Source: a virus
Taxonomy: Duplodnaviria; Heunggongvirae; Uroviricota; Caudoviricetes
IMG/VR virus record: IMGVR_UViG_3300001528_000192
Coordinates: 64,001-128,000 of that record
Strand: one strand, 5' to 3'
DNA length: 64,000 nucleotides
Part shown: positions 1 to 64,000 of the stretch, piece by piece
How positions within the stretch are numbered: position 1 is the stretch's first letter
How the letters are laid out: each line of letters starts with the position of its first letter
Notes under the pieces: generated by a model
The model's input: only the letters and a program-made list of their open reading frames with translations
Told to the model about the DNA's origin: nothing
The model's database searches: none
Made by a program: the position numbers and the translations under genes

Positions 1-723
1 AATGCTTTTGATTTATTTGATATTAATAACCCTAACGCCACTTTATTATGCAGCAAGTTTACTGTTAATCCTGTTAATAAATTCGACAATGCAGTTGGGG
101 TTAACATCACACCTCTCAATCTCTATAGTTTGCCGAATACATTCATAGTGTCTACAGACAATCAAACAGAGCAGAACTATAATGCAAATACCTTAACTGT
201 AGAAAGAAATTTCATTTCTATCTCAAGACCCGTATATATGTTAGATAAGACATATACGGCATCAGTATTATATAGCAAATTGTTTAATCAAAACTCCATA
301 GTGCTGAATGTTAACGTGTATGCTGAAGATGTAATTTCCACATTAAAAGTGCTTTTACATATAGAGGATGGAAAATTTACTAAGCTGCTTGTAGTTGAAG
401 ATAAATTTAATCTATCTAGATACATAACTCTTAGTATAAATGCAGATTATTATGTCGATATAAATAAGTCATCAAGTGTTGGCACTCTACTATATAATTT
501 CTAGGGCTTTGCCTTCAATTCTACAAGTAACTTGTCTCTTGCAAGCTATTATATGACTAGGGGAACTACCACATAGTGCCCTGTGCTAACTTCTACAGAT
601 AAGGGATTTGAATATTACGACACAACGCTAAATAAGCAAATAATCTGGAATGGTACTGAATGGACTAATTTAGATGGAACAAGCTTAGATACTCCTATAA
701 ATGAATGGACAACTATAGAATAA
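1..723 (+). CDS. Tail fibre/spike protein, C-terminal part (5' truncated; TAG=Gln at 502 and 574)
   Basis: Frame open from base 1 to TAA 721-723 if TAG is read through. C-terminus GTTTQCPVLTSTDKGFEYYDTTLNKQIIWNGTEWTNLDGT resembles the GTTxQRP...YFDTTLxKPIxWNG motif of Bacteroidota phage tail proteins. Confidence 0.75.
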
Positions 724-735
724 TACTAATATATT

Positions 736-2523
736 ATGACAGAAATTAAACAACAATTTATTCAAGTAAAAACAAAGTCCAACTTTGAGACTAGACTCAA
801 GGCTGGAGATGTTAAAGACACTTCAATAGCTTTTATTGAGGATTCAGATCAAATTTGGACCAAGGGAAAGTATTATTCAGCTGTTCCTAAAGAAGGTCAT
901 GAAAGGCAAATACTAGCATGGAAGGCTAGTGGAGAAGCTAAATGGGAAGATCTAGCAAATATGTTTACTGGTCTTGAGGAAGTATTAGCTTATGGTGTTC
1001 AGTTTGACATGACTGTAGCTGACCCACATCTTACTCGTATTGGTAATATGTCTCTTCACAAGTCACTTCCAATTCAGTCTCAATTGAAGGGTTGTATTGC
1101 ACAAGGAGATAAAGTAATCTATTGGTTAAACGAGTCTGATTGGAGATTTAGGAAAGAAGCTGTAACTCAGTCAGTAGAACTGACAGTTGCTGATGATACT
1201 TATACTATTGTAGCTGATGTATTCAGCACCCTACAATACGATAAGCAATGGGTAAAAGTAGATGGAGTAGCTTGCCAAATCAGTAGTATTGATACTAGTA
1301 CTAAGACTGCAACACTTCTTGCTAATGAGGAGCTTAAAGCTCTTTCTCTAGAGGGTGCTACAAAATCCATAGAACTTGGAGCAGTTTTGAATGGTTACGA
1401 CGGTACTGTACGAGTATATTGCCCAGCTTTCTATATTAAGTCTGCAGTAAATGATAGTGTAGCTAAAGTATGGTTATCTACTGTTAAGATTGATGATACT
1501 TACACTTATCAACCAGAAATCTTAGTTGATGCATATAGAAGTACAGTTCTAAATACTGTTCCAGAGAATATGGGATACCTTAGTACTCTTGTTGTGAATA
1601 GTGCTATTTCTGTGGTAAATACTAATACATATTGTAGAGGTGGTGGAAATAGAAGTGGTAATGATCAGTATTTAGCAACTGATCCATTTAGAACTGATCT
1701 AGGTAAGCCTAGAACTAATATTTCTAGAGCTACTATGAGGACATATTCTAGGAATGCCGATTCTCAGATGCTGAGTTATGACCAGTATAAGAATATATTC
1801 TATTGGCTCTATGTTGTAGAGTACGCTAACTTCAACTCTCAAGAAGCATACAATGCAACTCTCACGGATGATGGTTATCGTCAAGGAGGTATGGGAGCTA
1901 GTATTACTAATATGGGTAACTGGAACGAGTATAATGGATACTATCCGCTAACTCCTTGTGGTTATGGTAATACTCTTGGAAATGGAACTGGACTTGTGTC
2001 TTTAACTATTCCAGAATTTACTTATGGTTCTGACAGTACAGTAAGAGCTGCACAAACAATGCAAATGGCTAGATGGAGAGGATTTGATAACCCATTTGGA
2101 GACATTTGGACTAATCTAGACGGAATCATAATAGGCGCTGATGCAGACAATCATCCTAATAATATGAATTATGTATATACATGCCAGGATGCTAGTAAGT
2201 ATGCTGATGCTCTTAATGATTCATATGTTAAGGTAGGAGAGGAAATACATCAGGATGGATATACTAAGTCATTTGACCTAGGAGATGCCGCTCATATAAT
2301 TCCTCATGTTATGGGAGGTAATACTACCCAATACATCTGTGATTATCACTGGACAGGAAGTAAAGATAAGACCTTGCGTACGCTTATCGTGGGCGGTAAC
2401 GCTCATGACGGCGCGCCGGCGGGTCTCGGTAACTTCAACTCGTATGGCGGCGTGTCGCTCGCCTGGGCGTATCTCGGCTTCCGGTCGGTTTCTAGTTTCT
2501 TGTCTTTCTCTTCAGATAAATAA
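736..2523 (+). CDS. DGR target protein, 595 aa, probable tail fibre/receptor-binding protein with C-terminal CLec-like variable domain
   Basis: Uninterrupted ORF ending in TAA. C-terminus LIVGGNAHDGAPAGLGNFNSYGGVSLAWAYLGFR is the VR. Lies among tail genes. Confidence 0.9.
   Translation: MTEIKQQFIQVKTKSNFETRLKAGDVKDTSIAFIEDSDQIWTKGKYYSAVPKEGHERQILAWKASGEAKWEDLANMFTGLEEVLAYGVQFDMTVADPHLTRIGNMSLHKSLPIQSQLKGCIAQGDKVIYWLNESDWRFRKEAVTQSVELTVADDTYTIVADVFSTLQYDKQWVKVDGVACQISSIDTSTKTATLLANEELKALSLEGATKSIELGAVLNGYDGTVRVYCPAFYIKSAVNDSVAKVWLSTVKIDDTYTYQPEILVDAYRSTVLNTVPENMGYLSTLVVNSAISVVNTNTYCRGGGNRSGNDQYLATDPFRTDLGKPRTNISRATMRTYSRNADSQMLSYDQYKNIFYWLYVVEYANFNSQEAYNATLTDDGYRQGGMGASITNMGNWNEYNGYYPLTPCGYGNTLGNGTGLVSLTIPEFTYGSDSTVRAAQTMQMARWRGFDNPFGDIWTNLDGIIIGADADNHPNNMNYVYTCQDASKYADALNDSYVKVGEEIHQDGYTKSFDLGDAAHIIPHVMGGNTTQYICDYHWTGSKDKTLRTLIVGGNAHDGAPAGLGNFNSYGGVSLAWAYLGFRSVSSFLSFSSDK
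2377..2512 (+). repeat. DGR variable repeat (VR)
   Basis: Aligns ungapped to 2747-2882 (offset 370). 28 mismatches opposite TR adenines and 1 non-A mismatch (TR T2788 / VR G2418). Confidence 0.95.
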
Positions 2524-2556
2524 TTAGAGGCAAAAGGTAAAATAAATAAAAGAGAA

Positions 2557-2577
2557 AAGTAATTAACTTAATTACTT
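2557..2577. other. Near-perfect palindrome AAGTAATTAA-C-TTAATTACTT downstream of VR
   Basis: 10-bp inverted repeat with a 1-nt spacer, 45 nt after the VR end. Confidence 0.6.
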
Positions 2578-2607
2578 CCTTAGTGTGTAAACCCAGTAGA
2601 TGATAGT

Positions 2608-2630
2608 GAAGCAGGATTGATTCCTGCTTC
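2608..2630. other. Hairpin GAAGCAGGA-TTGAT-TCCTGCTTC (terminator or DGR cis element)
   Basis: Perfect 9-bp stem followed by CTATTGTTTACTTTT. Confidence 0.55.
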
Positions 2631-2746
2631 CTATTGTTTACTTTTAGAAACATTTTAGGAATGCATCCAACGAAAGTACGTGATTTTACTGATTTTCGTT
2701 GAGAGGATTGCTGGAACTCATGTACTAGTACTATTTGTCGATAAAC

Positions 2747-2882
2747 AAAACACTTATCGTAGGCAGTAACGCTAATAACGGCACGAATGCAGGTCTCAGT
2801 AACTTCAACTCGAATAACAGCGTGTCAAACACCTGGACGAATATCAGCTTCCAGTCAGTTTCTAGTTTCATGTCTTTCTCTT
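2747..2882 (+). repeat. DGR template repeat (TR), part of the non-coding DGR RNA
   Basis: Rich in AAC/AAT codons with 41 adenines. Identical to VR except at A positions and one T. Shares the pyrimidine-rich 3' end GTTTCTAGTTTC(A/T)TGTCTTTCTCTT (IMH-like). Confidence 0.95.
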
Positions 2883-3041
2883 TTATATTTCTTGTTTGGT
2901 TTCATCTCTCGGTGAAACTGACAAATTTTTCCTGAGGGTGTATATCCTTGCCACTTGGCAAAAGATAAAGTATATAAACAAACTGTGTTAGTAACGAAAG
3001 TGAACGCTCGGTTAGCATAATATAAAAATTGTGTTACTATA

Positions 3042-4295
3042 GTGAAGAGGGTTAAGGACTTGTATCCAAAAATCTATGACTAGAAGAACATAGAATTAGC
3101 CGATGAAAAGGCTAGAAAATGTAAGAGAAATAGATATGGAGTAAGAAAACACGACGAGCATAGAGATATAGATAACTATGCATTGCATTTAGCATTAAGA
3201 GAACAAGATTACCATACATCAGAATATACTACTTATAAAATATATGAACCAAAGGAACGTCTAATATTTAGACTTCCATATTATCCAGATAGGATTACTC
3301 ATCATGCAATTATGAATGTGATGGAACCAGTCTGGACTAAGGTATTCACGAGAGATACCTATTCTTGCATTAAGGGAAGAGGTATTCATAGTCTAGTATA
3401 GAAACTGCAGTAGGACTTAAGAAAGGATCCAGAAGGTACAAAGTATTGTTTGAAAATTGATATTAGGAAATTCTATCCTAGTATTAATCATGAAATTCTA
3501 AAAGAAATCCTAAGAAAGAAGATAAAGGATAAGGCTTTACTAAAACTTCTGGATGAAATTATAGATTCTGCTGATGGTGTACCAATAGGTAATTATTTAT
3601 CTTAGTTCTTTGCTAATCTGTATATGACATACTTTGACCACTGGATAAAGGAAGAATTGAAGGTCAAATACTACTACAGATATGCAGATGATATAGTTCT
3701 ACTATCTGATAGTAAGGCTAAATTAAGGTCATGGTTTCTTGCTATGAAAATATATCTTACTCAAGTATTAGACTTACACGTAAAAGACAATTATTAGATA
3801 TATCCTGTAGAGTCTAGAGGAATAGACTTCGTAGGATATGTTTGTTATCATAACCATACACTACTAAGGAAAAGTATTAAGCTAAGACTATGGAAATTAG
3901 TAGATGCTTATTGTAACAAGAAAATAAGTAAGGAGACTTATGTAGCACGCATGGCATCCTATTCTGGATGGCTGAAGTATTGTGATTCTAAGAACTTACT
4001 AAAGAAGATAGAGGGGAAAACTAATTTTAGATACTCAGGTTGGAATGGAATAAAGACTAGAATAAGTAAATTCAAAGGGAAATGGATTTATCTAGTTAAT
4101 ATAGTACCTCACAGAAAGTACTTTGTTCTATAGTTTATGTATAATAAGAGAGCATATGAAGTGAGAAGCTAGAACAAATAGCTCTTTATTTATCTAAATT
4201 CAATACCTAAGTATCCTGCATCAATTAAAATTGAACAATGTTTACAGCGACAAAAATTGAATCTACCATTAAGCCTAAAGGATTTGAATCACTAA
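3042..4295 (+). CDS. DGR reverse transcriptase, about 417 aa (GTG start; 8 in-frame TAG=Gln)
   Basis: Motifs KERLIFRLPYYPDRITHHAI, KIDIRKFYPSI, GVPIGNYLS(TAG)FFANLY and YRYADD (YADD 3681-3692). TAG at 3081, 3399, 3411, 3603, 3795, 4131, 4170, 4179. First TAA at 4293. Confidence 0.93.
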
Positions 4296-4951
4296 ATAAT
4301 GGTATTTGGTATTATAATTATGACGTAGAGGAGAAAACAGTTAAAGTATCCTCTATGGACGGAGAAGAAACAGATGAAACTAGATATTCATATGTCCAGG
4401 TAAGAATTTCTGGGGAACCGACCTTATCTAAGTGTTTTGAAGCAATACTTAAAGAGTATAAGGATGAACATAACACTAGTCTTTATGACGTACTCCTATC
4501 AGAGGGAACTAATGATCAGATAGAGGACATTAACTATAACATAAAAGTTGATTTCAATATTGCTCCAGAGAAATCTCCGTTAGAAAGAGCCAAAGAGTTA
4601 GTACTTAGGGAAATTGATCAATATGATACCTCTTCTAACGTTAATGGCTTCATGTTGAACGGAGTTCAGGTATGGCTAAGCAAAGACACCAGGGTAGGAC
4701 TCATGAACTCTATAACTATAGAGAAAAATGCAGGAAAGGAGGAATCGGTATTGTGGCTAAATGGAATTTGTATTACAGTTAACTGTGATGCTGCAATTCA
4801 AATGTTAAGTTCTTTGGAATTATATGCTTTAGCTTGTTATAATAAAACAGCAGAGCATAAACTAGCGGTGAGTCAACTAACTGATGCCTCTAAGGTAAAA
4901 GCTTACGACTATACTGTTGGTTATCCAGAGAAGCTATCATTCACAATCTAA
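4238..4951 (+). CDS. DUF4376-like tail-associated protein, 237 aa
   Basis: C-terminal IDQYDTSSNVNGF...WLSKDTRVGL...LELYALACYNKTAEHK...YDYTVGYPEKL pattern recalled for DUF4376 phage proteins. Confidence 0.7.
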   Translation: MFTATKIESTIKPKGFESLNNGIWYYNYDVEEKTVKVSSMDGEETDETRYSYVQVRISGEPTLSKCFEAILKEYKDEHNTSLYDVLLSEGTNDQIEDINYNIKVDFNIAPEKSPLERAKELVLREIDQYDTSSNVNGFMLNGVQVWLSKDTRVGLMNSITIEKNAGKEESVLWLNGICITVNCDAAIQMLSSLELYALACYNKTAEHKLAVSQLTDASKVKAYDYTVGYPEKLSFTI

Positions 4952-5439
4952 TGTCTGCCTTTGCATTATCCTGTTTAATACTATCAATTATTATATATAC
5001 TGGATATACATCTTATATTAGGATCAAATATAAGCCAGACTGTATCTCATAGAGTTACTACTTATTACAGAATGGAAACATCTTTACTATGTGCATAGTA
5101 GCAATAGCTTTTCTTACCTTCCCTGCGTGGGTTGAAATCAGTCCTATATGCTTCTAGTTCCTTCCTTTCTTATCAGTAGTAGCCCTAATGCTAGTTGGAT
5201 TGTGCCCAAAATATTTGGGATAGGATAGGATTCCACATATAGCAGGTGCTAGTGTAACTTGCATATTATCTATAGTCTGGAACATAGTTTCAGGAACCCT
5301 ATTAATTCCAACGCTACTATTGATAGTGTTAATACTTTTATTTGCATTCAATGTTAGAGATAAGTTATTCTGGACAGAATGTTTAGCATTCTTAAATATT
5401 TATTCTTCAATAATTATCAAGGCGAGCCTGGTCTTATGA
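4951..5439 (+). CDS. Multi-pass membrane protein, 162 aa (3 TAG=Gln)
   Basis: ATG overlaps the upstream TAA (TAATG). Several hydrophobic stretches. Ends in TGA. Absent from the standard-code track. Confidence 0.75.
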
Positions 5440-5455
5440 CCAGGCTTTTCTTGTT
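5425..5455 (+). terminator. Intrinsic terminator
   Basis: AGCCTGGTC-TTAT-GACCAGGCT, a perfect 9-bp stem followed by a T-rich tract. Confidence 0.8.
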
Positions 5456-5516
5456 TATACACAAATATCCAAAATAAAATTTTCAGTTATTTTTAACATT
5501 TGTTAACACTATTTAA

Positions 5517-5547
5517 TTTGGATTCCTTGAAATAAGTTGTAATTTTG
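5517..5547 (+). promoter_or_regulatory. Bacteroidota housekeeping-sigma-type promoter (-33 TTTG / -7 TAnnTTTG)
   Basis: TTTG 5517-5520, 19-nt spacer, TAATTTTG 5540-5547. Lies in the intergenic region after a terminator. Confidence 0.7.
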
Positions 5548-5654
5548 ATTGTTACAAAATTGTATCAGTTCAATTACGAAGCGCTTCAGTTTAAAACCAG
5601 ATTCATTTTAGTATTATAGATTTTTTATTATAACAATCTTCTAAATATAATTTT

Positions 5655-6656
5655 ATGTCTGACAGTAAAGTTTTTATGTTCCCTGAGAATGGAACAAACA
5701 ACAACGGACTAGTATCAATGTTAGCCCCATTGCTTCAGCAAAGGGGAGTAGATCCTAATGTATTACTTGCCATGAAGAACAATTCTGGCTTCGGAGGAGA
5801 AGGTGGATGGTTTATGTGGGTAATATTCTTATTCTTCCTCATGGGATGGGGCGGAAATGGATGGAATGGCTTCGGCAACCGTGGAAATGGTCAAGTAGGA
5901 GCAGATTTAGGTAACTTAATTAACAATGATTCTGGACGTGAACTTTTAATGCAAGCTATTCAAGGAAATGGTAACGCTATTAGTCAGCTTGCTACAACCC
6001 TTAATTGTACTCTTGGTGATATTCAAGGTGCTATTAATGGAGTTATGTCACACATACAAGGAGTAGGAAACCAAGTAGGTATGTCTTCTCAGCAAATCAT
6101 TAATGCAATTCAAGCTGGTAATTCTCAAATTGCTAGCAGGCTTGCAGACTGCTGCTGCGAAAATAGGCTAGCTACTTGTCAATAGACTAACACCTTACAG
6201 AATGCAATAAATACTGTTGCAACTGGATAGGAAAGAGGTTTCTCTTCTGTTGCCTATGAAACACAAAGGCAAACTTGTGACATCAGAGACAGTATAAAAT
6301 CTGCAACAGATTCAATCTTGGCAGGTCAAAGAGATGCAGAAATGAGAGAAATGCAGAATAAGATTGATGCTTTGCGAGAGGCAAATTCTCAGAAAGATGT
6401 AGTAATTAATAACGGACAACAAACAGCCATCTTTAATCAGATGATTCAATCTGCCACTGCGCCATTAGCAGGAGCTTTAGCCACTCTGCAGAGTGATGTA
6501 AATGGTGTTAAATGTAAGCTTCCAGAAACTGTAACATTGCCTTACAGTTGCGCAACAGCAGTTCCAACTAACCTCCTTTATGGATATAATCTGGGATTGT
6601 CTACTTATGGACTTAATGGTGGATGCGCATGTGGAACCAACTCTCTATGGGGTTGA
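5655..6656 (+). CDS. Conserved phage protein with Gly/Trp-rich hydrophobic segment, heptad region and CCC motif, 333 aa (TAG at 6183, 6228)
   Basis: Two track fragments join in frame: CCCENRLATCQ(Q)TNTLQNAINTVATG(Q)ERGFSSVAYETQRQTC. Ends in TGA. Confidence 0.85.
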
Positions 6657-6669
6657 GAAAGGAGGGAGT

Positions 6670-7008
6670 ATGATATTACCTGCTTATATTAACGTAAACG
6701 CTGGAGGTATTCCTACTCTTCGCTCTCTGTCTGTAACTGTTACATCTACCAAAGTGTAGTTTGACTTTAACAACCATAGGAACGTCGGAAGACCTTATAG
6801 AGGACTTTTGATAGTTAATCTTGCTTAGGCAATTCCATCTGGAACTACTACAACTCTTCCAGTGGTATTTACTACTGCTGGGGGCAATGAACAAGCTCTA
6901 GTAGGATTAAATGAGGCTCCTATTACAGTTGCTGACATAACGGGAACTGGAGTATACCTACTATGGTATGAAAGTTAGACTAATACGTTACAGTTAATTA
7001 ACCTTTAA
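6670..7008 (+). CDS. Hypothetical protein, 112 aa (3 TAG=Gln)
   Basis: ATG preceded by GGAGGGAG. Open to TAA 7006 with TAG read-through. Fills the gap between neighbours. Confidence 0.75.
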
Positions 7009-7020
7009 TGAATTATAACT

Positions 7021-7500
7021 ATGTTTTCAGCTTTAAGGTAGGGAAGTGTAATTTACATTTTAGAGAAAGGGGAGAATCCTAGTCTCAAAGTGGGACAGGT
7101 AGTAAGTATAACACAACCAAGCTATAGTAATAATTTTTTGATGAATGGATCGACTATCGACATTAGTGTAAAAGTAGGAGAACAAAATATGGACTTTAAA
7201 AATGTTCCATCCTCCTAGTCAGTAACTAATTACAACAATGTGATTATTACGGAGACAAAGGAATTAATGTCAAGCGAAGTTGATAATATGTTATAGAGTA
7301 GTAAGAGTATTGTGGATAGTGTTGCTTATCATAATAATGTGATCTCCTCTTGTGAAAATATCCTTAAAGACCTCAATCCTCGCTTTGCCAAAGAGAAGGA
7401 ACGTGATGAGGATATAAGTAACTTAAAAAACAAGATAGGAGGAATAGAATCTAAGATGGACAAAATACTTACCCTATTATCTAAGGAGGGAACTAAATAA
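7021..7500 (+). CDS. Hypothetical protein with C-terminal coiled coil, 159 aa (3 TAG=Gln)
   Basis: MFSALR(Q)GSVIYILEK start is in frame with track fragment 7312-7500. Ends in TAA. Confidence 0.8.
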
Positions 7501-7510
7501 TATTGTTACT

Positions 7511-7735
7511 ATGAAAGGATTTATTGAAATTAAAGAGGATTCTTATGAAGATACTATTGAACATCTTCATAGAATAAAATTGCTTGCTTGTAAACTTATA
7601 AAGATGCTTTCTGAACATTCAGAAGTATATGACAAAGATGATGACTATGAAGACGAGGATGAAGATATGAGAGATAGACGCTACGGCTACAAGGAATCTA
7701 TGTCTCGTAAATCTAAGGGAAGATATAATTATTAA
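7511..7735 (+). CDS. Small acidic/basic hypothetical protein, 74 aa
   Basis: ORF track. Fills the gap and is followed by a terminator. Confidence 0.7.
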   Translation: MKGFIEIKEDSYEDTIEHLHRIKLLACKLIKMLSEHSEVYDKDDDYEDEDEDMRDRRYGYKESMSRKSKGRYNY

Positions 7736-7742
7736 TAATAGG

Positions 7743-7779
7743 TAGGCGGTGGCAGATTATTTTGCTTCCGCCTATTTTT
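7743..7779 (+). terminator. Intrinsic terminator
   Basis: TAGGCGG...CCGCCTA stem followed by TTTTT. Confidence 0.65.
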
Positions 7780-7789
7780 GTTTAAAGCT

Positions 7790-8167
7790 ATGAAAGAGGA
7801 TTTTACTGAATATGATATTAAACCTGAGAGTTTCCTTAACTACTTAAGGTACTATGGGCCACATTTTAACAAGAAATTGTGTGAATTTGCATGCAAACAA
7901 ATGTAGAAGGTGGAGTATTCTAAGGAAAAGCTTGATGTATTGCTACAATCTCATAATATTGAAATTCAAAATGCAAAACTGCACGATGCTGTATATGTTG
8001 CTAATTGGTGTAGAAATGTTTTCTATGGATCTAGTATTGCAGATGAGAAACATTTTGTTCTCTTTATAAAAGATATTTTTGATAAAGAGTCTAATTTCAT
8101 TTTCAATAGATGGTATGCAGATATGGCTAAGTAGGGTATTCCTATAGAATGGGAAGATATGATTTAA
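7790..8167 (+). CDS. Conserved hypothetical protein, 125 aa (2 TAG=Gln)
   Basis: YLRYYGPHFNKKLCEFA...RWYADMAK(Q)GIPIEWEDMI. Ends in TAA. Confidence 0.8.
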
Positions 8168-8168
8168 A

Positions 8169-8209
8169 TAAATGCCTAGTGTTCATTTCGTTTGGACATT
8201 AGGCATTTA
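8169..8209 (+). terminator. 17-bp hairpin (2 G-U pairs), probable terminator
   Basis: TAAATGCCTAGTGTTCA-TTTCGTT-TGGACATTAGGCATTTA followed by TTGTTT. Confidence 0.6.
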
Positions 8210-8251
8210 TTGTTTATAATTGCAATATAAACTAATCAATAAGAATTTATT

Positions 8252-8851
8252 ATGGGAACTATTAAAAGCAATTATATTATATGCCTAGACAATGGACATG
8301 GAGTAAACACTCCAGGAAAGTGTAGCCCAGATAAAAGACTCAGGGAATATTACTATGCTAGAGAAATAGTTAAAAGACTGGAATCCAAATTAAAAGAGAA
8401 TGGCTATAAAGTATATGTAGTTACTCCAGAACAGGAAGATGTTTCTCTAAGAGAAAGATGTCAGAGGATTAATAAGGTATGCAGATAGAATGAAAATAAA
8501 GCTATCTCAATCTCTGTGCATTGCAATGCAGCTGGCGCTGACGGTAAGTGGCATACTGCCTCTGGTTGGAGTGTGTTTATATCGCAAAATGCTTCTCAAA
8601 ATTCAAAGAGACTAGCAAAAACCCTTTATGACGAGGCTCTCTCTTTAAATCTTAAAGGAAATAGAGCTGTTCCAAAGGAACATTATTGGGTTCAGAATCT
8701 TGCAATGTGTCGAGACACTATTTGCCCAGCAGTACTAACAGAGAATCTTTTTCAGGATAACAAAGAGGACGTAGATTTTCTGCTTTCAGAAAAAGGAAAG
8801 CAAGCTATAGTAGATGCTCACTATAATGGAATTGTAAAATATCTAGGATAA
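8252..8851 (+). CDS. N-acetylmuramoyl-L-alanine amidase (Amidase_3) endolysin, 199 aa (TAG at 8486)
   Basis: LDNGHG, RE (Zn ligands), SVHCNA and LTENLFQDN motifs are split across two track fragments joined by one TAG. Confidence 0.92.
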
Positions 8852-10842
8852 TGGACATAGAAAAGGAACTATAGCAATTAAAATAGAGAATAACTTCATT
8901 AGAAACATAGAAAAATGTCTTGTTTGGAAGTTCTTACAGTAGTGCTGGTTCCTCTTCTTCTGATTATCTTATAAAGACTAGAGGGAAAGTTAAGATCCAA
9001 ATTGGAAATAAATTCATAGACCTCTTAAAAGACGGAAAAATAAATGTTGACTCTAAGTTCATTTTTAAAGAAAAAGAAGTAGGGTCAAAGGATGGAATAT
9101 ATATTATAGGAGACGGAGAGGATGCTAAAGTAATTATTTCCATAGGAGGATCTTAGATAGACTTAAAAGGAGAAATAGGAACCACCTATGTATCTTTCTT
9201 AGGTGCTTAGGAAACAACTCCAGAACAAAAGCACACTGCTCTTTAGAATATTGGATTTTTATACTAGAATGTTTCAGATATTTAGTCAAATGGGCTAAAG
9301 ACTGGAATAGTCTACGTAGAGTCAGAGTAGAAACTGTATATTGTCCAAGACGGTCAATTAACAGAATTTACTATAGACTTTCCTAATCCCTATCCAAAAT
9401 AGTTCGTTATATCCAAAACTGACAAGGATAAAGGGGCTTTAGTAATAAAGGGTTCTGGAATAGAAAATTCTTTGGCTTTTGACTCCTTATCATTGTATTC
9501 GTCTGGAGGAGGTACTTATATGGATTCCTCTGGGGAAATTTATATGAGAATTGGGGAGGAAGAGAAGATTCTTATAGGGGAATCTCAAGTAGTATTTTCT
9601 AATAAAGTAATCTCTTAGACATTTCAGTCTAAGAATGCAACAGAGTCATCTGGATTCAGATTGTATGTTGACTAGGGTGAATCTACTTTAGAAGTTGACA
9701 ATTTAGTAGTAAGAAAGAGTTCTAATCTCTCTTCAAATAATTCTTCAAATCTATACCCAAAGTACTGGTATAGAGAAAACAACCTAATCTCGGACATTTC
9801 AGAAATGAAAGACCCAGATAATCCAGACTAGATTGGATATGCGGTAGACCTAGTTTATCAAAATAAATTTCAGGTTAAGGATTCTTTATATGTCTTTGCT
9901 TCTATAAAGAAGGAGGAAGACTTAGCAAGTAGTTTAATACTTTTGCCACTTAAGGTAGAAGCCCTTAACACTGAAACAGGCAATATAATATATGTGAGCT
10001 TACAACAGGATCTTATAAGTGAAGAAGATTACAAAAAACTATCTTCCGATAAGGTGCTTAGTGCATTAAAATTCTAGACGGTATTTCTAGCTGGAAGAGA
10101 TGAGGCTATATCTCTAATTAGGAGAGACTTCTAGAATATTGATTTATTAACTTCTTCAGGATTTGCCGACGAATAGGATATTAAGAAAGTATCGACTAGA
10201 ATTGGAAATATAGAGGAACTCAATCTATCAAGTCGAAAGGATGATGAGGAAGTACCTATAAAAGGTATTGGTATGTATTCTGACAATGCTTGTTTTTTGA
10301 AGGCATAGTATACATCTTCTTACGACTTACCTTCCAAAGATTCCTCCTCTAAATTTGCATCAACTGAATGGGTTAACAAGCTGATCCCTAAGGGTTCTAT
10401 TATAATGTTTAGTGGTCTATCCTCAGAAATTCCAGATGGGTGGCATATATGTGATGGAACTGGCGGAACTCCAAACCTAATAGGAAGGTTTATTAAAGCA
10501 TCTAATGCATCTGGAGAAATAGGCGGCAATTCTACTATATAGATTTTAGAAGAAAATATGCCAAAACATACTCATACATTTGTTGGAAATCAGGTAACTA
10601 CTTCAGAAGCTGGAGCGCATACTCATACCATTAGAGGAAAGTATGGAAAGTCTGATAACGCTAATGATAGGAATTGTCTAGAAACTGGCTCAGAAACTGA
10701 TTTAATTACCACGTCACAATCCGGAGCTCATACCCACACAATAGATATGAGCAATACTTAGCTAAGCTATTAGGGAGAGGGGAAGCCCATAGAGTTTGAG
10801 CCCTTATACTACTCTCTCATTTATATTATGAAAACGAGTTGA
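8851..10842 (+). CDS. Tail protein with C-terminal tail-collar domain, 663 aa (about 20 TAG=Gln)
   Basis: TAATG-coupled start. No TAA/TGA in frame until 10840. IPKGSIIMF...IPDGWHICDGTGGTPNLIGRF is a tail-collar motif. Confidence 0.85.
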
Positions 10843-10900
10843 AAGTATTTTTCAGTGGAAAAAAGAATATTATATTTACAAACGTTAAAAAAGTTAAATT

Positions 10901-11974
10901 ATGGAAATAGGAAATAATGATGACATTGACTTCATCGACGAATTAGACGATGAACAGCAATCTAATGAGCAAAAGCAGGATCCAGAGCCTGATAATCATC
11001 AAGAACCTGAAAAGCAGGAGCCATAGGATCCAGACAATACAGATACTCCAGATCCGAACGAAGAAAAGGAGGATGATTTTCTTACCTCTCTTCTAAAATC
11101 TAGAGGAATTGAAGATAAATCTAAGATCAAGTTTGCAACAGAAGAAGGTGATGTAGAAGAGGTAGATTGGGATAGTCTAAGCAATGAAGACAAACTTAAC
11201 ATTCTTAGTTCTTCTGAAAGCACCCCTGAAAACGGCTTAGATGAGTCCGAAATTCAACTCATAAATGCTATTAGGAATAGTGGTATGAGTCCAGCTGAGT
11301 ATCTTCAATTTATAGGAAATGGAGAGGTTCAACGCTACATTCAAAACTCTCAACAACCACAATATGAAATTGATGCATATTCTGATGACGAGTTGTTCCT
11401 TATGGACTTTATGAGCAGAATGGGAGAGGTAACGGAAGATGAAGCAACCGAAGCTTTAGAAAGGGCTAAAGCTAATGAAGGTCTGTTTAAGAAGCAAATA
11501 GAAGCTATTCGTAACGAATATAAGCAAGCGGAACAGGAGAATCAAATGCAAGCACAGCTTGAGCAAGAATAGATTGCTCAATAGCAATATGACTAGTTTT
11601 CTGATTAGATAGTAGACGAAATCAACAATCTTAGAGAAATTCAAGGATTTGAGTTGAATATGGAGAATAATGACATGCAGGAACTTTATGACTTTATTAC
11701 TGGTCAAGATGCTGCTGGAAATAATTATTTAGCCAAAGCTTTATCGGATCCTCATATTCTAGTTAAGACTGCCTGGTTAGCTCTAAATGGTGATCAAATG
11801 ATCAACGATATTACAAGTTATTTCCAGAAGGAAATAGCAAGTGTTCGTAAAGAAAGTTATAAAAAAGGAGTTACTGATACTCAGAAGAAGATGGAGAAAA
11901 CTGATAAAGTTGTATTTAAGGATACACATACTAAGCCATCAAAGGAAGTATTCGACGACCTTGATGACCTTTAA
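10901..11974 (+). CDS. Acidic coiled-coil protein upstream of MCP, possible scaffolding protein, 357 aa
   Basis: Track fragments 11285 and 11654 are in the same frame and join via TAG. D/E/Q/P-rich N-terminus. Function inferred from position only. Confidence 0.7.
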
Positions 11975-12004
11975 TTTTTAAATTAATCTTTATATTTTAG
12001 TAAT

Positions 12005-13432
12005 ATGTTAGTTGCAAATTTTACAAGCAGAATCCCTACAATGGGTTAGACAAAAACATACGAGGACTGGTCTAAGTACCTCGGAAGTAAACCTCATCGT
12101 ATCGGTGTAGTTGCCCGTATGTACACAGATAATACTCTTAACTTCATTACTGATGGTTTGAGAAATATCTTCTACAAAGATGAGAAAGCAGACCAATTCC
12201 AACTTTCTAGTTCACTTTTGTTTGAGTGGATTGTTGAAACTAACAATATTAAGAAAGTTGAATTTGCAGAAGTTCCAACTGAAACAGGAGAAAATGGAAC
12301 AGAAATTACAATGGCATTTAGGGAAAATTACTACCAGAAATATGACATTTTCCGTATTGATAAGACAAAGCAGCAATGTCAGGTAGTGAGCCGCCCAATC
12401 CGTAAACGTGATGACTATTGGGAAGTTCAGGTACGCCTAATCGACAATGATTATGATACTATACTTGATACTGACGGATGTCAAGTAGGTGATACTACTA
12501 CATTCCAGTCTGTAGCTATGCCTGAACTATCAGAAGAGGGTTACTCAAAATTCCAGAGCCAAATGGAGCGTCATCGCAACTTTATGACTACATTCCGTGC
12601 AGATGCTAGCTGGTCTAGCTTGTTTGCTATTCAGGAAAATGTATTCATGAGCATTGCTGACGACAAGGATCAAACTAAATCTGAAGGTGTATATAAGATG
12701 CTCAAGAAGGAGAAGGAACTTCTTGATACATTTATGTATGCGATGAATACAGGTCTTACATTCAATAAGGGTAATATTGATGTAAACGGTAAGGCTACTA
12801 TTTCAGAGCCAGAAACTGGACGTCCAATTTATATTGGCGAAGGTCTTATTCCTCAGATTGAGGCTGCTGCAAACAAGTATTGCTATAGCAATAGACCTAA
12901 TCTACAATTATTTAACATGATTATGTCAGATATGGCTGACAAGGCTCAATCTGATACAGGTAACAAGTTTATCTTCATTGTTAACAGGAAGATGTGGAAC
13001 GATCTACAGATGACTCTTGGTGAGTATCTTGCTAACTATAGAACCGATGGTACTTATATGTACTCTAAGTCTGCAAATAAGGGCTTAGGTGGATATGTTA
13101 AGGTAGGTGCTACATTCGACACTTACGAATATGCAGGAAACCAAGTAAGCTTCGTAGTTGACCGTGCACTAACTCGCGAATATCCTACAAAGGGATACGG
13201 TGTGTGCATCGATTTGACTGCTGATAAAACTTCTGGTACTCCAGCTATTGCTAAATTTAGCTTGACTGGTAAGGACTTCATGACTAACAAGATTGTTGGT
13301 GTTGGAGGCTACGATGGAAAGAGTTCTGGTGAAGTTGCTAGCAACGTTGCTGGTTCTAAACTTGTTATGATGGGTTATGCAGGTGTTGCTGCATTTACTC
13401 CTTATAGAAGCGTAATCGTAAGAGAAGCTTAA
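12005..13432 (+). CDS. Major capsid protein (crAss-like), 475 aa (single TAG at codon 15)
   Basis: MLVANFTSRIPTMG(Q)TKTYEDWSKYLGSKPHRIGVVARMY... resembles crAss-like MCP N-termini. Size, position and the strong downstream terminator fit. Confidence 0.85.
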
Positions 13433-13459
13433 TAAAAATTAATAATAGAAACTAGATTG

Positions 13460-13497
13460 ACAGGAGGAGCCGTAAAACCCTCCTCCTGTATGTTTTT
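13460..13497 (+). terminator. Intrinsic terminator after MCP
   Basis: ACAGGAGGAG...CTCCTCCTGT 10-bp stem followed by ATGTTTTT. Confidence 0.75.
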
Positions 13498-13516
13498 AAT
13501 GATAATATGAACTAAT

Positions 13517-14389
13517 ATGGCAACAAATACTGGAGTAAAAAAGACAGTGACCAAAACTGATGTCGTTTTTGACGACAAAATAATTACATTAAGAAGCGTA
13601 TATGACAAGGCAAACATTAAATACATGATTATGCCTTGTAAGAATAAGTATGGACAATATCCAAGCTGTATTAAAAGAGTTAATTCTCAAGGTGACATGA
13701 TTATGAGTGAAAAGGAAAGGAATGAGTTCTCTGAGGGAACTGCAGTATTCTTCCCAGAAAATCACTTATTTGAAGTTACTAGTGGAAAAACCTACAACTT
13801 GAATGACATTTACGATAAAGCAGAGTGGGAAGCAATAGAAAACTGCCCTTATATTGCTAAGAGTCGTGATGCTCGTGACGAAAAAGGTAATCTAATCATA
13901 GACGGACCTAAGTCTACCCCTAGTAAGCCTACTAGGAATGGTGTAGCAGAGCTATATATTGATAGACCTGGTTTGGATACACAGCGTAGAGTATCTCATA
14001 AGCAGCTGATTCACAAGGCAGAATCGTTCATTTATGATGATCCACGTGGCGCAGAAGGTAATTTGAATATGGCTAGGATTCTTGGTAAGGATATGCGCAA
14101 TCAACCTACTGCTGACGTTATTGACTTTCTAGTTAGGGTAGCAGAAAAAGATCCTAACAAGATTATTAATCTTTATACGGGAGATGATATTTCTCTGCGA
14201 CTAACCTTTATAGAGGCTAAGGAGAAGAAGGTTATCTATATTAAGAATAAGCTGTACTTATATGGAGATAACATTGTTCTAGGAGCTACTGATGACGCAG
14301 TTATTGCATGGATGAAGGATCCAAAGAATCAGAAAGTCTTAGAATTAATTAAGAAAGATACCTACCCAGATTATTATAGGGCTGAGTAA
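13517..14389 (+). CDS. Hypothetical (head module) protein, 290 aa, TAG-free
   Basis: Long ORF ending in TAA. Confidence 0.85.
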   Translation: MATNTGVKKTVTKTDVVFDDKIITLRSVYDKANIKYMIMPCKNKYGQYPSCIKRVNSQGDMIMSEKERNEFSEGTAVFFPENHLFEVTSGKTYNLNDIYDKAEWEAIENCPYIAKSRDARDEKGNLIIDGPKSTPSKPTRNGVAELYIDRPGLDTQRRVSHKQLIHKAESFIYDDPRGAEGNLNMARILGKDMRNQPTADVIDFLVRVAEKDPNKIINLYTGDDISLRLTFIEAKEKKVIYIKNKLYLYGDNIVLGATDDAVIAWMKDPKNQKVLELIKKDTYPDYYRAE

Positions 14390-14460
14390 TCAGCATGTAT
14401 ATGTGTTGAGATATAGCATATACAAGCTAGATAAGACGATAAAATAGCTAAAAAAAAAAC

Positions 14461-15498
14461 ATGGCAATGACAGCTAGACAAGTTTGGGAAGGAATGTTGA
14501 CTGAGCTTAGTAAGGTGAATGCACCTAGTATGCTACTATAGGACTTCAACTACTTCTTTAATAAAGCTATAAACCAATACATTAATAAGAGGTATAATAT
14601 CTATGATATTAATCAGCAAACCTCGGATGATTTAAGAGTCTTAAAAGCTACTTCAATCCTAGAAGCTAAACTAGCTACCCAAAGTGAGCCTTTGAAGGCA
14701 CTAGTAAGCTTAGGAGCAGGAAAATCAAAGCTATTTGGGGCAACCTATGAAGTAACTCTACCTTCTGACTATCTCCATATACTCAACTGTGTATGCATTT
14801 ATAAGGTTAATAAGAATTGGAAGTGTTATAATGCAGGAGACTATGTGCAATTTGCTGCAAAGAGATTGACCGCCGACTCCTGGTCAGTAATTGTGAATGA
14901 TTACTACAATAGACCTCTTCCAGAAAGACCTTATTTCTATATACACAATATCAATATAAATAATACTGTTCCAACAAATCCTATAACATCAGATAATCCA
15001 AATGGTACAGATATGGCTACAAAATACGACGTAACCACAAGTACTTCATCTGTTGGAGGAGTTGATGGAACTGCAGGAAAATCTAACTTTAATAGAACCA
15101 TTACTCTAGGAGAACCAGACAAGCGTTCTGTAAGTACGGTTGAAAGAGATGCAGGTACTAGATATGGTAATGCTTCTAACGTTAGAATGGAAATTAGGTA
15201 TGGTCACGATAATAGTGTTTTCTCACTAGAGAAAGTATTCATTGACTACATTAAATCACCTCAGACAATTAGATTGACATAGGAACAGGTTAACCTTACA
15301 GAAGACACATCACAAATCATGGAATTTCCTGATTATGTATGTCAAGAGATTATAAATGAGCTGACAATGTTGGTCATGGAAAATACAGCTGACCCACGTT
15401 TACAAACTAATCCTACAGTTACACAGTCTATTGCAAACCCAGCTCAGCAATAGGCACCTCAACCACAACCTCAGCAAGCACAAGCCCAGAGGGGTTAA
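14461..15498 (+). CDS. crAss-like structural (head-tail/ring-type) protein, 345 aa (TAG at 14539, 15280, 15451)
   Basis: MTARQVWEGMLTELSKVNAPSMLL(Q)DFNYFFNKAINQYINKRYN. C-terminal PAQQ(Q)APQPQPQQAQ places TAG inside a Gln-rich tract. Confidence 0.8.
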
Positions 15499-15512
15499 AA
15501 ATAATTTAAATT

Positions 15513-16487
15513 ATGTTTCAATTTACTACAACTAACGTAATTAATTCAAACGTAGATCTTACAACTGGTAAACCACTATGGTCTGCACAGGATAAGACAG
15601 CTACTAAACCTGCAAGCCTTAACGTAAAAAGGGTAAACAACTTTAAGAGTGATAGCGTAGTTGCTATCTATAAAGCAGAGGCAAGTGATCCAGAATTGGC
15701 AAAAGTTACTCTAGATTTATCACAGCTCAATGGTAAAGATGGAGATTCCTTTAGACTTGCCATTTACGTAGGTCTTTCACAGGCATCACAGGATTCTCGT
15801 TATTCTAATGACATGATCTTAAAGGGTAAGCCATTTGCTGTAGACTTCGTTTGGAAGACTTCTGCAGCAGAGGTAGCAAAGGCTCTAGAGAAAACTATCA
15901 AGAAGTATAACGTACTTGTCTATGGAGATAAACTCTTGAATGTATCTTATAGTGGTACTTGTATTACTATAGAGGCTACTAATGAATACCAGAGGTTCAG
16001 AAAGGTAAATCTTGAGAAGTTTGATGAAGCAGCTCACTTTGGTATGGGAGAATACAACGTTGTAAGGTCTCTTGATGACCTTACAGAGAAAGATACTAAT
16101 GCTGAAGTTACTGCAACTGATGAAGGTTACTTCGTAGGTAAGGAAGGCTTCGGAACTTATTCATTCCTTCTTCACAATCTACGTCTTCCTACTTCAGCAC
16201 GTACTCGTGCATTTGGTATCAACCAAGATGAAACTCCTATAGTTGGAGCTAAGTATAATCAATATACTATCCACTATTGCGCTGACAGGGGCATTTTGGG
16301 ATTGAATGCTGTTGGTGATACTGTTAAGTCAGTTACAACTCATGTCTTCTATGTTAAGAGCGATCTTGCTGCAGATTTTGAAGTAGCTTTAAACAAGATT
16401 GCTCCGGACAATAAAATTGAGGAAGTAAAGACTCAGAAAGCTGAAGTTAGTAAGCCAGTAGTAACTAAGGCTTCTAAGAAAGATTGA
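15513..16487 (+). CDS. Probable structural protein, 324 aa, TAG-free
   Basis: Long ORF ending in TGA, followed by a terminator. Confidence 0.85.
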   Translation: MFQFTTTNVINSNVDLTTGKPLWSAQDKTATKPASLNVKRVNNFKSDSVVAIYKAEASDPELAKVTLDLSQLNGKDGDSFRLAIYVGLSQASQDSRYSNDMILKGKPFAVDFVWKTSAAEVAKALEKTIKKYNVLVYGDKLLNVSYSGTCITIEATNEYQRFRKVNLEKFDEAAHFGMGEYNVVRSLDDLTEKDTNAEVTATDEGYFVGKEGFGTYSFLLHNLRLPTSARTRAFGINQDETPIVGAKYNQYTIHYCADRGILGLNAVGDTVKSVTTHVFYVKSDLAADFEVALNKIAPDNKIEEVKTQKAEVSKPVVTKASKKD

Positions 16488-16510
16488 GATTATCATTATA
16501 TCTAATAATG

Positions 16511-16543
16511 AGGCGAGGGCGTATTAATCGCCTTCGCCTTTTT
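16511..16543 (+). terminator. Intrinsic terminator
   Basis: AGGCGAGGGCG-TATTAAT-CGCCTTCGCCT followed by TTTT. Confidence 0.8.
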
Positions 16544-16556
16544 CTATTTATATATT

Positions 16557-17249
16557 ATGTACAATCAATTTGAAAAGCTAGCTTCTGCTATTAGAAATGA
16601 CGTAGTAGCTGGACTCAGAGGATACCACACAAATCTCTCTATGTCTATGGAATAGCTTGAGCAGGATATAGTAGATGAGAGACTTCAAATCTTAAAAGAG
16701 TACTCTTTAAAGGGAGTGTTGCCGACTAAGGATTTATATCTTTCGATTAATTGTATTCCAGTAGACTGTAAGAGTATTGACAGATGTAGATGTAATCGAG
16801 AAGATCCTTGCTCTGATCCTCCTATTGCCCACTTTGAGATTCCTCAAATTCTTAATGATTATGGAAGTCTTTCAATAGATTACATAGGATCTGTAGATAG
16901 ACAACTTCCATTTATATACTATACCTCTGCTACTGCCTTCCGGTACCATAAATATAGAAAGAGGGGAAAGAATAGACCTTATGTTTGGATAGATACTACT
17001 CCAAATGAAAATGGGATGTATGACTGTTTTATCTTTAATGCCCCCCTGCTAAGTACAGTATCTATCTCGGCAATCTTTAAAGATTTAAGACAATTGGGAA
17101 ACTATGGTTGTTGTGTAGATTTACAGGATGATAATATGACATTTATCAACAACGAAATAAAGAAAAGAGTTATAGAAAAGAAGATAAGGTATTATCGTAG
17201 TTTTGCTCCTAGCAATCTACCTAATGATTAGGCTTATTAGCCAGGTTAA
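16557..17249 (+). CDS. Putative tail/connector protein, 230 aa
   Basis: ATG 16557 is in frame with track fragment 16716. TAG read-through to TAA 17247. Confidence 0.8.
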
Positions 17250-17260
17250 TATAATATACT

Positions 17261-17953
17261 ATGATGAATGATTTCCACTATGCCATGAGTTTAATGGAAA
17301 CTCTGTATGGAATTACAATGCAAGAAGACCAATTTGAAGAAACTGCTTTAGTTGGGTGGAATCTAATTGGAAATAAAAGAACTAGACTATATAGGTATTC
17401 TACATGTGTTTCAGATTGCTCTGAGGGGGTGCAACTTCCGTGCAATGTTGATATTATAGAAGCTGTAACAACTAATTTCGAGGAATGGAATTATTCAACA
17501 AATGATACTCCCAATGGAGACATTAACTCAGCTTATGTAGAGTCCTATATAGAACATAGAAAAGCCTTTAGAAGCCCGCTCTACCTTCCAGGGAAACTTA
17601 TCCATTATGAGAGAGTAGGCGATATGCTTTACTTCGATAGACCTCACGGAAAAATTAATATTCTATATAAGGGGCTTGTCCTAGATGAGGATGGACTACC
17701 TCAGATAACTGATAAGGAAGCGTCAGCTTTAGCCACATATTGTGCATATGTTTCTAAGTTCAAAGAAGGTCTGCAAACTAATAATGCAAACATTATTCAA
17801 CTAGCCAACGAACTTAAGAGAAGATGGGATGTACAATGTGACTAGGCTCGGATTGATCACTATATGTCCTAGAATGAGTGGGACGAAGTGCTTGATGCGA
17901 AAGTTAGCTGGAATAGAAAGAGCTTTGGTAAATCTTTAAAACTATATAGGTAA
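17261..17953 (+). CDS. Putative tail protein, 230 aa
   Basis: Extends past TAG 17843 to TAA 17951, which overlaps the next ATG (TAATG). Confidence 0.8.
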
Positions 17954-18972
17954 TGAGGTATGCCCTTGGATGTTCCTTCAATACTAATGATCTATTTTTC
18001 AACTTTCCTTATAAGAAGTTAAAGTTGAATTGTAAAGATTGCTTGAAAATAATAGGGGATGCTCATAGATCTATTCTCGTAAAGAGAATATTTAGAGTCT
18101 CTATGAAGATAGTAATATAGGATATAGTAGAAAGAAATGTGACATTCTGGCTCCCTCTGACTGGAGATAAGAAGTGTAATATGCACATGAAGAGGGTTTC
18201 AGGTAAAGACTTTCAAAAGCTACGTCAGGCTGGAAAATGGGATGATATAGATATAGTGAACTCTAACTTTTCTGGATATGAAATAGGATTTTATATGTTG
18301 GGGAAAAGAACTCCAAGGGTAAAAACTGTGTATGTAGATAGACGCACTAAAGAAACTATATCTAGGTATACTAATATGGGTAAATAGTATGGGGATAGCA
18401 ACCTTGACACTAAGATCTCTGATTACTATCATCAGATTTACAAACAGTTTCCAAAGGTTTCTGAAGAGGATATTAGAAGAATTTTGGTTTTTGCTTGGAA
18501 ATCTGTATACTTACACAATAGTTATGGAGGAGATCTATTGGTCTCTGGAGATTCTACGTGGTATTATATAGGAAATTTAAGAAAGAACTCAATACAGCAC
18601 TTTCACTATTATATACGTAAGCTTATTACAAAAACAAGAGTTGCATATAGAAGAGAGGGCAGTCCTTGGAAGGGTTATTATTACTTTGCATTATCAGATA
18701 AGTAGTACGAATACTATCTTCTCCAGAAGAACAAGAAAGGAAGACCTAGAAAGAAATTTGACTTTGGATCTGTATTTATGTATGAGATACTAGATGAGTG
18801 TAAACTTAATGAGCACTCTAAAAAGTATATATTTAGGACTCCTACTATAGCTCCTATAAAGCTTAAATATTTTTCAGACAAATTAGTCGCAAGTGCAGAA
18901 TTAGTAGAGACTAGATCTCCTCTAAAATTTAAAGATATATTAGTAAATGACAATGAATATGAATTTCTATGA
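17953..18972 (+). CDS. Basic conserved hypothetical protein, 339 aa
   Basis: Three same-frame track fragments (18139, 18484, 18778) join via TAG. Coupled at both ends by TAATG and ATGA overlaps. Confidence 0.8.
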
Positions 18973-21900
18973 GAAAAGCAGACACAGTTAATACCTTTTA
19001 GGAAGGAATGATTATGGATTTGAATCCATTAGTCACTCCGAACAATGTACTTACTAATTGTCTGAATGGAACAATTACAACCTTTAATGGAAATGAGAAT
19101 GTCTTATAGAACGACATGGGAAATGGTCGTGTAGAGACAGCTTTTCTACCAGAAGGATATGTACCACTTGGTACAGCAGAATTAGGTGGAGTCATTTATG
19201 TGGTTTCATATAATCCCCTAAATAATAGATGTTAGATAGGCTCCTTTCCTTCTCCAGAAAGAAATGTTTCTTCGGATGAGATTAGTAATATAGTTTGCAC
19301 ACTTAGTGAAAAGGATTTTCAATGGGATGTAAGCAATGGCGCGTATGTATATTATTTAAAAAAGGATTTGGATTCTGAATTAACTTTTAACCCTGGAGAT
19401 AAGTTTATAGTTTATGGACACGACATTTCAGGGAATTACTCTAAGTTCTACAACTCTTCTAAATATAATCCAACAGACTTTGATACTGCAAAGGAACAAA
19501 CAATAAGGCTTGACATAGGTACTATAACTGACACTGGAAAGCTTGTTAAATTTTCTGACCTGAAGGAATATAATCTAGGCAACGGTCGGAAATACCATAT
19601 ATATGAACATAAAGGCAAGTAGAGTGGTACAGTGAAGCCAAATCTAGATGATTATCGTAGTCTGGTATCTCAACCCTATAATGTATTCAATAGTAAGGTA
19701 TCCGGACGTTTAGTATTAATAGCTGAATTAGTTTAGTGTAATACATTTGATATTGAGTTATCTCATGTATTTAGCCAAGACGAGAAGAAAGATTACATAC
19801 CTAATGTGACATTTAATTTCGGAGGAGAGTATCCATTTATTCCAAATAGTGTAAAATGTGAATTTGAACTTCTAAAAGAAGGTTCCTCAATTGCCTCGGA
19901 TAAATTTTATTTTGATACTTTAGGTTCTGTACGAAATACTATAGGTGCAAATAACATGTCCTACTCAATTTTGGCTGAAAATATATTAAATAAAGGAACA
20001 AATGTTAAGGCTCAAATGTAGGCTCTATCTAATGAAGGATATTTTACTCAGAAAGACAGAGAAGGTAACTATGTATTAAGATATACTTTTACTCCATGCA
20101 TGAATTGGGGTCCTATATCATATTTAGCTGTTTCTGGATCTATCGATTTGGATAAACTAGGAACTGGCTATATAGGGTTAAATTCCTGGAGATACTATAA
20201 GTAGGATAGTAAGATAAGTTTAACCTGGGGACTTGATGTTTATGAAGAGGACGGATATAGTGTTACTGGAGTATCTATGGAATTTACAAGATTTCTTAGT
20301 AAGAACACAGTCGACACAACCATATACACAATCAATAAAAAAGCCTCATATCATGGAATATTCTATGATATTCTTCCTCTAGACTAGGACTACTTTAGAC
20401 TTGATAAGAAACTTATTCCAAATACCTTATACCTAGTTAAGATTAAGGTAACTTACACTAAAACAGATAAAGATGAATCAATTAAAACTACCCCAGAGGA
20501 AAGAATTTTTTATAGGTGGCTATACACCAATGAAGTCTTTAATTAGTATTATGTAAATACTGTTGATTTCAAGGAACTATCTTTAGATTTAACTCCGGAT
20601 TTTTCTATGAATTATACAGTCAAGAGTACTGATAAGGAATCATCAACTATATATGGAATACTCAATCCTAGTATAGAGGGAGTATCTGATGAAGTAAAGG
20701 CTCAACTCAAATCATCTAAGTCCTCTCTAAGTGCAATTTAGACACTAAGAGATTCAGTTTTAAACTGTGAAGTATCCATAGGATTATCTAAAACCTATAA
20801 TACATTCTATTTAGAGGGGTTGAAAGATGCATTCTCTCTTACACTATCTAAAGGTGATTTAGAGCCTGTTACTGGAGCTACTATAAAATATACAGATAGA
20901 GAAGATAGTAACTAGGACTAGTATTTATTTTCCTCTGCGAAATTAGTAGAGGACTTGTCAAAGTATAAATTGCAATCATCAAGTGGGGAGGATAAAAGCG
21001 ATATTCTCATTGGAACAGAAGAGAATCCCTTCCCTACTAATGCAGTTAAACTGACATCTTCTAATATAACTCCCGAATTTAAAGAAAACATATATTCATT
21101 CAAAATATAGTATTCAGCTTTACAATTAGTTAAAGCCTATTGTACTAAGTATGAAACCAGCCTCACCTACTCTGGAAGATTACTTCCACTTGCATATGAT
21201 ACAGATTCCTTTGACTTATATAATTTAGAGCTATCAGGATCATATTGGAGACCAAAGAAGCTTGGAACATATAGTTTCCACGAGTCTGGTGGAAAGGATG
21301 GACATGTATCAGTAGGAATAGCCAATGCTGATGGTACAGTAGATGAGACAGAGGTTGAAAAAAGTAATGACGTAGATTTGAATTGGACGACAGATGAGGA
21401 TGTAGCATCTGCAGAACAATCCCATGCTTGGTCCAACACAGCAATATTCGCTGTCCATTGGAATGGTGGAGGAGGTTCAAAGTAGACTATGTATGGTAAT
21501 CCTTACACTGGATCCGACAGAACATATTCTGAAGCTATGACTGAATATAATGGAAGTAATGGAAGAACTAGAGTATAGCTAATGTTGCGATCAAACAATG
21601 GAAGTTACTTCTATCCAATAGATTTCTCTAGTAAATCAAGAGCAAGTAATTATAATTCTGTATTGTCATACGGTTAGAATTTCTTTAACGACTTTGCCTA
21701 GATTTTGAATAATTTGTATAGGTATGACGCTGAGGGATTCAGTACAGCATGCTTGCTTCCACAATCCATATATTACATGGATAATTGTACATATGGCTTT
21801 AGCTTACCTATCTCTATTAAATCAACAGATTCCTTAAAAAACTGTAAAGTTCAACTTGAACTCGACCAAGATAAAGTTGATCTAACTGAAGTAATAAGTA

Positions 21901-22457
21901 TCCTGCAGAGTAAAGGAGTAATCGTTGCGGAGTAGGAAGAAATAGAAGAAACTCTTCAGCCAAATATAACATATACTATAGAGGGGATTGACTCTACTTA
22001 CAAGTTCAACATAACTAGTTCAGATAATACTTCTGGTATCTCTCTTAGAAACCACATGCTTGATCTACAGGTTACTAATCAAGGCATAGGAATATTAGAC
22101 TATAATGGAAGAGATTTGATAGGAGGTTCCGCTGCTAATTATAGCAATACTAAGTTGTATTATATAACTAAGGGAGACACTGTAACAGTAAAGGCTGCAA
22201 CTAATGTTCCATTTAAGAAAATAAACTATTCTAAGGATAGTTCAGGAAACGTGGTTGTCAGCGCAACTACTACCTCCTTAGAAGTAGGGAAGGAAAATCT
22301 AAATAATAGATTCCAATTAAATGATGGGGGTCTTTTAATACTTAAGGATCCTACTACTTCTGAACTAGAAATGAAGAGAGATGGAAATAATGATACTGGT
22401 AAAGTAAGAGGATTCCAGAAGGCACGATTGTTAAACAAATATAGATATTATTCATAA
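18969..22457 (+). CDS. Large tail (stabilization-type) protein, 1162 aa
   Basis: N-terminus NTF(Q)EGMIMDLNPLVTPNNVLTNCLNGT...L(Q)NDMGNGRV...C(Q)IGSFPSPER resembles crAss-like tail proteins. No TAA/TGA in frame until 22455. Confidence 0.8.
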
Positions 22458-25400
22458 TGACATTCACTGAACCACTTAAAAATCCTATAAATTTTGGAAT
22501 AATGTCCAAAGTTCTTCCTTCTAAAGGAAATATGGCTTGGGAATATAATCCTTTCAGAAATTATCGATTATCTGAAGCCAAATACTACTTTAGAGGGAAG
22601 TTCTTCTCAAAGGAGGAACTAGGAGAAGAACTTGGTAAACCTATTTCAGATGATGCTAAAGATTGGTCAGATTATAAATATCCAAAACTTCCAAACGGAA
22701 TTTAGAGTTATGAGGATGACCCCATATTTTATGATAAAAACTAGCTGGTTGATTTTGACACCAATGAGCTATCTTTTGATATAAATCATCCTGTGGATAT
22801 ATTACCACAATGGTCTTATGATGGTTCTGTAAATCTCATCATAAATGATGGGAAAAATATACCTAGACTTATAAATTCTAGATTTTCTTCTCTTGGAAGA
22901 GGTAAATATCAGATTGTAGATAGAAAAGGAAACAATGATACTAATATATATGATTAGGGGGCATAGTTTGACTCTGATACCTCTTTGTACAAAACATACG
23001 TAGGTATTCCGAAAATTGAGTTTATAAATGTTTATTAGAGTGGAAATCTTCCAGTAGGAAATTACCATTTTTACTTCAGATATGTAGATGCCGACGGAAA
23101 CGAAACAGATTTTGTAGGAGAATCTGGAATGGTATCTATATTCAAAGGAACTCAATTTGGAAGTATAACTTCTGGATTTAGGGATGAAAACTCATACAAG
23201 TCAGTTAAGTTCCTTATTAGCAACATAGACCCTGCTTACTAGTACATAAATGTGTACTATACACGAAGCTCTTCAGATATTAATGAAAATGCAACGATAT
23301 AGACTTATAAGATAGATCAGAAGTTCCTTGTTAATAACTCCCTTATATGTTAGGTCTTCATTACTGGAAATGAGCAGAAAACAGAAATAACTGTTGATGA
23401 AATAAATCCTTAGTATCAGATAGCTTAGAATGTTTAGACGTAGGAGTCTTGTCAAAATATGCTCTTCTTTGGGAATATTGAGAATTAGAACATAGACTAT
23501 ACAGAACTGAGTGATTTATCTTTAAGATTCATAGCTAGAGCTAATACAGAGTAGACATACGACCCAGGGACTCGTGACTATAATGTTGCATCCAGAAATA
23601 CCTATATAGACCCGTCATTCATATATAACTTTACAGGATACTAGAATCATGAAATATATAGATTTGGAATTGTTTATCTTCTAAAGAATGGTACGTTGTC
23701 TCCTGTATTTAACATTAGAGGAATGTACTTTAATGAAGAACATACAGAATACACCAATTTTCCTGTAATGTATAAGAAGAACGAAAGTGATGATAAAGAA
23801 TCCAGATTGTATATAAGTAGTAATGAGGATACTGGAATAGTATATAAAGACGGAAATGATGCTTCCACAGAGGCAACTGAATCCTTGGAGAATATTTATG
23901 GAGTGCTTAGAATAGAAACTGGATTGAACAGGGAAATCTCTAATGTAATTGGAATTTAGGTAGATATACAGGACAAAGACAATTTATTTTAGGAACTGAG
24001 AAAGCATAATATTAAAGGATACTTCTTCGTTAGGCAAAAAAGAATCCCTCTTAGATTATGCCAAGCCTTTACTATAGGAGTAGATGGTGAATCAAATACC
24101 CCACTACTATATACTGACTCTAGTACTACTATCAATTCTAAATCGAAAGATAATTCTAAGGACTTTTACATAGCTGAGAGATTTTTAACAGACGATAAAA
24201 GGTTAGTTCACAACTTAGAGGATAGATTGTATTGTGTCCCAAAAGCTAATGTATACAAATATGGCGCAATCTGTCCAGAATATGATGTGAATAGTCCTTA
24301 TTATAACACCTTATTCTGTGGAGATGAGTACATTGTAGAGCAGGCTTCTGGAAGCACTCCTCTACAATAGGATGAAACTGAAACCAGACACTTCTATGTA
24401 GAGGGAGTAAAAGAAGTTGAAAAACCTACTACATTCACTACTCGAATAGTCGGTGTAGAAGATAATGTTAAACTAGTAGAAGTTGGAAATAAGATGTTTT
24501 CTGCAAGAGCAGGTGAAGCAGAGGAAGCGTTCCGCTATGAGTACATAAATTCAGAAATAAAATCCACAGACTCGTCTAATCTTATAAGAGGTTCATTTGG
24601 ACCTTATATAGCATTTGATGGATATAAATATCCTGGAACTTTAGTGAATATCTATATCAAGGATTATTAGACTATGAATAAATAGGAGTTATTCAAAATA
24701 CGCTATTCCGACAAATCTCCATATTATGCAATATCTGAAAGATATGATATAGAAGAGGATAATGAAAAGTTTATACTTTATAGAGGGGATACCTATATCT
24801 GTACATTTACTCACAGATTAAATAGAAATTTCTAGGACCCACAAGCTCCTACTAACCATAAAATAGTGGATGAGGATTGTTGGAAGGATAACTATGAAGT
24901 ATCAGATGGAGTTGTAAAGACTGAAAACTTTGACAAAATAAATCTTGGAGATGTAAATGCAGTAAAAATTGGAATGTGGGTGACTTTCTAGCTTGTATCT
25001 TCAAGTAATCTAAATATTAGAGCCCTTGACGATTCTGTAGTAGATGAAGTGTCCTTAACTGGCCATGCAAGAGCCTTTTACCCTTATTCTGGTATGTCGG
25101 CGGACGGATCTTATAAAATCCCCGAGGCTTTGTGCTACAATAAAGGATTTAACAAATCGTTGTCTGAGAGACACAATTTTGAAGTTCCAGATGTTCCAGC
25201 AATAAAGAATGACTTTACGAACAGAATAGCATATTCAGATATTCATGTGAATGATGCCTTTAAAAACGGATTCAGAACTTTTAGAGGAACCCATTATAGA
25301 GATTACCCCAAAACCTATGGGCAGATAACTAAGCTTGTAGAATTAAGAGGTAGCTTATTATGTGTTTTTGAACATGGAGTTGCTTTAATTCCAGTAAATG

Positions 25401-27469
25401 AAAGAGCTGTTGCTGGAGAGGGAACAGGTGGAAATATTTACATAAATACTTCTAATGTACTCCCAGAGAATCCAAAAGTTATTTCAGATACATTTGGTAG
25501 TCAATGGAAAGACTCCATTATAAAGACTCCTATGGGTGTCTATGGGGTCGATACAGTAGGAAAGAAAATATGGAGAACTAATGGAGAAAATTTTGAATGC
25601 ATATCTGACTTCAAAGTCCAAGAGTTCTTAAACAAAAATATTACTCTTACTGAAAGAGAGATAGATCCTATAATAGGAATTAGAAATGTCAAAACTCACT
25701 ATAATAAGTTTAAGCATGATGTCATGTTTACCTTCTACGATAATCTTTATGGGTTTGAAGAGAAAGTATGGAATCTATGTTACAACGAACTTATGCAGAA
25801 ATGGATTACCTTTTATAGTTGGGTTCCTAGTTACTCTGAGAATATCTACAACCAGTATTTTAGTTTCGACAGAAATACTTCAAAATGGATTTCTAAATTA
25901 GGAGTTAGTCACTATGGGAATGATTTCTCCGATGGTGTAGTTCTTTCAAACAATATAATTCCAAATGATGCCAAATCTGGATACCGTATAGGGGAGTTAT
26001 CTCTTGCTAATAGAACGCTTCCAACTGGAAAGGATATATCGTGTGACATAGAGTATACTCTTGAACATGATAACTTCGGAAACTATAATAGCTTCGAAAT
26101 TAAATAGGAAGATGGAAAATATTGCCTATATTTGAAGGAAGATGCAGTAAATCTCTGCTCAGAGTTCTATGTTAGAGGAGTAAAGGAAAATGGAAAATAT
26201 GTATAGAAAATAACCAATCCTAATGATTCTTCTTAGAAAGAGGAGTGGATAAAGAAGTGCATTGAAAGTAATGAATATACTATATGTAAAGATGAGTAGG
26301 GAAGGAGAATAGTCTTAGAGTCTGAACCAGATTATAGGGTAAATCCTTCTAAAATAATATAGATGCTTAATATTAAGGCTAATATCTATGTAACATACAA
26401 TGGAGAAACTCCATCCCTTGCAGAGGTATATACTAGTGGGTTCAGAAATGGAACTAAGGTTGATGCTGGATATTATCAGTCTAGTATTGCCGTAATTACA
26501 GAGTATAATAAGTAGTTTCTTTCTACAGACTTTTGGAAACATGGTCAAGCCGGAATTATAGACATTTCAGATAGAATATACCCTTGCTATTGGTATGGTA
26601 AACAACATCCTTTTGAGTTAGAATTTGTTGTAGCCGATAATCCCTAGGCACATAAAATATTTGATGACCTAGAGATTATAAGTAACAATGCAGAACCAGA
26701 GTCTTTCCATTATGAAATTGTCGGAGATTGCTATGATTTTGCAAAGGATAAGAAGAATATGTACATTAGGTAGGAGGCTACAAAGGAACTATACTAGTAT
26801 AATGGCAGTGACATTCTATTTAATTCCGACTATGTTAATTTAGATTCTGAATAGAGAAAGAACTACAGAATAGAGAATGGATAGAAAATAGAATTAAATG
26901 GATATGATAGATCTACACTATTGCCACTATATTACCAAAGAAGAGATAGTATAAATGAAATAGAGGATTACTACGCAGGCACAACTGCTCCATCTAAGGA
27001 TTATTCAGCCTTATCAGGAGGGGAAGTTATACGATACGATACTTTAAATGAATATCATATATGGAATCATGCTAAAGCAGTGGATGTATCAGATCCTACT
27101 AAGGGACGAATAAGAGGCAATATGCAATATAAGGAGGACAAATGGCATGTATAGATAAATCCTCTAAACATAGTATAGAAGAATGAAACATAGTGGACTA
27201 ACCTTGATGGAAAAGTAACCAACTGTGTTCCAGTTGAATTAAAGCAGAATCCTCTACCTAGTGATATTCTTGATCCAACTACTATGCAGGTTCCATCTAG
27301 TTTTGGTGAAGGACAAGGACGTGGGTATGTAGTTTGGAATTGGGAAGAGTCTTAGATGAGAGAGGTAAAAATTAAGGATAAATGGTTAAAAGTTCGCGTG
27401 AGATATAAGGGTAATAAACTAGCAATTATAACAGCTATAAGAACTTTATATAGTATAAGTTATTCATAA
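22457..27469 (+). CDS. Large tail (stabilization/muzzle-type) protein, 1670 aa
   Basis: WEYNPFRNYRL N-terminus and KIKDKWLKVRVRYKGNKLAIITAIRTLYSISYS C-terminus. Track fragments 22457, 23696, 25049 and 26921 share one frame. Confidence 0.8.
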
Positions 27470-27470
27470 T

Positions 27471-29396
27471 ATGGGAATATTTAATCAATCAAGTTCTCCA
27501 TTATCTAGTCTAATGCCCCAATCTTCTCCATATCAAATGCCTGATTATGCTAATGCGTTTAAGATGAATATGTAGCCATAGATGAATAACTTAAAGTTCA
27601 AAGTAGGCCTGGCTACATCTAATTCATCGGATCCTTTAATAGCATTGAATGGTAAAAATATGATGAGCGATGCAATGAATCCTGATTCTCCAGACAGTTA
27701 GCTTCTTCAGAAAAATGATTCTGGAGGAGTTAGCTTTAACTGGGATTAGGGATTTAATGCATTAAGCTAGGTAGGAAGCAAGATTGGAGGATAGGCTGGA
27801 AATGTACTAAATAGTGCTGGAAAGATAGGATCTAGCATTAAGATGATAAGTCAAGCCAATAAAGGAATAAAGGCTGGTCTAGAAGGAGCAAAATCTGCCA
27901 AGGCTGGGGGTATAGGAGCAGCAATAGGAACTGCCTCAGACCTAGTTGGATCCTTTATGCCTTAGAAGACTGAATATGATGGAGCTAAGGGAGATATAAC
28001 ATAGACCATGGACTCTGTGTATGATGGAATATCAGATGCGGCTATGTCTTTTGGACCTATTGGAATGATGGTCGGAGGTATAATGAAAGGAGGAGCCCTC
28101 CTAGGCAAAGGAATGAATGCTTTAGGAGGAGGTACTGATGGGATGACTACTACAGACGCTATCTTAGGTAGTTCCTTCTTAAATCTAACTCCACTAGGTC
28201 TCATAAATGGTTTTGGGGGCCAGAAAGCTAAAACTATTACCAAGGACAATGAAGCCTTTGCCTAGGTAGGTTCTTCCTACACAGGGAGTGAATCTGCTGT
28301 TAATGATGCTCTTTAGAAGAGTGGTAAGAAGTATGGATTATTTAGCAGTAGTGCTAGAAAGAAAGCTAATGAGGAAATAGCAGAAGCTACAAGGCAACAA
28401 AGTATAATTTCAGATATATCTTAGGATGTTTAGGATAGAACAGCAATACGAACTGCCATGGCAGCAATTAATGGAAATCGCCGTGGATTTCATATGCAAG
28501 GAGGCTATGACTAGGCAGCTGTCAGAGTAGGACGAAAGGGAATGTCTATAGAATTGCTTGAAAAAGCTAGATCTATCATAAAGGCTCAACAGGGAACAAA
28601 GACTTTAGACCCATTTTAGATCTATTTATAGAGTCTTCCAGAAAACTAGAGAGATTCTACCAACTATAGAGTCGGAGATTACTGGGAATACAACGGCAGA
28701 CCAAAGAACTTTGAAGAAGCAAAAAGAAAAGGAATGTTCGTAGAACAGGAAGACTTTGATAATTCTGGTAAGTCCTTAGGAAAATCTTGGCATAGTTTTA
28801 CAGTTGCGGAGAATCCTAGTACTGGAGAGTTAGAATTTATGAAATCCTCTACACATCCTACGATATAGAAAGAACTAGACTGGTACAATTCTGATGATGG
28901 AGCTGAGTTTAGAAGTTAGTATGAATTGGTCAAAACAGAGCCTTATTATAAGTATGTTAAAAGGAAAACTCCTATTAAATAGGAAACTCCCTAGCATAAA
29001 AATGGTGGTTCCATTATAAAACTGATTTCTGAAACGATTATAAATTTAGTAGATCCTCTTGATGTTCCTGAGTTTCAAAATGGAGGTTCCATAAATGTAA
29101 TTCCAGATGGGGCATTACATGCTAGGAAACACAATATGAATTTAGAAGGAATAACTCCAAAGGGAATACCTGTAATTAGTGAGAAAGATAATGGAAAGGT
29201 AGAACAACAGGCGGAGATAGAGAAGGAAGAGGTAATCTTTAGACTTGAAGTAACTCAGAAACTGGAGGAGCTTGAGAAGAAATATTACAGCGAGGAAGCA
29301 TCGTAGAAGGAGAAAGATGAATATGCTTTAGAAGCAGGAAAATTAATTACAGAAGAATTATTACATAATACTAAAGACAATGCAGGATTATTATAA
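27471..29396 (+). CDS. Gly-rich internal virion (cargo-like) protein, 641 aa
   Basis: Open with TAG=Gln. Gly/Ala-rich hydrophobic segments plus FQNGGSINVIPDGALHARK. Confidence 0.75.
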
Positions 29397-30174
29397 TACA
29401 ATACCAGCCTTTGGTGTTGGAGGACTAATTGCAAAAATAGCTAAGGCAGCTGGAAGAGCTAAGATATAGGGACATGCAAACCTATTGAGTAAGGAACAGC
29501 CAGAACTATCCAAACTACTTAGTAAACTAGCTAAATCTCAGAAGGGTGGTCCTAAGCTCTCTGATAAGGAGGCAGAGAGACTTGCAACACTAGCTCAGGA
29601 TTATAGAAGAAGTAATATACATTATTAGGATAGAAGAAAAAAGATAAATGAATAGATCGCAGCTAGAAGGAAGCCTGCTCCAAAACCTGCAGAAACTCCA
29701 ACTGAGTAGCCAGCACAACCAGCTAATCCTGTTCCTGGAACAACGTTATCAGCTAGATGGCAGTAGGCGAAAACTTGGATGAACAATCATCCTAAAACTA
29801 CAATAGGAGTACCATTGCTAGCCCTTGGAACAGGTCCTGGAAGATATGTTACCGGAAATGCTGTGAAGGCTATTCAATCAAATCCAGAATCATGGTTTGA
29901 CAATTCTCCAGCTGCACCAGATAACGTTTCTGATTTTGTTATGATGCCAGATGGAACTAAAATTCCTATTAAAAAGTCTGCTGAAGGCTACTTTGTTCCA
30001 GTTACTTAGGATAATAACTAGACCTCACCTGCTGAAGGAGATAATATTGATCAAACTTTAGCTGGCATTACTAATGAAAATCTTGGAGGAACTCCGCAGT
30101 AGCAATCAGGGAATATGCCACAAATTGATCAGTAGGCTATCAATGATTTATTCGATGACGATCAATGGTAGTGA
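29380..30174 (+). CDS. Hypothetical cargo-like protein, 264 aa
   Basis: ATG 29380 is in frame with track fragment 29779. Ends TAG-TGA, overlapping the next gene start. Confidence 0.7.
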
Positions 30175-30740
30175 GAATAGGGAATAAGAAATATAATGTA
30201 AAAGAAGCTAAAACTGAGGAAGAAAAAACTCGTGGTCTTCAGGGGATAAAGACACTTCCAGAGGATGAGGGAATGTTGTTTTACTTTGACCCAGATGAGA
30301 AAATCTCAATGTGGATGAAAGATACTAAAATTCCTCTTGATATTATATTTATAAATGATGACTGCGAGGTAACGAAAGTTCATCATGGAAAACCAAATGA
30401 TGAGACATTAGTATCCTCTCCTGAAACTGCTTATGTATTGGAAGTAAACGAGGATTCAGGAATAAAGGTTGGAGATGAACTAGATATAGAAGATAATTCT
30501 GATCCAGTTATGAAGGTTTTAGCTCCAGATGGTAGTACTTAGATGGAATTATGGGGAGGTGAGAGAATTGTTAGTCGTAGAGAAACTAAAATTCTTATAA
30601 AAAAGGCTAAGGCAGCAGAAGCTGCTAAAGGCTCTCCACAATTCGACAATAAGTGTAGATCACTTGGGAAGTATATTTTCAAAGTAATCAAAGGCTAGGA
30701 TACAAGACCAGCAGAGTATGTTAATAACAAAAATGCCTAA
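30165..30740 (+). CDS. DUF192 (UPF0127)-domain protein with C-terminal extension, 191 aa
   Basis: EEKTRGL...GMLFYF...MWMKDTKIPLDIIFI is the DUF192 signature. Reads through TAG 30540 to TAA 30738. Confidence 0.85.
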
Positions 30741-30819
30741 TATTCTTAGATAATTTTGGTTAGATAAAAATATACTGTATATTTACTCACAATATTATTT
30801 AATTTAATTATATATAATT

Positions 30820-31155
30820 ATGAAAATTACTTATAAAAACGCAGTAAAACAGACTAAGAAGTTCCAGCAAGGTGGTCCAGTTGAAGCTCCTGCTGAAGGT
30901 GCAGAGGCTCCAGTATCTCAGGAAGAGACTCCTGAAGAACCAGCTCCTGAGGAAGAAGGTCAAGAGAATCCTATGATGCAATTAGCACAATTATTTGCAC
31001 AGGGATTACAGAATCAAGATTGTCAGATGCTCGCACAAGGAGCACAAATGTTCTTGCAGCTTGTAGAGCAGCCACAAGGTGGCGGTGCTGAGGAACCACA
31101 GGGTGAACCCGTTTTCCGTAGAGGAGGTCGCCTAGCTTATAGAATTAAGAAATAA
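30820..31155 (+). CDS. Small Gln/Glu/Pro-rich protein, 111 aa, TAG-free
   Basis: Flanked by a promoter-like element and a strong terminator. KKFQQGG at the N-terminus, FRRGG at the C-terminus. Confidence 0.85.
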   Translation: MKITYKNAVKQTKKFQQGGPVEAPAEGAEAPVSQEETPEEPAPEEEGQENPMMQLAQLFAQGLQNQDCQMLAQGAQMFLQLVEQPQGGGAEEPQGEPVFRRGGRLAYRIKK

Positions 31156-31169
31156 TCTATTACTCATTG

Positions 31170-31213
31170 AGAGGAAGTGGAGATAATCAACTCCTCTTCC
31201 TCTTTTTTTTTTT
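31170..31213 (+). terminator. Intrinsic terminator
   Basis: AGAGGAAG-TGGAG...CTCC-T-CTTCCTCT stem followed by a long T tract. Confidence 0.8.
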
Positions 31214-31224
31214 CATATATTATA

Positions 31225-34179
31225 ATGTCACTAGCAAAGAAAATGTAGTAGGGGGGAACTGCTCCCAACTTATATAGCTTTTATGGAAAGCAATATGACT
31301 ATAATGATTTAGCTTAGGCAGCTGATTAGGGACTAAATGAATACTTAGCTACCCTAAAAAGAGGGGAAAAAGACTCTAACGATTTTAGGACTGCTTACTC
31401 TAATATTATGTCAGGAATTAAGGATGGCTCCATTACCTTTGACAATGGACAATTCCATGATTCAAAGGGAAGATACACTAATTCTGATAAAAAGAATAAA
31501 GATTACTATGGCTTAATAGCCAATTATATATATGGGAAGATGGGAAAGTCTAATGTTTATAAGGCTCCAAAAGATCCTTCTAAAATTGAGTGGGGAGATG
31601 GAAGTGTCAAGACGGCTTTGATGAGGCAGCTATTCAATAGTGATAATGGAAATGTTAAAGACTTCCTTGAGCTTGATACCGAGAAAAATGGGGTAAGGAG
31701 TATAGCCAATAGGTCCACTTACTTATCTAATGCTCTTCAATCCGTTGCAGATAATTGGGATAATACCTTCCAAGGATACTAGGATGCTGATAAATCAAAG
31801 TATGTTCCTCTTTTAATTAACGCTGCAAAAGCCTTACGTGATGGAACTATTGACCCAGGAGATTATTTAGCTTTAAGCAAGGCAGTTGGTGGAATGGATT
31901 TTAGAGAGATGATGGCAACTGGGACTCCTACTGTACAAGAGTAGCCTGCATAGCAGGTATAGAACGCTCCTGTATAGCAACCTCAAATAAGAACTAAGCA
32001 CGCATCTCTATTTGATAAATCATATGATGCTAATACAATGAGTAGAATGACGTCAGTTATGACTAGAGTTCCTTCTAAAGGTTTAATTAACATTCTAAGG
32101 AATAGTTTCTATAATAGACACTATAGGTTTGGATCTGACCCAAGAATCTCTCAAATCCTCGGTTCTTCTAATATTAGCAGTAAGGCGGGAATAACTGCAA
32201 CTCTTAATGCTCTTCAAGCTCAAGGTGTATTGTAGAATGCAGATCCGAACAATCCAAATCTTTATTACATTCCAGGTCTCAAGACTAAAAATGGAACAGG
32301 CTGGGTTTGGGACAAAGCAAATAATACTGTGACAGAGTTGCCATTGCAAAATATCCCTTACGCTAAAGATCATATGCAACCACAGCAAGGTAACTTTACT
32401 ACATATGTTAATGCTCATAAATTAGGAGGGATACTAAAAGCTCAGTAGGGAACTAAGCTCCCATGGTATAATGGTATTAATGATTTTGATGTAAATAAGT
32501 TCTCTTCCAGTTGGGGAAATACCTTATATGGAATCAATAACAAGGGAGTATATGGAACCTCCTATGGAAACAGTGGAAGGGGAATGAATGATTCCAGATA
32601 TAAAACTGATTAGAATTTCTCGGACTATACTTAGAAGGGACAATCGTATGCTTCTGAGGTAGAGAATCAACAACATTATAAGGATTTCACAAATAGTCTT
32701 TTATCTGCAGCTTAGGAATATACTAATGCTCAAGACAAGAGCTCCTTTAATGATGATAATAATGTTTTTCTTAAATGGGCACATCTAGTAGATAAGGGAC
32801 TCCCTTCTAATTCTACCTCTACGTTCTTTGACTAGAATGGAAATCTTAGAATGTCTTGGAAGGTTACCAACAAGGATTCTTATATGAGGGGTCCAAGAGG
32901 GGCAATAACCAATCTTTCTGACTACATTAGTAGCATTAGAAATGATCAATTGCTTGCGAATAGACACAATGATCTAATGAGAGAAGGAACTCGTTATTTC
33001 TATAATGACACAGAGGGCAACAAGCACTGGGTTGACCCAGAGGTTGCTAAATCTGGAAAATATCAGGTAAGCACAAATGGCATAAAAAGTGTTGATGGTA
33101 TAACCAACTGGACTGACTATGAATTGACAGGAATTACTCCAGACGCTTCTAATCCTGCTACACAGGGTACTCCTGAGTAGAGTAATGAATCTGCTATAAA
33201 TCCTGTTTAGCAACCAGAGAATAAACCAAATTGGTTCTAGCAGAATGGGTTGAAATTAGCTTAGGACATTGCTCCTTTAGCAGTTGGAGCTGGGAGACTA
33301 TTTGATTCTTTACATACTAATAATAAGGTTGCAGATGTCGTTAGAAGGTCTATAAAACCAGTTCTTAAAAATACTTATGAATTATATTTCCCTGTAACAG
33401 GCGCATTCAGCGAAATGCAACTCAGAAATAGACAAGCAGCTGATGTAAGAAGGCAAGCCGCTTAGCCATATACATCTGATGCATCTCTAAATGCAGCAAG
33501 ATCCTTGGATGCTAATAGACAAGCAGCCGACTTGCAATATCAAGGATTTCTTGCTGATGATAAAGAAATTCTTAGAACTAAACAGGAAGCACTTAAGAGA
33601 CAAGAGGACAACATAGCTAGAAGAACTGACACAGCTAATTTTAACAGAGCTTCTATTAATTAGGCTAACAGGGAACTTGCTTAGATTGAGGCGGGCAGAC
33701 TCAAGAGTAATTGGCAATCTAGAGACAACTTCTTATCTGGTATAGAAGCAGATCTTAAGTAGAGAAATGCTCAACGTGATTACGATAGAAGAGTAGAGCT
33801 AGCACGTTCATTATCTCTTGATATGCAAGATATGAATCGTCCATATGAAATAAAAGCAAGAAACCTCAAACAGCAGTATTGGGATTCAGTTAAAGATATG
33901 TCTCAGGAGTTCAATGCTAAGTTAGCTGCTTGGCAATCTGTTAATGGGGAGGATGCCGGCTATACTACTCAGCCATTCTATAAAGATTATGTAGCAAAGG
34001 CAAGGGCACTTAGAGACAAATATTATACTGATTCAGATGCTCTAGCTGAGGAATAGTCTAGAGGAACTAGGTAGTACATAGAAGGACTTAGAACTAAAAT
34101 GAATTAGAGTACTCTCTTTAGAAGAGGAGGAAAGCTAAGTCCTACTGCTATGAATTTAATACGTAAAGTAGTAAAATAA
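31225..34179 (+). CDS. Large cargo/ejection-type virion protein, 984 aa
   Basis: MSLAKKM(Q)(Q)GG start. Four track fragments in one frame. C-terminal coiled coil. TAA 34177 overlaps the next ATG. Confidence 0.8.
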
Positions 34180-36098
34180 TGAACATTGTACCTAAATTAC
34201 AAGGGGGAGGGGATATTTCCTCCCTCTTTACAACATACAGACCAGTTTAGACTCCATAGGTATAGGCTCCGCAGAGTATGAAGTTATCCAATTCTGATAA
34301 GGAATCTCTTTCTATAAAGAGTTCCTCTAAGGATGAGGATAAGGAGGATACAAAGGGGAAGCTTACAGAAAAAGACCTATTCAATATGATTAAGGATGTA
34401 GACGGACTTCCTAATGAGATGAAGTCTATTATTACTAATCTCAAAAGGACTATGGCTACAGAAAACTTGGTTGGGGTTGATACTGGAGAGTTGGCTAATA
34501 CCTTTTTAAGTAGCTTGTATAAGTTAAAGGTGGCTAACTAGAATAAGAAAAGATTTGACGAGTCAATAAAGGATGCTAAAGAGAATGGTAGTATAGGTGA
34601 GATTGCAATTACACTAGGAGGAAATCTTTTAGCATCTGACAAGAATGGTAATATATAGGAAGTATCTTTACAACAATATTAGAGCAATCCAGACTAGTAC
34701 AATCTACTCACTAATTCTAATCTAGCCTGGTTTAGAAAGTACTCTCCTAAAATGGCATTTTCAAAAAATGATAATGCCTTCGAGATTATTAATAATGGAA
34801 TGGGATTTGAAGCCTTCCAAAAACTTCTAGACTAGGCTAAGGTATCTCTTGGAAGCTATAAGTACGAAGAACAAGGAATTGCCGGAAAAGAGGCATTACT
34901 TGGACTTCGTGCTTTACAAAATCTTTCTAAGTCACAATAGCAAGAGTATTTGCAAGGAGCTCTTGATGGAAAATACTAGACAGAATCCTCTACAGATACT
35001 AATGCCTAGTAGATAAAAGCTTTAGTAGATTATCTAACCATAAGTCTTCCTAAGAGGGCTAAGGTATGGGCTTCTCTAAAGACTGGTATATCTGACCCTA
35101 ATAAAGCTACTCAAGCATTAGTTACATAGTACTTATCAGGAAGCTTGAAAAGTACTAGTTCTTATAAAGTGGATTATCTAGGAACTGATGAAAAGCTTTA
35201 GAAAGCTGGAAAGAGCAGTAGCAGTGGCGGAAGTCCGGAGGATCCAAAAGAAGGATTCTGGAGACAACTTCAATCAGATAAGGCAGGGGATGAACAAAGC
35301 TATAATTTACTTATAGGTAGAGGATAGCTCTCCGTTGATGGAAAGTATTATGGAACTACTCCAGGAATGGATGACAATAAGTCTCTTACTAAATATATTG
35401 GTGATTCTAAGGTAGGATACCTTATTAAAAATAGACAAAATATTACCTTTGGAGATCAATAGATTTCTTCTGATAGCTTTGATGACGTTATGGTTAACTC
35501 TGGAGGAGGTGCTATGACAGTAACTCTTCCTATAACTCCAGACGGCAAAGTCAACTTCAGTATAATGGACACTTACTCTAAAGTAATCAATAAGCTTAAA
35601 CAACTTGGGGCTAAAGTTGGAACTCAAGATTACGAAAGAAAGAAGGCAGAAATACTTAAGAGAGTTGGACTTGGATACTTAGTTGATGCATCTAAGGGAG
35701 AAGTCAATCCTAAATATTTCGGACATTTCCTAGTACTAGAAGGAGTTGCAAGTAGTAAAGCTCATGGAGTAGTAGCTGGAAAGAAATAGGGATTACAGGA
35801 GTCTCAATATATAGAGAATGCGTCAGGAGATGATGCACTATTTGATACTGTTAGAAGAGCCTTATCTGATAAAGATAAAGGAGAATATAAACTAGACAAT
35901 AACTGGATTACATTTAATAATGACAAGTTATACAAAGGAAATATATATATTCCTATTAATACTAATCCTCTTAATGCTGCAAATGCAGACGGAAATGACG
36001 TTAAGGAGTCTACTGCATATAGATATGAATAGAGACAACAGGTATGGGATAAACAACAAAAGCAAAAAGCTACAAATACAGCAACGCTATGGCAATGA
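34179..36098 (+). CDS. Cargo/ejection-type virion protein, 639 aa
   Basis: MNIVPKLQGGG start. Track fragments 34278 and 35490 are in frame. Ends in TGA. Confidence 0.8.
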
Positions 36099-39000
36099 AA
36101 TAGAATGATTGGCTTGTTGCATCTTTGAATAATCCTGAGTTTACAGCTCAGGACTTCAAAGATGTTTCAGGAATGACCTTAGATAATACTCAGTTTATGT
36201 CTAAGGATGTATATAAGAATAGTCCATATATTAGAAGTTAGAAGATATTTTAGGACAATGATGGAAACTTTTCAGATTAGAAATTTGATGCATATTATAA
36301 TAATGTAGCCAGTACCTTTAGAGATTTCAGTACAGAGAACTCTGTAGACAACTATGAGTATAGTATGTGGGATGTTAACAGACCTGCTGGAGGTAGGGTA
36401 AAAAATGTTAACTTCAATCTGAATACAGTTAATAATCCAGACCATATAAGGATTGGAGTAGGAGGAATAAACAAAATTACTAACTCTAATAAGTCTAGAA
36501 GAGAGTTAGCTCAAGACAGTAAAATATTTGATCCTGCTACTGGTACTTTTTTGGACAAATCTGTCAACGATATCTCACTATTCACCAATCCTTTCGAATA
36601 TATCAGCTCTTTATTTGATGACCCTCTTGTATATGCTACATATGATGAGGATACAATTGAAGTAGATCCTATAACGGGTAATAAAGTTAAGCATTAGAAA
36701 GGAGAATGGAAGGTAAATGAGGATGGAGAATACTATACAGAGAAAGCTAATGGAAGAAATCTCCGTGGAAAAACTGTAGTATCTGCTGCCGATTACCTTA
36801 CTAGTGAAAACAGTGCTATAAATAAGTATGATTTCTTCGACTCAGATGATTTAGAGAAGTCAGTCGCAGGAACTGTAGCTAAGAATGTAGCATCTATAAT
36901 TCCAATGTTCATTCCTTATGTAAATACTGCATATTCTGGACTATTAGTAGGAAGAGAATTAGCTAAAACTCTCCCTATGGCATATGGTATGGTTGCCTCT
37001 TTAACTGGAGATGAAAACCCTAATAGCTAGCTTGCAAATACTATTGCAGCTTATGGTTAGAAGTTCTCTACCTCTACATCTGACTATGCACAGGAAAATA
37101 CATTTAGTTTTGAGAATTTTGGAAATCTAATGTCCGATGTTGCTCTGCAATGGGGACAGCAGAAGTTTATTGCAAATACCTTTAATAAGCTTAAAGGAGG
37201 TGGAGATTCAGTCCTTAACACTGCAACTGCTAAGGCTCAGAAAGCTTATATGGATAAAGCAAACCAATATATATAGGAGAGTTTGGAAGGTAAGATAAGT
37301 AAGGCACAATTGTCTTCCTATCTTGGTACTGATGACCCTTATAATATTGGCAAGCTATTTGAATCAGGAAAGTGGGCAGATACTTCTCTAGGTAAGGCAG
37401 CTCTTAATAAATATATTCCAGCTGCTGAAAAGGTAATGCAAAATAGAAATAGACTTGCTCAAGATCTCTCTCTTGGATACATGGCTCTTATATCTAATAC
37501 TGATGTATATGAGTCAGTTTTGGAAAAAGGTGGAACTCCAGCTGAAGCTGCCGCAATTGCATTTGGCTCTACCCTAGGTATGTACTCTGTTGATAAATAC
37601 TTGGGTCTTGGAGAGATGTTCTTTGAAAAAGATCCTGCAAGACTTGCTTTAAGAAGGGCTGCTAAAGAAAATGCTGACTTGTATATGGCAGGAAGAAAAG
37701 AGGCTGCTGACTTATCTACAAAGAAGGGTATTATAGGAACTATCCAGAAGGGAATTGACCTAGGTAAAAGAACTGTTGATAAATTTGGAGAGAAATATAA
37801 GGATGGAACAATAGGTATTATAGGTAAGGCTTTAGGAGAGGGTACAGAAGAAGTTAGTGAAGAACTCGTAACTGACCTTACTAAATACCTGGGAGAATTA
37901 GCAGGAAGACTTGGGTACTTCTCATAGACTGATTATGGTGCTTGGGAGGATATGGGAGATAGATATTTAATGTCCTTCTTTGGTGGTGCAGCCGGTGGTG
38001 CCATGTTTGGAGGAGTAGAAGCATGGAATAATAGAAATAATTCTACTAAAGACTTCCAAAATGAAATCACCTATCTCTTAAGACAGGGAAAGAAAAAGGA
38101 CATCTTGCAGGAGCTTCAAACTCTTAGAGATAAAGGATCCCTTGGAAGTTCTGAATTATCTTATGACAGTACAACAAACTCAGATGGAACCAAGACTTAT
38201 ATAACTGCAGATGAAAATCACAAATCCTAGGCTCAGTCTAACTATGAAGGTCTTTCTAATATCATAAACTAGCTAGATCTTATCCTTAATGGAAATCAAT
38301 TAAATCTATCTGAGGATGAACTCTTTGATAGAATGGTTTAGGGAGAATATAGAGCAAATGCTTTAACCGACTTTTTAAAAGGAGACAATGCAGAAAATGT
38401 AAAGAACATATCTTACATCTCTAAATTTCAGGAGGATTTCTAGAATCTTTCTAACTCTATAATTAATAAAGAGAATGAAATATAGGAACTAGTAAATACA
38501 ACTACTGATGAAGCTAAGAGAAAAAGTCCAGAATATTAGGAGAAACTCGAAAAACTTCAGTAGGAAAAACAAGATCTTATAGAGCAAAAGGATTATCTAT
38601 TTGGAGAAGGTTCTCTTGGCTACGTAGAGAAGACTCTTTTTGCAATAGATACTAATCTAAGTGGTAGATTCTTGTCTCTTAACTTTAATTAGTTTGCTAG
38701 AGAACTTACAGGAAAGTCTCTACAGCAATTATCCCCATCTGAACTTCAAACAGTTTAGACTAGATATGAAGCTTGGAAGAAGAATGGAAAGTAGGATCTT
38801 GATACAGCTTTTAAGTTGTATAAGGATATGGAGAAATAGGTTCTTCCAGAATTATAGACATTCTAGAATACCAATTTCGATTAGGAATTATCTGCAATAG
38901 AGAAGCTTAGAAAGGAAGACCCATCTAAGAAGTTATTATAGGTAACTGATAAGTTGGATACGGAATCTGACGAGGAATATGCAGCACTTGCAGCACCCCT

Positions 39001-42000
39001 AGAAGGAGAGTCAGAAGAAGACTTTAGAGCAAGACAGAAAAAACATGAGGATGCAATACGAAAATATAACATTGACAACCAATTTAGATGGATTTAGGAA
39101 TTTGCAAAATAGCCTATAACCTCTACTGACTTCAGATATTTCGTATCTTAGGTAGGAGCGCTTAGAGGAGAATTACTTAAGTACTATCTTGATAACGTAG
39201 CTGGATAGGCAGATAGTGATATTAAGAAACATTGGTGGGAAATGCAAGTTACTCCTAAGGACGGACAAGAAGTTGACCCTAATGATGTTTCCGACATTGA
39301 TAAACAGAATAGTGACTTATATAATCTAATTCTAAAAATGGGAATCCAAGATGTCCCAGCCTTGAAGAAGGCCCTTAAAAGTAGAATTAATGAAACTGCC
39401 TCCTCAATAGTTGGAAGAAAGTATGAGACTGTTAGAGCCTTTTCCTCTGATCCAGACTTTATAAAGTCTCTAGAAGCTGCCTCTAGTTTATCAACTGATG
39501 AAAAGGAAGCTTTTAACATTCCTATAGACTATCAATTTAACAATGATGGATAGATAACTTATAAGGACATAGATGCTTTCATCAAATATGATATGGCGAG
39601 GAATGGTAATTCTTTAGAGGATGAATGGGATTACTTAGGGTTCTTTTCAGACAATTTAGAGCCTATACAAAAATTCTACGCAGAAGCAACTATAGATCCA
39701 TCTATTCTTAATTCTGAGGAAGCAGATACGATAGCTGATATATCAGAAGATAAATATAACGAGATGGTTGGAGAGGTATCCGACTAGATGTTAGATTCCT
39801 ACTTTAAGAATCTTGATACGTTCATAGAAGGAGTAAATAACTCTCCACAAACCAAGACTCTTAATACTCTAGAGGGAACTACTTTTGTAAACAATCCCGT
39901 TATTCCTCTTCTAAATAAGATTTCTAAGTTTTCTTCTAATAGCAATGTAAATGTTGAAGACTTATTATAGGATATATATAATACTTATAATTCTCAAGAA
40001 ACAAATGCAGACTTTTAGTTGAGTGATTCTTAGCTATCAAGCTTAAAGCAAGTTCTTGAAGATTTTAAGACTGCAGAATCATTTATATACGGAGCATCAG
40101 TTAGAGACACTGATGGAACTCCAGTAGGGCATAATAAGTCAATAAATGAGTTTGTGAAGAATCACAGTGATGTATTTGGAAAGACTGAAGAACTTCCTGA
40201 AATTAAGGAGAATGATGCCAATATGCTCTTAGGAGAAATCTCTGCATACAGGAGAGAGATTAATTCTTGGATTAATAAGCATGACTAGAATACTGGTTAG
40301 AGAGAAATAAAGTTTATTAAAGCTAACTAGGCTTTAACTAAAACAACTAGATAGTTCTTCGACTTAAATAGAAACGCATTTAAGATTTCACCTACTCTAG
40401 ATTTACTAGATGGATATGAAGATCTAACTTTGGACGATTCTCTATCATCTATGGTAGCATTACAGGAGTTACTATATAATAATAGAAGAAAGTCAAAAAT
40501 GTCTACCTCAGAGATTCTTGACAGTCTCTCCAAGAGTATGTTTGATGTTAATCAAGTACTTGGCTAGGAATCTGCTAAGTTAGATGAGAACCTAACTTAT
40601 GATAAGTTAACCAACTATGATAAATTCTAGCTATTGGTTGGAGCTATTTCCGCTAGTACAATAAAGTATTACAAGGGATTAAAGTCATTCTTAGATGGAA
40701 ACACTAATATGGCCCCAATATCTATGCAAGAATACGTGTCTAAACTAGCCTATGCATAGAAGGAAAATCCTAAAGTGATAAATGAAGCACTAGATTGGAT
40801 TAAGGCGAAAACTGGCTCTAAAATGGATGTAGCACATAATACTTCTATAGTTACAGGATTAGGAGGAAGTGGTAAAACATTTGCAGTAGCTAGACTAAAT
40901 CTTGGTACAGGAGCTGATACGTGGGTTTCTGGTCCTACTTAGAGTTAGGTTGATAACTTAAAGAACAGTCTTCCAGATAGCACTGAAAAAACAAAGGCAG
41001 ACTTATTTAGTGTAATCTTTGGAGGAAAAGCACCTAATATTAAGGATGTATATACTACTTAGAAGGAAAATGGGGGAACCATAGTTAATTTGAAGGATAA
41101 CCTAGGTATAAAGAAGATAGATAATGCACCTAAACATCTTGTTATAGATGAGGCAACCCACTTTAGTACTCCTGAGTTACTCTTAGTGTCTAAATTCTGT
41201 GACCTCAATGGAATTAACTTAATTCTTATAGGAGATGAGCATTAGAATGGTTACAACAAAAACAATATTGGAAATATTGAAGAAAACTCTTTAATAGCTT
41301 GGAGATCTCCATCCCTATATCTATCGCTAAGAAACGGAAATGCCTTAAAGGTTTCTAATTAGCAGCCTCTTCTTTCTGTAATTGACAAACTATCTATTAG
41401 TGATCCTGGAACTCTTGGAAATACTGTATATGAGCAAACATTTAAGAACATCCAACTTCGTTACTACAATAAAGATACGTTTAGTGGGGAAATGATTACT
41501 GATACAGTTCCATCTGATGTACTTAGTAAAATTCCTAAGGATGTCTCAGTTGGCTTTATAGGAGACTCTTCATCTACTGAATACCAAAAATTAAGAGATG
41601 CTGGATTAAAGGTTAGTGATCCTATGTCTCCTCTTGACGTTCAGGGAAGAGAGTTTGATTACGTTGTGGTTGATAAAAAATGGAAGTTGGATTTAGGAGA
41701 TAACTGGAACAACAACAACATAAATATAAATCAGTTTGCAAAAGATCTATATACACTAATTACAAGAAGTACAAAGGGAACTATTCTTATAGATAATGGA
41801 TTGTCAGACATAATACAAAGTGCTGAATCAGAGTTTAATGGAGAATATTCAGGATTATCCACCTCAGTTTAGAGATTTAGGGAAAAGAGACTTCCAGAAA
41901 TTGAGAAAGCCTTAGCAGACAATCAGGAAGTGTCTGAAGAACCTTAGGGGGATTCTACACCTGATTCAGATTAGCCTACGAATGAACCCGCAGTTATAGG

Positions 42001-44956
42001 TGGGCAAGAAATATCTGAAGAACAGCTACAAGAGGAAACTACGCCTGTAAAGGAGGATGGCGACAACTCTAAAGAGGAAGCAGAATCTGCTTCTGATGAA
42101 ATGGAGCAGAATACCATTCTAAGTAATCCTGTAACTACTTATAGTAGTGTAAGTTACTCTGGAATCAATACAGCAGGAGATATTTGGGTAAATGACACCA
42201 ATAGCACTAGTGACTTAGGAATCTTTGTAAAGCCAGGAGAGGAAGTAAAAGAAGGAAAAGTAGATCTAATGCGTAAAGTAATCTAGCTGAAAAATATCAT
42301 AATATATGGTTCTGAATATTATGATAGATTGCCTCCAGAAACTAGAGAGATATTCAGCAAGGATTCTTTTAATAATGTATAGTACTTTATTAAGGTAGAG
42401 GATGCTGCTGACTCCAATAGACTTATAGGTTTAACTAAGGGAAGTGGTCTCAACAATGATAATAGAACTATTAGAGGAAAAGTAATAAAGTTAGTAGCTA
42501 AACTAGAAGGAAAGGATGGAAAGATATATTCTGTGTCCCTTGGTGGACTGAACAATCCAGACACATGGGCTAAGAATGCTAGTTCTATCAAGGAGGCTAT
42601 AAAATCTAAGATAGACAGCGGAGCCGAAAATTCAGAGGAGCTATAGAGGTTATATAATTCATATGATGATACTGTAACTAAATATTCCACTATAGTAGAT
42701 GGATGGGTTCAATCTAATCAAGAATTTAGAATTAATCCCCCAAAATTTTCATAGTATACTCGCTTAATGCCTCTAGATTCTTCATACAGATTAGAAGAAG
42801 CTAATAGTTCATAGAGTCCTTATAGAAGCATGGCACCTATTCAGGTAGAATCTGATGTCAACATCGTAATAGACGACATTCCAGGAATTAGTCCGGAAAT
42901 GAGAGGTAAGCCTGTTATGTTTGTTTCGAGTAATCTACTACTATCTCCATCTGAGTTAAAGGATGTTTACATCAGACAAACATAGGATCCAACTATTCCA
43001 AAGCAAGTGAGAATGCTTCGTCTTGATAATGTCGGAGTCTCATTTCAATCTCTTTATCAAAAAAAGTGGGTAGAATTGTATAATAATCGGGTAGGAAATT
43101 GTACATTTACCACACCAATGGAGTTATAGCCATTTGCTATAAGAATGTACAAGGCAATGTGGAACTATAGAGCTGGATTAAGCCGCTTTATGGAACGCTA
43201 TGACTCCTTCTGCAAAGAAAATAGTCTAAATGATGAAGATATGAATAAGCTTTGTCAGATGGATAACGCAGAGTTCCAAAGACAAAAGGGTGATAAAGAA
43301 AGCTTAGATGAGGCTCGGTATAGAAAGATGGTTGCGCCCGAAATGCAATCAAAATTATAGGTTCTATGGGATTTTAATGATAGTCTTGCTGACTATGTGA
43401 AGGAATTTAGACTTGGATATAACTCTGTACATGGAGCTTACCTTAGAAAACTGACAAACATAGACAGTAAATTCTATGAACATCCTGATAAAGCTGTAGG
43501 AATTTATATAAACCCTTAGATAGCTAGAACTTAGCTAGCTGTACTTGAAAACATATTTACTAATATAGTCGACTAGATTATTCCTCCATCTGAATAGAAT
43601 AAGAAGTCTTACATTACTACTGACTTAGGAAAAATAAAAGATTGGTTCAAGAATGTTGAGGAAACTAATAGTATTGACTTAGACTTTTAGGAGGACAATG
43701 CAAGTACTAGAAGCACTCTCCACATTTCTGATAAATCTAATCTAACTACGTTGCCACTAGTGATGATTAAGGCAGCTCACTACATAAGCAACTAGATGGC
43801 AACTGGAAAGGAAGACTTTTTAGACTACATAGTAGAAAGACAAAAGGAAGGCTCTACACCATATACTATTAAGTATTAGGATAAGCCTTTAAACTGGATG
43901 GGAATTATTGATCCTATTGATAATCAAGTCGGATCCGATAAAGATGCAGAGTACTCAGAAGGAATACCTGGAGTAATCCCTTACAATAAGGAGAGCAGAA
44001 CTGGACTATATGACTCTAGAATGGATGACCTATTTAATCTTATGTTCCATGGAGTTGTCTCCACACCAGTAGAGAATGACTTTACTAGGGATAATATACG
44101 TGCAACAGCGGCTCAATTTAAGTATGGTATATTCTCAGACCCTATTCTAGTTGAAAGAAAGAACGAAGAATCTGGATAGATTGATAGAACTGTAACTAAC
44201 AAGAAATTATTCTCTGCTAATGCAGTTTCTTCTGGACCTACTATTGCTGTGGATATAAATCCTTACATAGAATAGACAGAAGAACAAGTTCAAAAACCTA
44301 CAGAGTAGGAGGAAATTATTAGTCCAGTACAATAGATGCATGAGAAAATAAGTGATTCTCTAAACTTAGCCGGGATAGAAATTGATCCATCTGACTACGA
44401 TTCTGTAGAGGACTATGTAAAAGCTGTTAACAAGAGAATAGATAAGGGCATTAGAAACTTTATTCAGAACAATCCAAAGGTATCCTTTGAAAACATATTA
44501 ACTAGTCTCTCTAATGATGGAAGTACTACTTTATTGAAAGATTCTCAAGAATTTTGGGGAAAAACTCTTAAATCCGTGGAATCTATTCCTAATGCTAAGA
44601 GATTAACTTTCGTAGACAATGAAGGAAAGGAATCATACTATAATGTTCATTATGATGATGGATTAGTTATAGTTCCAGACGTTGCCGAGTAGACACATCC
44701 AGACACTTTAACTTCTGATGAAGCAATTAACACTATATTGAATACTACATAGAACTTCTTCTCTAACTTAGAAGAGGATGATCTATAGATGTTCCAAGAA
44801 GAACTCTCTAATTCACTATAGGGAGGGGAAATCTCTTGGAAAACATTTAATATGATTGTTAATAAAATGATAGGATATTTAAGAGAGAACTATGAAGATG
44901 AAGCTAATGATGTTATACAAGATTTAACTAATTTATTAAACTCATGTCCAATTTAA
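36089..44956 (+). CDS. Giant virion-associated protein with SF1 helicase-like domain, 2955 aa
   Basis: 11 track fragments share one frame. GLGGSGKT (40856), HLVIDE (41135), IGDEH(Q) (41228), VQGREFDYV (41639), LYTLITRS (41747). Confidence 0.85.
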
Positions 44957-44957
44957 T

Positions 44958-47900
44958 ATGAAAAAATGTAGAGTTCTAAATTATAGTAAGGATCTTCATT
45001 CAAATATGATAGATCTTTCTAAATTGGAATCAACTAATGTAGACGAGTTAATAGAGGACGTTTATTCAGTGCTGCAAGGGCTTCCCTTCAGCACTGATAT
45101 AGACGAATCTGTTGATGAAGAAAATTACACAGATAGTATTGATTCCCTTGTAAAGCAAGTAGGAGCAGAACTATCTAAAGCAAATCTTCCATTTGAATTA
45201 TCAACTCAAGATAAAGCTCGTATTACAAGGGCTTTGAAGACTAAGCTTTTACCTCGTCCTCTAACTAAAGCAGAATAGCAAATATCTGCTATTATTAAAG
45301 GTACTGACCTAGTTAGAGAGGAGGATATATAGTAGATAAAATATAAAACAATACTGTCAGATGTCTATGGAACCTCTAATCCTGGAATGGATTCCTGGAG
45401 GCGTAGGATTTTCGAGGATAATTTAGCTCTAGCTACAATTATAGACACACGTGGAGAGGGAATGATAGTGGACTCTGATAGAAAGTTGAATAACAATATA
45501 ATAAATTATTAGGAGTCTTAGTATAAAATCATAAGAGATTACCTAGTCAAATATCACCTTTAGGGGGCTGATTCTGAGCAGTTTCCTAAGAATCTTTATG
45601 TAACCTCTACTAAAAATAACAAGGTTAAAATAAAAACTCAGAATCACTATAATACCATCACAGCAATGTATAATGTTATTGAGTCATTAAAGAATGAAGG
45701 TACATTCTTAGATTCAATAGAAAATGGATGGAATGAAGACATAGACAAAGTAAAATAGGTGAGTTAGAATAGGGAATTATATAATGCAGTGAATGCATTC
45801 ATTAACCTAACATACTTTGACGATGTGCTAAAACAAAGTCTGAGTAAATTTATAAATATAAATCCTCAACTCAATCCTATTCAATTTACAGTAGATGGAT
45901 ATGGAACACCTACTTATCAATACAAGTACCAAATTGCAGCAGGAAATAGTAATGCTAGGAAAACTTGGGGAGACGATGTATCCGATTCCTTAGAGGAAAT
46001 GGCAAAATTTAGTCAAGTGTTAATTAATAGAATTTCCTTGTATGATTATAAGGATGAAGTAGAACAGTGGGGTCGTCTAGAACCAAAGGATTTTGTTGGA
46101 ACAGTAGTTAAACTTAAATCAGCTGGAACCCTTGTCACGGATAATGAGTTCAAGGATGCTGTAGAAAATTTAACTAAGGATTAGTCTAGGAGGAATGGAA
46201 ATCTACAGACTATCTTCAAAAAGCTCTTTATTGATAAGAACCAGAATATAATTAGAGAGTTAGAGACTAGAGGATTTGATTACAATAACATGAATGTTCT
46301 CTATTCTATATATAGGACTGTATTTGATACTAGAAAGAAAACTAAGCAGAACGGAAGGCAGAATAAGTCATGGCTTGAAGTTGAAGATTCTTACTTAAAA
46401 GAAAATGGAATCCGCTCTAGGTATAATCTAGTAGAGGCAATGTACGGTCTAATATGTTCAAATACTGCACTAAACTATTTACAAACCGTTTATGATTTTG
46501 ATACCTAGACTACTAAGACAGCAGTAAAGGATAAGTATTCAATTTCTAAAACTAAGTTTGATATAATCAACGATATAAATGATAATACTATCAAGAGACT
46601 TGATAGTGCCTAGTTGTTAGATGAATATAAACTCACTCCAATGGCAGATGGTAAAAGCTATTCTATAAACATCGCTGGAATAGATTATCAAATTAAAGTG
46701 AATGGATTGGGAGTAAATCTTCTATCAAAGAAAAATGTATCAGCTAGCAGATTCCAAATCAAGGAATTAGAAAAATTGAGAGATGTATCATTGGGTACTA
46801 GGGAGTAGAGAAATGCTCTGGTATCTAGACACAATCTAACTGCATAGGAGTCCCAACTGGCTGATGTCTTATCGTTCATTGATAATATGCTAAACACTGA
46901 TTTCAGTAAGAATGCGTAGTCTTTAAACGAGCTAGTAATTTCTATGAAGGGAAGACCTAATTTCTTACATGACATATTTATGTCAGCTGCAAGAGCATTG
47001 GTCATACAAGACATCTATAATGATTTTAGAAAAGCTACAAAAGAAGATGGCTCTACCTATGCAATGACAGAGCTTAGGACTTTCTTAAAGGACTCTGGGA
47101 AATTTCCAGGAATCTACGATGCAAGAAATCTATATGAATATTTTAGAACCGACTTTGATGGTTATCAATTAACTACTGTTGATTCTAATGAACCCTGGGT
47201 TGTAAAATTAGCAAATACAAGAGCTTTATTAGCTAATGACACCTCTAAATCTGTTATCTCCAATTTGGATGGGGATAAAATTCCAAACTTTAGTCCTGCA
47301 TTTTTAAGTGGGGATATAAAGACTCAGATGAGAGAATCTAATGAAGCTGGAGGTCCAACTGCCTATCTTCTATTCTCAGGAAATAGAAAGGCAGTACTGG
47401 ATGTAACTATTGATACTGATGTTAGAACTAAAGATGGTAAGGTTAAGCAAATAAAGAATATGACTGAAGGAGAACTTTTGTATAATGCCTTAGTCAATAA
47501 GTTTTTACTTCCTTTACACGAGGACGGGACAATCTTTACGCAATCTACTACACAGTCTGATAAGACTAAGTTTATTGCCGATCATATAAGTCTTGGGGAT
47601 ATTATCATTGATAACCAAAAGCTGACTGACCTTATAAAGAGTCCTTCTCTTGAGTAGGCAGTTATATCTAAGCTTAAAGGGACTATAGGTACTGCCTATA
47701 ATAAAGTATATGATAGAGTTATAGAGGATTACAAGAGGTTATTCCCTCAAGTTAAGGATGTAGATGACATAAATAAAATATTCAAGGGAGTTCCTTCAAA
47801 GATAGCGACAGGAGAAGAAGTAACTATCAATTCTGAAAAGGATTTGATGAAGGCTGTAAATTCATATAATAGAGCAAACCCAGATAATACAATTACTCTT

Positions 47901-50900
47901 TATAAAGATTTACATTATAGGCAGATCAAGGGAAAGAAACTCGCTTTCAATGAACTACTTTATGAGTTTGCTACAAATCTATATAATCCAAATGATTCAA
48001 CTAGACTAAATTAGAGATTGGCTTTGGAGAAGAGACGGTTCTTAAAGAATCTATTAGAGAAATAGTTCTCAATTCCTGCTGATGATTAGATGAAGTCTGT
48101 AATGAAACAAACCTTTGGGTTAAATACTAAGTAGTGGATTAAGAAAATAGGAAATGAGGAGTATGTAATTCTTGCTAAATCTGGAAATGAAGACATTCTA
48201 TATGGAAGTGTGGATGACAATGCAGAGATTACACTAAATCCAATGCTTAATGCATATTTCTTAATTGATAATCTTATAGGAAATAACCTTAGGTTTAGTA
48301 CAACTGGTTCAGAAATTAATCATAAGATTAAGGCTTTAGCCAAGCTAGATTTAAAGAAGAAAATAAAAAATGAAAATCTGAATAAGAGAAATATTCTTCT
48401 TCTAAATCCTGACTATGATCAAGGAGTTCTTACATTCTATGATCTCAAGAAGATGATTGACAATGGTAAGGAGCTTATAGCCAACGGAGCAAAAACAGAA
48501 GGAGTTCCTCTTGAGAGTACTATTGCCGACTTAGAGGCAGCCTATGATGACTAGATCTATGCAATGGAGAACTTAGGTTAGAATGCCTAGTTCAAACGTA
48601 ACGTAATCATGTCTGCTACTATGACTAAAATGGTTCCTAGTCTAGAGGGTATATGTGAAAGAATGAACATTGCTTGTATTTCCGATGTTCCTGCTGATGT
48701 GTTCAACTTTAGCGGAAAATCAGATGCAGTTGATGCACATGATGGTAGTGCCTAGCTGAGCCCATTCTGGTCCATACTTGAGAATAAATCTCTAGGTCCA
48801 AATGAAGTTGGAACTGTAAAGAAACCTATCCAGCACTTCTATGACGATAGATATATGACAGCAACTTTATTAAAGTATGCAACTGATACTATTACTAACC
48901 AGTGGATGAGATAGTCAGTTGGAAATGACTTAAATGGAACTAAGCATGCTATCAATTTACATAATATCTTCAGAAAGATGCATAGTAAGAGATGGCATGT
49001 AGTTGATGCATAGGGAAAGTCGATAGAGGGAGCTTGGAATGACGGAGAAATTGATTTGATTAAAGGCTGCGGATATAAAGCTGACCATGAAATATCCTTT
49101 GCGGACGATATTATGGAGCAAAACTTATATCCTAATAACTAGTTGTATTATAATAGAGCTGGAAACCATATAAAGATTACTGATTTCGGAAGAGAGAAAG
49201 GTGTGTATTACACAGTAGAATAGGCAGTAGACTAGGGAAATCAACCTATAGGAGAAGAGTAGAGAGTTTATCACTATTTTGATAATGCTGGAAATCACAT
49301 TCCTTCAGAATCTATTTTAGAAAATACTCCTTATCACACAGTTGACTCTCTCTTTGAGCTACATACAGCTTTAGGTGGTATATGGTCTGAATAGTACAAT
49401 GGAGAAAACTTCGTATATTCAGAGGGGTCTAATATAGCAGTAACTAATTACATAAATCATGTTGCTACTTTAAAAGAGGGAGCAGACCCAAAAGACTTAA
49501 GCATTAAGAGTTATGACTAGCCATTAAAGAGAGCTATGATTCACGTGCTTGCTAATAATTCAGCTGTTAAAAATGGAGTTGGAAATATCAATCCTACTTC
49601 ATCATGGTATGACAACACAGAATTTTCATACATGACAATCGGCTCTGATACCTATGGTATACAGCAAGACTCCGACCACACGGCTGATGAAGCTCATATG
49701 ACTGAGTTCTCTCAGGTTATAAGTTCTTTGGATGCAGGTGGATATTTACATGACTATGTTACTCAAATATATCAATAGCTGGGGTAGACAGCTTTAGATC
49801 TATCTAAGGTAGAGTTAGATGCAGTTGCCTAGTTTAGGGAGTCGGGAAATATGTCTGCTATATACGACGTAATTGGCAGAACTATTATGGCTAATATTAA
49901 ATCTGGAAGTGGAGAAATTGGATTGGCAGAAGCTATTATAAATAATATCAAGTCCAAGTTTAATTTAAATACTGATCATTCCCTTGATAAATTAAAGATT
50001 CCTTTTAGTGATCCTAACATATATAGTAGTATTCTTTCTACCTTTGTATCTAATATAAATAAGAAATCTATTAAACGTCAGTATCCTGGTCTTGGTACTG
50101 TAATGGTTCCTTCTTATAACATGTCAATGATATATGACATAAATGGGATGACCTACCAATTTGAAGACTTAGTAAAGGAAGCTGCTGAGAAGGGGTTCAC
50201 TTCAACTGAGTTAGATAATACTAAAGCGAAGTAGGACATTGTAAAATAGTATTTGTCTACTGTATAGCAGGGTATGCCTGTATACGAGGACGGATAGTCT
50301 TTCATTCCTACTGAAAATGTATTGGTAACATTAGAAGGAACTAATGCATTAGGACAAACTGGAACATTCCAGGAGCACATTTCATTAAATGAGATTCACG
50401 ACTATTATAACTTCCAAGATAATCCGCAAGAATACCTTTAGAAGAAAGGTTATTCGAACATTTCCAGTATGAAGTTCCAAAAAGACGTTACAGTACCTAG
50501 AAATCTGGCTCCAGTTAGAATTACTTGGGATTATGTAGATGCTCTTGGAGTTCAACATCATACTAATATCTTTAATCATTGGAGAGTAAAGGGTCAGATT
50601 TAGGAACTTGCTAAAATTGGTGACATGAACATATCTGGAGATGAAAAGAAAAGACTATCTGCAGAAGCTGTTAAAAAGTGGGATGTCGACAAAGCTTTCC
50701 ATGATATTAAAAAGGGAATATATGAAATAGCACAGGGAGCCGAGCCAGTAAAGATTTCTAATCTGAAAAATGAGGCAGCAGAGATTATTATGTCTAACCT
50801 ATATGCCTCAAAATTTGGAATTAAAGCGGGAGACTCTTTAGTAGATGTATTAAAGAAAGGAAAGTCTTATTTCTCAACTCCTACAGTATCAGTTGAATCA

Positions 50901-53900
50901 GATAACTATGACTTAGTATTTACTAAGGGAAATGGTAATCACACATTTATTACCTTTAAACCACTTCAGAAGAACAGTGATAACTGTATGTCCTTCTATA
51001 GAGCTTGGGATAATATAAACAAGAGAAAATATTAGAGGGAATACGAAGTGTCAGAAAATTCTCCAACTGTAGTAAATAGAATATATGCTATAACTGGAGA
51101 TAATGTACGCCTGTTTGAAATAGGTAGAGAGATAGTAAGAGACGATATTGTATGGGATAGCAAGAAAGAAGCCTTCGTTAAAGGAGGTAAAAAGGTTAGA
51201 AACTAGAATACCTATAGAAGAGATGGAGATAGAGTACTTCAATATATAGAATTTGTATCTAAGCACAGAGTTAATGAAACAGCAGAGGATGGATCAATAA
51301 TGTCCTATGATCTTTATAATATTAATAGAAGTGCTATAAAGCAGTGTTTAGAGTAGAAATAGTACTCTGATGCTGAGCTTACATACACTAATGCAGAAGG
51401 ACACACTTCTAAATTAACTCCAGAACAGAAATTTGATTAGGAAGTTAACTAGTATATTAGCCGACTTCTTGGAAATATTTATAAATCTGATGAATATGGA
51501 GGAATATAGCTAAATAAGTCTCTCTCATTTGGATCTGGAAAAGTTCTCCAAGAAACCTTATATAATTTTAGCAAAGAGATAGATTATGATTAGGACTTAT
51601 CAGAATATGTAGTATCTTTGCATAAGATAATGCAAGCTGCAAACCCAAATAAAAATGATAATAATCGCTTTAAGATTGCAGGTATTAAACTTAAAAAAGC
51701 CTTGGCTGCATTTGATGCAAGGAATTAGAATAAGCAATATACTTCTTTCCAAAAAGCATAGAGCTTTACAGTTGCCCGTATTCCAGCTCAAACACTACAA
51801 TCATTCATGAAGATGAAAAATGTAGGATTTACTGGAACAGAAACTGGACAATGCTTTGTAACTGCATGGTAGACATGGTTACAAGGATCCGATTACGATA
51901 TAGATAAGGCATATGTCATGGGTTTGTGCTTTGATACTAATGGTAAATATATTGGGTGGAGTAACCTATTTGATTATTCTACAGATGAAACACTAGCTGC
52001 TTCTGAATACTTGCCTATGCCTTAGAAAGTAAGACATACAGTGATAAATGATGCAGCGACTGCTAGAACTAACCTTGCAAAGTAGCTAACTGAGACTACT
52101 GATGAAAATAGGAAGGCTGTAATAGAAAATAGATTGAGGCAACTTGATCACATAGTTGATTTAGATCCTTGGATTGAAAGGATTAGTAATGAACCCAACT
52201 AGGCTGCTAAAATCTTGTTGTATGCAGACTTGATAAATGAAATTAATAAAGAAGCTTATTAGGACGGAGACAGCAAAACTGTCAATATATCTTATACTAA
52301 TCCTTCTGGATTAGAAGTAGTGAAGAATCTTAATAAGCATGAATTTACTTAGATTCCTCCTAACTTATCCCAGGATGTAAGTAAAAACTTTATCTCCTCT
52401 CACATCCAGAACACTGTTTAGGACTTGGTTAATATGACTAGAGCATATTCTCCTATTGAGATGGAAGACTTCCGTGCTGCATCTGGATACAGTCCAAAAT
52501 AGAAGGCAGCTTCAGAAATGACTCTTTTAAATCCTGCAACTAAGTACCTTATGCAATATTCTAATATGACTGGTAAGAATGTCATTGGTATTGCTGCTAA
52601 TGGTGAGAAATCCTCATTCATGTGGCACTATTACTTAAATGATCTAATTAGGCATGGGAATGCAGAGAAGAGAAAATATGGTCATTTCTAGTTTACAACA
52701 AACAGGATTATAGGTAGAGCAAAGGGAAATATCTAGTCTGGAACAATAACAGGTCTTCCAGATCTAAATATGGACGGAGTTGCTCCTAATATTTAGGCAG
52801 AATTTGGATCTAGAATTACTGGAAACCTTTATGTTGACTTGATGATTAGTCAGGTTTTATCAGCTGCAACTGATAATGCTAAGGAGTTAATCCTTGCTAA
52901 GGTGAATGCAGGTAATAAACTAGCAAAAATGTATCTGTTCCTTATTACAGTAGGTATGAACATTGATGATATTGTTACGTTCATGACCTCACCTGTAGCC
53001 TCATTTATAGATTCTATTACAGAAGAGAACATCTTTGGAGGACCTACAGTTGATATAAACACTGCAATATCATTTGCTAGGGGTCAATTTATGACTAATG
53101 GCAAAATAAATCCTAAGATGGAAGCTAGGTATGGAGCATTGAAGATGCTCTAGATAAAGGAAGCATATGAGAAGGCAGGATTAGGAAATCCAGAGAATAT
53201 TGAAAGTGTTGTTGCTGATTGTGATGAGTTTTAGAATGTACTTGAAGGAGCTAATGAATTTAGTAACTTTGGTAGATTCCTGGGACTTAATCAAGGTCTT
53301 CCTACATCTAAAGTCGATCTATAGAAACTCACTTCATTTATTCAAAGTATCCTCTCTTAGAGAGTAGAAGCAACTTTAGGAGACACTAAGGTATCATCAG
53401 AACTAAAGGAGTAGCTAAAAGATATTGCACCAATGGATGTCTTGAAATGGTTAAAGGATGCTAACTATCGTCAGTAGATCGCTGATGAATATGACTAGGT
53501 AAAGAAATGTATTAACATATTTGATGCCTTTACTCATATTTAGCAATTTGATGCTATTAGAGATATTCTCTCCACAGTTATTGACATTGATAGCAATCTC
53601 TCTTTTAAATCCAAAGCATTCAATGCTGTATTTAATTAGGCAAAGAGTACTTACAGGTATATATCTGAGAAGTATCAGAAGAGAATGTTAGGAGGAATAG
53701 ATGCTGCAATAATATCCAACTTTATTTAGAGCTAGAATATTAGCATTCCAGTAATGGCTGGAACTAAGTACTTGCAGGCAGATGCTTCAACCGGGACATT
53801 CAAAGAAAATGGACAGCTATATTTGGATAATAGAGCTTCTATTGCATCCTTTAAGTATATCTTTGAGAACGTAATTATTCCTAAATTAAAGTAGGGAATT

Positions 53901-54713
53901 GTAATTGAAGCAGATGCAGAAGGTAATATCTCCGAGAAAAAGTATGCTGATTTAGCTAACAATCCATTTATATCTGGACTCTTAAGAAGTAGTGAATAGA
54001 AGGTTCCCCTTTATAAGGTGGGACTAAATATGATGACTATCAAAGATAGTACAGAATCATAGAAGAAATATCAAGCATATTCATCTGGGTTATAGGCTCT
54101 ATCTAAATATAAGATGGGAAATCAGGCTCTATCTGATTTGTTTATGCTCTATAATCTAATTGTAAACAAGAATCAGTATGGTGCAAGTAGATTAACTACT
54201 CTATTTGATGCGTTCATAAGTAAGAATCAGTAGATGAGACTTCTATCTAAGTACTTTGATTACCTTGGAAAGGTAGACTACTATGGAGTTCCTAGACTAG
54301 ATACTGACTCCGAATTTGATTCCTCTAAATATTCTAAAGATGCTCCTATCTTAGGTCTTAGCTACAAAGATATACTAGTGTCAGCAGCATCTAATGTTCG
54401 TTCTACGAAGGGTCAAACAGATCCATATTGTATTCAAATGACAGAAGACGGGCCTGTAATAATGGAAAGAATAGGAACTTCTTATCAACCAATGCAAGGG
54501 TTCCTGAAGAAAGGATAGAGTGAAAGTCAAGATCATTATCTAGAAAGGGTAAATAATGAGAGAAGCTATTTTGTACTAGGTGGTCAATTTTCTGATTACT
54601 TGCAGAATTAGCTGAATACTATACAAGAACTGAAAGATTCAGATAATATTATCTCTTATATAAATAATTTTATAAGGGATGGACTATTAACCGTAAGTAA
54701 AGTTTGCGAATGA
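44958..54713 (+). CDS. Virion DNA-dependent RNA polymerase (crAss-like, single-chain two-barrel), 3251 aa
   Basis: VARIPAQ then QGSDYDIDK (DxDxD at 51891-51905). Upstream beta-like KR and DAHDG (48732) motifs. 11 track fragments share one frame. Confidence 0.88.
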
Positions 54714-57157
54714 GTAAATGTATTATTACAGTTAAAGTCAATGGGGAAGAGCTGAAGTTGAACTTAAATGGTAGTTCTCCTTCAGTCCTCATTGATGAAA
54801 GCTTTATATAGGCACTAAGAGAAGATCCAGAAGCCCTTAATAAAATAGTAGAAGGGATAAGAGCTTAGTCTATAAATAGTGGGCTAAGAAATATAAAATT
54901 AAAGGATTTATAGCAAGAAGGAATATAGGCTAACTGTTCTCTTCAGTATTTAAGAGAAAGTCCAGAGTTTAGTGACATACAGTTTCCAGAAGGAAATGCT
55001 AATGTATTGTTAGTTAATAAGTTATCTATTGGTGGTAAGCCAATATATGGTAGAACCATAAACTCTAATGGAGAAGAAGTATTTATAGTCAAAGGGACTA
55101 AAGAGGATGTCCAGAAGCTTGCAAACTTTCTAAAGATTAGAAATACCATAAGAGATTATGGGTTGAATATATCAGAAGAGTCTCCATACTATTAGGAGCT
55201 AAATGAAATTCTTTAGGAAAGTAAGCAGAAAAACCCAGACATAAGCAGCATTGAGGATATGCTCGTAGACTACGTTTCTAACAAGAAAGCATATTCAGGA
55301 ATCTTTCTCAAAAGCGGAAAGAGTGCTATATAGGTTGCTGAAAGTTTTCTGAGAAACTTAAGGAATTACGATATTCCCAATGATTTTGAAGATCCATTTG
55401 TGACTGATCTTAACTTTAGAAAGTTCTATAAAGGAGATGGTGAGATATTTATTTCCAATTAGGATTTATATAAAATGCTAAAGCAATATCATAAGCCGCT
55501 CCTGGAGAGCCTCGGAATTTCCTCTTAGAAAACATTTAATGAGTTGGGAGCTAAAAAGGTAGATGAGGTTGTAAACTCTATACTGGACTATACAAGCAGT
55601 CAAGAAGGAAATGTTGAGGATGCTAAGCAGACTCTGGATGGCGCAAAGAATGGATACGATGCTATACTGCGATTGGTACTATCAAGTGAGCCAGATTTCA
55701 CCTACTAGTATGACTACAGTAGTAAGAAAGGTATAACTTTAAAGTAGCAATTTACTCCTATATCAGAAAAGTATGGCATCGCCTATGATACTATTTAGAA
55801 CATGGCTACAGAACCTTATAGAGGTTATACAATATATGCAGAAACCCTTCCAAATAAAAAGAAGAGATATTATCTAAGTAGAGGCACTATGGTTGAGTAG
55901 AGCCTTAGTAACTCATATACCTCTAAGAAGGCTGCACAAGCAGCGGTTGATAAAGCATTAGCTAAACAACATCTTAGAAAAAATTCATTAATTGAATTTA
56001 AATTCCGAGATCATTCTGTGAATGAAGATGGAAGTTCTAACTGGGACAACAGTCTTCCAAGTGAATTTGTGAGAAGCTCAACTAACTTTCTCCCAGGACA
56101 GATAATAGAATCTTTAAACATTCCAGTAGATAGAAATACAAACATCAGAGGAGATGAGCAGTTCCTTTTAGGTAAGAATGCATACACTTTATAGAGTTTC
56201 AATAAACTAATATAGTCTTGGAATATTGACGATAATAGCAAAGCTCAAATAGTTTCTGAAATGAATACTCCAGAAAAGGCAGTAACTTATATCTACAAGA
56301 TAAATGAGTTGCTTGGAATGGAGGATAGAACGAATGCTAAGGAATTAGTGAATATAGCGGATAATATAGCTGGAAGCGATTCTAACTATTATTACATAGA
56401 GGATAGGAAATCTCTAGGATCTAATGGTTGGGAATATAAGGTCATTCCTACTGATAAAGACTAGATGTAGGAATATAAGAAGAACCAAACAGCCCCAATT
56501 ACAATGTGGATGTCTGCAATCTTAACTGCTCTCTAGAACTAGTTCAGGGTTCCTATAAATCTTGTTACTTCAGAGGAGGTGTCTAAAGAACTAAAGGGAA
56601 TAGCTGACCCAAATATTGATAAAGCTTTCATTTATAATGGAGAGGTGTATGTGAATACTTCTATTGCCTCAACTAATGACCTTTTACATGAGCATGTCCA
56701 TCTAGTATTGGGAATGTTAAAAAGTAATCCAGAGTTAAGAGGAAACTATGAAAGACTATTAAATTTGGTTTTAAGTACAGATGAAGGAAGGTTCACTCTA
56801 AATAAACTAAAGGATAGATATTCGGGACTCTCCCAGATGGATTTAGCAGAAGAAGTTTTTGCTAAACTCTTCAGTAACTATGTTAGAAGGCATACATCAC
56901 TTCAAACAGACTAGGTATTTAGTGCTTCAGAGGACTAGTTAAAGAAACTAACCAAGTCAGTATTTAACACTAATATTTCAGATGTAAAGGAATTTTATGG
57001 GAAGAGTGTAACGAGTATATTCGGAAAATTTAATAAGGAAGTAGCTCAAATGCTACAATCTCCTGATATAGATTTTGGTTCTACTAAAAACTCTAGAAAA
57101 ATATCTGCATGGATTTCTAAGCAAGTGGCAGATGGTAATATAATAGAAAAATGTTAA
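54710..57157 (+). CDS. Protein with zincin-like metallopeptidase motif, 815 aa
   Basis: DLLHEHVHLVLG (HExxH at 56687-56701) and downstream LAEEVFA. ATGA overlap with the RNAP stop. Confidence 0.8.
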
Positions 57158-57158
57158 T

Positions 57159-60100
57159 ATGAATTATTGTCATTATACTTTAAAAGCAAATGGTCAAGAG
57201 TTTACTTCTTATAGTGAACTCTTAGACTATTTAGACGAAGTTTTTTCTAATAAGAATGAACTTAAGCAACTTGATAAGATAACAGATATAGTTTTCAGTA
57301 GGGCAGATAGGCAAACTTCTCAGCTAAATAAGCTCAATCAGATTAAGGTAGACGGAATTACTATGAGCTAGGCGTCCATGATAGATGGAGAACCTTCCTT
57401 TGATTCATCTAAGTTGAATGTATTAAGCTTCCTTGATATGCCTTAGTGCAACATAGAGGGTAAGCCTCTGGTCACTCCATTTAATACTGATGCATACATA
57501 TAGGAAAGCATAAAGCATTTAGTGGATGACTTAGGAGTAGATCCAGAATCTGCAGAAAAGCAAGTAATGTAGGAGGTAGAACAATGGAAATTCTTGAGAA
57601 ACGATGCTAAGTTCATCCATCTTTTAGGAGATTCTAAAATCCTATTTGAAAGCGATGATGCTAAGTATCAAGACTTAATTGCAGATTCTGTTCCTGATAG
57701 TATGTAGAAAGTTGCAATTTCTTTAAGAGATTAGTTGCACGGAGTCTGGGTTAAAGAGAAGGGAAAGTATCTCAATAGTAAGGCTATCTAGGGATTAAAT
57801 ATTAAGGCTAAACTATAGGGTTTAGATAAGGAAATATTTGGGCATATTGATTGGCTATTTATAGGAGAAGATGGAACTCTTCACATGTATGCATTAAAGA
57901 CAACAACTCAGAGTCCAAGAGAGTGGACTGGTGTGAAAGCAGACAAGTATAAATATCAGCTAGCTTTCTTAAAGTAGATGTTAGCATATAATGGGGTTAA
58001 TGTCAAAAACATCGACCTAAATGTAGTCCCCATAAGAGTTGCATATAATTCTGAGGGAGTAGTTTCTTCCGCTAAAGTATAGGCAACTATATAGTATAGT
58101 ACTAAGAAATCAGGAAATGGTTATTCTATGCATAAATTTGATAAATAGGTAGCCCATTTTATAAAAGACAATTCAATACCTTATCACATATCATCATAGC
58201 CAGTATCTAGAGCTTTATAGGTAAATAAAGCAATATTCCCAACTATAAACCTAAGAAGCGAAGGAATTGGACAATCTGCTAGGGAATGGATTAAATATGC
58301 TCCCTCTATAGACCCAGAAGGCACAGAACCTCTCGTAATTACATAGGTAAATGATATAGACCATGCATATGAGGTAACTATAAAAGGAGAGAAACATAAT
58401 ATTAAATCTAATAAGCCTAAGGAAAGAAACCAAGAAATTCAAGATTTGGTATCTAAGTATATATCAGACTTAGAGGATTCTAAAGGATACTCAACTCAAA
58501 GGCTTAAAGAAGCAATAACTAATAGCTATGATAAAGGATTCATGACCTTTTCTACAGTTCCTGGTTTAAAGAGTATAGCAATTCAATTGGAGGCAGTCCT
58601 AGGTAAATACTTAAATGACTATGTAACTGATGAGAAAACAGGAAAAAGAGAATACACTTGGGAACTTCTTCCAGATTTAATTGACGCAAACATACTTGCG
58701 TTTAGGAATAATGAGGATAACACTCTAGACATAATTACTTTATCTTCCTTTGATTTACGAGCTAAAGCTCCTATTAAACAGGGACGAAATAATATACTCG
58801 GATATTATAAAAGAGACAGTGAGTACATAGACTTAGAGGGAGACTACGGTAATGTAGAAGCAGTAAGAACTATGGAACTTCTGAATGAGATGTTGCCGTA
58901 GTTAGGTGATAATGTGAAACTCGGAACTCTTGGAATATTAAGTTCCATAAATGGAGCAGCCTATAGATCTTATAACATAGGTGAATTTAATAAAAACTAC
59001 TTTTAGAATATAATCACAGTCGTAAATAAGGAAAATGAGGGGTTAAACATTGAGAATAATTTCTCTGTCGCACAATTTACAGATCCTGTAGAGGAAATTC
59101 TAAAAGAATATACTACCATTACAACTGGAAAACCTGAGGCATATGTTAGAGAGTATGATTAGTATGGATTCGATGAACTAAAGGATGCAGATAATGACGT
59201 AGTTTAGAGACATTCTCTAGAAAATATACTGAATAGAATACTAACTCAGTATCCATCATTTTCGGATCCAGAGGAGGTTGAAAAAGCTTTAGCACAGTCT
59301 ACTCAATCCCTTACTAGAAATATGGCAACTCTATATGAATTAACCGCCAGAGCTTACCTAACATTAAGAGGAGAAACCCCAAAGAATAAAAACTCCTTAA
59401 ATGGACTAAATACAACATTCTTTACTGCCCCTACTGTGGATTCTGAAAATATCAGAATAGTTGTAAATAATCTATAGATAACTCATGATACTATTGCAGA
59501 AGAGTTCTTGAAGGAATATGATTCCAGTATTAGAGGTATGTTTGATCAATTCTATAAGAAGCAAGGATATACCTCTGCCCAGAATATGATTATAGGAAAC
59601 TAGGCACAACAATACTCAAATTTCTTTAATCCTGACGATGAGTTGATGTCATTTAAGAATCCTTATGATACTTCTAATGACTTAAAACCTTAGGAAAGAG
59701 AACTCCTGAAGGAGGTGCTATTTAGAATTGATAAAATTAACAAGAATGGAAATTCTAGATTCTATTCCGCAAATGACCCAAAAATTAAGGAATGGATAAA
59801 GAACCATCCGGAATACCTCTGGGTTCCACTAGAGAGAGCTTCTGATGCTACCAAGAGATAGAGTGCTGAAGCTATTTTGGCAGGAATGAAAAATTTCTGC
59901 AAGAAGGTAAAGGACGCATCAACTGCATTTGATGAATTTGTAGAAGGTATTACTGATGAAGAAAGAGATTTGCTTGGAAGAGATTCTGATTCCTTTTACA
60001 GGATGCATCTAAGAAATCCATTTAGTCTCAGTATGCCAACTAGTTAGAGTGGAGTTAATGAAACAATGAAGTCTAGGAAAGCACTACTAGATAAATATGG

Positions 60101-61721
60101 AAAAGGATTCTTTGAAACCAATGTAGAAAATATAATGGTGGACTTCTTAGCTAAGCATATATCTACTACATAGTATAACAAATTGCTTGTAGCCTCTAAA
60201 GCCTTAATGTTAGAGCTTCATCTTACTGGTAATTATAATGGGAATAGAGAAACAGTAAATAAGGAAATTAAGTACATGTAGGACTACCTAAAAACTAATG
60301 TATTCCACACATCAATCATGAGTCCAGCTGAAAAGAAAATAGTAGGAGTTATATCTCCTATTAAAAGAGTAGTTTCTCATATGTTACTTGGAGGAAATAT
60401 AGTATCCGCCTTAAGAGACTCTATAGAGGGAGCTCAGCAAAACTTTATAAGATCTGTAATCAAACTCAATACGGATTTAGATCCAAAGGATATAAGTAAA
60501 GCCTATGCTTATGTATGGACTCATAGCTCTTCCAATGCGATGGCTTAGAACTTGTTAAGTAAGCTGTGCTTAAGATATAGAATATCAAATACTGATGTCG
60601 GGCGTATCGCAGAGAAGGCAAAGACAGGCAGAAATGGAATACTTAATTATGAGAATTGGATGTATAGCACCCTTAGAGGCCCAGATTTTCTAAATAGGAT
60701 GACATTATTTGTTGCTAAATGTATGCATGATGGAGTATGGGATGCTATAAGTCTTGATTCAGATGGAAATCTTAAGTATGATTGGACTAAAGATGCCAGG
60801 TTCAAAGCCTTTAAGTATGGAGTAGTAGGATCTGAGGAATATAAGAAGGCTAAATCTCTATATCTATCTAGAATTAGAGAATATAATTAGGAGCATCCAG
60901 ACAATCCAATAGAAATGACTGATAACCTCCCAGAACCATATTCCAAACGTATGATTAATGCCATTAGAGGTCTAGGTGATAACATATATGGTTCTTACGA
61001 TAAAGGTAAGAGAGCTATGGAGGAAAATGCTAGTTACGGCTTCCTGTTTGGTAGTTTCTCTACTTGGATGAATGGAATTATCAATAATTACTTCATGCCA
61101 ACTTAGAAGAACGGAGTATCTTCCTTAAAGCTAGAATAGGAAATAGATGATAAAGGTAATAAGCTATTCTTTGATGAGCATGGCAACATAACTAATGAAG
61201 ATACAGGAATGCCTGTGTACAAAAATGTTCCTATTATAGTTTAGGGAATCCTTCCAACAATTAGTGATTTAATTAACATTACAAAGGAAGACGGACTAAA
61301 GGCGGCAGTTGCCTATGTAAAGGGAAACAATATGGTGAAGGCAAACGTATTTAAGCTTACTTCTGATGCTCTGATGTTTGCCTTACTTGGATCACTATTT
61401 GGTCTGCTCTTAACTCCTGCCTATAAAGAGCACAAAAAGGCCGCTGCAGACAATCCTGTACTAGTAAATCTTCTCACAGAGATACTATATAAATCGTCTT
61501 CTAGGTCTTATGATTAGTATAAGGGACCTCTAAATGTTATATAGTTCTTTGGAGAGAATATGAATCCTCCATACTATAGTGCACCTGTTAATTTGTTAAA
61601 AGAAGCAGGTCAATCAATATTTGGAGATAAATCTTGGAAGTATTTGTTATTTGACAATACAGGTTTAACCAGATCTATTAAGGATACTGGATTTGCCTAT
61701 ATTAAATCTCAACAATAGTAA
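57159..61721 (+). CDS. Large virion-associated protein with PD-(D/E)xK-like domain, 1520 aa
   Basis: FGHIDWL...YALKT...KYKYQLAFLK(Q)ML. Six track fragments in one frame. Ends TAG-TAA. Confidence 0.8.
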
Positions 61722-61729
61722 AAAAAAAA

Positions 61730-61753
61730 GCTCCACTGTTTTAACAGTAGAGC
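61730..61753. terminator. Hairpin preceded by an A tract and followed by AATTTTT (possible bidirectional terminator)
   Basis: GCTC-C-ACTGTT...AACAGT-A-GAGC. Confidence 0.5.
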
Positions 61754-61767
61754 AATTTTAAGAATCT

Positions 61768-61950
61768 ATGACTTACAGTGAAATAACTGAAATCGCAAAA
61801 CATGGAAAGTTAGGTAAACTACCTAACTTTATAGGGTATTTTAAGTGGGACTTTGGATCTAATTCTCTCATATTCTATAATGGAGATTATAGATGTCCTG
61901 CAGAATCTCTAGATGTACTAAATAGAAACGATTTTTACTATATAATATGA
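61768..61950 (+). CDS. Small hypothetical protein, 60 aa
   Basis: ORF track. TGA overlaps the next ATG (ATGA). Confidence 0.65.
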   Translation: MTYSEITEIAKHGKLGKLPNFIGYFKWDFGSNSLIFYNGDYRCPAESLDVLNRNDFYYII

Positions 61951-62132
61951 ATCCTTTGCCTAGAAATGACTTGAAGGGGAAATATCCTAGGTGCCACTAT
62001 AACAAATTAGGAAAAGCTAAACAGGTATTCTTCTCAGAAGAATCTGCAGAAAAATATCTTAGAAAAATGAACCTTAAAGATTATACTATTTATTAGTGTA
62101 GATATTGCAGTTAGTATCACATAGCACATTGA
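61947..62132 (+). CDS. Small putative Zn-binding protein, 61 aa (TAG at 62094, 62112)
   Basis: MNPLPRNDLKGKYPRCHY...Y(Q)CRYCS(Q)YHIAH, with CxxC-x2-H. Visible only with TAG=Gln. Confidence 0.7.
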
Positions 62133-62190
62133 AAAAAAAAAGCCTCTGGCAGTACGAGAATCAACTCATACCGTCAGAGGCTTATTGTTT
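62132..62190. terminator. Bidirectional terminator at the convergence of the two transcription blocks
   Basis: A tract, then AAGCCTCTG...CAGAGGCTT imperfect hairpin (62140-62183), then a T-rich tract. Confidence 0.75.
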
Positions 62191-62692
62191 ATTGTTTTTC
62201 AAGCATTTCTATCTTGTCATTAATATAAAATACTGCTTTTCTCAAATCTTCTATAGTCTTCTCTTTGTTGGAGTACCCAAGTTCTTCCTTATGACCACAC
62301 CGTAAGATATACTTAATAGCATTTCCAAGATCAAAATCCATGTGTCTAGTAATATCTATTACTTCTATTCCACATAGTTCTTTTAACCAGGTGTAATGAG
62401 ATGGATGATTAACCTTATCCTCAAGGATAGTTGTTTCTTCAACTTCATCTATATCGCCAGCATCAACATCTAAGGGTACCAAGTTTTTACTCATTTCTGA
62501 ATAAAAATTCATAGCATCTGGAATGTTATTCCCAGTTGTATTATTAGTTATATCACAGGAAGTAATTACAGACGTTACTATTGATCCATTTAATTTCGAT
62601 TCTTTGGTGAGTCTAATTGTAAGAACATCTCCATTAGATACTATGGTATCACCATTTACCTTAAGTTTACTACCTATGTATTTAAATAACAT
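62189..62692 (-). CDS. DUF3310 (SaV-like) domain protein, 167 aa
   Basis: VNHPSHY...IEVIDI...FDLGNAIKYILR...EDLRKAVFYI. Confidence 0.88.
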   Translation of the reverse strand: MLFKYIGSKLKVNGDTIVSNGDVLTIRLTKESKLNGSIVTSVITSCDITNNTTGNNIPDAMNFYSEMSKNLVPLDVDAGDIDEVEETTILEDKVNHPSHYTWLKELCGIEVIDITRHMDFDLGNAIKYILRCGHKEELGYSNKEKTIEDLRKAVFYINDKIEMLEKQ

Positions 62693-63152
62693 ATCCCTTA
62701 ACGATAGATGAAACTAATTTCCCATCTGCTTGAGGATATTTATCCTTTACTGCCTTTATAACCTTCCCCATTTCCTTTTTAGGAATTTCTGGAGCGAAAT
62801 GTGCATCCATTTTCAGACTGCATAGATTATTTTCTTTGCAGTACTCAGCTATGAAAGAACATATCTGTGACTCATTTACAGGCTCTGGAAGCAACTTTTT
62901 TAGTACTCCCAATTCACTTGTATAGTCGGACACTAAGTCTTCTCTATGAGCCTCAGAGAAGTCTAAAATGGCGTCCTCCAAATTTTTGCACATTTTAGAG
63001 ATAAGTTGAATCTCAGTAGCGTCAGTGTAGGGCTTAGCATTTTTTGCTGTTTTAACCTTTTGTATTTCTGCTTTCAGGTTCTTGTAAGCACGGAGGGATA
63101 CTTTATCACCTGACTTCATTGAAGATTTTATAAGTTCATTAATGTCTAACAT
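62682..63152 (-). CDS. GatB/YqeY domain protein, 156 aa
   Basis: INELIKSSMKSGDKVSLRAYKNLKAEI...E...LKKLLPE...KEMGKVIKAVK...ADGKLVSSIVK follows the YqeY pattern. Confidence 0.85.
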   Translation of the reverse strand: MLDINELIKSSMKSGDKVSLRAYKNLKAEIQKVKTAKNAKPYTDATEIQLISKMCKNLEDAILDFSEAHREDLVSDYTSELGVLKKLLPEPVNESQICSFIAEYCKENNLCSLKMDAHFAPEIPKKEMGKVIKAVKDKYPQADGKLVSSIVKGYVI

Positions 63153-63155
63153 AAT

Positions 63156-63839
63156 TTAAATATCAAGATAAAGTGGCTCAAATGCAGGAGTATATTTTTC
63201 ATCTATATAACTTACATTATAATGCTTAGTATCTCCAATCATTACAAGGTTATGGTCTGCGGTGTGAATATGTCCACTTAAATGGAGCTTGGGCTTCTTC
63301 TCTAGGATGGCATCTCGCAACTCTACTGTTCCGAAATGCTCTTCTGTTCCCCATCCTATATCCTGCAAAGATTGGTCCGCATAACCATAAACCACATCAT
63401 GAGTAAGAAGAATATCCAAACCTTCTGGAATTTCAGAAAACTTCTCTTTCAGATCACTATTTGGTCTCATGTAAGCCCAATTGCCAAAGACCTTACAGTA
63501 TGGAGTTCCAAAAATTTTATAAGTTTCTCCATCACTTCCTAGGTACTCATAAGATTCGTGGAATAGGACTGTAGCCTTATTATGAGATCCGAAGAGTCTT
63601 TTATATTCATCCTCGTGACCTTCCATTCCTACCTCATGATTTCCTGGAATAAACAGGACTTTGTCGCAAGGTAGTTCGTTTGTCCATGGCTTGAACCAAT
63701 CAACATACCATTCCTTACAGCTTTTAGGATACCTCTGAGAGTGAAGGCTAACAATGTCTCCACAGATTAATACCAACTCACATGGATCTATTTTTGGAAG
63801 ATAGCCATGTAAATCACTTATTGCACAAATTTTTATCAT
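63156..63839 (-). CDS. Calcineurin-like metallophosphoesterase, 227 aa
   Basis: SDLHG, CGDI, GNHE, LTHD and GHIH motifs. Confidence 0.92.
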   Translation of the reverse strand: MIKICAISDLHGYLPKIDPCELVLICGDIVSLHSQRYPKSCKEWYVDWFKPWTNELPCDKVLFIPGNHEVGMEGHEDEYKRLFGSHNKATVLFHESYEYLGSDGETYKIFGTPYCKVFGNWAYMRPNSDLKEKFSEIPEGLDILLTHDVVYGYADQSLQDIGWGTEEHFGTVELRDAILEKKPKLHLSGHIHTADHNLVMIGDTKHYNVSYIDEKYTPAFEPLYLDI

Positions 63840-64000
63840 AATTCTACTGTGTATTTAGTTATCCAATCACCACATTGATCACAATGACCTAGATCCTCAA
63901 ATTCTCCTTGAGTTTCTACAAGATCCATTAGAACAGACTGTAAAGTGCCAAGGTCATCTTCTCTGTCAACTAACTTCTTAATGACTTCTTTTACATCCTT
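63836..64000 (-). CDS. Hypothetical protein, C-terminal part (truncated by window), CxxC motif
   Basis: ...EFEDLGHCDQCGDWITKYTVEL-TGA. The stop overlaps the ATG of the phosphoesterase. Confidence 0.7.
   Translation of the reverse strand, partial: KDVKEVIKKLVDREDDLGTLQSVLMDLVETQGEFEDLGHCDQCGDWITKYTVEL

Follow-up and report, generated by a model that had tools for sequence, protein, structure and literature searches.

The window analysed here is a 64,000-nucleotide stretch (genome positions 64,001-128,000) of a 174,147-bp phage genome rated 100% complete by CheckV. ORF coverage, the gene array and per-gene counts of TAG, CAA and CAG place the window's share of a TAG-recoded late-gene block at positions 1-62132 on the plus strand. 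The whole block, also on the plus strand, occupies genome positions 44,088-126,132 and comprises virion, lysis, DGR and probable transcription genes. The following features are located in the window:

736-2523, plus: tail protein, the DGR target (phrog_5302 tail protein, E 4e-74), with the variable repeat (VR) of the VR/TR pair at 2380-2512
2750-2882, plus: DGR template repeat (TR), a 133-nt direct repeat of 2380-2512 with 80% identity
3042-4295, plus: DGR reverse transcriptase, RT (phrog_1423, E 2e-112; Pfam RVT_1; PDB 8ub7, E 9e-47)
8252-8851, plus: N-acetylmuramoyl-L-alanine amidase, an endolysin (Pfam Amidase_3, E 9e-31; phrog_435)
8851-10842, plus: tail fibre protein (phrog_5795/1800 on its C-terminal part)
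12005-13432, plus: Crassvirus-type major capsid protein (Pfam Crass_capsid, E 6e-14)
13517-16487, plus: three genes adjoining the capsid gene, considered here for their codon counts
18969-22457, plus: virion protein of 1,162 aa with 18 TAG codons
22457-27469, plus: Crassvirus muzzle protein of 1,670 aa (Pfam crAss_MUZ, E 7e-36, and crAss_MUZ_C) with 37 TAG codons
27471-36098, plus: six Gln-rich genes with the short motifs KKxQQGG and KAQQGTK
36089-44956, plus: protein of 2,955 aa with an SF1/RecD-type P-loop NTPase at residues ~1580-1720 (Pfam AAA_30, E 1.6e-7) and 71 TAG codons
44958-54713, plus: protein of 3,251 aa with 79 TAG codons and a DYDID (DxDxD) motif at residue 2312
54704-61721, plus: two large genes, one of 817 aa with 21 TAG codons and one of 1,520 aa with 34
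62189-63839, minus: first genes of a standard-code arm, open under table 11, which end the recoded block

The 3,251-aa protein had no match in Pfam or PDB sequence searches, nor any profile or structure match. Because its DYDID motif is conserved in the relatives G004 and G005, it is probably a crAss-type RNA polymerase (RNAP) subunit, by analogy with the proteins described by Yutin et al. (2021, Nat Commun, PMC7886860). Family searches with the 817-aa and 1,520-aa products were also without match. Among the Gln-rich genes, the four scanned (27471-29396, 29380-30174, 31177-34179 and 34179-36098; the scan left out 30165-30740 and 30820-31155) gave no PHROG or Pfam match; the six are possibly cargo-like.

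The proportion of the window's plus strand covered by stop-to-stop ORFs of at least 100 codons was 39.0% under table 11 and rose to 95.5% when TAG was taken as sense (longest ORF, 3,258 codons), compared to 39.8% and 46.3% in controls with TGA or TAA as sense, respectively. ORF restoration is specific to TAG. This comparison of tables 15 and 11 had been proposed in a preliminary description of this DNA, which held that reading through TAG merges same-frame fragments into gap-filling genes ended by TAA or TGA. In line with that claim, positions 1-62132 read with TAG as Gln form a near gap-free array on the plus strand, and the eight stop/start overlaps listed there are all real (TAATG at 4949, 8849, 17951, 22455 and 34177; ATGA at 18969, 54710 and 61947). 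Summed gene by gene, the window contains approximately 400 in-frame TAGs, and the fused genes reach 3,251 codons. In 45 plus-strand genes we counted 498 TAG, 488 CAA and 269 CAG codons; all 45 end in TAA or TGA and, since both triplets were kept as stops when these ORFs were defined, these ends and the absence of TAA and TGA inside the ORFs follow from that definition. TAG accounts for about 40% of Gln codons in the block, and its position within genes is unbiased (KS p 0.93) and like that of CAA and CAG.

TAG is a sense codon in this block: conserved genes are broken by TAG alone, never by TAA or TGA, and read-through restores them. The many short ORFs returned by a table-11 gene caller would also be expected if the in-frame TAGs were untranslated, be it in a decayed or pseudogenised phage, through assembly or base-calling artefacts, or in short genes that truly end at TAG. 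The ORF statistics, together with the conservation seen in relatives, refute that explanation, to which we assign a vanishingly small probability. About 20,000 codons run in one frame with neither TAA nor TGA, while off-frame these two make up ~3.6 to 6.5% of codons; protein-family matches to RT, capsid, muzzle, TerL and portal cross TAGs; the same genes carry in-frame TAGs in 13 independently assembled relatives, with identical TAG positions preserved across assemblies; and CheckV scores the record as complete.

To assign an amino acid to TAG, codon-level alignments were made with three whole relatives (G002, G004 and G005), and likelihoods were computed with substitution frequencies drawn from the same alignments. 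G005 lacks TAG in frame, reads TGA as a sense codon and encodes a tRNA(UCA). Altogether, 221 TAG codons of the phage align to sense codons of G005, where Gln is the top partner (21%, against a background frequency of 3.8%), so that the residues opposite TAG are enriched in Gln, as the preliminary description had anticipated. The phage's own CAA and CAG codons match Gln at 27%; the lower value for TAG indicates that it stands, on average, at less conserved sites. Gln was the maximum-likelihood identity in all three comparisons, leading the runner-up Glu by 54 (G005), 102 (G002) and 142 nats (G004); Lys trailed by 71 to 196 nats, and Trp, Tyr and Leu fell outside the six best.

Individual sites, for which an invariant Gln had been claimed, gave the same picture, and the three motifs concerned were found exactly as described: IGNYLS-TAG at 3585, GDEH-TAG at 41231 and L-TAG-NDMGN at 19104. 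The RT gene has eight in-frame TAGs (codons 14, 120, 124, 188, 252, 364, 377 and 380). Codons 188, in the SQ motif, and 252 are CAA or CAG in seven of seven TAG-free RT homologs, with Q opposite both in the solved Bordetella DGR RT (8ub7), and codon 364 is CAA in two close relatives. The GDEH-TAG site (codon 1719 of the 2,955-aa protein) is CAA in all three whole relatives, and the L-TAG-NDMG site (codon 47 of the virion protein) is CAA in G002 and G005 and TAG in G004. An internal control, in which one peptide is written with CAG in one gene and TAG in another, was correct in its codons (KAQ-CAG-GTK at 28581, KAQ-TAG-GTK at 32437), as was the pair KKFQQGG at 30856 (CAG CAA) and KKMQQGG at 31237 (TAG TAG). 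As a control it is weak, because the match covers 9 residues only (BLASTP E = 0.37 in a single comparison) and no paralogy is detectable between the genes.

One further feature lies outside the window, 24 kb upstream:

Genome 39,763-39,835, minus: tRNA with anticodon CUA (ARAGORN)

As drawn by ARAGORN, it folds into a normal cloverleaf of 73 nt whose anticodon stem has 5 bp. It has the U1-G2 start, the D-arm and A73 in common with the phage tRNA-Gln(UUG), to which it is 64% identical overall; identity to the phage tRNA-Trp(CCA) is 71%, and the anticodon arm is Trp-like. The sequence of this tRNA does not reveal its amino-acid identity. The Trp-like arm, the ARAGORN label 'Pyl' and the few TAG columns that pair with Tyr, Lys or Glu in relatives, such as TerL 421 (TAT/TAC), could be taken to mean that TAG encodes a residue other than Gln, e.g., Glu, Lys, Trp, Tyr, Leu or pyrrolysine. 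We consider this very unlikely: the label was given because the anticodon is CTA, the tRNA is of ordinary form with an acceptor start and D-arm common to tRNA-Gln, Glu and Lys lie far behind Gln in likelihood, and sites invariant across relatives (RT 188, RT 252, GDxxQ and TerL 467) have CAA or CAG opposite TAG. At the level of aligned codons, TAG behaves as Gln, and the robustness of this reading (genetic code 15) is supported by tests independent of the choice of translation table.

The genome uses two codes in separate parts. The minus-strand replication and early arms are readable under table 11 and TAG is still terminal in some of their genes: 90 early-arm ORFs end in TAA (52), TGA (27) or TAG (11). 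Most of the 11 have a TAA or TGA in frame 1 to 30 codons further on; one (genome 4896-5213, with 233 read-through codons) falls in a recoded minus-strand island and is not an early gene. Such small TAG-recoded islands occur on the minus strand, and a homing endonuclease inside an early arm (genome 146,805-147,482) is also recoded, with 8 TAGs. The claim that recoding extends across the whole virion module must be amended: the block is real, yet its TAG use is uneven, it also holds probable transcription genes, the DGR and the endolysin, and it starts 20 kb upstream of the window.

We consider it very probable that this is the late block of a crAss-like gut phage, with TAG read as Gln via the phage's own CUA suppressor tRNA, next to early arms in standard code. 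The tRNA(CUA) would be charged by the host, presumably via either GlnRS or Gln-tRNA transamidation, and would compete with host release factor 1. The phage genome encodes neither a release factor nor a GlnRS, which would leave the tRNA as the sole basis of the code switch. Since the early arms are in standard code and keep TAG ends, the recoded genes would become fully translatable only after suppressor tRNA has accumulated, and this may couple virion and lysis genes to late-phase expression.

Decoding could instead be supplied by the host, through a TAG-sense code or a suppressor of its own, with the phage tRNA(CUA) incidental. Consistent with this, no suppressor tRNA was detected in G002 despite 201 aligned in-frame TAGs, and the agreement between recoding and suppressor is imperfect according to Yutin et al. 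(PMC7886860). We nevertheless regard host decoding as extremely unlikely. Among the six genomes examined, the suppressor type agrees with the recoded stop in five: tRNA(CUA) is present in G000, G001, G003 and G004, and tRNA(UCA) in the TGA-recoded G005. Furthermore, early arms in standard code within the same genome, where about 10 of 90 ORFs end at TAG, usually with a back-up stop near, would be senseless in a TAG-sense host, and the hosts in published cases use the standard code (bioRxiv 10.1101/2021.08.26.457843).

TAG is distributed unevenly among the late genes. It is absent from five genes of the window with products of 100 aa or more (736-2523, 4238-4951, 13517-14389, 15513-16487 and 30820-31155). 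The major capsid gene has 1 TAG among 19 Gln codons and its G002 and G004 orthologs have none; the neighbours at 13517-14389 and 15513-16487 have none here or in either relative. Together, the capsid gene and these two neighbours use 1 TAG in 34 Gln codons, against 40% overall, and they stay free of TAG in two relatives only 52-58% identical (G002 and G004). The endolysin has 1 TAG in 8 Gln codons. TAG makes up 50-60% of Gln codons in the fibre (20 of 33), muzzle, portal and RNAP-like genes; muzzle orthologs contain in-frame TAG in G001-G004 and in-frame TGA in G005. The DGR target gene is TAG-free (0 of 24 Gln codons), in contrast to its RT, which requires eight read-throughs, although target orthologs do use TAG (5 of 16 in G002, 10 of 15 in G004). 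It is conceivable, if doubtful, that TAG density acts as a conserved, graded control of expression and does not reflect one uniform change of code. Were suppression slow or leaky, TAG density would determine how much of each late protein is made relative to the others, or when, and DGR mutagenesis would be confined to the suppressed state. This uneven, conserved use of TAG in late genes is the sole aspect that might merit comparative study.

The phage carries signature genes of the Crassvirales, namely Crass_capsid (6e-14), crAss_MUZ (7e-36), TerL (phrog_6681, 4e-72) and portal (phrog_6547, 1e-45), and tblastn matched its TerL and MCP to those of Suoliviridae and Steigviridae at 21-29% identity. 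Yutin et al. (2021, Nat Commun, PMC7886860) described a Zeta group, the family with the largest genomes (145-192 kb), in which TAG, TGA or the standard code is used depending on the branch. The present genome falls inside that range, its relatives measure 161-175 kb, and neighbouring branches have recoded TAG (G000-G004) or TGA (G005), as that paper states. The likeness extends to the Crassvirus-type capsid, muzzle, TerL and portal, the many tRNAs including a suppressor, and recoding mostly of late genes, and probably to the giant DxDxD-motif proteins; by gene set, genome size and code use we found no substantive difference. The DGR sits in the recoded block of this phage, and a word search of PMC7886860 found no mention of 'reverse transcriptase'.

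As the preliminary description acknowledged, TAG=Gln had already been described in crAss-like phages (PMC7886860, PMC9523058). Peters et al. (2022, Nat Commun, PMC9523058) detected peptides with Gln at TAG sites by metaproteomics. Their code-15 phages, like this one, read TAG as Gln, are fragmented under the standard code and repaired by code 15, and encode suppressor tRNAs; they are other crAss-like genomes, with peptide data. Code 15 in crAss-like phages is thus published and confirmed by metaproteomics, and no new principle is added here. In practical terms, standard-code annotation breaks most late genes of this genome, and pipelines must therefore apply code 15 to the block while reading the early arms with table 11.

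As in the phages of Borges et al. (bioRxiv 10.1101/2021.08.26.457843), standard-code replication genes and recoded structural and lysis genes are combined in one unit and the suppressor tRNA lies inside the standard-code part; the recoded homing endonuclease of the early arm is likewise comparable to their Agate intron endonuclease. Unlike in that study, this phage has no 'code-change module' of RF2 or aaRS, and its amidase endolysin is not TAG-rich, in contrast with the preferential recoding of amidase and spanin in their crAss-like set. Compared with these systems, the phage adds one more clean example of a large crAss-like phage that is recoded in blocks, and a nearby sister lineage has TGA recoded.

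In the comparison of gene tables that the preliminary description had proposed, stop-to-stop ORFs of at least 100 codons were collected on the + strand of the window. Table 11 yielded 49 ORFs covering 39.0% of the window, while reading TAG as a sense codon gave 39 ORFs that covered 95.5% of it, the longest with 3,258 codons. No such gain was obtained in control readings with TGA (39.8%) or TAA (46.3%) as sense codons. With start codons applied, the + strand between 1 and 62132 resolved into a tight gene array with approximately 400 in-frame TAGs (summed per-gene counts). The eight stop/start overlaps which the description had placed in this array were all present, as TAATG or ATGA, and its seven peptide motifs were each located where it had put them, with the codons it had read; therefore, the use of TAG as a sense codon was confirmed. 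The peptides offered as an internal control, written with CAG in one gene and TAG in another, were also exact in motif and codons, but they constitute weak evidence, as the match spans nine residues (E = 0.37) and the two genes are otherwise not detectably similar or paralogous. A short KKxQQGG motif was observed in three proteins (at 30856 and 31237, and at residue 259 of the protein encoded at genome 46,199-47,572), and in two of these it is close to the N terminus. The QQ pair is encoded by CAG CAA in one case and by TAG TAG in the other two, and the motif may act as a signal for processing or targeting.

The IMG/VR record comprises 174,147 bp (completeness 100% by CheckV), and the G+C content of the window is 35%. 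Judged by family matches, the phage is identified as crAss-like, with the following matches within the window:

12005-13432, major capsid gene, Crass_capsid (Pfam), E 6e-14
22457-27469, Crassvirus muzzle protein, E 7e-36

Directly upstream of the window, family matches revealed a crAss-type large terminase (TerL) and portal, and the TerL and major capsid proteins of named Crassvirales were matched at 21-29% identity by tblastn. A protein of 3,251 aa (44958-54713) gave no profile match; it carries a DYDID motif that is kept in relatives and, based on the description in PMC7886860, is putatively a crAss-type RNA polymerase. For both the helicase-like region and the giant proteins, sequence searches of the PDB returned no match.

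Regarding the amino acid inserted, homologs from the protein collection showed mostly Gln opposite TAG. However, the TerL DNA of 13 IMG/VR relatives contained 9-21 in-frame TAGs, at the same sites as in the studied phage, so that the database proteins had probably been translated with code 15 already. This residue table was thus discounted as circular and set aside for codon-level tests. Here, 45 + strand genes were compared by tblastn with three relatives available as whole genomes (G002, G004 and G005), the subject codon was read beneath each query codon, and the likelihood of each identity was calculated with substitution frequencies taken from the same alignments. G005 served as the key control, since it has no in-frame TAG, and its 64 aligned in-frame TGAs were mostly opposite Trp. 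The outcome for query TAGs facing sense codons was as follows:

G005: 221 TAGs, Gln 21%; own CAA/CAG to Gln 27%; background Gln 3.8%; Gln over Glu by 54 nats
G002: 343 TAGs, Gln 20%; own CAA/CAG to Gln 29%; background Gln 3.0%; Gln over Glu by 102 nats
G004: 384 TAGs, Gln 23%; own CAA/CAG to Gln 37%; background Gln 2.8%; Gln over Glu by 142 nats

The enrichment of Gln opposite TAG anticipated in the preliminary description was borne out in the three relatives (20-23% vs. a background of 2.8-3.8%). Glu was the runner-up in every comparison, while Trp, Tyr and Leu fell outside the six best identities in all three. At individual sites, codons 188 (the “SQ” site) and 252 of the DGR reverse transcriptase (RT) were CAA or CAG in all seven TAG-free RT homologs and the solved Bordetella RT structure (8ub7) has Q at both; within the C-terminal extension, two close relatives have CAA at codon 364. 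The GDEH-TAG site was CAA in G002, G004 and G005 alike, and the L-TAG-NDMG site was CAA in two of these and TAG in the other. Both the codon-level likelihoods and the site checks support the interpretation of TAG as Gln. TerL proteins of standard-code Crassvirales (cr10_1, ProJPt-Bp1 and crAss001) were also tried as column reference and were too distant (23-29% identity); the TerL gene of phage cr52_1 contains 8 in-frame TAGs.

A genome-wide scan placed the recoded + strand block at genome 44,088 to ~126,130. It therefore begins 20 kb upstream of the window start, and includes TerL (17 TAG) and the portal (28 TAG). The minus-strand arms (genome 1-40 kb and 126-174 kb) were readable with table 11, and the same strand contains three small recoded islands:

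genome 4.2-7.4 kb, minus strand, 10-11 TAG in each of three genes
genome 40.4-43.7 kb (40,398-43,691; locus L009 2395-5691), minus strand, three genes with 16, 17 and 10 TAG
genome 146,805-147,482 (locus L080 305-982), minus strand, homing endonuclease (phrog_314, E 6e-20) with 8 in-frame TAG

One gene of the second island matched minor-tail-protein and, more weakly, endolysin/peptidase families; the suppressor tRNA is encoded downstream of this island on that strand, beyond a 146-aa TAG-free ORF. The recoded homing endonuclease sits within the otherwise standard-code replication arm. Among 90 ORFs of at least 100 aa in the standard-code arms, 52 ended in TAA, 27 in TGA and 11 in TAG. One of these 11 is located inside the 4.2-7.4 kb island (233 read-through codons), leaving approximately 10 true early-gene TAG stops, and most of the 11 have an in-frame TAA or TGA 1-30 codons past the TAG. 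Thus, TAG appears to work still as a stop in the arms.

The 22 tRNAs detected by ARAGORN all lie on the minus strand at genome 2-40 kb and include a candidate suppressor:

genome 39,763-39,835, minus strand, tRNA with anticodon CUA, ordinary 73-nt cloverleaf

In its U1-G2 start, D-arm and A73 it agrees with the phage tRNA-Gln(UUG), while the anticodon arm is closer to the phage tRNA-Trp(CCA), and overall similarity was ambiguous (71% to tRNA-Trp and 64% to tRNA-Gln). Therefore, charging identity is not readable from the tRNA sequence, and TAG is assigned to Gln on the basis of the substitution data instead. The suppressor type agreed with the recoded stop in five out of six genomes, with CUA in the studied phage, G001, G003 and G004, and UCA in G005. 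In the TAG-recoded G002 (loci L043-L051), which has 201 aligned in-frame TAGs but only three tRNAs, no tRNA with a CUA anticodon was found by ARAGORN or by the Rfam tRNA model. The tRNA(CUA) of G004 (88 nt, genome 160,755-160,842, minus strand, within locus L060) has an extra 3-bp hairpin in its variable region, whose 7-nt loop CUUUGAA mimics the Gln(UUG) anticodon loop; this arm is not present in the plain 73-nt tRNA of the studied phage. At genome 28,420-28,505 (minus strand), an 86-nt Rfam tRNA match overlies a shorter tRNA-Lys(UUU) called by ARAGORN, and the extra length looks, by eye, like a D-region insertion. No RF-1, PCRF or GlnRS domains were found in the genome. Following the model of Borges et al. 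(bioRxiv 10.1101/2021.08.26.457843), tRNA(CUA) would be charged by the Gln-charging machinery of the host and compete with host RF1, and recoding may have a role in late-phase timing.

The 45 + strand genes contained 498 TAG, 488 CAA and 269 CAG codons. The positions of TAG and CAA/CAG along genes did not differ (KS p 0.93), and a general early TAG gate was rejected, as the first 30 codons showed no excess of TAG (odds ratio 0.75, p 0.36). Between genes, the share of TAG was strongly uneven (chi-square 157, 44 d.f., p 1e-14). TAG accounted for 1 of 19 Gln codons in the major capsid gene and for 0 of 6 and 0 of 9 in its neighbours 13517-14389 and 15513-16487, that is, 1 of 34 in the three genes vs. 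40% overall, and the orthologs of all three in G002 and G004 were TAG-free. It made up 50-61% of Gln codons in TerL, the portal, fibre, muzzle, the 27471-29396 gene, RT and three of the four giant genes, and 47% in the RNA polymerase-like gene.

A complete diversity-generating retroelement (DGR) lies within the recoded block at 736-4295, with a 133-nt variable repeat (2380-2512) at the 3' end of a tail gene, 80% identical to the template repeat (2750-2882), and RT at 3042-4295. RT carries 8 TAG and the target gene (736-2523) none, while the target orthologs in G002 and G004 do use TAG. RT was absent from G002, G004 and G005.

G005 (loci L033-L042; TerL loci L024-L026) belongs to a sister lineage with ~41% TerL identity, a 172-kb genome and a tRNA(UCA). 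As it is TGA-recoded with no in-frame TAG, the reassigned stop differs between close branches of a single phage group. In three relatives (loci L019, L021 and L023), the TerL match spans ~3.4 kb vs. 2.35 kb, which suggests an intron or intein insertion. Such insertions have been reported in this phage group.

With regard to known recoded phages, Yutin et al. 2021 (PMC7886860) described crAss-like phages whose suppressor tRNAs allow read-through of UAG or UGA “mostly, in late phage genes”, as well as a family with 145-192 kb genomes. Borges et al. reported the same layout as in the studied phage, in which the early genes follow the standard code and the late genes are recoded. Every feature of the recoding found here fits the descriptions by Yutin et al., Peters et al. 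and Borges et al., and TAG recoding of this kind is an already known phenomenon, beyond which the conserved unevenness of TAG use among the late genes is one point of interest.

Follow-up and report, generated by a model that had tools for sequence, protein, structure and literature searches.

The stretch of DNA analysed here (the window, 64,000 nucleotides) comes from a Zeta-crAss-like gut phage in which TAG is read as glutamine. The late module of this phage contains a canonical phage DGR, and the eight TAG codons in the gene for its reverse transcriptase (RT) very probably reflect the general recoding of late genes rather than a control specific to the DGR. An earlier note on this DNA had proposed a code-gated DGR, in which the TAGs of the RT confine retrohoming to the late, recoded phase of infection while the target gene, free of TAG, stays translatable under either code. 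The cassette has the order tail-fibre target with 3' VR, TR, and RT, and its features are as follows:

736-2523, plus strand: DGR target gene for a 595-aa tail protein, probably the receptor-binding fibre; its 3' end holds the VR, and the frame is open under either code.
2380-2512, plus strand: VR, an ungapped 133-nt match to the TR that covers the final ~48 codons of the target.
2608-2630, plus strand: terminator-like hairpin 3' of the target gene, its 9-bp stem leading into a T-rich tail, putative in function.
2750-2882, plus strand: TR, rich in AAY codons (many AAC/AAT), with no in-frame stops and 38 A in 133 nt.
2896-2921, plus strand: hairpin in the TR-RT spacer, with an 11-bp stem and a putative role in the DGR RNA.
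3042-4295, plus strand: DGR RT, 417 aa with a GTG start, open only if TAG is a sense codon.
4014-4295, plus strand: C-terminal extension of the RT, ~93 aa past the solved RT core (the alignment ends at residue 324), with three of the eight TAGs.

The TR and VR differ at 26 of their 133 nt, and at 25 of these sites the template has an adenine; 11 nt separate the end of the VR from the stop codon of the target. Between the window and the related locus L004, the TRs differ at only 2 of 133 positions (98.5% identical) and the VRs at 22, of which 20 are positions with A in the TR, while 32 positions differ in the 300 nt upstream of the VR. A variable VR together with a conserved TR counts as a sign of DGR activity, and the element is a canonical phage DGR and evidently active, with adenine-specific divergence of its VR. 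The target matched PHROG 5302 'tail protein' (E=4e-74), and over its residues 216-586 it shows homology to the DGR targets found at 40 related loci. A plausible ORF for avd was found neither in the target-TR gap (226 nt) nor in the TR-RT gap (159 nt); the only ORFs in these gaps overlap the TR and match no family. Avd is not universal and was found in only 2 Zeta-crAss DGRs (PMC12386605). Like the prototype DGR of Bordetella phage BPP-1 (mtd-avd-TR-brt), the element shows adenine-specific TR-to-VR mutagenesis at the 3' end of the gene for a receptor-binding tail protein, but BPP-1 has avd between target and TR whereas no accessory gene is present here, the RT described here has the extra C-terminal extension, and BPP-1 uses the standard code and not TAG as Gln.

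Translation with TAG read as Q confirmed the eight in-frame TAGs that the earlier note had seen in the RT, including codon 14 and the glutamine of the SQ motif. Specifically, the TAGs are codons 14, 120, 124, 188, 252, 364, 377, and 380 (positions 3081, 3399, 3411, 3603, 3795, 4131, 4170, and 4179), and codon 188 (3603-3605) encodes the Q of IGNYLSQ (residues 182-188), in which the [I/L]GxxxSQ motif of DGR RTs is present; this glutamine supplies internal proof that TAG encodes Gln. Under table 11, the same frame breaks into fragments no longer than 72 aa. With a TAG already at codon 14, no RT is made unless TAG is suppressed, as had been claimed, and DGR activity in a standard-code host therefore depends on the phage suppressor tRNA. 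The RT matched Pfam RVT_1 (1e-17) and PHROG 1423 (5e-112), and its best solved structure was PDB 8ub7 'Reverse transcriptase' (9e-47, residues 2-324), which we take to be the BPP-1 enzyme. The C-terminal extension shares 58 nt with the next gene and gave no family in a Pfam search; relatives, both recoded and standard-code, align to the RT out to residues 397-417.

The host genome of the DGR is that of a 174-kb (174,147 bp) Zeta-crAss-like phage in which TAG means Gln, and the DGR sits in its late (virion) module. Two giant proteins of the late block have 2955 and 3251 aa, and such proteins are typical of crAss-like phages. The Zeta-crAss label rests on the 174-kb genome, these giant late proteins, the nearest named relatives of the RT, which are crAss-like phages, and agreement with the features reported in PMC12386605; a search of the GenBank phage collection with the major capsid protein returned two unannotated records only. 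ORF coverage of the plus strand is 0.86 if TAG is sense, compared to 0.44 with the standard code and 0.45 if TGA is sense. Using ARAGORN, we found a tRNA(cta) with a Gln-like D-arm outside the window (genome c[39763-39835]), and when five relatives were searched with the DNA of this tRNA, matches were weak or absent. In the late block on the plus strand, which includes TerL, portal, major capsid protein, and tail genes and for which we counted the 43 genes of at least 100 aa, TAG accounts for 493 of 1246 Gln-type codons (0.40) and for 1.87% of all codons, and 38 of the 43 genes contain at least one TAG and need read-through. By comparison, TAG accounts for 106 of 787 Gln-type codons (0.13) in the minus-strand genes, and 68 of these 91 genes have none, documenting that recoded codons are concentrated in the virion genes and sparse on the minus strand. 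TAG use inside the late module is heterogeneous: the share is 17/28 in TerL, 28/54 in the portal, and about 50% in the giant cargo proteins, while the capsid-side block (10901-16487) is TAG-poor, with 5/33, 1/19, 0/6, 3/23, and 0/9 in its genes. The capsid genes are consistently so, the major capsid protein having 1/19 here and 0, 0, 1, and 3 TAGs in four recoded relatives. Between orthologues, TAG and CAA/CAG are swapped for each other.

Measured against this late block, the RT is unremarkable. TAG makes up 8 of its 14 Gln-type codons versus the block level of 0.40 (binomial upper tail p=0.14) and 1.9% of all its codons versus 1.87%. The RT uses TAG as an ordinary Gln codon at late-module density, and a TAG enrichment of the RT over neighbouring late genes was not borne out; the great majority of the latter likewise need read-through. 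The target is different. A codon count bore out the statement that its 24 Gln codons are all CAA or CAG (16 CAA and 8 CAG, no TAG). This 0/24 is a genuine depletion relative to the late block (p=5.6e-6; 2.4e-4 corrected for 43 genes), and the contrast between RT and target in this genome is strong (Fisher p=6e-5); relative to the TAG rate of the target's own orthologues (7/71), the p value is 0.08. The GC3 of the target (0.265) matches that of the neighbouring block. A neighbouring 237-aa fibre-like gene also has no TAG here but 4 TAGs in each of L003 and L004. The TAG-free target is the extreme of a class of TAG-poor virion genes to which those for the major capsid protein and its neighbours also belong.

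As the earlier note itself stated, its model would be refuted by an RT at the local neutral TAG density together with target genes of relatives that carry TAG freely, and both were observed. In each of the 14 related loci for which a target was identified, some of these loci being near-identical, the target has TAG, with 2-13 codons each; the TAG-free state of the target is not conserved among relatives. The orthologues at 66-90% identity have TAG shares of 3/25 (L003), 2/22 (L004), and 2/24 (L014), and their TAG sites are CAA/CAG in the window's genome in three of four cases. In other recoded DGR targets the shares are 9/37 (L015), 6/14 (L032), 5/13 (L039), 8/18 (L040), 10/24 (L047), and 13/20 (L020). 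In the RTs of recoded relatives the TAG share is 0.27-0.80, the background being 0.21-0.65. In a comparison of RT and target over recoded DGR phages, which the earlier note had suggested, the roughly 7 lineages covered suggest that both lie within the range of late genes; the asymmetry is reversed in L020 (target 13/20, RT 3/11), and L032 is likewise reversed. L005, L018, L037, and L077, in which no TR/VR pair was detected even with relaxed thresholds, entered the RT counts but not the target counts. Among the 20 recoded RTs, the codon for the SQ-motif glutamine is TAG in 11, CAA in 8, and CAG in 1, and a TAG at codon 14 is present only in the window's genome. Because this early TAG is unique to the window's genome and absent from the other 19 RTs, we rejected the idea that it is a deliberate gate. 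The standard-code sisters (L016-L031, L038, L041, L042, L064) have an RT that is 57-59% identical and keeps the C-terminal extension, targets with 52-54% identity over residues 216-586, and the target-VR-TR-RT layout wherever a TR/VR pair was detected, with TAG absent from both RT and target. In the clade formed by the window, L003, L004, and L014, TAG shares are 7/95 in the targets and 27/53 in the RTs, and we consider that, within this clade, some selective force may act on the TAG content of the target.

The explanation that we find by far the most convincing is ordinary recoding. The phage reads TAG as Gln in its late genes and encodes its own tRNA(CUA), and synthesis of the RT depends on this suppressor exactly as does synthesis of the terminase, portal, tail, and cargo proteins. 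We infer that the host uses the standard code and that both the suppressor and the translation of the RT come late, and it is likewise by inference that a cause is assigned to the TAG-poverty of some genes. What speaks against ordinary recoding is the within-genome contrast between RT and target and the fact that the family of the 595-aa target is TAG-poor across the clade down to 66% identity.

A second explanation, which we regard as possible but would not favour, is that TAG content is tuned to the amount of protein needed: suppression would be less efficient than ordinary decoding, so that proteins made in bulk would be purged of TAG while trace enzymes such as the RT and terminase would tolerate it, and the TAG-free target would then reflect translational efficiency and not a gate. 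The near absence of TAG from the major capsid protein here and in its four recoded relatives, the TAG-poverty of the entire capsid-side block and of the target family over 66-90% identity, and a target GC3 equal to that of its neighbours, a point against recent import, are in line with such tuning. However, the targets of L032, L040, L047, and L020 have TAG at or above background, and the portal and giant cargo proteins, although also structural, are ~50% TAG.

A further reading, which appears rather unlikely, is that the clade of the window, L003, L004, and L014 purges its target of TAG while its RT remains about half TAG, so that slow or leaky suppression would make DGR cDNA synthesis late and low-dose. 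If this were true, such suppression would let the fibre be produced efficiently, or somewhat earlier than the RT, the output of RT would be steep in the level of suppressor, roughly its efficiency to the 8th power, and late low-dose cDNA synthesis could affect how many progeny genomes are mutated.

It is quite unlikely that the target, or its N-terminal part, was acquired recently by recombination with a relative that uses the standard code and has yet to gain TAG. Tail-fibre modules are often exchanged, homologous targets exist in the standard-code sisters, and the 237-aa fibre-like neighbour, TAG-free only here in the comparison with L003 and L004, would fit such an event. Yet the TAG-poor state is common to orthologues as far as L014 at 66% identity and is therefore old, the GC3 of the target fits the block, and the nearest homologues of the target by blast ranking are all from recoded genomes. 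We therefore mostly rejected recent import.

A selected, DGR-specific code gate is highly improbable: the eight TAGs of the RT with the first at codon 14, the 0/24 of the target, and the TAG-poor targets of the four-member clade relative to their own RTs would agree with it, but the RT is at the local TAG density, the codon-14 TAG is found in a single recoded RT, the SQ-motif codon alternates between TAG, CAA, and CAG, relatives' targets carry at least 2 and up to 13/20 TAG with a reversed asymmetry in L020 and L032, and standard-code sisters keep the RT and, where the repeat pair was detected, the cassette layout, entirely without TAG in RT or target. Thus, of the code-gated DGR, the need of the RT for suppression stands, and because the RT has the local TAG density and relatives' targets contain TAG, a gate specific to the DGR is not supported. 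Translatability of the target under either code holds in the sense that its ORF is open in both. DGR retrohoming takes place at the level of DNA whether or not the target is translated, and a TAG-free fibre is useless without the TAG-bearing virion proteins, which themselves need suppression; therefore, this property has no evident functional consequence. Had the gate held, a genetic-code switch wired to a mutator would have been a new regulatory principle for DGRs.

What we observe is known phage recoding and not a dedicated switch, and recoded DGR RTs have been described before (PMC12386605; Lou et al. 2023). Amber suppression was reported in 7 of 18 Zeta-crAss DGR RT genes (PMC12386605). 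Those phages resemble the one described here in their ~175-kb genome, a tRNA-Sup(CTA), late genes with amber suppression, and a DGR that combines a TR and a full-length GxxxSQ RT with a tail-fibre gene whose VR is C-terminal, in most cases with no Avd; unlike here, amber codons were handled as an annotation problem and the TAG content of RT and target was not compared (PMC12386605). Recoding of late genes is established for crAss-like phages (PMC7886860; bioRxiv 10.1101/2021.08.26.457843), and in these, as in Lak and further gut phages, TAG is likewise read as Gln with a phage-encoded suppressor tRNA; the recoded codons cluster in the genes for structural and lysis proteins and are rare in those for replication (Yutin et al. 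2021, PMC7886860; Borges et al.). Neither PMC7886860 nor bioRxiv 10.1101/2021.08.26.457843 mentions DGRs or reverse transcriptases, and the latter makes a parallel argument for a recoded intron homing endonuclease. In that study by Borges et al., TAG enrichment in crAss-like phages was significant only for lysis and tail-tube families, and the RT here is likewise not enriched. The code-15 Bacteroides phages I57/I79/I123_PsAC1 also have a TAG-bearing RT in a DGR, and the VR of its tail protein becomes diversified in vivo with time (Lou et al., bioRxiv 10.1101/2023.08.07.552389), showing that TAG-bearing DGR RTs work in nature; unlike the phage described here, they are ~100 kb and not of Zeta size, and Lou et al. 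draw no contrast between RT and target. The window thus adds a well-quantified example of a DGR RT in a recoded phage with TAG at neutral local density, and pipelines for finding DGRs must translate TAG-recoded phages with code 15.

Finally, we considered the fold of the target, as the variable region of a DGR is expected on a C-type-lectin / FGE-like fold. Searches of the target, including its C-terminus, against Pfam and of its sequence against solved structures gave no match. An AF2 model of residues 216-595, based on a 19-sequence alignment, had a mean pLDDT of 53 with the VR part below 50, and a Foldseek search of this low-confidence model against the PDB returned nothing at E<=0.001 and FGE chains only at E~6. 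A separate lead, from a language model, points to clusters in which 14% of the members have FGE-sulfatase. Fibres of Zeta-crAss phages are reported to have CLec domains (PMC12386605).

The genome is a single contig of 174,147 bp (36% GC), of which the window covers bases 64001-128000, with 22 tRNAs on the minus strand (ARAGORN). A tRNA with anticodon CTA lies at genome c[39763-39835], and its D-arm resembles that of the phage's own tRNA-Gln. Genes were called with TAG read as sense, and per-gene tallies were made on genes of at least 100 aa. Reading TAG as sense raises plus-strand ORF coverage in the first 15 kb from 0.44 to 0.86; TGA as sense gives no rise there. Among Gln-type codons (TAG, CAA and CAG), TAG accounts for 106 of 787 in minus-strand genes, where 68 of the 91 genes of at least 100 aa are TAG-free, and for 493 of 1246 (0.40; 1.87% of all codons) in a plus-strand late block at genome ~44-126 kb. 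This block contains the terminase (TAG 17/28), the portal (28/54), tail proteins, the DGR, the major capsid protein (MCP) and proteins of 2955 and 3251 aa, and 38 of its 43 genes of at least 100 aa require read-through. The pattern matches the late-gene TAG-to-Gln recoding described in crAss-like phages (Yutin et al., PMC7886860; Borges et al., bioRxiv 10.1101/2021.08.26.457843). In size, GC, number of tRNAs, CTA suppressor, amber suppression and DGR, the genome agrees with the Zeta crAss-like genomes that combine amber suppression with a DGR (tabulated in PMC12386605).

The suppressor tRNA(CUA) is not part of the main tRNA array at genome 19-33 kb. It lies directly 3' of three minus-strand genes of the same orientation that are unusually rich in TAG (16, 17 and 10 codons; own-genome locus L002:3763-7691, genome 39763-43691, outside the window), one of which matches tail-lysin and endolysin PHROGs. 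Borges et al. describe a 'code-change module next to the lysis cassette', which this layout resembles. A DNA search found no match to this tRNA in the complete 174.8-kb genome of the closest relative (G001, the source of locus L003), which is clearly TAG-recoded; G001 may have a divergent suppressor or none.

Under table 11, positions 2524-4237 hold only ORFs of 66, 72 and 60 aa. The cassette comprises the following features:

736-2523, plus strand: target ORF, 595 aa, open with either code
2380-2512, plus strand: variable repeat (VR), 133 nt at the 3' end of the target, ungapped match to 2750-2882
2608-2630: terminator-like hairpin, 3' of the target gene
2750-2882, plus strand: template repeat (TR), the downstream copy of VR
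2896-2921: terminator-like hairpin, directly 3' of TR
3042-4295, plus strand: reverse transcriptase (RT) ORF, 417 aa, GTG start, continuous once TAG is sense
4014-4295, plus strand: RT C-terminal extension, ~93 aa past the core aligned to the solved RT

The target matches PHROG 5302 'tail protein' (4e-74); structure modelling and fold comparison gave no confirmation of a lectin fold for it. Because 25 of the 26 differences between the two repeats fall at adenines of the downstream copy, they are a genuine VR/TR pair. The RT matches Pfam RVT_1 (1e-17) and PHROG 1423 (5e-112), and among solved structures RT chain 8ub7 is its best match (9e-47, residues 2-324). The C-terminal extension has no Pfam family, and both recoded and standard-code relatives align as far as query residues 397-417. 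An avd gene is absent from the cassette. In the related locus L004 the RT frame stops early, at 384 aa. The 2-kb region has four terminator-like hairpins versus 0.5 expected from shuffles; the two listed may be transcript ends or DGR RNA structure.

The earlier note had proposed a code-gated DGR, in which an RT that needs TAG read-through and a TAG-free target would form a control layer. Its counts are all right: the RT has eight TAG (codons 14, 120, 124, 188, 252, 364, 377 and 380), including the Q of the IGNYLSQ motif (3603-3605), and the 24 target Gln codons are 16 CAA and 8 CAG. That the RT depends on amber suppression also holds, because without TAG decoding termination would follow 13 residues. 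The late timing is conditional: if the host uses the standard code, as we infer, synthesis of the RT and the rest of the virion module would have to await active phage tRNA(CUA), which would place cDNA synthesis and homing into replicating genomes at a late stage. This dependence is a consequence of gene location and not a separate control layer.

Specifically, TAG makes up 8 of 14 Gln-type codons in the RT against the block mean of 0.40 (binomial upper tail p=0.14) and 1.9% against 1.87% of all codons, and is thus not above the local level. Among 20 TAG-recoded relatives (~7 lineages at <75% identity, from 15-kb loci), RT TAG positions turn over freely: the codon-14 TAG occurs in this genome only, and the SQ-motif glutamine is encoded by TAG in 11, CAA in 8 and CAG in 1. 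The RT TAG share of recoded relatives (0.27-0.80) lies around local backgrounds of 0.21-0.65. The RT is not special in TAG content.

The TAG-free target is special within this genome, yet not conserved. At 0/24 it is more depleted than any other gene of the block (p=5.6e-6; 2.4e-4 after correction), but at its own clade's rate (7/71) the same count gives p=0.08. Its orthologues in the most closely related genomes, at loci L003, L004 and L014 (90%, 88% and 66% protein identity), carry 3, 2 and 2 TAG, respectively; those of L003 and L004 occupy four alignment columns, in which the window has CAA/CAG twice, GAG once and GGT once. Likewise, the adjoining 237-aa fibre-like gene (4238-4951) has no TAG here and four each in L003 and L004. 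In other recoded DGR lineages, targets carry TAG as freely as neighbouring genes (L015, 9/37 Gln-type codons; L032, 6/14; L039, 5/13; L040, 8/18; L047, 10/24; L020, 13/20 at L020:4850-6676); in L020 the RT/target asymmetry is reversed (RT at L020:7001-8131, 3/11). Moreover, standard-code sister lineages, whose RTs are 57-59% identical, C-terminal extension included, lack TAG in both RT and target and keep the target-VR-TR-RT layout wherever a TR/VR pair was found. The retroelement therefore needs no code gate.

Retrohoming works on DNA, and translation of the target is unnecessary for it; a tail fibre made ahead of TAG-containing capsid, portal and tail proteins has no evident use. The RT/target asymmetry thereby loses its functional meaning. 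A like argument has already been made for a recoded intron homing endonuclease (Borges et al.). A link between DGR control and the code switch was not found in the literature searched on DGRs and recoding; the present data test such a link and do not support it.

When the window is compared with L004, 2 of 133 TR positions differ, against 22 in VR, 20 of which correspond to template adenines; the 300 nt directly upstream of VR have 32 differences. Such divergence marks ongoing mutagenic retrohoming in this lineage, and the TAG-containing RT is therefore functional. Recoded DGR RTs are already known from code-15 Bacteroides phages, where time-resolved tail diversification by such DGRs was observed (Lou et al., bioRxiv 10.1101/2023.08.07.552389), as are amber codons within Zeta-crAss DGR RT genes (7/18 cassettes; PMC12386605) and late-gene recoding; this phage adds another case.

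As to why some late genes are TAG-poor, the 595-aa target family is so down to 66% identity and has the same GC3 as its neighbours; persistent selection against TAG fits these data better than recent import. The capsid-side genes at 10901-16487 are all TAG-poor (5/33, 1/19 for MCP, 0/6, 3/23 and 0/9), as is a 111-aa protein with 15% Gln (30820-31155; TAG 0/17), which suggests that abundant proteins are under selection against TAG. That TAG is kept out because abundant virion parts must be translated efficiently is a tentative explanation, and we consider it somewhat doubtful: MCP agrees with it also in four recoded relatives (0, 0, 1 and 3 TAG), but the targets of other lineages, the portal and cargo proteins break the rule. 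In the closest relative, a ~1-kb insertion interrupts the major capsid gene and leaves an 813-aa frame open (L095, G001:C1:133091-135511), and in another relative this gene is in four pieces (G005:C1:16003-20166); introns or inteins, both of which have been reported in crAss-like phages, could account for these interruptions.
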